Of a DNA stretch of 64,000 nucleotides, positions 1 through 64,000 are shown in pieces. The translations under genes and the position numbers were made by a program. Under the pieces are notes generated by a model, which was given only the letters and a program-made list of their open reading frames with translations, ran no database searches and had not been told where the DNA came from. Source of the DNA: Rhina ancylostomus. Its lineage: Eukaryota. The stretch lies in contig JARFYF010000050.1 in assembly GCA_030265395.1 (NCBI GenBank), positions 33,407,129 to 33,471,128 of the forward strand, written 5' to 3'. How positions within the stretch are numbered: the stretch's first letter is position 1; the number at the start of each line of letters is the position of its first letter.

Positions 1-1410
1 CCATCTACTACCACTCTCTGGCTTCTCCCGCTAAGCCAATGTTGAATCCAATTGGCTACTTCATCCTGAATGCCAAGAGAATTCACCTCCTGGACCAGCC
101 TCCCATGTGGGACCTTGTCAAAGGCCTTGCTAAAGTCCATGTAGACAAAATCCACCGCCTTACCTTCAGCAACCTCCTTGGTAACCTCCTCAAAGTTCTA
201 TAAGATTGGTAAAGACATGACCTACCACACACACAGCCATGTTGACTATCTCTAATCAGGCCCTGTGTATCCAAATACTTGTATATCCTGTCCTTGGAGT
301 ACCTTCCAATAATTTACTCACGGGTCTATAATTTCCTGGCTTTTTCTTAGAGCCTTTCTTGAACAACAGAATAACATTAGCTATCCTTGAGTCCTCTGGC
401 ACATCACCCATGACTAAGGATGTTTTAAGTATCTCTGCCAGGGCCCCTGCAATTTCTACACTAACCTCCCGCAAGGACCAAGGGGACATTTTGTCAGGCC
501 CTGGGGATTTACCTTCATTCACTTCAAGATAGCCAGTACCTCCTCTCTGTAATCTGGATACGGTCTATGACCTCCCTACTCTTTTGCCTCAGGTCTGTCT
601 CCAGAGTAAATACGGATGTAAAAAATTCATTTAAAATCTCCCCCATCTCTTTCGGCTCCATGTATGGATGACCATGTTGATCTTCAAGAGGACCAGTTTT
701 GTCCCTTGCTCCCTTTTTGCTCTGAATATAGCGATAGATACCCTTGGGATTCTCTTTCACCTTGTCTGCCAGAGCAACCTCATGTTTTCTTTTTGCCCTC
801 CTGATTTCTCTCTCAAGTGTTCTCCTTCATTTCTTATACTCAAGTGCTTCATTTGATCCTAACTGCTTGTACCTGATATGTGCTACCTTTTTCTTTACCA
901 GGGCCTCAATAACCAAGGTTCCCTAAACCTGTTAGCCTTGCCTTTTATTTTAACAGGAGCAAACAGATTCTGTACTCTCAATATCTCACTTTTGATAGCC
1001 TCCCACTTACCAAATATCTCTTTGCTGGAAAACAGCCTATCCCAATCCACGCCTGCCATATCCCTTTTGATGCCATCAAAATTGGTCTTACTCCACTTTA
1101 GAATCTCAACCCAAGGACCAGTCCTATTCTTCTCCATGAGTATCTTGAAACTAATGGAATTATGATTATGAGATCCACAGTGTTCCCCTGCACATCTGTC
1201 ACCTGCCCAGTCTCATTCCCTCAGAAGAGATCCAGTATCATGCTCTCTAGTTGGGACCTCTCCATATCGATTAAGGAAACTTTCCTGAACACATTTGACA
1301 AACTCTATCCCATCCTATCCATTTACAATATGGGAGTCCCAGTCAATATATGGGAAGTTTAAAATCACCTACTATCACAATCTTGTATTTCTTGCAACTG
1401 TCAGCTATCG
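1..1410 (-). mobile_element. Degraded CR1-clade LINE ORF2 fragment (endonuclease to start of reverse transcriptase)
   Basis: Minus-strand ORF pieces such as KSPGPDKMSPWSLREVSVEIAGALAEILKTSLVMGDVPEDSRIANVILLFKKGSKKKPGNYRPVS, KENPKGIYRYIQSKK and WSKTNFDGIKRDMAGVDWDRLF are typical CR1 ORF2 motifs, broken by stops and frameshifts. Confidence 0.9.
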
Positions 1411-2704
1411 CTCAAATGACTTCCTAGCCATTTCCTAAGGATAGTTAGGATAGCCAACTAGTGGCAGCTCCCATCACTTGCAAATCAGTTTTTAAGAAGT
1501 CATCTATTATGATATTCTCCTAGTATATCAGCTAAGGGTATGGGTAATTGATTCATCACTCTTTGAACTTATGTTGGCAAATCTATACTNNNNNNNNNNN
1601 NNNNNNNNNNNNNNNNNNNNNNNNNNNNNNNNNNNNNNNNNNNNNNNNNNNNNNNNNNNNNNNNNNNNNNNNNNNNNNNNNNNNNNNNNCTATACTGCCA
1701 TTAGCTTTCTGGTTTCTATTATAATTGTTTTTTCTTTTACTACTGGCAAAGATAGAATTTTGTTCTATTTGGAATGACTGAAGAAATGCGTGTCCATTCA
1801 CTTAAGGTCAGGGTGCCATTCATGAAACCTCTCATTCTGCTCAACTAACAAGCCTCAGCCTTAATCAAAAAAAGATGCATCTGCAAACCTCAGGTCTGAA
1901 GACTTGTGTTAGTGTTCAATTCCACAAGCGCAAGCTCTTCTGTATCTTATACTTACTATTTTCATGTGTAAGCTGAGATGGTGACCGATCTATTATCCCC
2001 TATAAACCATGCCAGGTCTGCACATTGTGAGAGTGAAACCTAATTTAATGTTTAGCACATACGAGTCTCCAGGAGGAAAATACTGTAGCAAAGAGGAACG
2101 TGAAAATTTAAATGAATAATTTATACTTCAGATTTTATAGGTTGCTTAGCATTTTAAGTGACTGATCATTAATTTTAGTTTTGTATATGTGTTGTACGAG
2201 GAGAATTTTGCCTACATTGATGAACTGAGTGTTGAACATTGGAGAAATGAGTTTCTGGCATTGAGGAATAGTTACTTTTGATGCTAAGTGATAGGTGAAC
2301 TAAGGTTATTTATACTCTTTCTTTATATTTTAAATTGGCATTTAATAGTTTGAAGATCACTGTATTTATTTGAGGAACAGAAAGGTGGTTTGAAGCAGGG
2401 ATAAGTTGGATAGGGGATAATGAAGCTCTGTATTTATCCCACGATCAGTGTAAGAAAACAAAGTTAGGCAACATGGTGGTATTCTTTACAACCATAAATT
2501 TTCAATCAAATTATATTTTTAAGATATTTATGAACTTTATTGAGTCAATATTGTGAGAAGAAGGAATATGGAACAGTGAAATAAATTGGAAAAATATCTG
2601 TCAAAATTGTGCTGATGGTATATTGAATGATGGAGATGAGCAATCCATTCAGTTGTAACTTTGTCAATATTTCCAATATGTACCATGTATTTAATGTAAC
2701 TTCA

Positions 2705-2815
2705 TTGTCACTTCAGCACCCCACAAACCCAAGACCTCTGCCATCTAGAAGGATGATGGCAGTAGGTACATGGAATGCTGCAAGTTCTCTTCAAATCATG
2801 CACCTGACTTGCAAG
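2705..2815 (+). mobile_element. Old LINE (L2/CR1-like) 3' fragment
   Basis: CAGCACCCCACAAACCCAAGACCTCTGCCATCTAGAAGG resembles a common elasmobranch LINE tail, recognised from memory. Confidence 0.45.
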
Positions 2816-4924
2816 AATGAAGAAAAAAAATGTACTTGTGAGATCTGAAATACCCTCAACATTTAGTCCTCTTAGAGTATGTCACTACTTTATGAATATT
2901 AAATTTCTATTGTCTGCTGAACACCAGGCTCAAGAACATGGTAGGTTAACCAGAAAATAGCTTGATCATACAACCCAATGTCACAATATAAATTCCATCT
3001 ATGTCTTTATGTAAGAAGATTTTCTGATTTTATTAGCCTAAGCATTCCCAACTCTACCTAGCCCTATCAATGGCTTTGATTCTTAGATGTATTAAACTAG
3101 AAATTGCTTAGCTATTTTAATGGTGATAAATCAGCATTCTGGATTATTCTATGCTATTTTTAAGTACCATGAAAATTGTAATTCTCAGTTGTAGAATTCC
3201 CAGAACTATTTTCTTGGATTTCCTAGTATTACTCTATGCTTTATCAGTTTCACTGGCACTAGTGTATTGATCCATTTCAAGATCATGCAACTACCAGAAA
3301 TCAGCCTTGATGCTGTGACTCAGGAGCTACCTTTCAAACAGATGTACCCCATTAAAAGCAATTCAGAGACTTCTGAAGCTATGACCAGTGTTTCTGGTAG
3401 GAAGTTTCCTGGGAGGTCCCTATAAGGATCGCGATTTATGAATGCAAATACTTTGGGGAAAGCCTACAATACAAACAAATTCCATGCCCATCTGAACTTC
3501 TCTCGTGTGTTAAAGGAAAAAGAGATGGTTTTGTCTGTTTGGGTCCAGAATTGGGGTGATCTCCTTAACACAGCATTAAGCAACAAGCTATTACGCCGTA
3601 AAAATCCAGCAACACCTGGGGTGATTGAGGGGTTAGGAAACAATAACTGAGACCTTGCCTTCCACAACCAAAGCCATTCAGACTCACTTGTGAGCCTACA
3701 TTTGAGATCATAGTTGGTCAAGGATCTCAGTGAGAGCAAAGAATGTAGTTGTGGTCCTTTATGTAGCATAGTTTCGGGAAAATAAAGTTAGCGAAAGCTG
3801 GTTGCTTTTGTGGGTGAATAAGAATTGTTTTTTTTAGACCAGGGAAGTTAAAAAGAATGCTGGAGATGAAGCTTGCACCATTGTAGACATCCATTTAAGA
3901 GAGATGTACGCTAAGGACAAAAAATTCTAGCGCTGACAGAAATACTGAAAAAACCCAGAGTTAAATTTCCCACCAGGTGCTGAGAGGCCCAGAACTGGAT
4001 TGAACATTGCTTAAGCCCAGTTTAAGCCTATTTTCAATTACATAACTTTCTTTTTGAATTGTGCAAGGGAATTTCTTGGCCACTATTTCTTCTGCTTTCT
4101 AATATAGTTCCTCCCCATTCAAGCTTTCCCCCTCGACTCCACATTACACACTTCATTCTACAATTACCCATTTATTCCTCTTACCATTTCAAAAAAGCAG
4201 TTATATTTCTTTATAAGTGCTTGTTATCCATCAGCTGACTGAAGTGGTGAATTATCTGAATGTACCTGAACCATATGAATTTGTAATATATTAATTATTA
4301 ACATTTATTTAAAATGTAGGTAAAATATTGTTTAATTTGTAAATCAGGGTTTTTTTTAAAGTAAATCCCAAAGATGTACCATTATCAAATTATATTAATG
4401 TATGACTGAAATTGTTGCTTGATCCTAAGGAACAGCAATTCCCTAATAAACCATTTATATGAAAGCTAGGAAAGGATTATAAATGAGTTGATGTGCTGTG
4501 TGACTTATGAGGTGATATTAGAAAGTGTGAAATTGTTTTAATTCTAGTTGTTTTTGATTATTTCATTTCTGTACCTTGTTGAATTTGTGTTCATTTCCAC
4601 TTTTCCCAACATGCTTTCATGGAATGATAACTGCTGCCACTGCATTTTGCACGAGGTACAATGGTGCAGTTATGTTAAACTAGCATTAATTTTGAACATG
4701 GGAGTAAATGAATCACCTATCTTTGACTTATAAAATGTGGGGACAACGATTAAGATTATTTCAGTGTTTTGTTACTTTCCTATTCACTGCATTTTTATTT
4801 GCTGTGAATTATTATACAGTAGTTTGAACAAAATAGGTTTGCAGACATCCACTTAAATCTTTGCTAAAAACTTCCAGTTCTTTGAATATTCCTCACCGGT
4901 GCCTGTATGTTGTTAGCTATTCTG

Positions 4925-5138
4925 ACTTCCACCAATCAGAAGCAGCATAGTTATTACAACTGATATTATAGCTAATGTATAATCACTTAGTACCACATCA
5001 GAAAGAGACGAGTGGGAGGGACAAGGATATAAACTGTTTGAGAGTTTTGAAGCACGAGCTTTGAAGGCTTGAATGTGCCTAAGCTACGTCAGGGCTATAT
5101 TAAATAACTTTTTGAGTCGGTCTTCAGAGGATCCTACG
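4925..5138 (+). promoter_or_regulatory. Candidate internal promoter and alternative first exon of the MPRIP-like gene
   Basis: CCAAT at 4932-4936, GGGAGGG at 5014-5020, TATAAA at 5028-5033 and ATG at 5073. The ATG opens 22 codons (MCLSYVRAILNNFLSRSSEDPT) ending at a phase-0 GT at 5139, compatible with the phase-0 acceptor at 5550. CpGs are locally more frequent than in the flanks. Confidence 0.35.
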
Positions 5139-5550
5139 GTTAAAAGCACTAGATTTCATTATAAATAGAAAAATTCCCTGCCTGTATGTTGATTATTGTA
5201 TGCTAACCATGCATTGATACTATTTCCCTCCTCACCGATAATGCTAACTTTTCATATGCATGTTTTCTAAGACACTAACTTTATTCTGACTTCATTAGTG
5301 CAGAATGCTCTTTGCTTATTTTTGCTTAATTTTTGCAACCAATAGTTAATAGTTTGGCATTTATCATACTTAAAATGTAATTTTCTTCCCTGAATAATGC
5401 TGAAGTTATCAAATCTACATGAAGAAAAATATATTTGCAAACGAATAATTGTTTTAAATCTCCATTATTGGGACTGAGAGCAAAAATTAAACAGTTTATT
5501 CAAAAATCTTTTACATCTGTGTTAACCACTGTCTGGTCCCCTTTTCTAAG

Positions 5551-8500
5551 CTGGAGCCACCTTTGGCAAGTTCTAACGCCTGGCAACAGCTACAGAAGCT
5601 GAACCAGGACCTGCAAGCTGAGCTGGAAGTTCAACGGCAAAAACAGGAGGTGGCTAATACACAAGCCCAGAGCCAAAAAAAGAGCTACCAGGATGCCAAG
5701 GAGCTCTTAAGACAGCAAGAGGCAAAAATGCAAAATCTTCAGGCCAGACTGGACATTTCTTTGTCAGAGGTAGCCATTAATGAACAGTCATTATCCAAAG
5801 CACAAAATGAGTTGAGACTTGAGCGTCAAAAGTACAAAGAACAAGCTGATGAGTATGAGAGAAAATTAAGTATGTTTAGCACCAAGCTGTGTGAGAGTGA
5901 AGAGAAACTTAGAGAAGTAGAGGGATTGCTTCTCGAAAAGACTCAAAGTTTTAGGGATCTAGAAAGGCAAGTGGCTCTTCAGGACAACTATCAGCGAGAA
6001 GTGAAGCGACTGCAAGATCATCTGGAAGAAGCATGCAGTCGGCTACACAGCAGTGAACAAGAAGTTATTCTGAGTGAAGAACGTTTTAAGAAACAGTATG
6101 AAGGTCTGAAAGAAAAGTATGAAAAGGAAAAAGAGCTCTTGTCGCACAATGTACAGGAAGCTGAAGATAAGATCAGAGAATATGAAGATCGCCTACAGAC
6201 TCTTGAGGCTCAATTAGAGAGAGTTCAAAAAGAAAAATTGGCCACTTCCTTCAAAAGCAGTGAGATGGTGAGGCAAATGGAAGAACATGTTNNNNNNNNN
6301 NAGGGGGCAGTTAAGCGGCTTACCCATGATGTAGACATCTTGTCAACTGAGAATGAACGATTAACTCAGCGCTATCAGGAAATAGTTAATCAGTTGACAG
6401 AAGCTGACAGAGAAGTTGAAGGGCTGAAGTTAGAACTGGTAAAGGATCGAGAAAGGTATCAAGATCTGAATGAAGATTTTGAAAAGGCTGTTCAAGAGGT
6501 GAATACACTGAAAAATGAAGTAGAAGAAACCAATTTTAAAATGGTATCAATTAAGAAATCCTATGAGAGAGAATTGGAAAAGAAAAATAAGGACTTCAAT
6601 GAAGCTTTAATCAAGCTAGAAGCTTTGGGCACCAGCTTGGAGGAGACAGAGAAGAAACTGCAGCTTAAGGAGGCCACACTTAAAGGACTTGGTTGGCAAG
6701 TGCCAACAGACGTTGATATGCTTCTAGAGAAAGAAAAAGAACTTCATATCAAGTTAGAAGAAGCAGAAGCTAGGTTAGCTGAACAGAGCATGAATCTGCA
6801 GATAACTGAAGCCAATTATAAGGGCCTTCTTTCCCAAAAAAACAAACTTCAATCAGATTTAGAAATTTTAAAGAAACAAAATGAACATACAACAAAAAGT
6901 AATCTTTCAACAGTTGAAAATGTTCTTCAATGCCCCACAACTTGGTCTGAACCCGAGGGAGGCCAGAGCGCACTCAATTCTAGTGTGCAGCTTTCTGAAG
7001 AATTAATGACAAGGCTTCAGCATTTGGATGGTCAAGTGACAGTACTGGCTGATTCAGTAGTTCAAGCATTTTCTGAAAGTTGGTTTTCAGGGCTACCATC
7101 CTCTGAGAATACTGAAAGTTCATGTAACTCAACAGTAGTGAATAGTTGCATAACAAACCTGAAAAAATGCCTGACAATTGTATGCACACTTGAAACTAAA
7201 TTATTCGTAGCAGAACAAAACATTAAAAGGGAAGTTGTTTGTCCTTTAGATACAAGACTCCATTGCGACGCTAAAAACCACGGAGCGCTATTGGATCCTG
7301 GAGTTTATCCAAAAGAGCAGGGGTCAGAAAACCAACCATTAACGTATTCTTTGTCAGAGTATTTCTCCAGTTCAAATATCAAACATGATGTACTGGTCCA
7401 GGCTGAATTCCAGTCACTGCAAACAAAACTGCTTCAATTGCATCACATTTTGGAAAGTTTACAACAGAAAATTGGTCAGCTTGCACAAGAATGGAATATG
7501 GGAGAACATGGACAATTGCGTGAATTAGTTCATGCATTAGGAGGTTCAGTACAATACTTGCAATGTATAGAAGAAGATTTAGCCAGAAAAAATAGAGTAT
7601 TTTTTGGTGAAGAATCTTTAGTAAGAGATTCCTTAACAGAAGAGGAAAAACTAAAATATTTAGCTGACAAACTTTCACTTGAAGCAACAGCACTTAACAA
7701 TATAGCTGATGCTTTGCAGAATTCAGACTCCAGTGTGAAAAATATTTTAGATGAAATTAGAAATCAGAGTGAAAATGTTACCATGCCTTTGGTTTCTATG
7801 GATAATGTCAGTACTCAAATTGGGCATGCTGTTCTTAACAAAATATTTATAGAAGGAGAGTTTTGGGCAAATATGCCTAAAATTCAGGAAAACAAGATAC
7901 CAGATGTTGAAGAGCAAATGAGCAAGCCTATCAGCAGTTATTTAAATATGATGGCAGACAGTAGCTTAATAAAAGGTGAAATATTGTTCTGGGCCCATAA
8001 TATTTTGGAAGTTTCAAAAGAAAAGCTGCAGCAACTGAAAGCACAGTACACAAAATTACATCTTAGAAGCCAGAACTGTGAACAGATGCTCAGGAATATT
8101 GTAGCTGCTTATGGCACTTGCCGTCTTGATGAACTGATCAAAGAAATTCGGAATGAATTGAATAAAGATGAAGAAGAAGAATCATCATTGCTTTTCTGTT
8201 CTCAAGCTTGTAGACCACCATCAGCATCTAATTTGGCTGACCAGGACTCTGAACTTTGTGTAAGGACAGAGTTAGTGCAACAAATTAAGAAAAATGCTTG
8301 CTTGTTGAAGAAAATGTCACACTGTATTCAATCAGGTGCAGATGATGAATTGGGTCTTCTGGCTAGAAAGTTTGTTCACAGTGTGGATTGCATACCCACA
8401 TTAAGCAGACATTGTAATGCAAAAGATATTTGGCCTTTTCTGCTACAAGATGCAATGATGCAAGCTGAATTGTCATATGTAATCTCCAAGATACAGTTAA

Positions 8501-9273
8501 AACATGATGTTGTGCATAGTGGGGATAAACAATTGAGAGTGGACACTTTAGAAATGGAGCACTCAAACTCCATTACTTCATTGCAGGGTATGGATGTAGC
8601 TGAATTGAAGAAACAAAAAGAACAGGACATTAAGTTTAAAAAATTCAAAGGGGACCTTGCAGAGTTTAAACAGTCGGATATTTCAGAATCAGGTGCTGCT
8701 GCTTGGACAACTCATATCCATATTGAGGGAGAACCAATTGACTCACTGGACAAGGCAATTGAACTTCAGGACATGGCAGCAAGGCATAAAAAAGAGCTGC
8801 GTGAAGTGCGAGAAGCATATGAAGCTGAGGTGGAGAAATTGAAAAGGGAAATAGCAAGAGCAGGGGAAACATTAAGGCTGAAGACAGAAGAAAATGTAAA
8901 GGAAATAGATTCATTGACTATTTGCATGGAGAACTTGAAGGAAAAGCACGTCGAGGAGCTGAAGAGACGAGGGGAAGAATTTAAAATGGAGAAGAGAGAA
9001 CTGGATAAAAAGTGTGCTAGGGTAAAAGAAGAGCTTACACGAGAAATTGAAGCTTTAAAAGAATGTAGAGATCCTAAAGAATTGGACCTAGTAAGTGATC
9101 TGCAGAGATCAACTGACCCATACAGGAAACCAGCAAGCGAGATGCATTCCATGGCCCTGCTTAGAAATCGTATACAAGAGCTGGAGTCCCAGATAGATGC
9201 CATGAAAAATAAGATTGAAGCCAGTCCAACAAATCTGCGTGAGAAATATGAAAAGGACCTGGAGAATCTCAAG
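5551..9273 (+). CDS. MPRIP: MPRIP-family gene, giant internal coiled-coil exon (3723 nt, 1241 codons, phase 0/0)
   Basis: Acceptor cccttttctaag|CTGGAG and donor AAG|gtgtcc. The start LEPPLASSNAWQQLQKLNQDLQAELEVQRQKQE...LLLEKTQSFRDLE matches the large alternative exon of long MPRIP isoforms. The end EKYEKDLENLK joins ATCERGF in the next exon. The 10-N gap at 6292-6301 keeps frame. This may be a paralog rather than the ortholog. Confidence 0.93.
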
Positions 9274-9303
9274 GTGTCCATGTATTTAATACTGAATAGT
9301 AAC

Positions 9304-9401
9304 TGCATGTTGGCTTGTAGCATTACACCTTGCTGCCAGCAGTTAGCTTATGTTTGTGTTCTGTTATGTGTATCAATCTGCATGGCAGATAGAACTGCAT
9401 G
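9304..9401 (+). promoter_or_regulatory. Cluster of three RBFOX motifs (TGCATG) downstream of the giant exon
   Basis: TGCATG at 9304-9309, 9379-9384 and 9396-9401, all within 130 nt of a weak 5' splice site. Confidence 0.6.
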
Positions 9402-11164
9402 ATGTGCTATTGGACTGGGCAAAGTCCTGAAGAGTATACTTTCTAAATTTTAAGGGAATGGTGGAAGGGGACAGATCCTGCAGCTGACAAATAATGCTGA
9501 ATAAATAAGAAACTGGTTGCATTATATTTGCATAAAAGAACTGTTATCGAAACTGTCCAGTTTTGAGCCAAGAGTTTGCACCTAGAAAAAGTACCTAAAA
9601 TTTGCCCAGTTCTTCTGTCTATCTTTTTGAGTTTACTGTGTGCTCTTGTGCATCTTTTTTCAAATGCAGTAGAACCCATTTATCTGCTATGCCTTGCTTA
9701 AGTTATCAGAAAGACATTAAAGATTTTAGTATTGTTCAATATGGCATTTTAAAAATTCTATTGTAACTCCTAAAATCAAAATATTAGAATATCTTTTTCT
9801 AATGTATAAACCATTATGACTTTGTTTACTGTTCTTGTCCAGCCTTTGACATTAAAAGATTTTATTCATCACTTGAACTTCATTGATTATGCCAGTTTGA
9901 CTCCGAGTAGATTTGTCAACATGTAAAAATCTTTGCAAAGATTTACAAAAGTCTCTAATTACTCTTGCTTTAACAATTTTTTTAACATTGCATCCTTATT
10001 TTAAAAAGATTAAATTTGCTGTTGTTAACATTTTATTGATGTATTTAGGTTCATTCTGAATGTATCATTTTTGATAAGTAATTTGCAATTCTGGTGGAAC
10101 AGTGGGTTCAATTGCATTTGATTAAAAGCATCCCTTCACAGGAATCAAGCTATGCTTGGCAACGTAAGTTGGTGACTATGTTACCTTCAGTGTTTGACCT
10201 AATGCTATGCAATTAATATACGAATCTCCCTTTCTTTTCCTTTCTCTTTCAGCTGGCTACATATCTCTATTGCACCTTTGAGACATTAATAAACTAACAA
10301 CTTATTTTATTTACCAAGTGATGTCACAAAGATCCTTATGTTATCATATTTTCTACACAAGAAAAGGTCTCATTTCACATTGTTGAAAGTTTTAAGTTGT
10401 CCCTAGAAACAATGTGGCTTGGGTAACTTGAGGTGATTATCTCAATCAAGGCTCTTTTTTGACTGAAGACAGTTAAATCAAACCAGCACGTGCAAAGGAA
10501 CATTTTTCTCCATGACAATGTTAAAAGTTAAAAANNNNNNNNNNNNNNNNNNNNNNNNNNNNNNNNNNNNNNNNNNNNNNNNNNNNNNNNNNNNNNNNNN
10601 NNNNNNNNNNNNNNNNNNNNNNNNNNNNNNNNNNCCATGACAATGTTAAAAGTTAAAAATATCACAAACAAAGTTGGTCCCCAATTCAAATCCTGATTAC
10701 GTGGTGCAAGGAGGTACACTATTATGGATGCTGAACTTAGATAGTGGGAAGAGAAAATTTCATGGACCTCACTTCTAATGGCTCTCATTTGACCTCTTAT
10801 AGCAGTGTGGATGATTGAATCAGTGTGCTGTCATCAGGACTGACTGCTGGACTGAAATATTAGAGGGCATCCAGGACTTCTGGACTTGACACCACCAAAA
10901 AGTCAATGCTGGTTTTTTGCATGTGTGCTTGTGTGTGAGTTTGAGGGGGTGGAATTGGTGGGAGGGAAGAGGTATGAGAGCATTGGAAGCTGATGAATTT
11001 CAGAAAATGCACTAAGCATAATTATTGAGCTTTATAATGGCAGAAATTACAGATGCACATAAGAGTTTATTTTGGGATTAAAATTCAGTGGTTACCAACT
11101 ACTAAAGAAAGCACTTTAAGCTCTTAGAGAGGTGTTGGCTTCACTATTTCTATTTTTTAAGACC

Positions 11165-11900
11165 ATGCAGAAATTGGAAGCAAGATTGCATCACCTGGCC
11201 TTTCAAGCCTTCTCTGCCATTTAAGATCATTTAAACTCAACTCCACCTTCTCATTCTTCCTTGATAAGCTTTCATCCCTTGCTTATACTTGTCTGCCTTA
11301 AATTCAAATTTTCTGCTTCCATTGTCCTATCAGGAAGAATGTTCCAAAGATACTGAAACTTCTGAGCTTTTTAAAAAAAAGCCTCACTTCCCTCTTAAAC
11401 AGGGCACCCTTTTACTTTTACACAGTAACCCCCCCCCCCCCAAGTTCTAAATTCCCCTGCACCCTGTCAGGACCCCTCAGGAGCTTGTATGTTTTAATCA
11501 GGTTCTGTCTCCCAAATTCCTGCAAGCACCAGTGTAGTCTGTCCAACTTTCCTTCTTCATAAGAAAGCCTACCTATTTCAGCTATATAAACCTTCTCTGA
11601 GTTCCTTGCAGCAAAGTTACATCCTTAAGTAAGGAGACAAAACTGTACACAGTTCTCTAGATTCCCCTTGCAGTAAACAGTAACATTTGCTAGCTTTCAT
11701 AATTACTTTATATCTGCATATTAGCTTTTTGCAAATCATACACTGGGGCACCCAGACCCCTCTGCATCTCAGAACTCTGTAGTCTCATCATTTAGGTAAT
11801 GTGCTTTTATATTTTACCTGCCAAGATGGACAATTTCACATTTTCCTACATTTTGCTCCATCTGCCAAATCTTTGCCTTCTCACTTAACCTGTCTACATT
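11165..11900 (-). mobile_element. Degraded CR1 LINE 3' portion
   Basis: Reverse-oriented CR1 tail (cctggcctttcaagccttctctgccatttaagatcat) followed by eroded ORF2 3' sequence. Confidence 0.6.
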
Positions 11901-14643
11901 TCTTTGGCACCTCTTTTAAATTTGTTGCATACATTGAATGTATAATGAAAATTGAAACCTGTTCAAGAAGCAGCTATTGCATATGAAGTATTTTTGATTG
12001 TTGAGGTATTGGTTGATTTTTGTATTAAAATGTCAAATATCTTACCCTGATTCTTACTGTAATCAGTGGAATCATTGCAATATTTTTCACTGTCACTGGT
12101 TATAACTTGGACCAGTTGAAAAGCTGATCTGTTGGGAATGCAGCAAGATCTCCAGCTGATAGCATCTTAAGGTCAGTCAATTACCAGGCTGTTCCAAAGT
12201 CACAACACTCATTCTAATAAATGGAACTGCTTTATGCTGCAGAGAATTCTTTCCCTTCAGAATACTGGCCAATGGTTAGGAATGCGAAATGAGTACGTGT
12301 AGGTAAAATCTAAATGGAGAATCATTTCTTTTTAATCTCAAGTCTTTACATCCCCTTTAATAGATTTATATTGCCAAAGATTTCTGATGAATATTTGTAG
12401 TGCTTGGTTTCACAACTTTACAGCACTGCATATCTTTATAGGAAGAAGAGATAATGTGTCTTTTAACACCCAATTATTGTCCTAGGGTGAAATTCAGACA
12501 AGTATTTTCCACAAGTGTTTATCCGTTGTTCTTTGAAGTAAGGTGTTATGCATTAGTTATTTTAGAAGAAATGAAGTACAGAATCCAAATTTTGTATGGG
12601 AAAGAAATGACCCAGTAGTGCAAATGATGCACTGTTGCAAAGGCAGCCATGTACTCATGGAACTGCAAGTTTAAATTGCATGAACTTATTTGACCTACGT
12701 GCAACATCTGTTCTAACATTACTAGGAATAGAAGAGATATGAGAATGGAAAGAAAATTGTTTTTTACCTTTCTCTCCTGGAGTATTGTGTGTATTAAAGC
12801 AATAGATCAAAATTAATAAATTACCAGTCCAATTGGGATTCCAGTGGAATGAACTTGCAGCAGTAACATATGTCCTACCTACATGTATAGGAAGCGACAT
12901 CACTGCCCATTCGATGATTTTTTGGGTGGGCACAACGGCCTTTCAGGAAAAGAAAACTTGGTTTGGGATTATTTTTACTTAGAAATTAGCATGTGCAGTA
13001 ATTCTCGGATTTTCTTTTCTGCTTAGCCATTAATGTTAGGAAGTATCAAAACAGTGAAAATGTAAAGTACAGTTATTCATTAATAAATTGTAAGATTGAG
13101 TAGAGTAAAATCTAACTGGAAAGATTTTAATAGTAGTAACAGCACCATTATACAACATTTTAGTAATGGAAAGGTATACTTCATGTAGCTGATTGCCCAG
13201 TTAATTCCACATTACCATGAGGAAACCCATGCAAACTTCCAGGCTGTTGTCTCATGGGAAATGTCATTGTTAAATTCCTCTGGAATTTCCAACATTAGTT
13301 ATCTCAATGTTAATGGGAACCAAACTGTCCTGCAGTTCATTGGCGTCCAATCTCTTTTAAGAGCAAGTTAGTGATATGCATAAATTTCCATTTTGGAGCA
13401 ATTTTTTTTATTTAAGATGTTCTGAATACTAGTTTAGGCAAATGTTAAGTTTTTTTGGACCTGGAGTACTCTTTTTTAAACTGCATTTGATATACAAGGA
13501 AGTCATTTCATTTAGTCTGAAATGTGCGGTAAGTGTGGGAAAAGTAAAGCTCGACCTCCTTTTGTATACTTCCTGATGGACAATATTGTCAGAAACATGA
13601 GCAACTTCCATCCTTTAGCTGGGGTCTGGTGCACTGAAAATTAATTTAGTTCCAGATTTGTGTTGATTGGTGCCTACCAGGAGCAACAATAGGATTGATA
13701 CTTGTGTATTCATCTGCACTCAGATTAGGAATATCAAGGCATGAATGGCCATTTGGTGTGAAATCTCACACCAATTATGGTCTGCCATTTTTAAACATGG
13801 GCAGGAAGGAAAGAGGAATAGGGAATAAAAGTGGTTGATGAAACACCAGGAACAGTGAAATAAAAACTTGAGGCAAAAGCCAAAGAACAATATTGTACAA
13901 TGCGAGTTAACAGTATGTCACATAAGGAACACAAGCTTTTGCACAAACTAAACCTCACATTGTGCTGTCAGTCTTTTAAGTTTGTGCATCTACGTAAATG
14001 TTAGTATATCATTCCATATGAAAGATTTGTATGAAGTGTCTTCAATGATACCTGCAGAACATTAATTCCTTCCAATATGCAACTAGTATGATGCTGTTCA
14101 GCATACAGCTCTTTGTTCTTTATAGAACCAGTCAGTGGTGGTTTTGTTTAGTGAAATTGTGGGCATTGGAAGCTTGATTAAAAATTGGCAACATGGCATT
14201 AGCTAATGATTGGTTATCATTGAAAGTTTATATTTGACCCACTTCTTCTGGAGGATTTGAATGAGGGACCCAATCATATAAAGACAGATTTTGAACATTG
14301 GAATAAATGTTGCAGTTGGTGCAGTTCGTAGCAGCAAATCGTAAATCTGTGATCCTATTACCAGAGTGCTGCTTCATGGTATTACTGAGACCTTGTTATT
14401 GTGTATATTTTATTAGAAAGATAACCTCCCATTGACTTCTACTAATTAAGATAATCAGGCAAAAAAAATGTAGATGTAAAGCACTTTTTAATCAGACTCG
14501 TACTCAATAAAAGACACTTTTAAAAGGATCCCATAAATTTTGGCTAGTGTAGCATCGATGCAACCACTCGTTATTACCAACACAATTGAAGTGCATTTGG
14601 GGAAAAAGTGCTCAGAGTTAATATTTTCCCCTTGATGTTCTAG

Positions 14644-14791
14644 GCTACATGTGAACGTGGGTTTTCTGCTATGGAAGAATCACATCAAAAGGTAATAGAG
14701 GAACTCCACCGGCAGCATCAGCGAGAGCTGGAGAGCCTAAAGGAAGACAAAGAGCGGCTCCTAGCTGAAGAGACTGCTGCCACCATCTCTG
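14644..14791 (+). CDS. MPRIP: MPRIP-family internal exon ([49 protein letters not shown])
   Basis: ttctag|GCT acceptor and G|gtaggt donor, 148 nt, phase 0/1. Near-identical to the [27 protein letters not shown] segment. Confidence 0.96.
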
Positions 14792-14974
14792 GTAGGTGAA
14801 AGTAGATGAGAAGAATGTGAAAGACTGGAATCTGCACTGATTTAAAAAAAAATTGGTGGATGATTAATATTATGATGAAATATATTCAGGAATGCCTTCA
14901 TGTCATGACTTTTCCACTAATGTGTGAAAAATACCAAACATCACTATTGCATGTTACAAACTTCAATACTTAGA

Positions 14975-15430
14975 GCAGGAACATTGATATTAAATAAAAA
15001 AAAGAATGCTGAGAATACCCTGGGCAAGGTCTGTTGTGAGAAGTAGAGCTGATATTTACAAATCAACTTGTGGGGTAGAACTTGCTATCGTGTCAGAAGA
15101 TTACATTCATCAGAACAGAATAGTTAGAAATCAAATACATTTTAAATTGCAGAGAAGAGGAAATAGTGGAGAATAAAAAGGCAATGCCAGCAATAAGGTG
15201 GAGACCAAGAGAGCATAAACCATACAAGTGGTGATACAAGTTGCATAGTGGAATTCTAAAAGGGAAGTTAAATATTGGTGTTGTTTGATTTCCCCATTGT
15301 AAGTAGGAAGTAAAATCACATATTTGATGCTCATTATTTGAACAGTAAATCTCATGATTGCATGAGAAAAGGCGATAAGTATCGGATACTTTTTGAGAAT
15401 CCAGGTTGGAGAATAAAATTTGAAACTGCG
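14975..15430 (-). mobile_element. Eroded Penelope-like element end
   Basis: Starts with a degenerate copy of the aaaagaatgctg... motif shared with the other Penelope-like ends in the window, followed by purine-rich sequence. Confidence 0.35.
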
Positions 15431-15444
15431 CAATAGTTAAGAGA

Positions 15445-15950
15445 GTCAGAGAGAGAGAGAAACAGCAAGGAAATAGGCCCTTCAGCCCACTGAGTCTGCA
15501 CAATCATCAACCACCCATTTGCATTTTTAAATCCCCACTGTTTAAAAAATTCTACCATATTTTCTTTAACTTGCCCCAAGTTCTACCATTCACCTACACC
15601 ATAGAGACGATTTGCAGTGCCCAATTAACCTACCAACCTGCAATGTCTTTAGAACATGGATGGAAAGCATCTGGAGAAAACCCAAAATAAAAACCAAAAA
15701 TGCTGGAAATAATCAGCAGGCCAGGGTGCATCTGTGGGAAAAGAAACATTTCAGGTTGACAAAGGGCTTTTGGCATTTTCTGTTTTTATTTTGGATTTCC
15801 AGCATCTGCAGTTTTTTAAAATTTTCGTTTACCAGAGGAAACTTGTGCAGTTGCAGGGAGAATATGAAAACTCCACATAGACAGCACAATCAGGATGGAA
15901 TCCAGTCACTGAGGCAGTGACTCTTAATAGCTGCATCACCGTGCCGTCCC
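15445..15950 (-). mobile_element. V-SINE-type tRNA-derived SINE with a CR1-like tail, interrupted by a nested Penelope-like hairpin fragment (about 15684-15834)
   Basis: Tail aggaaataggcccttcagcccactgagtctg, V-domain remnant and head aactccacatagacagcac...caccgtgccgtccc. The insert carries aatgctggaaat...cagcaggccagggtgcatctgtgg and an inverted tttccagcatctgcag. Confidence 0.7.
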
Positions 15951-17884
15951 TAAGGACTGTATGATATAGTATCTCTTTCATGAGTAGTCTGGTGACAACT
16001 TGCTTTTGAGGCACCGTATAAGGTTGACAAAGCTTTAACCTGGGTGTTCTTAGCAGTAGAACGTTCTCCAGACTTGTAGCCTATGTGTGTCATTTGCTTT
16101 ACTATATAATATAATTCTAATCCATTTGAAACAGCAAAACACAAAGTGTGCCAAAGGCATTACCTTCATAATTTAATTTAGTAGAAAAGGTTAGTTGATT
16201 TGCCAGGTGTGTTTGATTATTATGGATGGTGTAAATGCCAGCCTTTGTTGTGTGTTCTATTCAGGGTATGGCTTGAATGTAGTCTTCTAACATGAAAGCA
16301 AGTTTTACCCTACAAGTTGAAATTGCTAGGATAATAAGATGACTGGATGACCAAAATAATAATTCTAAAGGCTACATTTTTAACACTAGGTCAGTTGCAC
16401 TGAACATTGTGCAAGGCTGGGAAAATCGGAATCTCCCAATGTTTTATTTCCAGTTCAGTCGTAGCCAGAAATCCATGGCATGATTTGACTGAAATGCCAA
16501 ACATTATATTTGGCATAAATTATGTAGGTAGGTTAGCTTTTTTTTACAGTTCTACAGCACTGTGTGCAGTGGGCAAACAATAAAGGGAAAAAAAAGTAAA
16601 GCCCCGATTTTAGTGTCAGAACATATTGTCCATAGATGCTATCCCAGTATGACCAGTGGGGCTCCATAGATCACTTCATAACTAAGTATTTCCCTTAACT
16701 TGCATACATCACTAGTTATTGTTACACGTTGTTCACNNNNNNNNNNNNNNNNNNNNNNNNNNNNNNNNNNNNNNNNNNNNNNNNNNNNNNNNNNNNNNNN
16801 NNNNNNNNNNNNNNNNNNNNNNNNNNNNNNNNNNNNNNNNNNNNNNNNNNNNNNNNNNNNNNNNNNNNNNNNNNNNNNNNNNNNNNNNNNNNNNNNNNNN
16901 NNNNNNNNNNNNNNNNNNNNNNNNNNNNNNNNNNNNNNNNNNNNNNNNNNNNNNNNNNNNNNNNNNNNNNNNNNNNNNNNNNNNNNNNNNNNNNNNNNNN
17001 NNNNNNNNNNNNNNNNNNNNNNNNNNNNNNNNNNNNNNNNNNNNNNNNNNAGAGTGGATCCTTCCAAGTTTCCATGACTATAACATATAAATCATCATAG
17101 AAAACAGCTGGGTTTCATGAACTATATTGTTATACTGTGCGGGTGCTTCTTGACAGAACATTCTAAGTATATATTGCGGGATATTACAGGGAAGAAAATT
17201 GAATGTAGGCTCTACAAGGTTCAAATTGTGACATTTAAGAAGACTGGATAACCTGGCTGTTGTAAGAATCGAGGTGGTATAGAATGTACAGGATCTTTGT
17301 TCAGGTACAGTTCAAAATAGGTCAAATAATAAGCCAATGACTCTGTCCTACATTGTAGGCATAAAGTCATATAACTAAAATGGAAGCTTTTATCTTAGTA
17401 AATGAACAAGAGTGTTTTCTGATGCCCATGAAGTTAGAATGATGAGGTGTAGCTACAGTTGTGGAATTCTGCCTTGGGTTTTGGAAGCATTTATTTCCAA
17501 TTGAGTTCAGCCTTTTGGCTTGTATTCTGCAACCACATTTCCTCACTGATCTTTCAATGCTATAACCTCTATGGAAATGATATCCTTCAGGCTTATGTGG
17601 AGATACAAACAAATGTGGGAATGCTTCTAGTGCAATCATAACTGCATCACAGTTGTTTTTCCCCACTGGTCTTCCATCTGCTAGAAAAAAAATGTTTAAA
17701 AAATGATAATGTTGACCATTAAATTTGCATTCTACAAAAATAAAATTAAGTTCTGCCAGCTACCCTTTTCATTGAATAATCTTGGAAATGTTGGTTGTTT
17801 CCAGTTGAAATGATTCTACATCAGTTTTTAATTTAACCAAAATTTTCACATTAATAAGGTCAGGTTCAAATCCATTCTAATAAA

Positions 17885-18270
17885 TGCCTAGACTGGAGGG
17901 TTTGAGTTGTAAGGAGGGATTGGATGGGCTGGGATGGTTTTCACTAGAATGAAGGAGGCTGAGGAATCACCTTAGAGTTTTATAAAAATTATGTAGGGCA
18001 TAGATAGGGTAGATAGTCTTTTTTTTACAAGGTCGGGGGAGTCTAAAACTAGAGGGCATAGGTTTAAGGTGAGTTGGGCAAGATTTAAAGGGGATCTGAG
18101 GGGCAAGTTTTTTTTAAACTCAAGATGGTGGGTATATGGAATGAGCTGGTAGAGGCAGGTACAATTACAGTGTTCAGAAGAAATCGGGACATGTATGTGG
18201 AAAGGAAAGGTTTAGAGAAATTTGTGTCAAATGCAGGCAAATGGTATTAGAAGAGATAGGCATGGACCAA
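17885..18270 (+). mobile_element. CR1 LINE 3' end
   Basis: Typical CR1 ORF2 end and 3'UTR: actagagggcataggtttaaggtgag...tttaaaggggatctgaggggcaagtttt...tggaatgagctg. Confidence 0.85.
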
Positions 18271-18988
18271 CCATAATGTATAGATACAGAAACTTCTGTG
18301 ACTCAGCATTAACCATTCAAAAGAGAATTTTTCAGGTAAATTGGAAGGATAAAAGATAAGTGCCTATCTCTCTGCAAAAACTGCTGAACACTTTAAAAAA
18401 AAAATGTGCTTGAAGATTGCTGACCTTCTGGAGTGCTGGCACTCAAAGCAATTTCTCACTATTTTCCTGAAAGTCGAGGAATTGTTACATTTCGTAGTCT
18501 CCCTCGTCTTAACAGCACTGCAGACTTTTCGGCCTTTATCTTACCTCTAGTAGTTCAGTCTTTGATATGCCCTGTGCCAAGGCACTAGTTCAGCTACAAT
18601 TTTTTAAAATGATATTTAAAAACTGATTTTATTTCTTCATAAGAAGATTTTAATGTAGAAAATTAGACCAATAGTATATATGATTAAAATAAACTAAAAT
18701 TAATTGCAACAATTTAACAATATTTGTAGTGTTGGTGTAAATGAGTGTTGTTAATCAGTGCTGACTCAGTGGGCTGAAGGGCTTGTTTACAGGCTGTATG
18801 AATCAATGATTGTAAGTGGGGTAGGTAATAGAATGTCACATCAACCCTCTCCAAAGACTTGACTTCATGATGCAGGTTGCTGCCATCTGCTAGGAAAAGC
18901 AGTAAAAAGAAGTTTAAATTTTTTAAATCCATTTGGTATTCTCTCCTGTAGATTTTCAGATTTGAAATCTGATTTCTTTTTTAAATAG

Positions 18989-19106
18989 CCATTGAAGCAA
19001 TGAAGAATGCACACCGCCTGGAACTTGACCGTGAACTGGAAAGGATACGGAAATCTCAAAACAGTAACGTAAATGCAGACCTTGATGAAATATGCAAACA
19101 GCACGA
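18989..19106 (+). CDS. MPRIP: MPRIP-family internal exon (AIEAMKNAHRLELDRELERIRKSQNSNVNADLDEICKQH)
   Basis: ttttttaaatag|CC acceptor and GA|gtaagt donor, 118 nt, phase 1/2. AIEAMKNAHR is a family signature. Confidence 0.96.
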
Positions 19107-20419
19107 GTAAGTACAAGATGAATAGTTTTGACTAAGACAGCCCAAACTCAATCTTGGCTGTGCTTTGGCTGAGTCATTTTCCTGGAGGTTATCCATTTAT
19201 AGACATTTTTGTTCCAGACGTATCTTAGAAGTGGTACTGTATTTCTTAAATAGTGTCAAAGAATTCATATTTATTACCTGGCTATTAGTGACATGCTGTT
19301 TAACATTGTCTTACTCTCAGACATTACTATATACAAAAATAAATAGGAAAGACTATTGCCTTCCACCCAATCATCTCTAATTGCACATACTTAGTTTTCA
19401 AGCTTTTGTTAATATTTATAATACTGTATTAGAGTTTTATGATGTACTCCTATCAATGTTTAACTCTGTTGGCTGAAGAGAAGGACCAGCAATAGTAGAG
19501 GGCTTTATTTATAGTGAAGCAGCTAACCTGATCAGTTCACTGTTTGGGTGGGTGCAGTTGATCTTTGCTAATCAAAGTACTAACCAGCAACTGATTTTCC
19601 ATACATTCTGTCAATTGCTAAGCTGCATTGCTGCTTCAGTGATAGACTTGGCTACGTTGTTGGTATGAAGTTTAGTCCTCAAAGTCTGAGGCACCCTCTT
19701 AATTAAAAAGAGATCTTACCTTCACCTCTAAAATAGATCTGAAGAAAAGAGTGCTGAAAGAATGAAGGAAAGGAAAGCTTTTTAACTAAAGGGGAGAGGC
19801 CGTTTAAAGTGGGGATAAAGTAAAATAAGACACAATTGAATTATCATTGAAAAATCTTACGTAAGTTATAACTAAAGTAATATTGTAAGAATAAATTTAC
19901 ATCTCATGTAGAAATTGATTTAAAACAGCATTGCTACACAAATTGTAAGTGTACTGAAAACAGACAAAACTGTCAAGATTTTAATACAGGCATTTTGATA
20001 CATTTTGGATGATAGCCTTAATAACAAACTTGAAATGGGTGTTTAAAATTAGACCAATACTATATGTGATTAAAAATAAATGAATTAAAATCAATTTCAA
20101 GAAATATAATTATTTTGAGTTGTTTGACAGTATTAAATCTAATGCATTATCTTTTTGCCACAGATTAAGACTATTTAGGTTATTCCATAATTTTTTAATA
20201 GTATTGTTGAAGTAGCCCACTGCACCACTAGTTAATGGGACACTTGCTAACCCCTGCCAATCCTCCAGAGCTGTACATCTCTAATTATCTGCATTGTCAT
20301 TGAGTGGCTTTGGCTCTCAGCACAATGTCATTAGAAGGCACCGGATGATTCCCCATAAAGAGGATGGAAAAGGTGGTTGACTCAGATTGATCTGGCACAT
20401 CACAAAGCAGACAATTCCA

Positions 20420-20732
20420 GAAGGATACTAGCTAAGGCCTAGGAATAAGTTATCCAGCCATTTGGATGATTAGAATGCACTTTTGAATCACGGATTTAAA
20501 ATCTTTGGCCCATCTCTGAAGAAGGAACGTTCATTACAGCAATGAGCACCTCAAGGTTGTGCATTGGAAGGACGTGAAAGCCCTGTATAAATGTCAGAAT
20601 GTGAGAGCCTCCTCACAAATGCCCCATCTGTGGAAGGGTCTTCAGTTCCCATCTCAGAATCCACTAAACTGGTGTAAAAACAAGTCATCCTCAATCCCAA
20701 AGGAGTACCTCAGAAAAAGATGATGACGACTA
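20420..20732 (+). mobile_element. RTE-clade LINE 3' remnant
   Basis: Encodes a CPICGRVFSSHLRIH-like C-terminal motif, then caagtcatcctcaatcccaaaggagtacc and a (GAT/GAC)n tail. Same family as 44500-45005. Confidence 0.55.
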
Positions 20733-20767
20733 TTCAGTTACCATCATTACTGATAACTATATAGTCC

Positions 20768-20896
20768 AGGACTGATACAGGGCCTTGCCCTGAAATGTCA
20801 ACCATACCCTTTCCTCCACAGATGCTGCTTGACCTGCTCAGTTCCTGAGCAGTTTGTTTTTTGTTCCAGGTTCTATTATCTGCAGTCTCTAGTGTC
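20768..20896 (+). mobile_element. Penelope-like end with a degenerate hammerhead core
   Basis: CTGATAC-AGGGCCTTGCCCT-GAAA-TGTC followed by cacagatgctgcttgacctgctcagttcctgagcag. Confidence 0.65.
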
Positions 20897-21494
20897 ACCA
20901 CCATAACTCATCTTTTGCTGTGTAATATTATACCCAATCCAAAACCAAAATTCACCTACATTGAATTTTGATTAGTGTCATGTGATAAGTTCACATTTAA
21001 GTGGTCAGTGGGGGAATGGGAGAGAACTCTGCCTTTTCTGCAGTCTCTTGGAAGTTCATATTAGGCCAGTGCACTCAGCACAGCTGAATCAAATTTCCAC
21101 TAAGAAATTAGAACATTGAAATCCAGTTTGATACCTGTAATTCTCTAATAACACAGGTCAGCTTAATTTTGGGAAAGCTCATCTGATATGCAAGGTACAT
21201 TTTTCAGAAAAGGTTTTTGCTGTACATCCTGCTTCCAACTGTCCAGTCCTGTCCACCCCAACTCCCTATATCACTTTTCCAACTACCCAAGCCAGCCTGT
21301 TAAGGCAACTAAATATTTTTTATTGGAATAGAAAGGGAAGGCACCCACTCGTCAGAGTTGATGACCATCTATGCAGAATGTAGTAATACAATATAAATGT
21401 GACTCAGTACTGAAATGTAATCAATTAAAAGGTTAAAGATTGAACATAATCTGGCAGAACAGAAGCAATAAATTCTTTCAAATTTGTTTAACAG

Positions 21495-21654
21495 TGAGGA
21501 GTTGGCATCATTGCATCGAGAAATCGAAGTCCTCTCTGAACAGTATTCCCAGAAATGTCTAGAAAATGCGCACTTAGCTCAGGCTTTGGAAGCAGAGCGG
21601 CAGGCATTAAGACAATGCCAACGTGAAAACCAGGAACTAAATGCACATAACCAG
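21495..21654 (+). CDS. MPRIP: MPRIP-family internal exon (EELASLHREIEVLSEQYSQKCLENAHLAQALEAERQALRQCQRENQELNAHNQ)
   Basis: ttaacag|T acceptor and CAG|gtatga donor, 160 nt, phase 2/0. VLSEQYSQKCLENAHLAQALEAERQALRQCQRENQELNAHNQ matches human MPRIP as I recall it. Confidence 0.97.
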
Positions 21655-21879
21655 GTATGATGTGTTTTACCCTTCCCCATAATACTGCAATCATATGAGA
21701 AGAATAGGCCACTGCTAAAATGCTGTGTAAAATTATATTGCTGATGTACTGGAATTGAAATGTAAAAGGGTAGGAAAAGGGGTGAAGCCATTTACCTCAT
21801 TGAATTTGTTCTGAGATTTAATGAGTTTGTGTTTGATCTGTGACGTAACTACATAGAGTGTAAATCCATTGCCCTAAAA

Positions 21880-22900
21880 TTAATATTTAGTTAACAAAGA
21901 TATACAGCTCAGATTCAGAATTAACATTTGACCTTACATTAATTACCATTTACAGAAAAGAATTCCAAACATCTGTCACTTCTCACATATAGAATAGTTT
22001 CCTAACTTCAGTACTGAAAATCCTGACTGATTTGTTTGACTCTGGTCTCTAGCCTTTAATGCTGCAATCAACAAAAGTTGATTTTCTTTGTTGGTTCCCA
22101 TTATACTTTTTAAAGCCTTAATCTAATCATTCCTTGACCTTCTAACTTCCAGCACATACAACCCTAGCTTGTATAATCTCTCCTAATAATTTAAGTCTAG
22201 GTATCATTCAGATGAATCTATACAGCACTTCCTCAGGCCAATATCTCCTACAAGGAGGTGGTGCACAGAACAGCTCGGTGTTCCCCAGTTGTCACCTAAC
22301 CAAGACTTTTGTTTAGCTGTGAAATAATTATTACTGTTGTAGATTCCAGTCTTGAAGGTCATCATCCAGTTTCGTTATTGGTTACTTTCTGCATCTGTCC
22401 ATGATATTTTAATGATTGATGCACATGGACCCCCAAGTTTCTTCAAACCCCCACAATTTCTGATCTTGCAACAGTGAGAAAGCACTTTGTTCTCTCCTTT
22501 TTAAGTCCAAAGTACATAAATCTACATCTGCCTACTTTGAAATCTGTTTTCCACTCTTTTTTTGTTTTTCTGTTCACAATTTATTAATGTGGCTTGATAA
22601 TTTTATGCTTCATCTGTCTGTATGCCCATGGTTCTGTTTATTTGCAAATAAATATACAGCTTTCCATCCCAACTTTTAAGTTAGAGCCCCAAAATAGACT
22701 CTGTCAGGACACCACTAATCACACCCTGGCAATTTGAACACCTGCACATAATCCTACTCTTGTCTGCCACCACTCATCTAGTTTCGTAGCCTTCAATTTA
22801 TTGACCTTCACCTAAGTTCAGTGGTATCTTAGAAACATTGTCAACTGCATTCTGGAAGTCAATAGGAACAAAGGCTTGGGCATTCCCCCATCAACTTCTT
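21880..22900 (-). mobile_element. Highly eroded CR1 LINE fragment
   Basis: Reverse-oriented CR1 ORF2 3' motifs, for example ggtgcacagaacagctcggtgttccccagttgtcacctaaccaag and gccccaaaatagactctgtcaggacaccact. Confidence 0.5.
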
Positions 22901-23784
22901 CGAAGGCAAAATTAAGTGAACTTTTGCTGGCAGTCTCACATTTGAATGGGTTTGTTAGCCCTTGGGGAGGGTGGGGGGTGGCTGGGATTGGGTGAGGGAG
23001 ATAAAATGCAAGCAACTGTTTGAATCATTGTATCATGTTTTATTGTCAATTGTTTGTAAATATTTTAAAGTGTTGCTAAGTATTTTTAATTAACTCTTTA
23101 TTTAAAACAATTTGAATAGTTTTAAATGTATGTGACTGTTAGAGAGTTCAATAGATTTTGGGTTGTCAGGGCAATCCTGAGGCTTGGCCTTAGCGAATAC
23201 ACTGCCAGAGATGTAGTCATGCCATGGAGAAAGTCAACTCATTCCTCCTCCTGTATTCAAGAAAGGTAAGTGCATACATATGGGCATGGCAGACAGTGTG
23301 TCCAGGTACTGGGCCAGGTTCTGCACATTCCAGCCCAAACAGGTTCAGCATCCTTGACTTGCCCTTTACAAATCCATGCTGGTGCTCACTGGTTAACTAA
23401 AAAATGTTAACATGTTTAATCACTCTGTCATTAGAAAATCTAATAATTTCCTGACGGCGGGTTAGGTTAATTTATCAGAAATTTGTTGGTTTCCTCCTCA
23501 TTATATCCAATTCTCCAACCTAAAGGAATGGAAAATTATAGTGACGGTATTTGCATTATTCTCATCTGCTTCCTTTAAAACACTGAGGTGGCAAGTATTT
23601 GGTTCTGGGTGTTTATAGCCAATTAGTCCCATTATTTTCTTCATTGTTATCACTTTGCTTAAATTTTGTTCCAGATTTAATAAAATGTCCCTTAAGATAG
23701 CTGATTATCTCTGCTTTTCTCCTGCAAATACTAAGACAAAGTGATTATTCATTATGTCTGTTTTTTTTCCCTTAGTACATGCAT

Positions 23785-24625
23785 TGGGTATAGCAAAGGC
23801 TCAAGACCTTGACAGCATACCAAATGTAGTGTTGAGAAACTAGCTGCACAGCAAGCCAAGCTGTTCTATTCAGCTACAATGCTGACATCTACCTGACAAC
23901 ATAGAAAATTGCCCCAATATGTCCTGGCCACAAAATCCAATCTTATTAATTGTCCTTATTAGTCTGCTCTCAATCATCACAAAGTCCATGGAAGGTGTCG
24001 TTGGTGCTGTTGTGGGCCATGCCAATAACTTACAATTGCTTCCTTTTGGATTCTGCCAGAGCAACTATGATTCTGAGTTCATCCCAGCACTAATAAAGTA
24101 AATGAGTTCCAAAGGTGAGAGAGTGTGACTGCCCTTAACATGAAGCCAGCATTTGATATATTGGTTATGAAGGAAGCTCAACACAACTGAAATGGATGAA
24201 AATAAGTGGGAAAACCTCTCCAGAGGCTGAAGTCATCTCTAACATAAAGGGAAATGGTTGTAGTTTATGGAAACCAATCATCTCACCCCAAGGGCAATGT
24301 TGGAGTAGTACCCCCAGGCAGTGACCCAAACCCACTGATCTTCAACTGCTTCATAGGAGACCTTCACTCCATTATTCATGTCATAAGTAGAGATATTTGC
24401 TGACGAATGAGCTCAGTGTTTGTTTCCAGATAATAAAGCAATCTAAGCCCGCCTGTGACATGAAGAGCAATCAGGCGTGTACTGACATTAGCATGTACCA
24501 TCCTCATCATACAGGATGTAGCAATAACCATATATTTAAAACAAAAGTAATAATTTTCCCCTTGACATTCTGTGGCAATGTCATTGCTGAATCTCTTGTT
24601 ATCAGTATTCTGGGATCACATTGAC
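23785..24625 (+). mobile_element. Eroded LINE reverse-transcriptase fragment (L2/CR1-like)
   Basis: ISLLSIITKSMEGVV remnant of the RT motif Y-RPISLLSII-KVME, and ccccaggcagtgacccaaacccactgatcttc (GVPQGS region). Confidence 0.6.
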
Positions 24626-24631
24626 TACACT

Positions 24632-24812
24632 GAAGTGTTTGAGGCAGATACATTAACAACATTTAAAAGGTACTTGGACAGGTACATAGATAGGAAAGGT
24701 TTAGAGGAATATGCACCAAATGTGGGCAAATAGTACAAGCTTAAATTGGAATCTTGGTCGGCATGGATCAGTTGGGCCGAAGGGCCTGTTTCCATGTTGT
24801 ATGATTCTATTA
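24632..24812 (+). mobile_element. CR1 LINE 3' tail
   Basis: acatttaaaaggtacttggacaggtacatagataggaaaggtttagagg...ggcatggatcagttgggccgaagggcctgtttccatgttgtatgattctat. Confidence 0.85.
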
Positions 24813-25574
24813 CCCTAATTACTATGGCTGTAAGTGAGAGCTTAGATATTTTCTGACAAGTTATTTACTTCATGAATTAGTGATGCCTTTGCACTTTGTG
24901 TCTTTCTTCAAACAGGACTGTGATGTACCTCTTGCCATCTGCCCTGTTATCCTTGTATTCCTTGTATTTCTTCCAGTCAACAGGATCAAGATAGTTTTTG
25001 CATTTTAATGCATTTTATTCTAGATTGCCAATATTTTAGTGCTCTGAGGCTATACCACGTGGCATAGTGCCCTTTCATGCAACAAATGTAAGCTAATTTT
25101 GTTACACAAATCTGTTTTGAAACAATGGCTGCACCCCCCCCCCCCTTGGATTTTGAGTTTAATGCAGATATTTTCTATGTGATATGTAAGTTAGCCTTAT
25201 CTAAACAGTATAGCTGTTCTATGTTTCTCCCTTTTGACTGTTTGAAGGTTAAAATAAGCATGTAAGAGGAATTACTAAGTTTAGCTGATCTGTGTTGGAG
25301 CAGAGGAGCCAGGATTAGTAGCCTTGCTGAACAATCACACTTATGAATATTAAGAACTACAAAATACTTGGGTTTGATCTTCCATTGTTGAATAGCCTGT
25401 TACTTTTATTTGTGTGTAACTATTATTAATTTGGGTAGAGCATGCCAGTGCTCAGGAACAAAATACGACCAAGAGTTGATGCCTTCAGGAAATGCATGGG
25501 TGGTGGGTACTGTTACCGACAGCCCTGTATTAGGGTGGCAGCAGCATTTTTAAATGGGAAATTGGCTAACCTGA

Positions 25575-25825
25575 ACGTAAGATGTAAGAGATAGGGGCAG
25601 GAGTAGGGCATGATACTTCAAACCTGCTTCTATCTCTTATTATTCATTAAGATCATGATTGATCTTCTATTTCAGTGCCATNNNNNNNNNNATTTTTCTA
25701 AATTGTCCCTGTATCCCTTGATTCCATTAGTATCCAGAAATCTATCTCTGTTTTGAATGAACTCTGTGACTGCGACTATGTAGTCCTCCAGGATAGAGAA
25801 TTACCAAAATTCACCACCTTGTTGG
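25575..25825 (-). mobile_element. CR1 LINE 3' tail (reverse)
   Basis: taagagataggggcaggagtagggc...attcattaagatcatgattgatc...atcccttgattcc...gatagagaattaccaaaattcaccacc. Confidence 0.65.
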
Positions 25826-26416
25826 CCTTTTCCACCATATAATTTTACCAACCCAGGTACCTTACCAATGAAGGCCAAGTTCCAGACAGGTCTCAAAGGC
25901 AAAAACTTTTGAATGGTACTGTCCGAGAGCCACCAACAGATGCAAAGGGTCAAGGTTTGGGGACAGTGGGAAAATACTATGGGATGACCACTGACTTTGA
26001 CCTAAATATAAACTTGTTTCACAGCAGGGACTTCTTAGAACCATTAGGAGAATCCTTGCTGATGTATCAAGCCCTATACACCAAAACATTGACACCAAGC
26101 TTGAGCCACATCCTGAGTCTCGTCAGCTGTCAAAATAATTTCCATTTTCCAAGTGTTGCTGCTGGAGGTGGGAGTNNNNNNNNNNGAGTGTAGGTGGGCT
26201 GCAACAACACCCTTTCCCTCCAATTCCCTGTCTCTTTCTTTCGACCTCCTGCCACCCCTCTCGTTCTATGCCTCCTTTCCTTCTTGCTCTTTCTACTCCC
26301 ATGTTTTCTTTCTCAATTTTCTTCTCTTATTTTTTGACTTATAAAGCCATGTGTTTAATAAAAAAATACATTGAGCATTTACCTTGTGTCTTATTGAGCC
26401 TTATTATTCCTAATAG

Positions 26417-26530
26417 GAGCTGAATAATCGTTTAGCCGCAGAGATAACACGGCTGAGGACAATGATGACCAGTGACAATGGGGGTGATATTCCTACTCTA
26501 TCACAAGGCAAAGAAGTATATGAACTAGAG
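26417..26530 (+). CDS. MPRIP: MPRIP-family internal exon (ELNNRLAAEITRLRTMMTSDNGGDIPTLSQGKEVYELE)
   Basis: cctaatag|GAG acceptor and GAG|gtaacc donor, 114 nt, phase 0/0. Confidence 0.96.
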
Positions 26531-27238
26531 GTAACCATACATGTTAACATTAGATATAAGCTGATCTCAGGTTTGTTCCTGGTTAGGAATTTGATAATAC
26601 CAGACTGCAACACTGACTAGCTCCCACTTATGAAGATCTGAGCCTTGGGATTCTCAGATTACCTTCATTTTAAGAGTTATGTGATATTATTTTCCTTTAG
26701 TTTGGATGGAGCCTTCACATAGTGTGTAGATCAGGACTGGCAGTGCAGGAAAGGATGGGGGAAAAGAAGTCAAGCTTTGGATGAAGTGAACAGAGTGAAA
26801 TAATTAATGTTGGAGAGTTTGGGGAACTTGTGCAGGTTGTCAGGATGTAAACATAAAAGAATTCCTTCAACTTTAGATGTAGAAAGGTAAATTCGGAACC
26901 AGGCTATAAAATTTATGGTGGTTAAATGTGCACAACAATGAAAAGCATCCCATCTATTTAACACAAACAACAGTCTGGAGAAATTAAATTTTGAAAACAA
27001 TCAAAATAAGACTTTAAGATAGAATTTCATTGATTACAATGACAAGTGCACTCCCCATTATGTAAAGAAGGGACCCAATTTCTTTGTTACTGTAATCTGG
27101 TATGAAATAAGAAATGTTAAACCCAAGAGTAAGTTTAGGACAATACCTTTTCAATTGTAAAAGTATTCAGCTCATTTTGCTTTACAGGTTTTAGTGAAAT
27201 ATTCTGATATTTAATGTAGTTGTGTCCATTCTGCTCAG

Positions 27239-27325
27239 GTATTGCTGAGGGTCAAGGAATCAGAAATACAGTACTTAAAACAGGAAATTAATTCGCTGAA
27301 AGATGAACTGCAGACTGCTCAGCGT
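27239..27325 (+). CDS. MPRIP: MPRIP-family internal exon (VLLRVKESEIQYLKQEINSLKDELQTAQR)
   Basis: ctgctcag|GTA acceptor and CGT|gtaagt donor, 87 nt, phase 0/0. Confidence 0.97.
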
Positions 27326-27697
27326 GTAAGTAGTCTTCAAGCTGTACCTATTCTTGATGGTAGCTTTTTATTTTTGTTATAGCAAATGGTGTTTTTAAAA
27401 TTATTTCACCATCTTTATTTAGTTAAAAAATGGTGAATGCCAACATAATATTCAACTATGGCAGGCTCTGCAGATAATAGACACGTTGCCTTCATGTGAT
27501 ATCCACATGCAGTAGCATTTGCAGCAGCAACCTAGAGACATCAATCAGGGATTGGAGCTCTGATTCACTTACCCACCCCCCCTTCCTAAGGAGCACTGGC
27601 AAAATAATTCCAGATACAATCCCAGTTGAGATTGGCTCACTCAGTACAGATCAGGAATATATCACGTAACAACCTGATCTACATATCAATCAGGACA

Positions 27698-27998
27698 TTA
27701 GGATAGGATATCTTTATTAGTCACATGTACATTGAAACACACAGTGAAATGCATCTTATGCATAGAGTGTTCTGGGGGCAGCCTGCAAGTGTCGCCACGC
27801 TTCCAGCGCCAACTTAGCATGCCCACAACTTCCTAATGTGTACGTCTTTGGAATGTAGGAGGAAAGCAGAGCACCTAGAGGAAACCCACGCAGACACTGG
27901 AGAACGTACAAACTCCTTACAGACAGTGACCGGAATTGGACCCGGGTCACTGGCATTGCAATAGCATTACGCTAACCACTACAGTACTGTGCCTGCCC
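27698..27998 (-). mobile_element. Full-length, fairly young tRNA-derived V-SINE
   Basis: On the minus strand: head GGGCAGGCACAGTACTGTAGTGGTTAGCG (A box), GGGTCCAATTCC (B box), V-domain GCGTGGGTTTCCTCTAGGTGCTCTGCTTTCCTCCTACA, and tail with AATAAAGATATCCTATCC. Confidence 0.9.
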
Positions 27999-29692
27999 CT
28001 ACTTTTAATGAATGTCCTTAGTAAATTTGCTTCCATTCTTCAAATTGTTTGTGCAGTTATATAAAAATATTAGCCTTTCAATGTGCAGTTCAGGTAAATG
28101 AAAAGGCAAAAGGTTTTTATCCAACTGATGTTTAGTTGCTGTTCTGAGAAAGCCCTTGAGACCTTAACGTTTGCTTTTTCAAGGATGTTGGGGCAGGGGG
28201 AGAAGGAATTTGTGTGGTGCAGCGATAGCAACTTGCCTAAAGTAAAAATCACAGTATTCATTTTCCCACATGGTGTTCAGTGTCCAGAAAATTATAAATT
28301 CATTGTATTACATTATTAAGATTGTTATAAATCAAAGGAAATGAAATAGGAAGAACATTGCATCTCCCAGTTCTAATTAAGTTTGGATAGAATCTACATC
28401 TAATTTGCATACAATGTGCATAAGGCACAAAACCATACAAAGGAATTGTAGCTACTGAGAGGGAGCTTGCTGCAGACATAGGCTTTGAGAAAGCATGAGA
28501 ATTTTGCATTATTATGGACAGCCCCAGGCAAGCTTTGCCATTCCATGTAAATTGCTATAGAATTTCTCTTAGCACTTAAAAAAAATAAGCCCTTGAATTG
28601 TGGATTTGCTGCTGGAGTCAGGAGTGAAGAGAATTTTGCAACAGAGAACCAGCTTCCTGGTTGACTGAAAATCTTGCTGTTTTACTCCTGCTCCCCAAGA
28701 ATTCCATATTTGTCTTTTCTTTTTTAAAAAAAGGTCTGATTCTAAGAGTGCTAAATGCTTTTTACCCTCTTGACTGCCGGCCTTCACTCTCCTTCATACT
28801 TATGAATTGTGTATTTAATAGAGCATGAGACTCTTCAGGCTGCAGAATTCAGCTTCAATGACAACTTCCATTTGCAATTCAGAAAAAAAAGCCCAGTACA
28901 TTATGAAGTTTGCCTGTTGCAAGAGAGCCAGTATCAGTAGAACTGGACACAGCTTGCAAGACTTTAATGCTCACATCTGAAACTGTGATTTCACCATCCT
29001 TTTCCAATGCTAATTTCTGTATTCATTCAAATTAAAACATGATAGAGGTTGGAAAGATTGCAAAAGAAAAGTTAAGTGATGAATTTGTCCAAGGTCCTCA
29101 ATTCTGAACACATGCAAGAAGGCAAATGTCAGTCATACTTGCTTCTGCTTATTTGTTCACTCTGAAGTTACTGCATTTTCCTTTTTAAGCATGTTTAAGT
29201 ATTTTTAAATGTTTATCTTGCAATAAGATGAAATATTGGCATTGATTTCACTATTGCATCTTATTGTAACTGATTAAATTAGTGTGATAATGGAGAGGAA
29301 AGTGCATAAAGCATTAAACAGTAACACACAAAGCAAAGCATTTGAGAGCAGCCAGCAGAAAATTTCATTTTTTTATTGTTTTGAAGTACTTGGGATCTAC
29401 GATGAGTGATTGCTGTTGTGCTACCTGTTTAAAAGCTTCAGTGGCTGCTTCTGCTTTGACAGAAGATAAGTTAGTGAGGATGAGAGGGACCTGGACCAAC
29501 AGTCCACCCGGAACTCTCTAGAGTCCAAATAGTTTCTGTAAGTTGCCAGAAACTCTGGGTCAAATACAGAAATTTCCGAAGTATGTTCACCTTCATGTTC
29601 CTTCAGACTGGGCTGGCTGTCCTAGCTGTCTCTTCCTTATTCCTCTTTGTTTTAGCTTGCTTATCGTATCACCTCCATGTCAAGTACTAAAC

Positions 29693-29755
29693 TGTCCTTG
29701 TACTATTTATTAAGTCTAATAATTGTCCTTGTACTATTTATTTAAGTCCAATAAT
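29693..29755. repeat. Two-copy tandem duplication of about 31 bp
   Basis: tgtccttgtactatttattaagtctaataat followed directly by tgtccttgtactatttatttaagtccaataat. Confidence 0.9.
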
Positions 29756-29931
29756 GGTTGCAGTTGCATGTGGGAGAATGGCATATTTAGCAGTCTAGAG
29801 CAGAAACTGAATAGAGTTGTCAATTATAAATTCACCTGCTGCAGTATGTGGTTGGAGTGAAACTAGCCTGAAAGCCCCAGAAAATTTTATGACCTTGAGT
29901 GTAGATTACAACTGATTGCTTGCTTGTTGCT

Positions 29932-29949
29932 TAGTGCCATCTAGTGTCA
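29932..29949 (-). promoter_or_regulatory. Candidate CTCF site
   Basis: Minus strand reads TGACACTAGATGGCACTA, one mismatch from the CCACTAGATGGCAC core. Confidence 0.4.
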
Positions 29950-31372
29950 CTGAAGAAAATATCATCCATGAATATCGGGATGAATTGTGCTGGCTGATGG
30001 TCCAGTGGTCTGAGTTCCCATTGGCTGACTGTCTGGTGCTTCACTGGACTCTCCAATGAGACCAGTGACAGAGCAATAACTTCCTGAAGATGGGTTTCAG
30101 ATGCACTTTGCAGCTGGCCTTCAGCTTTATGCCAAGGAGAGCTGGCATCTGAATAGTGACCCTATTTTATGGAATAAGTTGTTAGTTATTTATTGGTATT
30201 TTAATGTGTTTTAATTGAATCCTTTATTTTGCATCTTTTTATTTTTTAGTTACTGAAATCTAAATAATTTTTGATAACTTCTGACTATCGGAAAAGTGTT
30301 TTGTAATCTTTGTCAGGAGTCAATAGCTATGAGGGAATTTTGGAGGCTGAGCCTAAAGACATTTAGTAAGGAGCTTTCTTTGCTTTACTAGATACCTGTC
30401 AAGTATGGAGGGTCAGTTCATTCAACCTTATATATCCAAGAAAAATTAGGATGGATGGGTGGGTATTGCAGACTATGAGTCTGGAGCACAGATTGGATCC
30501 ATAATAGGCTGGCCTATTAAAATGAGCAGTGTAAATAGAATTCATTTATCTTTACATTAATGCCATGTGCCTAAGCTTAGAACTCCCAGTAATAACCAGT
30601 TATTGTCGTTGTTACTTAGGTTAAAAATACCTATTTGATTTTACTGAACAAGTGCAGAAATGCAATTGACTTGTTCATCTATTTNNNNNNNNNNNNNNNN
30701 NNNNNNNNNNNNNNNNNNNNNNNNNNNNNNNNNNNNNNNNNNNNNNNNNNNNNNNNNNNNNNNNNNNNNNNNNNNNNNNNNNNNNNNNNNNNNNNNNNNN
30801 NNNNNNNNNNNNNNNNNNNNNNNNNNNNNNNNNNNNNNNNNNNNNNNNNNNNNNNNNNNNNNNNNNNNNNNNNNNNNNNNNNNNNNNNNNNNNNNNNNNN
30901 NNNNNNNNNNNATTAAGTTTGTTTACCTCTATGCTAAAGCTTATCTATTATGTTGTTTCATTAATTTTATGAACAAAATTCTTGTTTACGTATGATGGGA
31001 TTGAAAGTGAGAATAGATAATAGAGGGGTTCAAGTCAGAACAACTTTAATGTTTGATGGATTGTTTTCACCGTCACCAATGATCCCAGAGTTAATTGGAT
31101 TTGACACCGGAACAAGTTTCCTTGAAGTGTTGTAGTCCAGTATTGGTGAATGTCCCAAGTTGGTTGGACACTTGAGTGCTAAGATGATAGCTGTGGAAGC
31201 AGGAAACTATTTGTAATTTGGAGGAATAACTGTGCCAAAATTAGAACATGTGTGGAACCTGGAAGTTGAAACTGCTCTCCTTAAGTTTCAACAATGCTTG
31301 TTATTGAGGATGTAATCTCCCTAAAAAAAAAATTCATTATCAAGTCTGCAATAAGTACGTTTGTTTCTGCAG

Positions 31373-31535
31373 GATAAAAAATACGCTACAGATAAGTATA
31401 AGGACATCTACACAGAGCTAAGTATTGTGAAGGCTAAATCAGAGCGTGACATAAACCGACTGAAAGAGCAGCTGCAGCTGGCGCAGGAGGCACTGGGAGA
31501 ACAGCCTATGGATGAAACCGAGCACAGCAGATATG
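31373..31535 (+). CDS. MPRIP: MPRIP-family internal exon (DKKYATDKYKDIYTELSIVKAKSERDINRLKEQLQLAQEALGEQPMDETEHSRY)
   Basis: ttgtttctgcag|GAT acceptor and G|gtacag donor, 163 nt, phase 0/1. Confidence 0.96.
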
Positions 31536-32520
31536 GTACAGCAAACTGAAGAATTGGAACTAATTGTGCATATATTTTCACTCATTTTAAACAAACTGAA
31601 GTACTGTTCTGGTGAAGAACCATCACATTATATACTCTTTATACACTCGGGGATCCTGGGATCAACCTTCAAGAAAAGTGGTTGGGGCCAGGACACATTT
31701 AAGAGTGAATTTAATATTGTAGTGAGAAAACTGAAGGTTTGCAATTTTGGTTGAGTCTCCATACTGGAAATATGCATCAAATATAGCTTTATTTTAAATG
31801 AAATTTTCTCAAAGCTGAATTGATTTCACTTTTTGACTGCATAATTCCTCTTCACTTCAAAAGCTCCAATTTAGAAAAGCCCCATGTTTGATCACAATTT
31901 GTACTAATTTAATCAATCTCAGAAGTGCATTTGGGTGCTCAGTAATTGTTCTCAGAGAGCTCAAGAAGAGAAACTATTTCCATCCTTTTGTATTCTCAGC
32001 TATTATCCCATGATTTCTTGTTGGTGAGGGCACTATGTTGCATTCTAATTAAGTAGCCTGAGATGCTCGCTCTGGCGATAAGTTAAATGAATGGCTGGGC
32101 TTTTGCCTTCTAGAATAAAAGGTATAAACACCAGACGATACATCTTGAAAGGGAAATTTAGTTTCATGTTTACTGTGTGATAGAAAGTATTTACTTTTTA
32201 ACTCTATATTCTTAGGCATATTCTCATTTTAGTGCCTTTTCAATTTATTCTGTTTTCACCAGCTCTCCCATAGAATTACACTGTTCAGAAAGAAGACCTG
32301 GTGTTCTTTAATCTCTTAAATGCTCTTGGGATGTTCTCTTTGTTAAAGACACAGAGAAAATATAGCTTTCATTGTGGCTGGCACAGTGAAATCACTTTTA
32401 AGGCACATTTGCCAAATAGAGACATTTTAAAGTATGTGAGTGGTTTTGAACTTCTGTTTGAAATTGTCTTTAAGAAAACAGGATACTGGTTTTGAAATTC
32501 GGAATATATTTTTTTCTCAG

Positions 32521-32603
32521 ATATAATGAAATCAAAGAGCAATCCAGATATCCTAAAGATGGCAGCAGCAGCAAAACGAGCAGATCGAGCTCTGAGATCA
32601 AAG
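32521..32603 (+). CDS. MPRIP: MPRIP-family internal exon (DIMKSKSNPDILKMAAAAKRADRALRSK)
   Basis: ttttttctcag|AT acceptor and AAG|gtaatc donor, 83 nt, phase 1/0. DIMKSKSNPD is MPRIP-type and is absent from TRIOBP. Confidence 0.95.
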
Positions 32604-33334
32604 GTAATCTTTCATTTCCTCAACATCTCTAATGTCAGTTTAGCCTAAAGGAAAACCACTAATTTTGAGTACTCAAGTAAATGCATTAATATTGCCATAG
32701 GTATTCAGTCAAACATCCTTTCATTTTTCAACAATACTGGTCCACAAGGCAGTTTATAATGTACATAATGCTACAAACTTATGTGCACCTCTGAAGGTTT
32801 AACCAATGCACTCAGGTACCATTATGCAGATAAGCTCTTCAGGGAGAAGAGGACATTTCTGCATCTTAATAAGTAAACCCACTATATATCACATAATGCT
32901 TAATTTCAAATCACTGGGATTGGCAGGCATATCCAAACTCCCTTTCATCTGCATTATAATCTATCTTTTTAAAATTTAATTCAATACTGATCTAAAACCA
33001 CTGGACATGTAATGGAAGGAAGCTAGTTGTTTTGTGCAGCTGCTGAAAATTTTGATATGTTCTGTTATATGATTCTTTTATCTAGGAATGAGCACATGAA
33101 AAATTATAGTTAATTCACCAGAATTGTTTCAGATCACTTGTAAGGATCATCTGTGTTATGGAAGTGTCTGACGTATTCAGAACCTTAACAACAGCCAGTA
33201 CAAATCCTAATCTGTGCACTTTTCAAGTTCAGATCAATACAGCACAGTCCTGTCCTGACTGCCCTCTGGTTTAATGTATGGAAGTAGCAAAAAGGGCATT
33301 CAATTTAGTATTTTCACTTATGATGTAAGGAATG

Positions 33335-33585
33335 GTGAAAAACATGAGTCTAGATTCCAGTCAAATGGCCTGTACAAGACATTGCATACATGTAGACATC
33401 TGGTGAGGAATGGGATTTGACTCTGATTCTCTTCACTCATCGTAAACCTGCTAGCGCAATTGGTGAGTATCAATACTCACATAAAAATGACCACTTAGAC
33501 AATGTCCTAGAGAACTACGACATCCTTGGAACCTTACCACAGGATTAGTCTTCCTCTGAGTAAAGAGGGAAGAAAATTGGGTTGT
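33335..33585 (+). mobile_element. Old elasmobranch SINE-like repeat remnant
   Basis: gacatctggtgaggaatgggatttgactctgat...ctcacataaaaatgaccacttagaca. Related fragments lie near 44090-44350 and 46140-46350. Confidence 0.35.
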
Positions 33586-34726
33586 GGTTGGATACAATGC
33601 TTTAGTCTTTCTGGTGGTACAGGCATTCACAAGAAGGCTTTTAGTTCATGCAAACATAAGAATCTTGCAGTATAAACAAATACGTAACTTGATTTAGTGC
33701 ACAATTGAAAAAGAATCTCATCTTTGGGCCCTGCATCACTGATTTGACCCAGGGGTTCATAAGTGGTGTGTCTTCACATTTTAGGGTGATCTACCAAGTC
33801 AGTTTATATCATTAATTTTTATTTTGTAAAATGCACTTATCATATTAAATTGTCCCATGCAAAGCTGATCTCTGAAACTGATAGTTGAGTTTATCTCCCA
33901 GTCCTTAAATTGTTTTGCCATTCCAGGGTAATCACAACTGTAAACAAGTATAGTTTTCATTAACTATATCCTTTGTGTTAGTTTTATGATTTATAGTAAT
34001 AGCCCAAATGTAGAGAACTTGGCATCATAAAACTAGCATCATCTTCTAAAAGGTTGTATTATTTAAAAGCTCAAGGTTTTGGCAAGATCTCCATAGAAAG
34101 AATCCTTATCTTGATAGACATTGCATCAGTGGCATCAGATCAGCAGGAGTCATGAGATAACTTGGCACTTCAAGGAGGCAATTGTAGCATTGTACTGAGA
34201 AAATCAGGGGAGCAGGTTGCCTGTCTCTTGTGTGAGGTTGTGCAACTATGCCTGGGATATGTCTTAATATATACAAACTGAAAATAATAATGAGAACTTC
34301 TTATTGGGGTCAAAGATACATCAAAGCTATTAATGACATATTTTGCCATTTTGAGGTCACTGCTAAGACTTCATTTATCTCGCCCTAGATGCCATGTGCT
34401 GTGCACTGTCGATGTTGGCCAGACCCTTATGAGATCACTGAAGAGAGAGAAAGCAAAAAGTTGATCTGTATTATTAAGCACAAAAAAAAAGTGTTTTGAG
34501 CTATTTTTAATGATGAAGGAAGAGAGTAATGCCACTCAGATCACCTTGCAGGTAGAACTAATGTAGGTTATATCTAATTAATTTACATAAACCACCCTTT
34601 AAGATATCCTGTGTACTTCTGGGTGAAATCAAGCCAGAAATCTTAGTCTAAAATCCATGGGTTAACAGTGATGCTTTGTTTTCTAACCAACCTTATTTCA
34701 TTTTGCTCCCCTTCGTCGTCCTTTAG

Positions 34727-34759
34727 TCTGTGAGTAAAGAGGTGGCATGGGACAGCTAG
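34727..34759 (+). CDS. MPRIP: MPRIP-family alternative cassette exon (whole exon 34727-34790), coding SVSKEVAWDS*
   Basis: Branch-like ttctaac at 34681, long polypyrimidine tract, ctttag|TCT acceptor, TAG at 34757-34759 and TAG|gtaaac donor after 34790. Homologous to the human MPRIP SVIEQVSWDT* exon. Confidence 0.88.
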   Translation, partial: SVSKEVAWDS

Positions 34760-35178
34760 AGCTACCTGATGATTGACATCTTCCCATTAGGTAAACCGCC
34801 AACCACTGTCAGTTATTGTCACTGAGTCAAGGCATGTCACTGTGGGAGTTGGGCTGTTTTTATATGTGGGCATCCACTGGGGTCTATTTGGATTTGTTTC
34901 TTGGTCTCTGCTTTGGCCTGTGTGAAATTAAATCTCTTATTGCTGTGTCTACAAGCAAGATGACTCCAAAATTTGAAATTTGTATATAACTTCTCTGAAT
35001 TCTGCATGACATTATCAATAAATTTTATGGTGTAGCAGTGTCCCAATAATTGAAAGTATTCAAAGGGTATAGTTCTGCAGTAGGTCATATTGGAAGAATA
35101 ATCGTGAAAATTAAGTTATTTCTGTTCTTTGATTGTCTTGATTGCAAGCTGTCCGGAACAACTGGGAGAACCCATCTT

Positions 35179-35520
35179 CATAGAATCACGCAGCACAGAA
35201 ATGGGCCCTTTGCCCTACGTGTTCACACTGATCTTCTGTACTGATTCCATTTTCCAGCATTTGACCTGTAGCCCTCTATGCATTGGCAATTCAAGTGCTC
35301 GTCTGGATATTTCTTAAGTGTTGTGAGAGAACCTACCTCCACCAACCCCTCAGGCAGTGCATTCCAGATTCCAAAAATCCTGAGAGTAAACTACCTACCC
35401 TTACCTTAAACGTGCCTTCTAATTTTGTTCATCTATGCTATGGAAAAGTTGCTATTTACCCTATTTGTGCTGCTCATGATTTTGTAGATCTCAATCAGTT
35501 CCCAGCTCAGCCATTTCCAG
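35179..35520 (-). mobile_element. CR1 LINE 3' end (reverse)
   Basis: catagaatcacgcagcacagaaatgggcccttt...cctccaccaacccctcaggcagtgcattccagattcc. Confidence 0.75.
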
Positions 35521-37582
35521 AAATGGCACACTCAACCATAAAAAAGCAATAGATCTTAGCTCTCAACATTTTCAAATAGATTTACGGCTGCCAAAACTAA
35601 TAAGAGGTACGTAGACAAAGCAGGTAGTTGGAATTAAGACATTGGTTAATTATTATTCATTGAAGTGCAGAATAAGCTGAACAGGTTGAATAATTTATTA
35701 CCTTTTCTAAATTCACGTATTCTTAAGATATAACAATNNNNNNNNNNNNNNNNNNNNNNNNNNNNNNNNNNNNNNNNNNNNNNNNNNNNNNNNNNNNNNN
35801 NNNNNNNNNNNNNNNNNNNNNNNNNNNNNNNNNNNNNCACGTATTCTTAAGATATAACAATATCGAGATTAATGTGGTGACCACAACAGCATTGGAGGTT
35901 TAGTATATTCACTCGGCATGTGTTTTCTGTTTTCTTTTGAATGTTGTTTATTTCCACTGGTTTTGCAAATCGATGGAGTGCCGTGCAATTATTGAAAACT
36001 GAGTGTGTGTCTGAATGTGTTTGCATTATGCATGCTTATTCAAAACATGCTACAGAATTAAACCTCTTGCAATTTATGTCCATGGCTTGTACAGAATGTT
36101 CCACTCTGCTAAGCATCCCCCAATTTTTCACAAAAAAAGAATTTCTATTCATGTTGTCTTCACGTTTTGTTACCTTGAACCACAGAACTGCAGCTTATGT
36201 AATGGTTTAATTACCAACCAGACAGTAGCTTAGCCATCTGCAGACTGGGGCAGAGAAAATGGAAGTGTTGTGGAGTATGGTTTTCCTGAATATTCTAGTC
36301 TCTAATGAGTTAACCAGGCTTCCAAGTCTTATTGCTATAATAGTCCACGCAATAGCAATGTCTATTTTTGAAATAATCAGTGAGGAAGGACACCCTGCAA
36401 GCTAAAGTATTCCAGTGCATCATGCTATCAGTCAGGGGCTAAAGCCATGTACCTGAAATGGCTGTAGAGAGTCTGGCTAATTCAACCTTGTAATAATTTC
36501 TTGCACTGTATCTGTCTGATTGGCAGAAGACATGTTTTCCAACTTGATTTATGACATCAGTGTTTTAACAACCCATCCAGTCAAATCTGCCAGAGGATTC
36601 GGAGATGCATAGGTTTATATCTCATCTTGAAAACTTCTCCATCCCAAAATGGAATCTCATGCTCTGGTGCATCAATATGAATGCAAACCCACTGCATGAA
36701 ATTGTTCATTTATATTGGATCTCATTGCAAAAATAGCTGAAAGGATTTCTGATAAAGAAGTTAAAGTGTTATGGTGATACACTGGGAGAAGTTTGTGTTT
36801 GGAATTGAGGCATATTTGTCCATTGCAGAATCTTCATGTAGTATCAAACATCTTGTTGATCATTTTGCAGTTTTGTGACCAAAAACTGGGAAAGCATTTA
36901 ATTTCTTCGACACTGATCCTAATCCATAAACACATTGTCCTAATTATTTTTTGCAGTTTGATTAAGACTTCAGTTTTTGCCAGGGTACTAATTGCAGATC
37001 TGGAACTACAGATTGGATTATGTCTAACCCTCTGATGTGAAATTTAATTGTATTAGCTTAGATAATATGTTCTACGGAGTTGCAGTAAAAAACTTTTTAA
37101 AAATGTAATATGGACCATTATCAACCAAAGTGTTTATTTTGTTGCAGTTGTGTGGTATCTACTTTCATTGTAGCTTTCATTGTGTTTGTCCTTGCTGTGC
37201 CTGAATATATGCATGTACGGTAATATAACTGTTTAGTGATCGTTTAATCTGTTGATAAATATGCAAACTATTCCTGCTGTGTTGTCCATTTAAAGTTGAC
37301 TTTATGCACCAATAATTGCATTTCAATAAATATTAGACATCTGTCATACTTGAAATTTGGTTGTAAGAATAATTAGTCAAGGATTAATTTCACAGTGCTC
37401 TGCCATTTTATTTGTTATTGTTAATTAAAACTTAAACATGGTAATTTTTGACTACCTTCAGTCTAGATGTAAAAGCAAAGGATAATTGGGTACTGTGACA
37501 GAATGAAACATGAAATTATTATTTGTATGTTTTTATTGGTCTTTTAAAAAAACTGATTGGTTTTCTTGCTTTCCATTCACAG

Positions 37583-37654
37583 AGCCTCAAAGAAGGACTT
37601 ACAGTTCAGCAGAGGTTTCACCTATTTGAAAATAAGGAGACAAAAGAATTTTAA
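37583..37654 (+). CDS. MPRIP: MPRIP-family last exon, coding part SLKEGLTVQQRFHLFENKETKEF*
   Basis: ttccattcacag|AGC acceptor and TAA at 37652-37654. Homologous to human SLKEGLTVQERLKLFESRDLKKD*. Confidence 0.95.
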   Translation, partial: SLKEGLTVQQRFHLFENKETKEF

Positions 37655-39400
37655 GAGCTCCTTTGCATGTATGAGGCTGCCATTCTGCCTTTGTGTGAAT
37701 CACAGTCAAATATGACCTCTAATGGAAGCTTTGAGTTGCTCAGCAGCGATACACAAGTTGTATTTAAAAAAAACACACACAACCCGCACACACCTATTTT
37801 CCCTTGGATTATTATTGTAAAGTTATAGCATTTACTTTAAGTTCCATGCACTGCAGATGCTACAACTAATCTTATTGCAATCTCTTATTGTAAATACTAC
37901 GTAGGGATTAGCTTTGTTTCGATGTTTGGGGTTTTGTGGTCCCTCACGGTCTGTAAAGCTGATTTATATACACTGCTGTATAAGCTACTGTGTAAACAAA
38001 TGGAAAAACCTTTTTAGAAAATATGAAAGACACTACTTGTATATAACCACAAGAGAGGGATGCTTGTNNNNNNNNNNNNNNNNNNNNNNNNNNNNNNNNN
38101 NNNNNNNNNNNNNNNNNNNNNNNNNNNNNNNNNNNNNNNNNNNNNNNNNNNNNNNNNNNNNNNNNNNAAGAGAGGGATGCTTGTGTATTTTCGTTTTTCT
38201 TTATTGGACTGAAAGTTGAAGCTTGATTTGGATGTTTGAATATTTGGAGAAGGTACAAGTTTGAAGACAGTGTCCCATTTTCCCAGTCTGCAAAATACCC
38301 TCTCTTACCCACATTTCCACTCCCTTAGCAAAATAAAAACATATAGATAAAACAAATCTTATTAAAACTGTTACAACCTTCCATTTTTTTTTGTCAGCCC
38401 ATTAATGAGGATTGTATCTAAACTTTGGAACTTTTAAAACATTTTTAGATAAGAGGGGTTGGCAGTGATTTTGAAGCTTTATTCATTTTGATACTGTTAT
38501 TTGTGCCGTTTCTACAGCTGCTTGTGAGGATTCTATATCTGTACTAAAGTGACTGTAGACTGTGAAGTTTTAAAGGTGCTACCAAATTATGTCAAATGTA
38601 TAAACAACTTTTATTAATCTTTCATTGACACTAATCTATATTTGGATATTGAACTAAAAGCATAACTTATCTCACTTTTGGTCAGCACTTGTTATTTCCT
38701 TGCTCTTCTGGCACTGTTGGTCACTTCCGTGCAAAACAAGCACCCCGAGACCTGTGTTGCATTCTGAGAGTGACTCAAGTAACTTTGTCATTAAAACAGA
38801 AATTGAATGATCACCAGGGCCAGTAGAAACAAAAATGTAGCCTCGCAATTTGTGCTTAGTCATGATTTAATATTGTAGGAAATAAGTGAACAAAAAAAAG
38901 TAGAACTCTTGATGTTCACCTTTTAATAACACCAATACTTCAGAGAAGATTCCACTGCAGATGTATTTCAATGACTATAACTGATTTACAAGGTACTAAT
39001 GATATGTCGTTTAAGTAAACGACAAGTTGGAGTACCATGAAGGAGTGTGTTGTGTCGTTTTGATAGTTTCATATTTCAGTCTTACTGGCCCACCAAAGGG
39101 ATGCTGTTTCTCAAAAAAAAATTAAATCAATAAACTGTAGGATCTGGAGACCATTTTTTTTAAACCTGTATGTGCAGAATGGGTGTCATCTTGCTGTTGA
39201 GTGAGGGAGAGGGGGAATATTGGGTAGCTTTGTAGTTTCTGCCAGTGGCAGGCCCTGTATTTATTTAAATGTGCTAAATTTGCTCCCTTTTCCCTTTCCA
39301 GTCATAGAAACTGCTGTTTGTGATTGTAAATACACAGTAAATACCGCACCACCTAACTTTGCATATGTTAGCAATAAAATATTTTTGCACCACATCTGAA
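37655..39400 (+). other. 3'UTR of the MPRIP-like gene
   Basis: AT-rich and free of recognisable repeats. Pumilio-type TGTAHATA at 37889, 38038 and 39325. AATAAA at 38332, 39129 and 39373. Confidence 0.7.
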
Positions 39401-39422
39401 TGTTGTCTGTGAGTATTTGTCT
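39373..39422 (+). terminator. Probable distal polyadenylation signal of the MPRIP-like gene
   Basis: AATAAA at 39373-39378 followed by a GT-rich element (tgttgtctgtgagtatttgt). Repeat-derived sequence begins shortly after. Confidence 0.6.
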
Positions 39423-39479
39423 AGAGTACTGAATTCACTGCACTTCAAAATATAGAATGTCTACCCTCTATTGAAATGA

Positions 39480-42400
39480 TCTTTGGGGGAGATTTAGGGT
39501 CAAGTTGTGACTATGCACTTGCATCTAATCACAAATTTAAATGAAAAGGAATCGACTTACGAGTGCCTCTGCTACCGGATNNNNNNNNNNNNNNNNNNNN
39601 NNNNNNNNNNNNNNNNNNNNNNNNNNNNNNNNNNNNNNNNNNNNNNNNNNNNNNNNNNNNNNNNNNNNNNNNNNNNNNNNNNNNTAGGTAGTGTTGCCTT
39701 TGGACATCAATTTGCCGTTAGTCCTGGAATGTTGTTGGAGCAGGAATTGTAGATGTGCTCAAGAAAAGTTGGCAGGTAAAGTTTCTGCATCCAAACCTCT
39801 TGATGATGAGCCTTCTGGCAGTGAACTTGGTAGAAATGCAAGTGTAACATATTTCTGATCCATACTATTAACCATATTGCCATACAGAGTACAGAATTGC
39901 TGAAATCATCTGTTAACTTAAAATTTGTTAGTCCTTTTCAGGTATGTTGCTACCCAGTGTGGCCCTTGGTGCAAGACACTTCTGGACGAGGAAGTTCATT
40001 TGGTAAAAATGTTCATCCAGATTAACATTGTGTTGCTTCAAATGCTGCCTTGAGAACACACTCAACTCTGCTCTGGAACTTAGCACTGGTCAATATTTGG
40101 ATTGATACAGTCAATGGCTGTAATGAGCTCTGGAGCTGAGTAGTCCTGGATATCAAAGTTAGACCTTGAAGGATTTATTTGTTTGTCTCTCTGTAGACAC
40201 AGCCTGACCTGCTTAGTATTTCCAGCATTTTCTGTTCTTATTTCAAATATTCAGCATCTGCAGTACTCCAGATGTGTTTTCACTTGAGCCCTATACAGTT
40301 GTGGCAAGACAATCCCACTCTTACAAGGAGGATCAATGTTCCTAATTATTTACTGTATCGGTGCCAACTTTATGCAAACCTCTTCCTATTCGGAGGCCTG
40401 CAATAATCTTGAAACATTATAAGCCCTGTCTTTCAATCTAACCCCATCCTTAACTTTAGTTAACCCCTTTCAACTTATTCCCCAATAGTCTATGTTAAGA
40501 GTTACAAAATATTTCCTTAAGTGCCTGCCATTTATCTACTATAATACCTATTAATCTAATTTACCTATTTGTTAACTTTCCTTTAAGTTTCAGTCCCATG
40601 TTTGTCACTCAGATGCTGTTAAATTCTTTTCTGCTTTGATCATTCAATTTCAAAGAAAAGGAAATCTATTAGAATGCCAATAAATCCTGTCCTTTAGCAA
40701 TCGTATCTTAAAATAGTCTTATGAGTCTGTGACTTTGTTCTAGGAAACTTGCTCAAATATATTCCATGAACTCCTTATGTAAATCTTTGCCAGCTTGTTG
40801 TGCCCAATGAAGATTAAAGTCACCCATTGTTATTTGCATTACTCTTGCTACAACCTTGTTTACTTCTTGACCAATCCTATCCAATGGTACAATGACTGTT
40901 ATGTGAACCTATAGACTATTGCCTCCAATAATCATTGTTCGAAATAGAATTAGCTTATTTCCTCCTTTTATTATTAGAGCCAGCTTACCTCCTTTTCCAC
41001 TGTGTCTATCCTTCCAAAATGTTGGTTATCTTGGAAACTCATTTCCCAATCTCGGTCACCATGAAACACATCTCCAGTGCTCTAGTTCATACCTATTTAT
41101 CCATCCCTGTGACCTCAAATCATCCTTCCATCTTGTTATTAATGCTTCATTTGTGTAGATAAACAGCTTTTAATTTTAATCCCCCTCCTTTCTCTTCTCC
41201 TCCGCGCCCTCCTACCCCCATCCTTCCATTTTGTCCCCTTTTCCCTAAAGACACAAGCTTGCTGTCTATCCCCCTAACTGAACTCCCCTCTACCACTTTC
41301 ACATTAAGTTTTGGTTCCTCTCCTGATTGGTCTCCTGTACCATCATGTTATGGCCAGGCCCATCCTCCCTACAATCCTTGTTCATGTCCTTGTACTGGAA
41401 GAAACATACTGTCCCTTGAGGATTTCATTGAATTCCCACTTTATAGAGCTACAATAAATCATCTATCAAATCTTGACCTGTTTTCAATTAATTTAGGTTT
41501 CTATTTACTTGATATCTAATTTTTTTAATGTCTCTGCTCCTCTTACCTATCATTCAGTTTTATCTGCCATAGCTTGCATTAAGCTCTAAATGAAGTTTAA
41601 ATACTTATTGCCTTAAGCTAAAGAACTATCAGGTGAACAAAGATCAAAAAGTTGCAGATGCGGGAATTCTGAAATAAAAATGGTTAAATGATGGTACTCT
41701 CCAAAGGGGTCACCCAAACTGTCTTTGGTTTCTCTAATTTAGAGACTGCACTGTGAACACTGAATGCAGCACGTTAGATTGCAGCTCACCTGAAGGACTT
41801 TTTAGATCTTTGGATGGTGGAAAGATATGAGGAGTCGCTACTGCACATTCTGTGGTTGAATGAGAAAGTGCTTTGAGAAGGTGAGTAAATGGAGTCAGAA
41901 GAGCAGTCCCTTCCAAATGCTGGAAGGGAAGAAGATGTGTCTAGTGGTCAAATACTTGTGAAGTTTGAGGAAATTGAGAGATGATCTGTTGAATTCAAAG
42001 GCTGGGGTGGAAGACAAGGACCAGGCAAACTCTATCTATGCTTTGGCAGCGGAGACCAGAGGGCCAGGAAATGGGTGCGATATTGGATGGCAAAGGCCTA
42101 GAGGGGCATGGGTCTAATGTGGACAAATGGGATTGGTGAAGGTGGGCATCAGTCAGCTGAAAGGGCCAGTTTCTGAGCTGTATGATTCTAAGGCCTGCAC
42201 TTGGAACTTAGATTTTCAGCTTAATATGACTTTGAAGAAGGAATAGTACACTCCAGATTTAAGTTTGCTAAGAACACAAGTTAAATGGCATAATAAATAA
42301 TGTCAATGGAAATTAAATTATCCTCTATTTGTATCCTTTAAGGTTGGCAGACCCATGGCAGAGTTAAATTCAGGGAAATATGAAGTTATCCATTTTGGAA

Positions 42401-42830
42401 CTGGGATAGATGTGAGAATATTTTTTTAAATGGTGAGATGGTATGAATTTTAGAGACAGAGAGAGTCCAAATACAAATATTGCTTTAAAATTGCATCGCT
42501 CCCAAAAACAAATAGGGTTGTGGCATATTGGTCTTTAGATACAAACCAAGTATATCCTCTGGTGGAGAACTGAAGCATTAAAACAATCAATCTAAGCCTT
42601 TTAAAACTGTGTTGTCAGTAGGTACCACACAAAGTGTAGAACTCTGGCTCTTTTGTCCCTAAAAAGCTGCTACTGATGGGAGTTAACGAAGATTCAAAAC
42701 TGCAATTGCTAATCTTCCTTTCCAGCAAAAATCTATGTTTGATAAAACTAAAGTGAGTAGATGGGGTTCAAATGCAATTAGCCATGATTTAATTCAAGGG
42801 CAGATGCACATTGAAGGGCTGTATCATGTG
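39480..42830. mobile_element. Intergenic pile of eroded LINE, CR1 and Penelope-like fragments
   Basis: Penelope-like ends at about 40165-40270 and 41635-42060, a reverse CR1 endonuclease remnant at about 40500-41600, and a CR1 tail at 42080-42190 (gctgaaagggccagtttctgagctgtatgattcta). Confidence 0.6.
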
Positions 42831-44499
42831 TAGTGCAGCTTCTGGACACAGACACAAATCAAATTCCTTCAGTATCGATTATTTCCAAAACTTGTTCATC
42901 TTTATTTATGGAAAGAAATGTATAGAAATGACATGAGATACCACTCGAATTTAAGGCTGAATTTAAAAATAAAATACAACAAGCACATAAAACTCTTGCA
43001 GCCTAATTTAAAAGGTTTCATATATATATAACATATATATAAAACTCACAGTTCAGCAGAGAACCAGTGGCTGGTACAAAGAAACACCAATAATGAAAAA
43101 GCAGTAAATTGCAGCCCACAAGCCAAGCATTTTTCACCGAGCTTCTATACAACAGCTGGTTGCACCAACCTTGGGTAAAGACATTTGTCCAATTTGACAT
43201 GAACTCTGGTGTTAAGACAACAACCCCCACCAGGTGATGGAAATTAGTGCCCAAACCTTCAGAGCCCTGCCTTAAGACATGCAGCTACTTCAGTCCTTTC
43301 TGGTCGTGTGTAGCATTACTCATTTTCAGTATAGACTAATGGCTAATCAATAGAGAGGATAGTTCTTTTTCATTTGGTTTTACCCAATTCCATCCTTCAC
43401 TGTAGAAACATATCCATGTTTAGCTGGAATTAAACAATCTTGCAAAGAATCTGCCCCAAATGATAAACATGGCTGAATAATTGTAATATCAGTATCAAAT
43501 ATGCTTGCTTCATATTACATCTATTCTTGCTGCATTGATTTCTAGTCTGAGAATCAAATAGGAAAAGCTTAGTGAAAAGGCCCTGCTACCATTAAATTTG
43601 GTTAACAGCTTATTGTATATCGTAGGATGGGTCTACCAAAACTGCTATCTAGCTACAACCCTATTATGGTGTCGCTGGTTAAACACAGATTAGAAACATT
43701 TAAGACAATTTCTTAAAATAGAAATGGATCAAAACTGAGATCTGCAACTGACAACAGAAGAGTTTTTCTCATCGTGCATTGGTTAATTTCAAGCCAATTA
43801 AAATGCAGTTGCTGATCAGTCTTGGCATTGGGATTGATAGAAAATAAAGAATGCTGGATACTACAAGACAACAGTGGAATAAACTAAGCCATTTTAATTT
43901 CCTAGATATAGCCTTACAGGGCTATCCCAGTCCCTTACAGCTTACATTTTATAAATGGTCTGTTATTTGCGTAGCTACATTTCCCAGAATCCAGTGTGTA
44001 AAGGGAGAACATGACATTTCTCTCCTGGTTGGAACATTTCATTTTGATTTCACATTTCTGCAACCTATTATGGAGTAGGTAGGGTCTGAAGTATGAGAAT
44101 AAGAAGTAAAATGAGATAGCTCATGGTTGAGCAAGGGTTATCCAGTGAGAAACTGTGCTATATATACTCTTTAGCTTGTGCTGTATCATTGAACTTGGCA
44201 AGGGTTAACAATTAGTTTCCTTTGGTTTAGACAGAAGAATGATTGCCTGTATTCTTAGTCCTGATCACTGACCTGCTGAGAAATATAGAGGCTGCAATAG
44301 GCAGAGGATCAGGCTCGGGTACGATTTAGATTGGTCCCTCAAACATTTCTTCTATTGTCAATCAATCATTCAAAGCATTAAACTTGCTGCCCCTAGAAAA
44401 TGAATCATTCCTATATCTTGGGAACCATTCATTAGTGAGCCAGAACAGTGGTCATCTAAACAAAAGGTTCAAACCTCACCTAAAACTCATTGTCTTTCA

Positions 44500-45005
44500 G
44501 TTGAGACTCCTGGCCTCCTATGTGTTTTTGAGGTTTTCATTATCTACACCAAGCACTTCAAAGTGTTGGACAGCTATTACCAATGCTATCCCTGCAAAAT
44601 CCTCCAAATCCAGAGCCAGAAGTAGTAAATTAATGCCACTGTCCTCTCCCAGCTCTACTTACACCACACTGGGCAGGCTTCAACATTCACATGCCCAACA
44701 CCAGATTCCTGAAACACTATTTTCTGAGCTTTGATGTGGGAAGAGTTTATCAAGTGGGAAGATGAAAACATTCAAGGGTGTTCTTAAAACCTCCTCAAAG
44801 AAAAATGCAACATCCTCACCATCTCCTGGGATTTCTTCTCCTGTGACCTTTCACGGAGCAGAAGATGCATACTCTGAAGCACACCACCTACTGCCTTCCC
44901 TCCTGTACCACCTGTGGCAAGACCTGCAGGCACCACATTAGCCTCATCAGTTACCACACAGCAAGTGGAAGGCAGTTATCTTCATTCCCAAGACAGTGCC
45001 TAAGA
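44500..45005 (+). mobile_element. RTE-clade LINE 3' fragment
   Basis: Remnants of W-GH..RMP..RIPK.L..SEL and the terminal CTTCGKTCRHHISLISYH motif typical of RTE ORF ends. Confidence 0.65.
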
Positions 45006-46002
45006 GACAATTTACTGCACAGTAATAATAGAAACCAAGGTCAAGAAGGTGGTAACTATAAACAAAGAAATGTGACATTGATGTTTGCATAATTTAACAC
45101 ATTTTAAATGATTTTGTTTTAGATCCAGACAGAAATTTACAGTTTACCTTACAGGGAAGGAAACAATGGTGCAACTGAGACTTAACAGGTCTCTAGAGCA
45201 TAGGAAGCAGAAATAATACTACTCATGAAAATATCTGAAAGCAACAGACTGCTAGAGTGCAACATCACAGGAGAGGGTCTGGGCTCTAGCTGCCTAATAA
45301 TGCGTTTATCTATGGAATGGTTAGATAAACTGGATCACACGTGAAGGGGATGGGAAAGTGGAGAAAATGTAAAAACAGGTAATGAAAGGTGGCTTGGAAT
45401 AACATTTAGAGTCAGGGGTGTCTTGAAATAAGGTATGGGGTGGGAGCAATGTATTCGAGAAATGAAAGACTGGAACGGAGCCCTTGCAACAAATACAAAA
45501 AATTAGATTTCTTTGTTCTTGGCATTTATCCACTGCTTACTGACAATTAAATGATATCAACAAGCTTCTGTTATTCAACTCAGCTCAATACTGAGCCATC
45601 ACGGATACAAATTGTAATGAAGTTGGAGAAACAGAATTATCTTTTCAGTTGACTGGCGAAATTTAGATCCAACCTATTGGTAGCATACTTGGTCAAGAAA
45701 CCGACCGTCTCCTTGTACATTCACCTATTATGCTGCATATGTCATCGTCCAAACTTTTAGCAGAAGTAGTTCGATGATGGGTACAATTCTCTAAACTAAA
45801 CAATGCCTAATTATCCAGCTGTCTAAATGGCATATCAGCCTTCTGACATCTTACCTTTTGCTTGCTTTCCCAGCAGTGTTCCACTGATAGTGATAGTCTC
45901 CGTAACTTATCAGCCTGGTCAAAGCTACAAGTCAGCCCCATGAGCTGAGAACTGAGTCTGTTAACTTTCAACATGCCTCTTTTTGTTTCTGCAATGAGTA
46001 AT

Positions 46003-46115
46003 GCTGATGAAAGGTCATCAACCTAAAGTGTTAACTCTGTTCACAGATACTGTCTGAGCTGCTGAATATTTTCAGGATTTTCTGTTTTTATTTTACATTT
46101 CCAGTGTTCAGCTTT
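46003..46115 (+). mobile_element. Penelope-like end with a degenerate hammerhead core
   Basis: CTGATGA-AAGGTCATCAACCT-AAAG-TGTT-AACTC followed by cacagatactgtctgagctgctgaatattttcag. Confidence 0.6.
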
Positions 46116-48476
46116 TACTTCTGGGCCAATGGAACTTTAGTTCCACAGACATTACCTGCCCTCCAGTAACACGCACAAGCCTTTATAATGAACACTGTGA
46201 GCTAACTGACAAGTAAGCACAATACTGTCAGCAGTTCACATGTGCACCAGCGAATAGACAGTGATCAGGAGTGAGAACTATGATTAATTTATTTCCCCTC
46301 CGTAGCCTAGGGCCATTGTGTGTCAGACAAGTGCTTCAGCTCAGGAGAGCAAGGAATCCAATCAAAGCTTTTAATGGCTCATGTTGCAGACATACTGAGG
46401 AGAAAGATAAATTAAAATTCTGCAGCAACCAAATAATCAAAGGATTCAACAATACCTTTCTGTGCCCTTAATGTGGGGACTGTGCTTCAGGAGAGGGAAC
46501 TGAAAAAAAAGATGAGGTCGAGCTTTACACAAACAGCAGACCATTCATTGGCCTTAAAAAAGAAAATAATGTTCATTAAAATAAGACAGAAAAGCATAAA
46601 GAGTCTGCAAGACCATCAAATACTTGGCAAGAGTTGGAGATTAACTTTTAACTTTTAAAGTTTCTGTAATGTCTGTAGAGTAAGCCCAACGAGCTTAACC
46701 AGCACACTAAGGATTCCTAAAAACTGACCAATGATGATATACAGTAACTGGTTCTGTGCATCTGAATTAAGGGTTTCTGAAAAGGTAGCAAAGATAACTC
46801 TTGCAGGATGAAAAACTCTAGAGCTGGACTGTACACGTCACTGAATGATGCATAAGGAGACATGAATTTAATGGAGTTAAAAAAGTACTTAGTACGGTTA
46901 ATTTTAAAAATAAATATCTATCTATCTATATATATTTATGTGGTATTTGCACTGTTGTATCCCTCTTGTCTGGCCTTTACCTTTTATTAAACAAAAAACA
47001 GAAATTCGTTACAGTTCTCCTCTAACCCAGAATTATGAAATCTAACAAAGCCTGTGTCACAGTGCTCCTTTGGGGCTCAGCCACACTGGAGGCCTAAGGC
47101 AGATGCGCAAAACTAACTGGCAATTCATTGTATTAACTCAAGCTGGAGTGATGGCATGAGATTTTCCTTTTTTTAAGATTACTAATAGCAATTCTTAATC
47201 AGAGGTCAAGCCCACTGAGCTGTGCACAGTGCAGTGAATTGTGCGACAGTTTAGTTCAGCTGCAAAATTTGTTTTGAATGAGAAATAGGACATTTGTTCG
47301 TTTTAAAAAAAAGTAAAATAATTAACCAATGTAAAAGAACGGTAGTTTCATAAATGATTATCAAAGCCAATCGATTCCAGAAGTAGTAAAGCAATCTGGA
47401 TATGAAAACTAGGAGCAGTATACATCTCACCCTTTACAAAAGGGGAATACTTCGAGACTATCATTTACAGCAGAATTTTAAAACCACTGTAAACAAGTAA
47501 ATTTTTGTGGGGAGACGCAAGGGACAATTTTGTGTGCTTTACTATTTGAACCAATAACACTTAACTTCTGCGGCAAATGCCAAACCCATGAACTTACGTT
47601 AACGACTAATAACTTTGGAACGAGAGGAACAGAATGAGCAAATCACTTTTGACCCTGTTCATTCCATGGGTGTGAATAAGTGGTGTTTAGTTTCCTATAA
47701 ACAATTCAAAAAGATTTGAATGTGTGGCTGACATTTGGTTCTCACTTGGCTACACTGGGTCCAGCAAAATTTCCGATATATACACCCGTCTAAAGATTGG
47801 CTATTTCAGCAGGACAGTGTTACTATGCTATGTAGGTAATCAGATAGGTCCCAAAGATAATGAGGTTCTGCAGTTGGAATTAAGTGCCGTTCACTACATG
47901 CACATTTGAGGATGACACCAAAATGTACACAGAACTAATGACTAGAAACTGAACACTACTATTTTTAAGGCTGTCAATGCACAAGGAAGAACCATCTGGA
48001 TAACTGTGGTATCAAACTGCATGCCTGGATCATTTCCCATTCTCACACCTGCACAACCCAATCACTGTTAAGAATACGAGGTTTGTGTTTACCAAACACA
48101 CACAAATCTGCTGCAGCTCCTTTTGAAAAAATGTAGTGGATGTATTGAAACTTGGGTATAAAGTTTACAGACAATGCAGAAAACCGCATTGCCCCNNNNN
48201 NNNNNNNNNNNNNNNNNNNNNNNNNNNNNNNNNNNNNNNNNNNNNNNNNNNNNNNNNNNNNNNNNNNNNNNNNNNNNNNNNNNNNNNNNNNNNNNTTTAC
48301 AGACACCGCAGAACACCGCATTCCCCCACTTCAACCCTCCCCCCACCCGCCCCTTGCCCACCCCCCCAAAACCCACAACCCCATCATCACAGCCTTGTTA
48401 ACATTTGGGGGGAACTCAATCAGTTTAACATATCTTGACATATAGTCTTGGAAGTACCATGAACATTTAACTCATT

Positions 48477-48491
48477 CTACTTAACCAACAG
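48477..48491 (-). CDS. RAI1/TCF20-like probable last exon start, coding LLVK* when the 73-nt exon is skipped
   Basis: Minus-strand acceptor ctcccatgtcctttattgcag|CTGTTGGTTAAGTAG. Parallels the short tails KHK|RLP* of RAI1 and KHK|VRLWR* of TCF20. Confidence 0.55.
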   Translation of the reverse strand: MLVK

Positions 48492-49554
48492 CTGCAATAA
48501 AGGACATGGGAGACCACAGTGCTTTCTTTCAATATCTTCAGTTTGCTTTACTGTGAAGGCAACAAGTGGCAGCTGAATTTTTCTCACAAAACAGCATGTC
48601 CATCTCCAAGCAGTCTGTGAAGAACCACCTGTGGATGTGTTAATACAAAATGTTACAAGAAAAATAGTGATACCATGACAGGTTTGCTTTAACTTTACAC
48701 CTCCATTTCCATAGCACTTGTACTTCACTGATTGTAAAATGTTTTGGGACATTCTAAGTACAAGTACATGCTGTAAGCACAAGTCTTTCTTCCTGGTATG
48801 ACACATTAAGTGAATTCTTTACATACTTGTTCCTTCGGTTACACAATTACCAATATTATTCACAATCATAATTAGAATGGTCTATTACTCTTCATTAAAT
48901 GTGAGACATGTTACTGAATTTGAAATTGACTACAACTTCTTAACTCCTCAATACCACTGCCTCGCATAAGACCCATTACTATATGCAATGGATTATAAAT
49001 GTAATCACTGATTAAATATAATTACTGATCACTGACTACAATTTGGATCATAGGGCATGAATCACCAACATCTCTGCAAGACATGGTTACTTTACTTGAG
49101 CAGTAGTGTGTTGCTACATATATGAATGTGACTGATCTATTAAATTTTCATGGAAAGTGCCATCATAACTCTATATAGTTTATTTAACTGCCAAATAAAT
49201 CTAAGATTTGGTCCTGAATTATTCTCGCTTAGTGAGGTTTGACAACATTAATTGATTATTTAAGCCACAGTTATACTTCAATTGCTGAGATAGGCAGCAT
49301 CATTTTAGATTCATTACTTCACCCTTCCCACCACCACACTGTGCTGTGCATCACCCTGAAGCTGTCGAGTCAGATGCTGATCATCTCTTCGTCCACCTAG
49401 AACACCTGCTTCACTATCAGTTTCACTTTACTTTGGAACTCCAGGGAATGACCTTCTTAAGCTCCCAGTCTTTAGGCTCCCAGAAGTGGTGCAACACCGA
49501 CCATTTGGAAAATAAATTACATTCATCAGCAAAGCACAAACTGCTTAGGCTGAC

Positions 49555-51410
49555 TGAATTGGTTTGGGATAAATAAGATGTGAGAAGTGAATGCACAGTT
49601 GTGGGAGAAATTAATTTTGTTTCATGGGGCACCAGTGTGGGGTAAAGAGGGAACTATTCTTTTGGGATGGGCTTCCACTGGGTTGGGTTGGGGACGGTGC
49701 CCTAACATATTAAAGAACTTGGGGTAGATAAGGCTTTTAACTAAATGGTGGGGGTGGGTTGTTTGAGGGGAAATGTCAAAGAGATAAAGCAGGTAGTGAC
49801 AACCTGCTTTGTCAGGAAGAGACAGAGAATTCAGACATCAGTATATTTTCAATTAGTTTGAGATAAGAAAAAAATGGTACAAAAACAAAACTGAAGGCTC
49901 TTTATTGGAATACATGCAGCATTTGTTACAGTTGGTGAATGAATGGCATTCGTAGAAATANNNNNNNNNNNNATCACAGAGGTGTGATTGCCAAGTGACC
50001 GACGTTGGAAATTAAATATTGAAGGATACTTAACTTTTAGAAGGGGCACACAAAATGGAAAAAGTGGTGAGGTAGCCCTGATAATAAAAGATGACACAGG
50101 CAGGAGACAGGGTGGACCTTAGCTCAGAAAATCAAATTGTTGTACAAGTTTGGAGGAAGCTATGAAACAGCAAGGGGCAAACCAAATTAGATATAACACT
50201 GCGGAGGATGAATTCCTGGAGTGTATGAGAGATATTTTCTACATCAGTACGTTGAGGAACCAATGAGGTTTCAGGCTACTTTAGATCTAGCATTGTGTAA
50301 CAAGAAAGGGTTAATTGATGATCTAATAGTTAAGGGGTTGTTAGCGAACGGTGCTCATAACATGGTATCGTTTTATATAAAGATTGAATGTGACTTTGTT
50401 CAGTCAGCATCTTAAATATGAACAAACTATGAAGACATGGGGCATGAGTTGGCTATGGTAGACAGAGAAACTACATTAAAAAGGTAAGACAATAAATAAG
50501 CAACATTTTAAGAATTAAATCTACTAAAAACCTCAGGTTAAAACAAAACACAGGAAAAGTGGTTTGGCAGATTACACCAACTAATGTAGTGTATTTCGAT
50601 TTGTAAGAGATTATACATTATACTGCACAGTATTAGAGGTCCAGAATGGTTAATAGTCAAAAAAGAGTATGTAGGAATGAGTCATTTTCATTGGTAGGCT
50701 GTGACTAGAGGGGTGCTGCAGGGCCACAAACTGCCCCAGCTGTTCATACACTATCAATGATTTGGATGAGGAAAGCGAGTATCCAGGTTTGCTGTTGATA
50801 TTAAACTAGGTGGCAGCATGAGCAATGAGGAGAATGCAGAGAGGCTTCAAGGGGTATGGACGGATTCTGTGAAGGAGAAAGGATGTGGAAAACATTGTGA
50901 AATCATCCACTTTGGAAGAGAAGAAAGGCGAAGTTTCTTTTTAAAACAGTGAGAGCTTGAAAGACGTTGGAGGGGCCTGGGTGTGCCAGAAGTTAACATG
51001 CAGGGACAATGAAGCAGGAAAGCGTTTCTTTTGTGTATAGTAATTTTCAGAATCTGTGCATCGCTAGCAAGGACATCATTTATAGCCAACCCATAAATGC
51101 TGGGAGGTGATGGTGAGTCACCTTCTTGAACAGTTTGAGTCCTTTTATTGAAGTTACTCCCACACTGCTACTGGAGGACGAGTTCCAGCATTTAGACCCT
51201 GGTGGCAATGAAGAAACAGTGAGACATTTCTAAGTCACAATCGTGCAGATCTTAGAAAGAAACTCTAGGTGTATGAATCTGTTCTCCCTACTTCAAGAAT
51301 GATATAATTGCAATAGAGGGAATGCAGAGAAGGTGCAGCAGATTGATTTGTGGGATGGTGGATTTGTCACATGAGGAGAAATGAAGCAGACTGAGTTTAG
51401 AATAAAGTGA
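49555..51410 (+). mobile_element. Eroded long CR1 copy with a nested LINE tail (about 51050-51260)
   Basis: Endonuclease remnants (ITEVWL, FLHQYVEEPMRFQATLDLALCN), RT remnants (ggggtgctgcaggg...aggtttgctgttgatattaaactaggtgg) and gcaatagagggaatgcagagaagg. Confidence 0.7.
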
Positions 51411-51764
51411 CATGTGGGCAACCCCCAGACCACGAGGCTCCAAACTGCTATCGAGCCAGCTAGCTGAAATTAAAATACTAGCTCCATTTATTATAGCTTT
51501 TCTGATGACAAAAGCCTAATAGTCTGTTCATTAAACAGCCATCTAACTTTCCAGTTTTAATTTTCCTCAATTAAAGCAAAAAAATACACAACATAAATGG
51601 ATAAAATCAAAGCAAACAAATCACTGTAATCAGATAAAAAACATCAAACCATATCTATAAGTAGCACTTCACCTGTTTCTGCAGTGGGAGAGTTATGTAA
51701 CTTTGCAGCCAGTTTGGGGTGTGGTCATTTCAGCAAAACAGTGACTGTGATGGACAATAATAAA

Positions 51765-51890
51765 TGATCTGAAGGGTCAATGACGTGAAACATTAACTCC
51801 ATTTCCTTTCCACAGGTGCTGCCTGACCTGCTGAATGTTCCCAGCATTTCCGTTATGTCTCAGATTTCCAAAGTCTGTAATTTTGCTTTC
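51765..51890 (+). mobile_element. Penelope-like end, degenerate
   Basis: gaagggtcaatgacgtgaaacattaactc...cacaggtgctgcctgacctgctgaatgttcccagcattt. Confidence 0.6.
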
Positions 51891-51944
51891 CAATAGTGAT
51901 CACATTAACTGTTTTAGACATTGTTTGAACGATGAAATGTTGAT

Positions 51945-52398
51945 TAGAACACAAGAACTCTCATTAAGTTGAATAAGTCACCAGGACCGGATGGGATGTA
52001 CCCCAGACTGCTATGGGATGCGAGGGAGGAGATTGTGGAGCCTCTGATGATGATCTTTGCATTATTGATGGAGACGGGAGAGGTTCCAGAAGATTGGAGA
52101 GTTGCGGATGTTGTACCCTTATTCAAGAAAGGGAGTAGAGATAGCCCAGGAAATTATAGACCAGTGGGTCTTACCTCAGTGGTTGGTANNNNNNNNNNNN
52201 NNNNNNNNNNNNNNNNNNNNNNNNNNNNNNNNNNNNNNNNNNNNNNNNNNNNNNNNNNNNNNNNNNNNNNNNNNNNNNNNNNNNNNNNAATAGAGGGCTA
52301 TGGGTAAGCCTAGTAATTTCTAGGGTAGGGACATGTTCGGCACAGCTTTGTGGGCTGAAGGGCCTAAATTGTGCTGTAGGATTTTTCTAGGTTTCTAT
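51945..52398 (+). mobile_element. Young 5'-truncated CR1 LINE collapsed across an assembly gap
   Basis: Intact NKSPGPDGMYPRLLWDAREEIVEPLMMIF...EVPEDWRVADVVPLFKKGSRDSPGNYRPVGLTSVVG before the gap. CR1 tail (tgtgggctgaagggcctaaattgtgctgtagg...tttcta) after it. Confidence 0.9.
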
Positions 52399-53148
52399 AA
52401 ATAGCACCATGGTTTCATAAATGTTCGCCTCGAGGCACCATAGCAATGCTGATACACAAATTTGTACGAAAGAGATTAAAAAAGGCTGCATGCTATCTTC
52501 CCAAAAGATAACATTAAAGCATACTGGCTGTATCTTTGTTCTGCACCCAGCTGCTGTTTGTATCCTCTGGCAGCACCATGGGGATAAAAAGGTCTGAGAC
52601 CCAAACAAATGCATGCACCGCCCCAGGACCGTGGCATGCTGATGTCTGTGGTTTTGCTCTAGGTTTAGGATTCATCAATCCATTCTACTGGGGGAATCTG
52701 CAGGCTTATAGGCAGGAGTCTGAGAAAGTAATAGCTTCTCTGAATGCCAATGACCAGCCACAGAAATAAACAAGCATGGGTTACAAGTACCAAGAATGGT
52801 GGAGGGGTAGGGAGGTGGGGAGCTGGAGAGTGGACTAGAACTCACTGTTTGAAAGGGTGATGGAGGTAGAACCTCTCATTACATTTAACAGGTACCTGGA
52901 AGGTACCTACAAAGAGTAATCTATGGACCACAAGCTAGGAAATGGAAGTAACCTGTATAGCTCCATTTTTTTGACCAGCGTAGACAGGATGGGCCGAACA
53001 ACTTCCTTCTGCACCATAAATGTCTATGATTTTAAGTCAGCATTGCTACTACATTGTCAAAAAAATGAAATTATAATGTGGAAATAAATTATCTGGAGAC
53101 ACACTAAATCTACTTACAGCTCAGCAAACTTGAACATCAGTATCATTG

Positions 53149-53190
53149 TCACCTGCTTTCCACCTTTGTTGAAACTTTCAGAGCTCTGTC
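53149..53190 (-). CDS. TCF20: RAI1/TCF20-like stop-containing exon (whole exon 53118-53190), coding DRALKVSTKVESR*
   Basis: Minus strand catttaccag|GAC acceptor, TGA at 53149-53151, and perfect CT|gtaagt donor 31 nt after the stop. Phase 0 fits KHK. Resembles the TCF20 tail NKTAKGSLSTEQSERG*. Confidence 0.78.
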   Translation of the reverse strand, partial: DRALKVSTKVESR

Positions 53191-53574
53191 CTGGTAAATG
53201 GACACACAATATGGTTACAGTATAGGATAGCAAACAAAGTTTAAAACCTTTCTCCAAAACAACATACTCTTCAGATTCAGACATTAATCTCAGTTTAATT
53301 ACACAAACCAACATTTCCTAAAGGGCAGAATCAGAATGTTTCGACAGCAGACAGCATTAAAGCTAGCAGGCAATAGCTTAACCAATTTGCAAAACACTGG
53401 GAATGTTATACTAAAATCGGAGAATGAATGACTTTGCACACTGTGTCCCTGCGCTGTCCTGATAGAAAAGCATTAATTTATCTTCCAAGAATGGAAGCAT
53501 TAACTTATTTTCCAAGTGGTTTATATTTTGGTATTTTCCTTTGATAACATTGATAAAGATCTGACTTCTCCCAC

Positions 53575-53872
53575 TGATATCTCCCCCCGTCTGACCTGTG
53601 TTTCTCCTGTTCCATCACCACCCTTGACTTGCAATATCATCCCTTTTTGGCAATTAATCTCANNNNNNNNNNNNNNNNNNNNNNNNNNNNNNNNNNNNNN
53701 NNNNNNNNNNNNNNNNNNNNNNNNNNNNNNNNNNNNNNNNNNNNNNNNNNNNNNNNNNNNNNTGGAACACTAACTCTGCTTCTCTTCCCTCAGATGCAGC
53801 CTGACCTGCTAAGTATTTCCGGGATTTTCCATTTTTATTTTAGATTTCTAGTATCTGTAGTCTTTTTTTCTC
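53575..53872 (+). mobile_element. Penelope-like 3' end, partly in a gap
   Basis: taactctgcttctcttccctcagatgcagcctgacctgctaagtatttccgggattttccatttttattttagatttctagtatctgtag. Confidence 0.6.
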
Positions 53873-54079
53873 TTCAAACTGGTTAGCATTACCATAACAC
53901 CTTCCTCTATCAGTAATTTGTTGGGGAGGGAGCAGGGGAGGTGGCAATGACCAGCAGCTGACCTGACCAGGAACCTACTCACTGTGACTGCAAATGCCTG
54001 TTGGATACTGCGCATGCTGCACCAAGGAACTCATTTCCCTATTTTGCAAAGCCACTCCACCACCTATGGGATGTTTCAA

Positions 54080-54645
54080 GAGATAGGATGTCATGTTACA
54101 CTTGTACAAATCGTTAGTTAGGCCGCTCTTGCAGTATTGTGTGCAGTTCTGGTCACCACACTACAGGAAGGATATGCTTACGCTAGAGAGGGTGCAGAAA
54201 AGATTCACAAGGATGTGTTCTGGATTAGAGGGCTTGAGTTATAAGGAGAGACTGGATTGACTGGGTCTGTTTTCCCTGAAGCAAAGGAGATATGATAGAG
54301 GTACATGAACTTGGAAGATAGAGATAGGGTAAATGGCCACCATGATTCCCATGGTAAGGGTGGCTACAACAAGAGGGCATAGCTTTAAGGTGAGAGGGAG
54401 GAGGTTTAAAGGGGATCTGCGGGTTAAATTTTTCACATGGAGTAGTAGGTATCTGGAATGAGCTGCCAGAGGAGGTGGTCGAGGCAGGAACACAAGCAAC
54501 ATTTAAGAGGCTACTTGAATGAGCAGGGCATAGAGGGACAAGGAATTAATGCAGCCAAAGGGGATTAGTATAGCTAGGCAAGATGGTCAGCACAGACGCG
54601 GTGGGCTGAAGGACCTGTTTCTATGCTGTACAACTCAGTGACTTA
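54080..54645 (+). mobile_element. CR1 LINE 3' end
   Basis: LYKSLVRPLLQYCVQFWSPHYRKDMLTLERVQKRFTRM motif and tail gtgggctgaaggacctgtttctatgctgtacaactc. Confidence 0.92.
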
Positions 54646-55458
54646 ATATTTTTACAGTGTCCCTCAGTGGTTGCGGTCGTGATGGTGGATGCTTATTCAC
54701 TTTCAGTGGAGGTGGCTGCAGATGGCATTTGCAAGTGGTCCTTGTCCAGCTGTGGAGTGCAGTCTTGCAATTAGCAGCAGTGACCTGGGCTAGCTGGGCT
54801 GATGGACATCAATGAAGAGACTACTGGAGTGAATGCTGTGGGAGCATGAATGCTGTTAGCCTCAGAAAGGACAGCATTTTTGCACACCACAGAAGAAGGC
54901 ATCAACCATCCTAGTAACCTGCTGGAGGGCAGATTGCTGGAGCAGTGCAGCACCTTCTGAGCCCCTTTGGACAGTGTATCCAGAGCCACAACAGCAGCAG
55001 CACAAACTTTTAAGCTGAGCTGACCTCCCACTGCAGCATCCAGATATCAACTGGTTCTGCAGATACTACAACAAGACCTGAGACATCAGACATTAGGCAC
55101 TGCACCATCATTAGATCTGCCAGTGCTGACAAGGACCTAGCCATCAATTTCAGGCTAGGAAGAATCAGGTCCAAGCTTCAGGCTCCATGCAAAGACATGT
55201 GNNNNNNNNNNNNNNNNNNNNNNNNNNNNNNNNNNNNNNNNNNNNNNNNNNNNNNNNNNNNNNNNNNNNNNNNNNNNNNNNNNNNNNNNNNNNNNNNNNN
55301 NNNNNNNNNNNNNNNNNNNNNNNNNNNNNNNNNNNNNNNNNNNNNNNNNNNNNNNNNNNNNNNNTGGGAGAGATCCACATGCCTAATGACTCACCAAGTG
55401 CAGATCTCAGCTCTAAGCTATTTTTCCATGTATCCATAAAATACTGGGATCCAAGCTG

Positions 55459-55686
55459 AGACACAAGAGATTCTGCAGATGCTGGAATCTGAAGCAAAAC
55501 ACACAAATGCTGGAGGAACTCAGCAGATCAGGCAGCATCTATAGATGGAAATAACAGTCAACATTTCGGATTCAGACCCTTCATCAGTCCTGATTTCAGG
55601 TCTCGACCCAAAACACCAACTGTTTATTTCCTTCCATAGATGCTGCCTGACCTGCTGAGTTCCTCCAGCATTCTGTGTGTGTTTCT
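55459..55686. mobile_element. 228-bp hairpin Penelope-derived element with two inverted hammerhead cores and a 15-bp target-site duplication
   Basis: Arms of about 55501-55587 and 55590-55680 are reverse complements. Flanking direct repeats are CTGGGATCCAAGCTG (55444-55458) and CTGGGATCTAAGCTG (55687-55701). Confidence 0.85.
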
Positions 55687-57057
55687 CTGGGATCTAAGCT
55701 GTGCATTTGTGTGCCTGATGGAGTATTGAGGTATCTTATTCTTGAGGTTCATTAGCCATAGACTCGGCAATTGTTGTTTACAACGGTGCAGTTAGATGAG
55801 AGAAAACAGACAGATATGAAACGTACCGATGGCTTAAACCATCAGCATGTTGTAAAACAGATATTGAAGGATGAGGAGTGGAAAGTAGGAAGGAGTATTA
55901 GATACAAGCATACCACCTTCAAGGATCGTTAATTTAGAGTGGCAGATGACCCCCAGTGAATGCAAGCATCCCATCCTGAGTAAGTCTAAACCATAGCTTC
56001 CCACCATCTGTTATCCAGGTGGCAGGTGCATGCCACCTCTTTCTGCAAAAGGGAGGGAATAGTGTTAGTGATTGTGTTGCAATGCCTCGGCCAATGGCCA
56101 TAAACCTGGAAGCGTAAACTACGAGATGCAACTAATACAAGTGCTGTAGTAATGGTCAGAGTGTACAGGACCTATTGCTATTAGAAAGAAGTGATAAATG
56201 CTTGAGACTGTAGTTAGATGACTAATGGAGCGGTAGTACATGAGACAGTGAGTGAGTGAACTTGTGGGCTATGGGATTTTGTTGATATGCTCCTGGACCT
56301 TGACCCCATGTTTGCAATCTTAGGCTTTCCCTTATAATAGAAACAGATCCCAGGACATCACATTCTCCTCTTAGTTGCATTTAACTCTAAGCTCTGTAGC
56401 TGCCTGGATGTTCAAGCAAGACAACATCTTTGTCTTTTGTCTTCCTCTTCCACCCAGAATTTCAAAGTCCAAACTGGTGAAACAGGGTATCTGCTCCCAT
56501 TTCTGTGCTGCTAATCATGCCAACAATGCTCACAAAGCTGCACAATGACTTCCAGCAGTGGGTGGTGTCAATGATTACCTTTCCTTTACGAGGTGGAGGC
56601 ACAATATTAATTAGCAGACATTAGTTTCAGCTCATGAAATAACTGATGTGTGCACAATACAAAAATGGTTATGACCAGCAACGATTAAGCTGTTGATTCC
56701 TTCACAGGATATGAACAGACAAAAATGGCATTAGAATAATTCGGTGCAGATATCCTGCACAGCGACATTTTGGCATTTATCTTCATGGATAATTCCTTGG
56801 ATGCGGTGTCCAATTTCCCACTGAATGATTACGTTTTGACCCAATAAACTAACAATTTGCATGGTGTAACCCACCCAACAGATCTCCCTAATGGACAGTA
56901 AAAAATCTTCTGTCACCAACCACTGTCACAAGAGTTATCTTTATCCTACACAATCTGTCTGGATTCAGTTGAAAGAAAAAACATATATGAAAAGCAAATA
57001 TAAAAACAAATAATGAATAACTTATGGTGAAAGATGAAGTATGTACTCATGCCATAC

Positions 57058-57107
57058 CTTATGTTTTGCACATTTCATTGAGAAATTATCTTCATTTAGG
57101 GAACATT
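57058..57107 (-). CDS. TCF20: RAI1/TCF20-like 50-nt exon ((K)CSLNEDNFSMKCAKHK), end of the extended PHD finger
   Basis: Minus strand ctctattacag|AA acceptor and AAG|gtatgg donor, phase 1/0. Matches RAI1 CIFIEENFSLKCPKHK and TCF20 CLLHEENFSVRCPKHK. Which paralog this is remains unresolved. Confidence 0.92.
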
Positions 57108-57435
57108 CTGTAATAGAGCAAATGAAGATTAACCAATATCCTTCACATCTAAAGATACATTTATACAGCAGACATCAAATCCGACACAATTAACAAAGAC
57201 TCAGAGCATAGCCTAATTGGTTGTGGACAAGAATCACTGCTCCACTACTGTGTACAATAATTCCAAGCCCTTACACTGCAAGTACAATATATATAATCTT
57301 CGTAATTTTTAAAAGTAATTTTCCAGTTTCCCACATTAATTAATTAATACCCATGAATTCAGCTAAAGCTCTTTCAAAGAGCTGACAAAGACACAACAGG
57401 CTGAGGCATCCTTTTGCACTACAAGAATCTATGTT

Positions 57436-57530
57436 TCTGATGGAGGGTCCTCAGCCTGCAACAATGACTGTTTATCTCTCCATAGATGCTGCCCAACATT
57501 CTGAATACCCGCAGTATTTTATACTTCTAT
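57436..57530 (+). mobile_element. Penelope-like end with a degenerate hammerhead core
   Basis: CTGATGG-AGGGTCCTCAGCCT-GCAA-CAAT-GACTG followed by tctctccatagatgctgccc. Confidence 0.55.
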
Positions 57531-58901
57531 TATCTAATTCTATAATCTTGAATGAACAGTAAGGGACAACTAGAATTGCTTTCCATAGCACTAAGTATTG
57601 TGTCAGAATTGCACTACAAGGAGAAGGGAATCTACATAAATGTGAGTTGTCCTTTCTGATTTAAATGACCTATCATTGTTGGTTTTAGTGCTCCCCTTAA
57701 CTTGTTATGTGATGCTCAGTGTGAGAAGACAATTAAAAGACTTTCCTCCATAAACTGCTGGCCATCGTGTGTCTCTACTGCTCATTATAACAAATGATTT
57801 TAGTGCTTTAATGAGATGTGCTGACCTGTTGTGCTTTAGCTCCTCTCTTAACAGAAGGAAAACGGCAAAAGCACCATGGTTTTTCTTAACACTAAGTCTT
57901 CAGCACATCAAGGTCAATAGCAGGATAATGGATACATCAACTAATGCATCAAATTCTGTATTGGCTGACAGCTTCCATTAACTATTCACTGGCCTACTGG
58001 GACAAGGCATAGCCTTTCGTGACAGGTCCAAGCTTTCTGATGGTGCTTTAATTGCTTTTTTCTTTGCCAGAGAAGAGAATTCCACCCTACCCCCTACCTT
58101 TGGCCTTTCTATTCTAATAATACAAACCCCCCTCTCAAAAAAGATGATCTATTTATGCTCTTAATTAAAAATATATTTTATCAGTGATGCCACTGAGATC
58201 TTAGTACAATATAAGTGTGAAATTTTCATATTTTGCTTACAACAGCCAGCTGAACAACTGCAAAATCCTGCTCCTCCAAAGCAGGACTGTGACTGATAAG
58301 AAAATTTTGAGCTAGAGAACTCTTGAGTGAAGTAATGGCTGTTCATTGCTAATGGGGAGATAAAGGAGCAGCACCACCAATTGCACAGTATGAAAATACA
58401 TTAACTCAAGTACAATTTTACTTGAAGGATATTCATTTCAATACATTAAACAAGGCAGCAATGACCCAGTACTTCTAACTAGTATTAAACACCTGAATGG
58501 ACTTTAGCAAATATTAGCTCAGCTCTGCATCACTTTCACAGTTATATCAAATTTAACCTGAACATTGTTTAAAACGATGGCATAAATTATAAACTGCCCA
58601 TTTGTTAATTTGAATTACACTAAATTCAGTTTTAATACACGTGTTTAATCTAGATTTCTGGATAATTTAAATTTGTGCAAAAAATCCTTCAAATGATCTG
58701 AATAATGTCCACTCAGATTTAATTGGGTTATTACTTTTATTGGACTGGTATAATGACTGGTATTATGTGTCCTTTTAAATGCAGAAAGCATGACCACAGT
58801 GAAGTACATTATTTGCTGAGAACATGGTTGCAAACCTGATTATGCATCAAAAAGCACTAACTTTTATCTTTATAATTAAAAATAACTGAAGAGATACTTA
58901 C

Positions 58902-58995
58902 TACTATCTACAGCACAGGCATAGTGGTACTTAAGAGGGCAGCCTTTAATGTAGCAGCCTAAAGTGGCACCAGTCTTCTGACACATGGAACAGAA
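58902..58995 (-). CDS. TCF20: RAI1/TCF20-like 94-nt exon ([31 protein letters not shown]), extended PHD zinc finger
   Basis: Minus strand tggtttctacag|TTC acceptor and A|gtaagt donor, phase 0/1. CxxC-GATLGC-xxxGC-xxxYHYxCA is the RAI1/TCF20 ePHD pattern. The large upstream exon was not found and probably lies beyond 64000. Confidence 0.93.
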
Positions 58996-60554
58996 CTGTA
59001 GAAACCAGATCACAGATCAGAAAAATATTTACAAAATAGAAACAAGGCAGGTAAACTATTATAGGGCAGCACAAGTAGATTTTGCATTTTCAGGTGTAGT
59101 ACTCTTTTGAAAGCTAATGAAGAAGTGCAGTAGAGTTTGTTTAAATGTTTGAATCATTCAACACCATATCTGATGCTTAAGTCCCTGTTCTCCCAATTAT
59201 CTTTCTAATTTTAGCTATTACTTCATCCAAATGAGAAAGTTCCAGAAAATGATGCAAGTTGTACGAATTGTTCAGCAGATGCAACTCTTTTCAAACTGCC
59301 TGCACCTCATGATGAAACGATAAATATACCGAAACACGGCCAAAGGAGAAATGCATAAGTTAGGAAAGCAATTTTGGAAAGTAAACAGTTCTGTTGAACT
59401 CTGCACAATTTATTCTTCTTTATTTGACCCTGTAATTGTCTGTGACTATCNNNNNNNNNNNNNNNNNNNNNNNNNNNNNNNNNNNNNNNNNNGGGATGCT
59501 AAGAAGAATGTGGAAATCCTGAGGTTGCTGACAGTGAATCAGGCCTAAAGTATCTATGAAATGGTCTCCCTGTAAAATACCGAAAAATATTACATTTTAT
59601 TCCATGAAAATCGAGTTTCTAACAGAGTACTAAGCCATAACTATTGCATAATAAATTCCTTGGACTTAAGATATTATTTATGTATATGCATTTCACATAA
59701 AATGTCACTATAATAGATTTAAGAATAAAGATGTTTATAATTCTGCTTCTACCTTAATTATGTGTATGTGTTCATCTTATTTAGCACTCATACATATGTA
59801 AAGTTCTCTAGAAACTCTGCTGTTTGCTTCCTGATTAGCTATCTGTTAGAATTCCTCAATGTCACTAACTGCTCAGCTTGTTTGACAGCATTCAGCTGCT
59901 ATTTGCCAAGGATAATTCTGAATCGACAGCTAACAGCATGTGAAGTTTAAAAAAAGGGAAAGTCCATGCTACTGAGATTACTAGACCTTTGTGGGCACTG
60001 TCAATAGCCACAAATTTCCGGACAGTGTTTTGTAATACTTCAGCATCACCTCACGTTGTAGCCATCCGCTATATACAACCACTCTGCCAAGACAACAATC
60101 ACCTTGTCAATCCAATGGACATGTTACATCAGGTCTTTGGGTGAGTGACATTTATTATGTGTTCAGAATATTGAAATCAATTATTTAAACCAAATTCTCA
60201 AATCACATCACAGTTTAATTTCCTTTCCATTTCCCCTCAGTTTCTCATATATTAGATGATTCTCTGATTTACATTTTGGTTGCTTAGTAAGACTTGTCTG
60301 TGAGTAACAAGATTCAGTTCTCCAATTATTAAAGCATCATGGCTCCTGTATTACTGCAAACCGACCAAGTTTGTTCTGTGAGAAGACTATCAGAGGAATA
60401 TATTTGGCAAGAACTTAATAACATTTTCTTGAAATACTAGTATCCGCAGTGAAAAATAAAGAAATCTTCAACAAGTAGGCAAGAAAAAACATTCCGCCAA
60501 GTTTAGATTTAAAGAACAAAATCCTATTCCCACCCAGCTTTGTGTTTTCAGTCA

Positions 60555-61860
60555 CCTTTGAAATATTACATTCAGTTCCTTCATCCAAATCATTGATGTA
60601 TATTGTGAATAGCTAGGGTCCCAAGCACAGACCCCTGCAGTAGCCCACTAATCACCACCTACCATCCTGAGAACCATTTATTCCTACTGTTGTTTCCTAC
60701 CTGTCAAGCAATTTTCAATCCACACCAGTATATTAGCCACAATTCTACATGTTTTAATTCTGCACACTAACCTCTTACATGGAGTTTATCAAGTGCTCTG
60801 AACATCCATATGTACCACACACACTAGTTCTCCTTTATCTGCTCTATTAATTACATCCTGAAAAAACTCCAGTCAAATACAATTTCTCTTTCATAAATCC
60901 ATGTTGGCTTTGTTTAATCCCATTGCTATTTTATATCAAACCTTTATATTAGACTCTAGCATTTTCTATTAGGTTAGACTTACTAGTCTGTAGATCTCAG
61001 TTTTCTCTCTCCTTGCTTTGCTAAATAATAACGCTGCATCAGCTACCCTCCATTCTGCCGCTCCCATTCCATAATCAGTAGAATTTCAGATGATGACAAA
61101 TGCATCCACCATTGTCATGGCTACTTCTGGCATATAAGTTATCAAAGGATTTGTGGCTTTCAGTCCAATTAATTTCTCCAGCACTAGTTACTCATTCTAA
61201 TTTTAATTCCTCCTTTTCATTAGAATCTTGATTCCCATGCATTTCGAGGAAGCTATTTTATCCACTTCTGTGAAGACAGAAACAACGTATTTGTTTAAGA
61301 CATTTCTTTATTTCTTAATTCCCTGTTACAAATTCTCCCATTTGACTTTATTATTTTTTAAAAATACATACTTGTAAAAGAATTTACTTGTATCTTCCAT
61401 GCAAGATTACTCTAATACTCCATTTTTGCTCTCCTAACCAATCTCTTGCGAAGACCAAACTGCCCCCAATCCTCAAGCTGGATATTTTTTCTGGCAACTT
61501 TTTACATGTTCAGTTGCAGTGAACACAATCCTCAACTTTTTTATTTAAGGAATGATTAAGATGCTTTTCCTTTTGTATTTTGTGTGTTAAGAAAGAAATA
61601 CATAATTGTTGCAGTGATTGATTTGTTCTTTAAATGTCAGCCTTGCCTGTCCATTATCAAGCCTTTCAATAAACCACCCCAGTTTTTCCATAGCAATTCA
61701 GACCTTCATAGTTTTCTTTGTTAAGGGTTAGAATCCTAGTTTTGGATTAAGTTATTTTCATGAAAAATTATTTTATGTTTTTGTCACTCTTCCCTAATGA
61801 ACCCTCTGCAACAATCAACTAATCCCTCCCATTGCCAATGCCCGAGTTGTCTCCTCAACG
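60555..61860 (-). mobile_element. Eroded CR1 ORF2 fragment (reverse)
   Basis: ttcatccaaatcattgatgtatattgtgaatagctagggtcccaagcacagacccctgcagtagcccact is the reverse of the GVPQGSVLGP.LFTIYINDLD RT region. Confidence 0.75.
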
Positions 61861-62144
61861 TACAAAAAGACCCTGACCCATGAGGGTGCTGCTGCCAGAG
61901 ATTCTCGACAGAGTCACTAGCAAAAAGCAAATAAATACATTTAGGTTATGCTAGAAGTGGAAGATTGGATATGAACAAAATAAGCAGCCAAATTTCATTT
62001 GTCTGCTGATGAATGATGTACATTCTGAGTAATTATACTGTTAATTTAGTGGGCTGCTTTATAGGGCAGGATTTGTCGAGTAGAAATTTGTTTACTCTTT
62101 CCTCAAGTCAATGCAAGTCTTCCTGTTCTACTCACTTATCTTTT

Positions 62145-62805
62145 TTCATACAGGAAAGGAAAAAAGGAGAGAGATTTCCACTAACATTGTGCCTTCCACT
62201 GCTTCAGATATCCCAAAACACTTTACAGCCAATTAAGTACTTTCGAAGCATGGTCACTGTTATTAACCCACAGTGACACAACAGCAATGTAATAATAATA
62301 TAATCTGAGACATGAGATTCTGCAGATGCTAGAATTTCGAGCAACACTCACAAAAAGTGCTGGGGGAACTCAGCAGGTCAGGCAGCATCTATGGAGTCGA
62401 CATTTACTATAAACAGTCGACATTTTGGGTCGAGCCCCTTCATCAGGACTGGAATGGAAGAGGGCAGAAGAGTAAGAAGGTCGGGGAGGGGAAGAAGCCA
62501 ATGCAGGTAAGTGATAGGTGAATTCAGGTGATAGGCACGTCCAGGTGAGAGGGGAAGGTAGGAGGGTGGGGGAGGGGAAGATTTAATGATCATGACTGAA
62601 GGACAAATAGTGGCCAAGATTATACAGTAAATGCCTGTTTGTGATTGAACAGATGCCCTGCAGGACTGGTAAAGCTGCACCACTGATAATGCAGCACTCC
62701 CTCCCTCTGCACTGAAATGTCAGTCTGGATACTTTGTGCTTGTCTCTGGAGCCCAAGCTGCAACCTCGTGAGAGGTGAGAGGGCTAACAAAGGCTGACTG
62801 ACACT
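62145..62805 (-). mobile_element. Deu-domain (SacSINE-like) SINE split by a Penelope-like insertion
   Basis: Tail atcccaaaacactttacagccaattaagtactttcgaagcatggtcactgtt (62210-62262), and Deu/head portion gataatgcagcactccctccctctgcactgaaatgtcagtctggat...gagaggtgagagggctaac (62685-62790). Confidence 0.6.
62307..62585 (-). mobile_element. Penelope-like element end carrying a near-complete minimal hammerhead motif (62414-62451)
   Basis: Minus strand CAGTC-CTGATGA-AGGGGCTCGACCC-AAAA-TGTC-GACTG. Same terminal sequence as the 55459 element, plus a purine-rich internal stretch. Confidence 0.8.
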
Positions 62806-62994
62806 TAGCCCCTGTAATTTACCTTTCAGTTCCATTCAAATCTCTTCAATGTTCTTGTATATCATGAATTTGACACTTATTCATAAGCCTTTCAGTTCCC
62901 ACTTCATCTCATCGGATGAGCATCCCATCTAGGTACTATACTACATAACTGAGACCCCCAGGGCAATGACACTGAAGTATTCTTATAAAAAAGT

Positions 62995-63155
62995 ATAGCA
63001 TAGAACAGTACAGCAAAGAAACAGGCTGTTCAGCCCATGACATCAGTGCCAAACATGAGGCTAAATTAAATTAAATCTCTTTTGCCTGTATTTGATCCAT
63101 ATCCCTCCATTTTCATTTGCCTAACAGCCCCTTAAACACCAATACTACATCTGCA
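62995..63155 (-). mobile_element. CR1 tail (reverse)
   Basis: atagaacagtacagcaaagaaacaggctgttcagcccatga...gatccatatccctccatt. Confidence 0.75.
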
Positions 63156-63454
63156 AATTGCAGTGAAATCCTGAGCAGTTGCAAATATTAAGTGACGAAT
63201 GTGGGACAGGAGGTACCTACTTCCCTTCCTATGGAACACACCAAATACTGAACGAAAATTACTTAAAAAGAAATCACAGCATAGCTGGGCACAAATTGTG
63301 AACTTTACATGTATTTGCTTGGGGGATGAGGAGAAGAAGTGAACAACACAAATTTAAAAGAAAACAGAAATTTACATCACAGGAACTAAATTAGAGAATA
63401 TTTATAGCTGACTAGTGCATTCAGAGCCAGGCAGAAGTGAAGGAGCATTATCAG

Positions 63455-63875
63455 GAGAGATTAAAGGACTTAGGGCTTCACTCTTTGGAGAGGAGGATGA
63501 TAAGACGAGACAGGATAGAGGTGTACAAAATATTAAGAGGAATAGATAGAGTGGACAGCCAGCGCCTCTTTCCCAGGACACCAATGGTCAATACAAGAGG
63601 CATGGCTTTAAAGTAATCAGTGGGAAGTTCAAGAGAGATATCAGAGGAAGGATTTTTACCCAGAGAGTGATTGGGGCATGGAATGCGCTGCCTGGGGCGG
63701 TAGTGGAGGCAGGCATATTGGTCAAATTCAAGAGATTACTAGATAGGCATATGGAGGAATTTAAAATAGAGGGATATGTGGGAGGAAGAGGTTAGATAGT
63801 CTTAGGCGAGGTTTAAAGGTCGGCACAATATTGTGGGCCAAAGGGCCTGCATTGTGCTGTGTTGTTCTATGTTTT
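63455..63875 (+). mobile_element. Fairly young CR1 LINE 3' end
   Basis: LKDLGLHSLERRMIRRDRIEVYKILRGIDRV motif and tail ggtcggcacaatattgtgggccaaagggcctgcattgtgctgtgttgttctatgtt. Confidence 0.92.
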
Positions 63876-64000
63876 AAGGTGTAGTCACGAATAAGGCAAC
63901 ATCTACTGTTTAGACAAATAGTTGAGAACTGGTATGGGGGATGGGGATGGTGTGGGGGATGAACGGCTTGGTGGCTGGGGAAAGGAAAGAGTCTGTATTT

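Follow-up and report, generated by a model that had tools for sequence, protein, structure and literature searches.

The window analysed here, a 64,000-nucleotide stretch of the Rhina ancylostomus contig JARFYF010000050.1 (C50), carries a gene resembling MPRIP and TRIOBP next to a gene resembling RAI1 and TCF20. Does this pair correspond to genes known from mammals, or does it represent a third member of each family, and how did the two genes come to lie side by side?

A convergent gene pair

Two intact, spliced and convergent genes have their 3' ends in the window: an MPRIP-like gene on the plus strand and a gene coding for an ePHD protein (hereafter the ePHD gene) on the minus strand (Table 1). 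The exons of both are borne out by spliced transcript contigs of a related species, from four probable RNA runs of one study on one related organism; RNA status was guessed by the tool, and one of the four runs was flagged as 'probably DNA', yet it contains the same splice joints. Contigs of all four runs join the plus-strand exons across GT-AG introns; their ends fall at 39385-39393, immediately beyond the AATAAA signal at 39373-39378. For the ePHD gene, a 4249-nt contig extends from the non-coding last exon (from 48628) to the exon at 58995-58902 with 125 nt in between, which matches the two small exons of this gene in size. Contigs of its 3' UTR end at 42895-42957, at the minus-strand AATAAA (42906-42901). 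Contig ends are not proof of transcript ends or strand; taken together with the AATAAA sites of both genes, they place the two 3' ends approximately 3.5 kb apart, in agreement with the first-pass annotation, which had described converging genes with poly(A) sites at that distance. The two peptides that it had reported were likewise found in their places, in the MPRIP-type exon 32521-32603 (+) and in the ePHD exons 58995-58902 and 57107-57058 (-), the second peptide being identical to the spliced ePHD read off the window exons.

The stop codons (37652-37654 on the plus strand and 53151-53149 on the minus strand) are 15.5 kb apart, and no further coding gene is evident between them among ORFs of at least 55 residues inspected by eye. 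The ORF at 44330-44731 was rejected as an intervening gene: it lies inside the 3' UTR, with stops on the opposite strand.

The Pristis orthologue of the MPRIP-like protein harbours the two PH domains and C-terminal coiled coil of the MPRIP/TRIOBP family, whose exons we mapped on C50. The long coiled-coil exon is skipped in the 1117-residue Pristis isoform, and a homologue of the early-stop exon is present in a second MPRIP-type gene, on contig C112. The large first coding exon of the ePHD gene lies outside the window, at about 33481646-33485320 of C50.

Table 1. Exons of the two genes and the spacer that separates them (positions in the window)
Feature	Position	Strand	Basis and remarks
MPRIP-like, long alternative coiled-coil exon	5551..9273	+	1241 codons, open; within ORF 5491-9399; AG/GT boundaries from sequence
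MPRIP-like, coiled-coil exon	14644..14791	+	End approximate
MPRIP-like, coiled-coil exon	18988..19104	+	Bounds approximate
MPRIP-like, coiled-coil exon	21496..21654	+	Start approximate
MPRIP-like, exon	26417..26530	+	Splice joint in 4/4 runs
MPRIP-like, exon	27239..27325	+	Splice joints
MPRIP-like, exon	31373..31535	+	Splice joints
MPRIP-like, exon with clade-diagnostic NPDILK motif	32521..32603	+	Sequence and splice joints
MPRIP-like, alternative exon, early stop giving a shorter C-terminus	34727..34790	+	Joints in 3/4 runs; translation
MPRIP-like, last exon	37583..39393	+	23 codons, stop 37652-37654, 3' UTR, AATAAA 39373-39378
Spacer between convergent 3' ends	39394..42894	.	~3.5 kb; contig ends
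ePHD gene, non-coding last exon	42895..48628	-	5.7 kb 3' UTR; AATAAA 42906-42901; contigs
ePHD gene, last coding exon	53118..53190	-	Stop 53151-53149, 31 nt before final junction; size fits contig gap
ePHD gene, exon with end of atypical PHD finger	57058..57107	-	Sequence
ePHD gene, PHD finger exon	58902..58995	-	Sequence and 4249-nt contig

Three copies of each family

The MPRIP-type exon has exactly three matches in the genome, on C50, C112 and C67. The big exon of the ePHD gene also has exactly three, on the same contigs and with identical intron positions and phases. RAI1 and MPRIP are on C112 and TCF20 and TRIOBP on C67; hence, the separate loci whose presence the first-pass annotation had left to be checked both exist beside the C50 pair. 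Each of the three contigs also carries one T-type calcium channel gene, that of C50 being closest to CACNA1G, and GGA-type genes, three in number, are found on C50, C67 and C112.

On C112, a SREBF-type bHLH gene is tail-to-tail with RAI1, and a PLD6-type gene directly follows the MPRIP copy. The same contig harbours a TOM1-type gene, PEMT and a large exon matching the N-terminal folliculin model, which we take to be SMCR8-like. This gene content matches the human 17p11.2 list in the available excerpt of PMC3524443 (MPRIP, PLD6, FLCN, COPS3, RAI1, SREBF1 and TOM1L2). The C-terminal folliculin model matched only an unplaced contig and the N-terminal one only the SMCR8-like exon; since FLCN is thus unplaced and PEMT is 11 Mb from RAI1, C112 appears rearranged relative to human. 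The NT5C family gave no match in the genome search. On C50, the neighbours of the MPRIP-like gene are the ePHD gene, FDXR, CACNA1G and an LRR gene rather than the PLD6-FLCN-COPS3-RAI1 series; FDXR and CACNA1G are presumably 17q genes in human.

An ePHD tree (34 rows, 332 columns) separated a third clade that includes the C50 gene (support 100/99) from RAI1 (97/93, including the C112 copy) and TCF20 (100/99, including the C67 copy), with all vertebrate rows grouped against the invertebrates (100/99). The third clade spans chimaera, sharks, ray-finned fishes, coelacanth and lungfish, and AU tests rejected the alternative that cartilaginous fishes duplicated RAI1 (p 7e-5) or TCF20 (p 1e-74). The C50 gene belongs inside neither orthologue clade: the C112 copy occupies the place of RAI1, in the tree and by its SREBF1 and TOM1L2 neighbours, and the conserved AT-hook of TCF20 is absent from the C50 protein. 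Its ePHD does mix RAI1-like and TCF20-like residues, as first described, but this reflects an outgroup position to both and not a mosaic. The grouping of RAI1 with TCF20 reached only 80/71, and that of the third clade with RAI1 was not rejected (AU, p 0.13); these trees are compatible with more than one order of the duplications. The RAI1/TCF20 tree in the available excerpt of PMC3799622 has two vertebrate clusters only.

The C50 ePHD gene is the orthologue of the uncharacterised fish gene si:dkey-94l16.4: the Pristis protein so named matches it at 97% over the query, and the name is also borne by Callorhinchus, Latimeria, Astyanax, Lates and Scophthalmus entries. Teleosts doubled the gene again, the duplicate being si:ch211-165g14.1. 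Such entries are often misnamed TCF20, RAI1 or 'serine-rich adhesin'. We found no paper under either name, and no description of a third RAI1/TCF20 paralogue in the openly accessible literature searched. Both genes are already catalogued in fish databases (as si:dkey-94l16.4 and 'mprip'), a point on which the first-pass reading needs correction.

The ePHD gene product has 1280 residues, most third-clade members having 700-1300 and that of lungfish 1931. It agrees with the RAI1/TCF20 family criterion taken from the excerpt of PMC3799622, the length at issue being 120 residues in the C50 copy (130 in C112 and 136 in C67). The Trp two positions before ligand 3, the Trp three positions after ligand 4 and the atypical Cys4-His-Cys2-His PHD are present, and PF13771 scored above cut-off on the Pristis orthologue. 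With profiles built from RAI1/TCF20, the E box, a nucleosome-binding region with predicted binding here, was detected in 18/18 third-clade rows; the LPPR..LE.IVQ (LEAIV) box is found in 14/18. By contrast, the QVxNIP, ICDxS and extreme N-terminal profiles matched none of the 18, and the TCF20-type AT-hook (KKGRP/KRGRP), present in 12/12 TCF20 rows, is in 0/18. Misses of the C67 row in the motif-profile scan are artefacts of a misread row, its motifs being visible in a separate scan. Glutamine makes up 8% of the first 250 residues of the third-clade protein versus 13-19% in RAI1/TCF20, so that the ~1900-residue build with a Q-rich N-terminal activation region and N-terminal boxes is lacking. 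The third clade has an N-terminal motif of its own near residue 90, in 15/18 rows (0/24 RAI1/TCF20 and 0/16 invertebrate rows).

Probable loss, juxtaposition and origin

No tetrapod is found among the 195 third-clade rows of a 348-row tree, from which eight rows without the anchor motif had been dropped beforehand. A lungfish query within a set length range yielded 113 matches, with RAI1 and TCF20 as the only tetrapod proteins, and in a search at all lengths, the best 150 clusters at 50%, which extended as far as invertebrate outgroups, contained third-clade rows from fishes alone. The ESM Atlas matched family names, with no informative taxa. This absence makes loss of the ePHD gene on the tetrapod stem likely; the proposal of a pair lost in mammals needs correction here, as the ePHD gene seems missing from all tetrapods sampled and not from mammals alone. 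Survival of one or both genes in some tetrapods, with a later or patchy loss nearer to that proposal, appears unlikely in view of the lungfish-query and all-length searches. It retains some room, above all for the MPRIP-like gene, as the matches examined were the best 120 of 1547 (best 120 of 329 for the ePHD query): the weakest of the former scored 143 bits, as against 150 for coelacanth and 158 for lungfish, and a tetrapod copy could lie just below. Short tetrapod ePHD proteins would also fall outside the length range of the lungfish-query search. It is common for ohnologues to be retained by fishes but lost in tetrapods, and a pattern of this kind is in itself unsurprising.

The two genes are neighbours in the ray, in lungfish, where their entries are consecutive (XP_043924068/069), in Prochilodus, judging by consecutive locus tags, and in percomorphs, where gene models fuse them; their adjacency thus predates the shark/bony-fish split. 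The first-pass annotation went further and suggested that the adjacency may be ancestral, in which case a pre-duplication arrangement would have persisted on C50 and been disrupted around RAI1 and TCF20; the wide distribution of the pair fits this idea, and if the RAI1 and TCF20 regions were sisters, a weakly supported grouping, their separation would amount to a single event. However, the orientation is head-to-tail in three fused percomorph models from two lineages, as opposed to tail-to-tail in the ray, and on C112 (42.18-42.21 Mb) as well as on C67 (15.30-15.33 Mb) the two families are separated by a TOM1-type gene. Ancestral adjacency is therefore not supported, and we consider it improbable, gene loss after genome doubling being the commoner process. 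More likely, the two genes became neighbours when those that once separated them were lost.

Both genes are likely ohnologues from the whole-genome duplications of early vertebrates that all jawed fishes have retained. Paralogous flanks on the three contigs (two full marker triplets and one pair) and a duplication after the invertebrates and before the shark/bony-fish split point to this origin, and the three loci, the ePHD tree and the paralogous neighbours agree with the initial claim of additional paralogues in both families. The alternative, that a segmental duplication gave rise to the pair locally in early jawed vertebrates, could draw on the fact that full triplets were tested for only two marker families and on the low support for the branching order among the third clade, RAI1 and TCF20; it is very improbable given marker triplets scattered over megabases of C50, C67 and C112 and a duplication dating between invertebrate deuterostomes and the chimaera/shark split.

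The C50 MPRIP-like protein is 61% identical to C112 MPRIP (598 columns), 43% to C67 TRIOBP and 71-74% to ray-finned-fish and lungfish 'mprip'. In the MPRIP tree, C112 and C67 form long branches and the base is poorly supported; placing C112 with the bony-fish 'mprip' rows was not rejected (AU, p 0.20), and this tree, which contains no tetrapod MPRIP or TRIOBP rows, is not decisive by itself. Instead of the NPDILK of the C50 copy, human MPRIP presumably has SNPDFLK, as quoted in the first-pass annotation; a search of papers did not find this motif. Because the human MPRIP neighbours PLD6, RAI1, SREBF1 and TOM1L2 belong to the C112 copy, the plus-strand gene, entered as 'mprip' in fish databases, is likely a paralogue under the wrong name. 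That it is instead the true MPRIP orthologue, with the C112 copy as the extra one, is very improbable: most of the best 120 of 1547 RefSeq/UniRef matches are named MPRIP and the tree is compatible with it, but the NPDFL form is in 0/120 of these and present in the C112 copy, PLD6 flanks the latter, which shares its contig with RAI1, SREBF1 and TOM1L2, and the FDXR and CACNA1G neighbours on C50 point to 17q.

The best explanation of the whole, to which we give a probability of about 0.85, is thus that of a third RAI1/TCF20-clade gene and a third MPRIP/TRIOBP copy, likely retained from whole-genome duplication and likely juxtaposed by loss of intervening genes, with the predicted functions described below.

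Predicted functions and comparison with known systems

According to the available excerpt of a preprint (bioRxiv 10.1101/2021.10.12.462922), the ePHD of RAI1 binds the PZP domain of PHF14, cross-links map to the C-termini of TCF20 and RAI1, and the two may be mutually exclusive subunits. By analogy, the ePHD protein would most likely serve as an alternative, exchangeable subunit of the PHF14-HMG20A chromatin complex, since the long-loop ePHD of the C-terminus, the E box and the LPPR..LE.IVQ box are all retained. Lacking the Q-rich, prion-like N-terminal half and the AT-hook, and having its own motif near residue 90, it is predicted to bind the complex but to bring no comparable activating or condensate-promoting region. 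MPRIP ties myosin phosphatase and RhoA to F-actin, and the MPRIP-like protein would do likewise, as family knowledge predicts. The PDB contains no MPRIP/TRIOBP or RAI1/TCF20 chain and no solved RAI1/TCF20 ePHD.

A broader reading is offered tentatively, as possible rather than probable: jawed fishes would have a third, short PHF14-HMG20A subunit competing with or buffering RAI1/TCF20, whose loss together with its MPRIP-like neighbour on the tetrapod stem left land vertebrates with two dosage-sensitive genes, the fish 'mprip' being a gene absent in humans. This subunit would have no prion-like activation half and a putative conserved docking motif of its own. In zebrafish models of Smith-Magenis and TCF20 syndromes, rai1 or tcf20 mutants could be buffered by the third clade, which adds two further copies in teleosts; its protein is a natural truncation that tests the role of the N-terminal half of RAI1/TCF20. 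Fish 'mprip' is likely mislabelled, as is shark RAI1 under the name TCF20, and this hidden paralogy affects cross-species inference.

With MPRIP (p116Rip/M-RIP) and TRIOBP, the plus-strand gene shares the two PH domains and the C-terminal coiled coil, and with C112 MPRIP the exon chain and the alternative stop exon; it differs by its NPDILK motif and its neighbours. The ePHD gene shares with RAI1 and TCF20 (SPBP) the long-loop ePHD/ADD, the two marker Trp residues, the atypical PHD, the E box and the LPPR..LE.IVQ box, as well as a gene structure in which one huge coding exon precedes small ePHD exons and the introns lie at identical positions. In contrast with these ~1900-residue proteins, its ~1280-residue product has no Q-rich N-terminus, QVxNIP/ICDxS boxes or TCF20-type AT-hook, has its own N-terminal motif and belongs to a separate clade. 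From fish si:dkey-94l16.4, its orthologue, it does not differ.

Structure of the two convergent genes

Both peptides quoted in the first-pass annotation were found in the window where it had placed them. In the plus-strand MPRIP/TRIOBP-family gene (hereafter the MPRIP-like gene), the 1241-codon exon is followed by small coiled-coil exons typical of the MPRIP family, with a stop codon at 37652-37654 (+). The exons are spliced together via GT-AG introns in contigs of four probable RNA runs, all from one study of a related organism. The exons of the minus-strand RAI1/TCF20-family gene (the ePHD gene) and a minus-strand UTR exon are bridged by one contig of 4249 nt. Plus-strand contigs stop at 39385-39393, directly past an AATAAA, and minus-strand UTR contigs at 42895-42957, at a minus-strand AATAAA, although such contigs fix neither end nor strand. 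The 3' ends are thus ~3.5 kb apart, in agreement with the earlier estimate. The introns harbour high-copy short repeats and retroelement fragments, presumably of the CR1/L2 type (259-1212, 51948-52304, 27700-28000 and 55450-55700). The DNA is that of a cartilaginous fish, the closest named proteins being those of Pristis pectinata (96-98% identical).

Exons of the two genes, in window coordinates unless a fetched stretch (L number) is named
Feature	Position	Strand	Evidence
MPRIP-like gene, 1241-codon exon	5551-9273	+	Sequence
MPRIP-like gene, alternative stop exon	34727-34790	+	Contigs of 3 of 4 probable RNA runs
ePHD gene exons	58995-58902, 57107-57058, 53190-53118 (stop 53151-53149)	-	Sequence
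ePHD gene, non-coding last exon	from 48628	-	RNA-run contigs
ePHD gene, first coding exon (large)	L002, 10-14 kb outside the window	-	Sequence

Three copies of each family and the history of the ePHD gene

The MPRIP-type exon and the ePHD exon each have three matches in the ray genome, on the same contigs: C50, which carries the window, C112 and C67. For the ePHD exons, all three copies share the same intron positions and phases. The window therefore holds additional paralogues of both families, as the first-pass annotation had proposed, and separate RAI1/MPRIP and TCF20/TRIOBP loci are present on C112 and C67, respectively.

The ePHD gene of C112 lies at 42.04 Mb. After it come an SREBF-type gene, tail-to-tail with it, and one of TOM1 type. 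MPRIP of this contig, at about 42.65-42.74 Mb, is followed by a PLD6-type gene. PEMT and an exon that we take to be SMCR8-like are also found there. This gene set is that of human 17p11.2, rearranged, as far as the available part of PMC3524443 describes the latter. On C67, 1.4 Mb separate the TCF20- and TRIOBP-type copies; a TOM1-type gene lies in this interval, and a weak NFAM1-like exon adjoins TCF20. A protocadherin-like exon within the TRIOBP region (L037:8916-9998) lies beside assembly gaps and may reflect a misjoin. On C50, the ePHD gene has FDXR as its head-to-head neighbour, followed by CACNA1G (L005:3576-3773 (+), L009-L010, L057-L060 (-)). Upstream of the MPRIP-like gene are a head-to-head leucine-rich-repeat gene and then an exon that is presumably U2AF2-like (L067-L070 (-), L094 (+)). 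The three contigs carry one T-type calcium channel gene and one GGA-type gene each, a pattern typical of paralogons left by whole-genome duplication. The genes of the window are a real, intact third pair, most likely ohnologues from an early vertebrate whole-genome duplication.

In a maximum-likelihood tree (34 rows, 332 columns), the ePHD gene and its orthologues form a third clade (100/99) whose inner order is that of the species tree, next to a RAI1 clade (97/93) that includes the C112 copy and a TCF20 clade (100/99) that includes the C67 copy. That the third clade might be a shark-specific duplicate of RAI1 or of TCF20 was rejected by AU tests (p 7e-5 and 1e-74, respectively).

The ePHD protein search gave 329 matches, the best 120 of which were listed. 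In Pristis, Callorhinchus, Latimeria and several teleosts, orthologues go by the name si:dkey-94l16.4, and others are misnamed TCF20 or RAI1 or left uncharacterised; teleosts have a second copy, si:ch211-165g14.1. Nine cartilaginous-fish proteins called 'transcription factor 20' by RefSeq/UniRef (P0127-P0131, P0135, P0137-P0139) group with the C112 copy in the RAI1 clade. Another vertebrate-type ePHD protein (P0383, 1815 aa) is ~40% identical to each of the three clades, carries a QVxNIP box and an AT-hook, and is weakly sister to RAI1+TCF20 (82/77); it may represent a fourth ohnologue or the copy of a jawless fish.

A FastTree analysis of 348 rows, after removal of eight without an anchor, included all 113 matches to a lungfish query (1062-3380 aa) and the best 150 50%-identity representatives of any length, the latter reaching as far as invertebrate outgroups. 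The third clade comprises 195 of these rows: the ray-finned-fish group accounts for 177, and cartilaginous fishes, lungfish and coelacanth for the other 18. None of the 348 is a tetrapod member of this clade, tetrapod proteins being found only in RAI1 or TCF20. Within the scope of these rows and of the best 120 of 329 matches, the ePHD gene was likely, if not provably, lost on the tetrapod stem. For this gene, the timing of the proposed loss in mammals therefore needs to be shifted, probably to an earlier point.

Gene neighbourhood and identity of the MPRIP-like gene

The ePHD and MPRIP-like genes carry accessions that follow directly on each other in lungfish, as do their locus tags in Prochilodus; they lie on one scaffold in chimaera, gar and bichir, and are merged in single gene models in Scortum and two goodeids, MPRIP-like part first. 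Together with the ray, these cases make the neighbourhood as old as jawed vertebrates. The merged models imply a head-to-tail order on one strand, in contrast with the tail-to-tail order of the ray; the latter is therefore not general, and a gene was inverted in one lineage. In the Polypterus gene model P0512, the ePHD gene is fused to a downstream EF-hand-like protein, so that in this fish a gene other than the MPRIP-like one adjoins its 3' end; the EF-hand-like protein has no match in the fetched C50 stretches. The suggestion that adjacency may be ancestral is not supported. Because a TOM1-type gene separates the families on both C112 and C67, they were most likely linked but non-adjacent before the duplications and became neighbours on C50 through gene loss.

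The MPRIP-like protein has two PH domains and a coiled coil. The best 120 of its 1547 relatives are all from fish; most bear the name MPRIP, and three names include the symbol mprip. The strict pattern NPDIL occurs in 102 of these 120, the others being cut short or having NPDIV, and none has NPDFL, which we take from the first-pass annotation to be the human MPRIP form. The C112 copy has NPDFLKKD. 'mprip' proteins of ray-finned fishes and lungfish are 71-74% identical to the C50 copy and 58-61% to that of C112. By synteny, fish 'mprip' adjoins the third ePHD gene, and the PLD6/RAI1-linked copy is that of C112. The MPRIP tree, built on non-tetrapod rows, has long branches and an unsettled base (grouping of C112 with bony-fish 'mprip', AU p 0.20), and it is motif and synteny that underlie the assignment: the C112 copy carries the human-type motif, and fish 'mprip' is likely the C50-type paralogue. 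Judging from the naming in other teleosts, zebrafish mprip is probably the paralogue too.

In the C112 copy, the long coiled-coil exon is decayed, with only short matches, a frame change, stops and a longest frame of 124 codons (L029:7250-L030:3960; about 42717250-42723960 on C112); that of the C50 paralogue is open for 1241 codons. Isoforms are possibly divided between the two paralogues in the ray.

Comparison with RAI1 and TCF20

Both genes are catalogued in databases and belong to known families. Retention in fishes with loss in tetrapods is a familiar fate of ohnologues. Literature searches, mostly outside subscription papers, found no account of a third RAI1/TCF20 paralogue and no mention of the zebrafish genes si:dkey-94l16.4 and si:ch211-165g14.1. 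The phylogeny of PMC3799622, as far as its available text goes, has two vertebrate RAI1/TCF20 clusters and used sequences chosen partly by size, which would presumably have left out the shorter third-clade gene. The value of the present findings lies mainly in the hidden paralogy and in a naturally short form of a chromatin subunit linked to disease.

Third-clade proteins share with RAI1 and TCF20 the E box of the nucleosome-binding region (18/18 rows) and the LPPR..LE.IVQ box (14/18). In contrast, the N-terminal boxes of RAI1/TCF20 and the AT-hook of TCF20 occur in none of the 18 rows, and the N-terminus is less Gln-rich. Near residue 90 (about 85-105; L002), 15 of the 18 rows have a motif of their own, which is absent from all 24 RAI1/TCF20 rows and all 16 invertebrate rows. 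This motif, with the core TTVTxSY, is kept from chimaera to lungfish and teleosts and missing from three teleost second copies.

According to the available part of a preprint (bioRxiv 10.1101/2021.10.12.462922), the PZP domain of mammalian PHF14 is bound by the RAI1 ePHD; TCF20 and RAI1 cross-link to PHF14-HMG20A at their C-termini, have prion-like N-termini and may be mutually exclusive subunits. Most simply, the ePHD protein would be a third exchangeable subunit alongside RAI1 and TCF20, docking on PHF14-HMG20A via its retained C-terminus and bringing in a different N-terminus.

Follow-up and report, generated by a model that had tools for sequence, protein, structure and literature searches.

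A hairpin insertion of two head-to-head hammerhead-bearing repeat copies that probably stems from the terminal repeat of a Penelope-like element

Penelope-like elements (PLEs) leave a recognizable integration signature, composed of an inverted, truncated copy and a tail of 30-40 bp on one end (PMC8557442, PMC3846280). The rotifer PLEs described in PMC3846280 show target duplications of 8-10 bp and palindromes at the 5' ends of their terminal repeats, and a 34-bp repeat is reported for Penelope of Drosophila virilis (PMC2377424). PLE terminal repeats are also associated with minimal hammerhead ribozymes (min-HHRs). According to PMC4209133, the intron of D. virilis Penelope ends at helix I, and min-HHR pairs located on opposite strands lie 100-700 bp apart; none of the 56 motifs in Fig. 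S3 of that paper comes from a cartilaginous fish. Cleavage of min-HHRs as dimers is cited in a review (PMC6765202). Inverted terminal copies with opposed hammerheads are an arrangement already in print. For the PLE of the anole, nicking and extension of both target strands were demonstrated in vitro, the tail being the stretch between two reverse transcriptase (RT) start sites and the main template being uncleaved RNA (PMC11167929). In the whale shark, expanded Penelope-like elements were reported in introns (10.1101/443036).

The window (the whole 64,000-nt stretch that was analysed) consists of vertebrate-type DNA with introns and 16 assembly gaps, the host presumably being a cartilaginous fish. 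At 55459-55686 it carries an insert of 228 bp, which is composed of two head-to-head copies of a hammerhead-bearing repeat, placed between target-site duplications and probably derived from one insertion of a PLE terminal repeat, with both ribozymes predicted to be inactive. The insert is flanked by 15-bp direct repeats (55444-55458 and 55687-55701, both given on the plus strand) that are identical at 14 of 15 positions. The coordinates and letters of the original prediction, including its one mismatch, were confirmed, and the 15-bp target duplication supports the single insertion event proposed there. A flank match of at least 14 of 15 positions is expected by chance at about 7e-8 per placement and 3e-5 over 400 placements. 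On both strands of the whole window, the 15-mer of the left repeat was found within two mismatches only at these two sites, hence at no other locus of the family in the window, in agreement with the earlier view that the flanks are not part of the element. The last 3 nt of the left duplication copy are the same as the 3 nt following the end of a sister copy (62302-62600), a possible priming microhomology, and the right duplication copy shows a weak resemblance to the start of the tail.

The left arm (55493-55587, minus strand) is a terminal-repeat segment extending from the ribozyme core to the tail, and the right arm (55590-55686, plus strand) is tail-less and contains an AATAAA on the minus strand (55628-55623). 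The arms are identical at 77 of 97 columns, i.e., 57 of 64 outside the ribozyme and 20 of 33 inside it. A one-sided extension of 34 nt (55459-55492, minus strand), which we read as the PLE tail, is present on the left arm only. Neither this extension nor the eight other family loci in the window figured in the original prediction. The minimum-energy RNA fold of the minus strand contains 85 arm-to-arm pairs (11 G-U; -139 kcal/mol) and that of the plus strand 76, and the fold of the insert has z values of -14.5 and -12.4 in relation to 200 shuffles. The stem of 85-90 bp that had been predicted therefore holds for the minus strand, but not for the plus strand.

A minimal type I hammerhead motif was distinguished in the left arm (55555-55587, minus strand), with CUGAUGA at 55587-55581, GAAA at 55567-55564, an extra A after the core, a helix II of 4 bp and a GUU site ending at 55560. 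The two proximal pairs of its helix I are mismatched (G-A and A-G), and helix III, considered as a dimer, reads AU/UG/GU/UA, with a centre formed by wobble pairs only. The right arm carries a decayed motif (55585-55622, plus strand; core CUGAUUU, AAAA, site ACC), in which a GAA-to-TTC change beside helix II (55595-55597) is likely the result of a template switch. Both motifs had been read letter-exactly in the original prediction, which described a minus-strand core (CUGANGA plus GAAA) that is intact, with proximal stem I disrupted, and a plus-strand core that is decayed. One additional base, located between nucleotides 9 and 10.1, and the G10.1-C11.1 pair are present in the left arm and in the 62302-62600 copy. 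With a relaxed core descriptor, three matches were obtained in the window, the left arm being the sole one with a helix II of at least 4 pairs; the expected number of core plus helix II matches per window, calculated from 30 Markov controls, is 0.03. A scan with Rfam models, suggested earlier as a check, gave no hammerhead match, either for the whole window at the gathering score or for 55367-55900 at E<=10, and the Rfam matches seen were generic hairpin ones below their cut-offs. The motif agrees with the consensus in Fig. S3 of PMC4209133, in keeping with the proposed PLE-type minimal hammerhead, and that of the family corresponds to the commonest vertebrate PLE min-HHR form listed there (GAAA-C-G-U-C). 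The family helices pair in 72.6% of cells, compared with at most 45% for slid helices. Among seven decayed copies covariation amounted to one two-sided change, a value as high as in 439 of 500 shuffles. At positions 15.2-16.2, TG occurs in three of the four young copies and CA in one, CG being kept by none; such TG/CA variants in the same columns point to five positions of putative ancestral CpG, among them the helix III palindrome.

The left arm is presumably not a working ribozyme, because its proximal helix I pairs are mismatched, the family motif being complete elsewhere. In addition, the core is expected to be buried in the stem, since the antisense copy of each core precedes it in the transcript, whichever strand is read. 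The probability of the G10.1-C11.1 pair is 0.0 in the full insert vs. 0.24 in the arm alone, and the cost of forcing the core open is about 19 kcal/mol in the full insert vs. about 4 kcal/mol in the arm alone. On the basis of helix I and helix III of the left arm, the decayed core of the right arm and these fold energies, both ribozymes of the insert are predicted to be catalytically inactive, as had been supposed for this copy.

The arm recurs at nine loci (11 arms) in 64 kb, as identified with blastn and nhmmer. All arms but the pair at 15.7 kb (nine of 11) served as seeds for the nhmmer profile, and a reversed control gave no family match at E<=1. At a density of nine loci per 64 kb, the family would be very abundant. 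Two sister copies carry a tail: a non-inverted copy (62302-62600, minus strand) with a perfect 5-bp helix I, a GUC site and a decayed G12, and a single-arm copy (20767-20896, plus strand) that starts with CAGGA-CTGA and by its sequence visibly belongs to another lineage. A second inverted insertion, of a diverged lineage, is located at 15678-15815; its junction differs from that of the insert, and here as well the extension (tail) is found on one arm only. The remaining loci, all on the plus strand, are a single-arm sister copy that starts at the core (57437-57520), diverged single-arm copies starting at the core (46002-46110) or near it (51768-51889 and 40141-40267), and a diverged copy interrupted in its 5' part by an assembly gap (53763-53868). 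An automatic search revealed no convincing target duplication at the eight loci other than the insert. The 15678-15815 insertion lies inside what we take to be a SINE (approximately 15460-15950), presumably with a decayed flank repeat that was recognized by eye only; its flank shows no resemblance to the tail (30% of random 20-mers score as high). Just downstream of its ribozyme, the 62302-62600 copy contains an insertion of 8 nt (62398-62412) in which the sequence of helix III and the cleavage site is repeated. For the 57437 copy, what may be a short inverted remnant lies in the 5' flank (57396-57459), together with an inverted repeat of 10 bp formed with helix II, and this copy may be a third, eroded inversion.

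The 5' side is readable at eight of the nine loci. Six of these (the insert and the copies at 20.8, 40.1, 46.0, 51.8 and 57.4 kb) start within about 5 nt of the core, which for three diverged copies was judged from the loss of the pyrimidine tract and from positions set by eye; of the other two, one is long and one joins inside helix II. Relative to the cleavage position, the starts of the copies lie some 27-32 nt upstream and their ends some 70-100 nt downstream, and in no copy does either coincide with it. Given that the 5' boundary is situated about 27-32 nt upstream of the cleavage site, it was not made by self-cleavage. In the 62302-62600 copy, a polypyrimidine tract (88% C/T; within 62452-62600) ends in CAG exactly at helix I, and this tract with its CAG resembles a 3' splice site, situated where the intron of D. 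virilis Penelope comes to an end. The 5' boundary of the family could be set by splicing, by a start site or by an RT stop.

The family was assigned to PLEs by its anatomy, because no linkage to an RT or GIY-YIG ORF was found: the ORF list and a Pfam scan of 26 chosen frames gave no such ORF in the window, and protein searches with the repeat translations retrieved no Penelope ORF. The insert is accordingly classed as a non-coding terminal fragment rather than as an element. The single true relative among the protein matches, the 181-aa frame P0002 (55% over 53 aa, no RT), reads as a sense and an antisense copy of the repeat placed tail-to-tail, and the antisense match stops at the core edge. 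Two further protein matches, P0001 and P0003, were rejected as low-complexity or unrelated. Atlas gave no usable match for the repeat, and the phage and plasmid collections contained no match. Prokaryotic genomes yielded 0 loci and then seven, which matched just the pattern and 1-3 flanking bases and were judged to be chance. A text search for two 18-nt stretches of the repeat located them in no paper, and the single PMC8557442 supplement file included in the search lacked them as well. In a literature search covering sources other than repeat databases and subscription journals, no published account was found of the family, of a self-propagating hairpin form or of 5' ends at the ribozyme edge; the family may already be listed in the supplements of a 2026 preprint or in the sequence file of the anole element PAc.

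The inversion junction of the insert (55585-55592) is a CAG-TC-CTG mini-palindrome, in which one CAG serves the two arms at once, closing the inverted core and opening helix I of its partner arm (an overlap of 3 nt), and the cores of the two arms are placed head-to-head, 2 nt apart. With its one-sided 34-nt tail and inverted partner, the insert has the anatomy of a truncated and inverted Penelope copy, one of the two alternatives initially offered. Such a copy would be formed if a PLE endonuclease-reverse transcriptase, provided in trans, introduced nicks into the two target strands at a spacing of 15 bp. Primed by the left nick, cDNA synthesis would begin at the outer start site and produce the arm that bears the 34-nt tail; primed by the right nick, it would begin at the inner start site and produce the arm that lacks a tail. 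With uncleaved RNA as template, both cDNAs would run as far as the 5' edge of the ribozyme, and the 3-nt CAG/CTG overlap of the mini-palindrome would serve to join their ends. As one and the same segment is represented in both arms, the process would call for either two RNA molecules or two repeats within one tandem transcript. Later CpG decay and one templated change would then have eroded the cores, destroying the right one. The step in which two cDNAs are joined is one that we infer from a single locus. Two simpler routes were considered and rejected: fold-back of the tail-bearing cDNA should produce a GA loop on the plus strand, which reads TC, and fold-back of the tail-less cDNA cannot supply the tail.

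The insert is located on the same strand as a host gene encoding an extended PHD finger, two exons of which were recognized on the minus strand (58995-58902 and 57107-57058; Pfam PF13771, E=2.9e-7, 31 bits with a cut-off of 29.1; splice sites read). It lies about 1.36 kb downstream of the exon 57107-57058. We take this gene to be RAI1/TCF20-like. Between the last recognized host exon and the insert there is no AATAAA or ATTAAA, the first being inside the insert (55628-55623). Host RNA therefore likely reads into the hairpin, as no poly(A) signal precedes it, and the minus strand is likely to form long dsRNA in the host RNA; the AATAAA at 55628-55623 could end the host RNA before the second arm is made. 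The plus strand contains a 1,300-codon coiled-coil exon (5491-9402), followed by small exons up to approximately 32600, and this gene is convergent with the PHD-finger gene. We assume that the plus-strand gene at 5.5-33 kb is MPRIP-like; in Atlas its large exon matches only generic chordate coiled-coil clusters. Long open frames rich in Ser, Lys and Thr (44330-44938 and 49236-49573, both plus strand) have no Pfam match and are possibly exons or decayed coding sequence. Four further regions (256-1212, 51948-52307, 54087-54545 and 63416-63800) are presumably RT or 3'-end fragments of CR1-type LINEs, and no Pfam match was obtained in the four frames scanned.

Two observations are not predicted by independent one-off inversions. 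The 20767 copy begins with CAGGA-CTGA, which is the minus-strand junction of the insert in the same polarity, that of the tail-bearing arm. Moreover, among transition mismatches between the arms, those that keep pairing on the minus strand as G-U outnumber the others 10:1 (post hoc p=0.012), these G-U-compatible mismatches being mostly C-to-T on that strand, and three single copies lack a bias of this type (Fisher p=0.04 when C>T is compared with G>A and 0.011 when all transitions are considered, in small, post hoc tests whose reconstruction took in both arms of the insert). Both would suit a replicating, non-autonomous hairpin family, in which the PLE enzyme would copy a palindromic master RNA read from the tail-bearing strand, and apex-truncated copies would give single arms that carry the hairpin junction. 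We nevertheless consider this origin unlikely. The 20767 copy is of a different lineage and its upstream TCCAG equals that of a normal copy, so that its junction is equally well explained by inversion of a 2-nt loop; the second inverted locus has another junction; the bias tests are limited as stated above; and most of the changes represent CpG decay, which accumulates after insertion. As regards the shared inversion centre raised in the original prediction, the junction sequence of the insert recurs in the window in the single-arm copy at 20767 and not at 15678-15815. Similarly unlikely is a broader proposal of a PLE family with short progeny and a fixed 5' boundary at a splice acceptor, which includes a self-propagating head-to-head hairpin that silences its own ribozymes, brings dsRNA into host transcripts and keeps the pairing of its RNA strand. 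The G-U bias favours the strand of the host gene, and two single copies in introns of the same gene do not show it (C>T vs. G>A 2:2 and 4:5); taken with the site of the insert 1.36 kb beyond a minus-strand exon and with the first AATAAA/ATTAAA lying inside it, this could indicate that the host kept the stem after an ordinary insertion, for use in the minus-strand transcript (as an editing substrate or in the control of RNA 3'-end formation or splicing). Such use is very unlikely, given that the arms have drifted at 20 of 97 columns and that strand-biased repair in a DNA hairpin, or chance, would give the same pattern.

The other alternative initially offered, a unit of the retrozyme type, would require that the repeat be freed by hammerhead self-cleavage, circularized and reinserted. 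The properties of the unit (non-coding, about 130 nt long, a hammerhead of type I, a long target duplication) would suit this, and PLE terminal repeats are the source of retrozymes, whose presence in one cartilaginous fish has been reported (bioRxiv 10.64898/2026.07.22.740005). Under self-cleavage, however, a unit would be expected to end at the cleavage site, where no copy in the window ends; the window contains no tandem array of the unit, and the copies in the insert are head-to-head and not head-to-tail. This alternative was consequently abandoned as highly improbable. The long inverted repeat might also suggest a DNA transposon (MITE or foldback element) or two unrelated insertions, with the flanking repeats as part of the element, and the right flank resembles the family tails to a degree reached by 1.7% of 3000 random 20-mers (with the tails only roughly in register). 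We give almost no credence to this explanation: with a length difference of 34 nt between its arms, the insert lacks terminal inverted repeats that extend to either extremity alike, seven of the nine loci have a single arm (one of them cut by a gap), and the flanking 15-mer is confined to the insert among the family loci. The reading that we prefer is the insertion of a PLE terminal repeat as two joined arms.

As such, the single locus presents a compact PLE integration signature (a tail on one arm, an inverted partner and a target duplication) and fits the two-strand, two-start-site chemistry of the anole element in vitro. The family outweighs the locus in importance, as it bears on what sets the 5' ends of PLEs, on any role of the ribozyme and on how often inverted copies put perfect hairpins in host RNA; the 5' ends observed here argue against cleavage as the boundary-setter. 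If the junction and the G-U bias recur, they would define a new hairpin-type non-autonomous retroelement.

The 5' inversions of L1 elements arise by twin priming, with two primers from the two target strands and a microhomology join; the insert would be alike in this, but differs in that both its arms copy the same segment. The minimal type I PLE hammerheads of Fig. S3 in PMC4209133 share with the family the CUGAUGA core, the extra base before helix II, the G10.1-C11.1 pair, the GAAA-N-N-U-H stretch, a palindromic CG (ancestral and inferred in the family), a 5-bp helix I and a pyrimidine-rich 5' flank. In contrast to the opposite-strand pairs of the same paper, the cores of the insert are separated by 2 nt, and each buries the other. 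In its geometry, PAc (Poseidon of Anolis; PMC11167929) resembles the family in having an ATG at the core/helix II boundary; copies of the family end about 94 and 126 nt downstream of the ATG, compared with RT starts at 111-118 nt in PAc, and in both cases the ends are not at the cleavage site. Unlike in PAc, the frame from the ATG is closed in the copies found here. Non-LTR retrozymes (PMC7229834; bioRxiv 10.64898/2026.07.22.740005) are, like the insert, short non-coding PLE-derived units with a type I hammerhead, whereas the insert has no head-to-tail tandem units and its boundaries are not set by self-cleavage. In the accounts of inverted pseudo-LTR insertions of PLEs that encode an endonuclease (Penelope/Poseidon and Neptune; PMC3846280, PMC8557442, PMC2377424), the insert is matched by the inverted truncated 5' copy, the target duplication, the tail on one end (34 nt here) and the junction at a short palindrome. 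It differs from them in the lack of an ORF between the repeats and in having both arms cut back to the ribozyme edge, and its duplication of 15 bp is longer than the 8-10 bp of the rotifer cases in PMC3846280.
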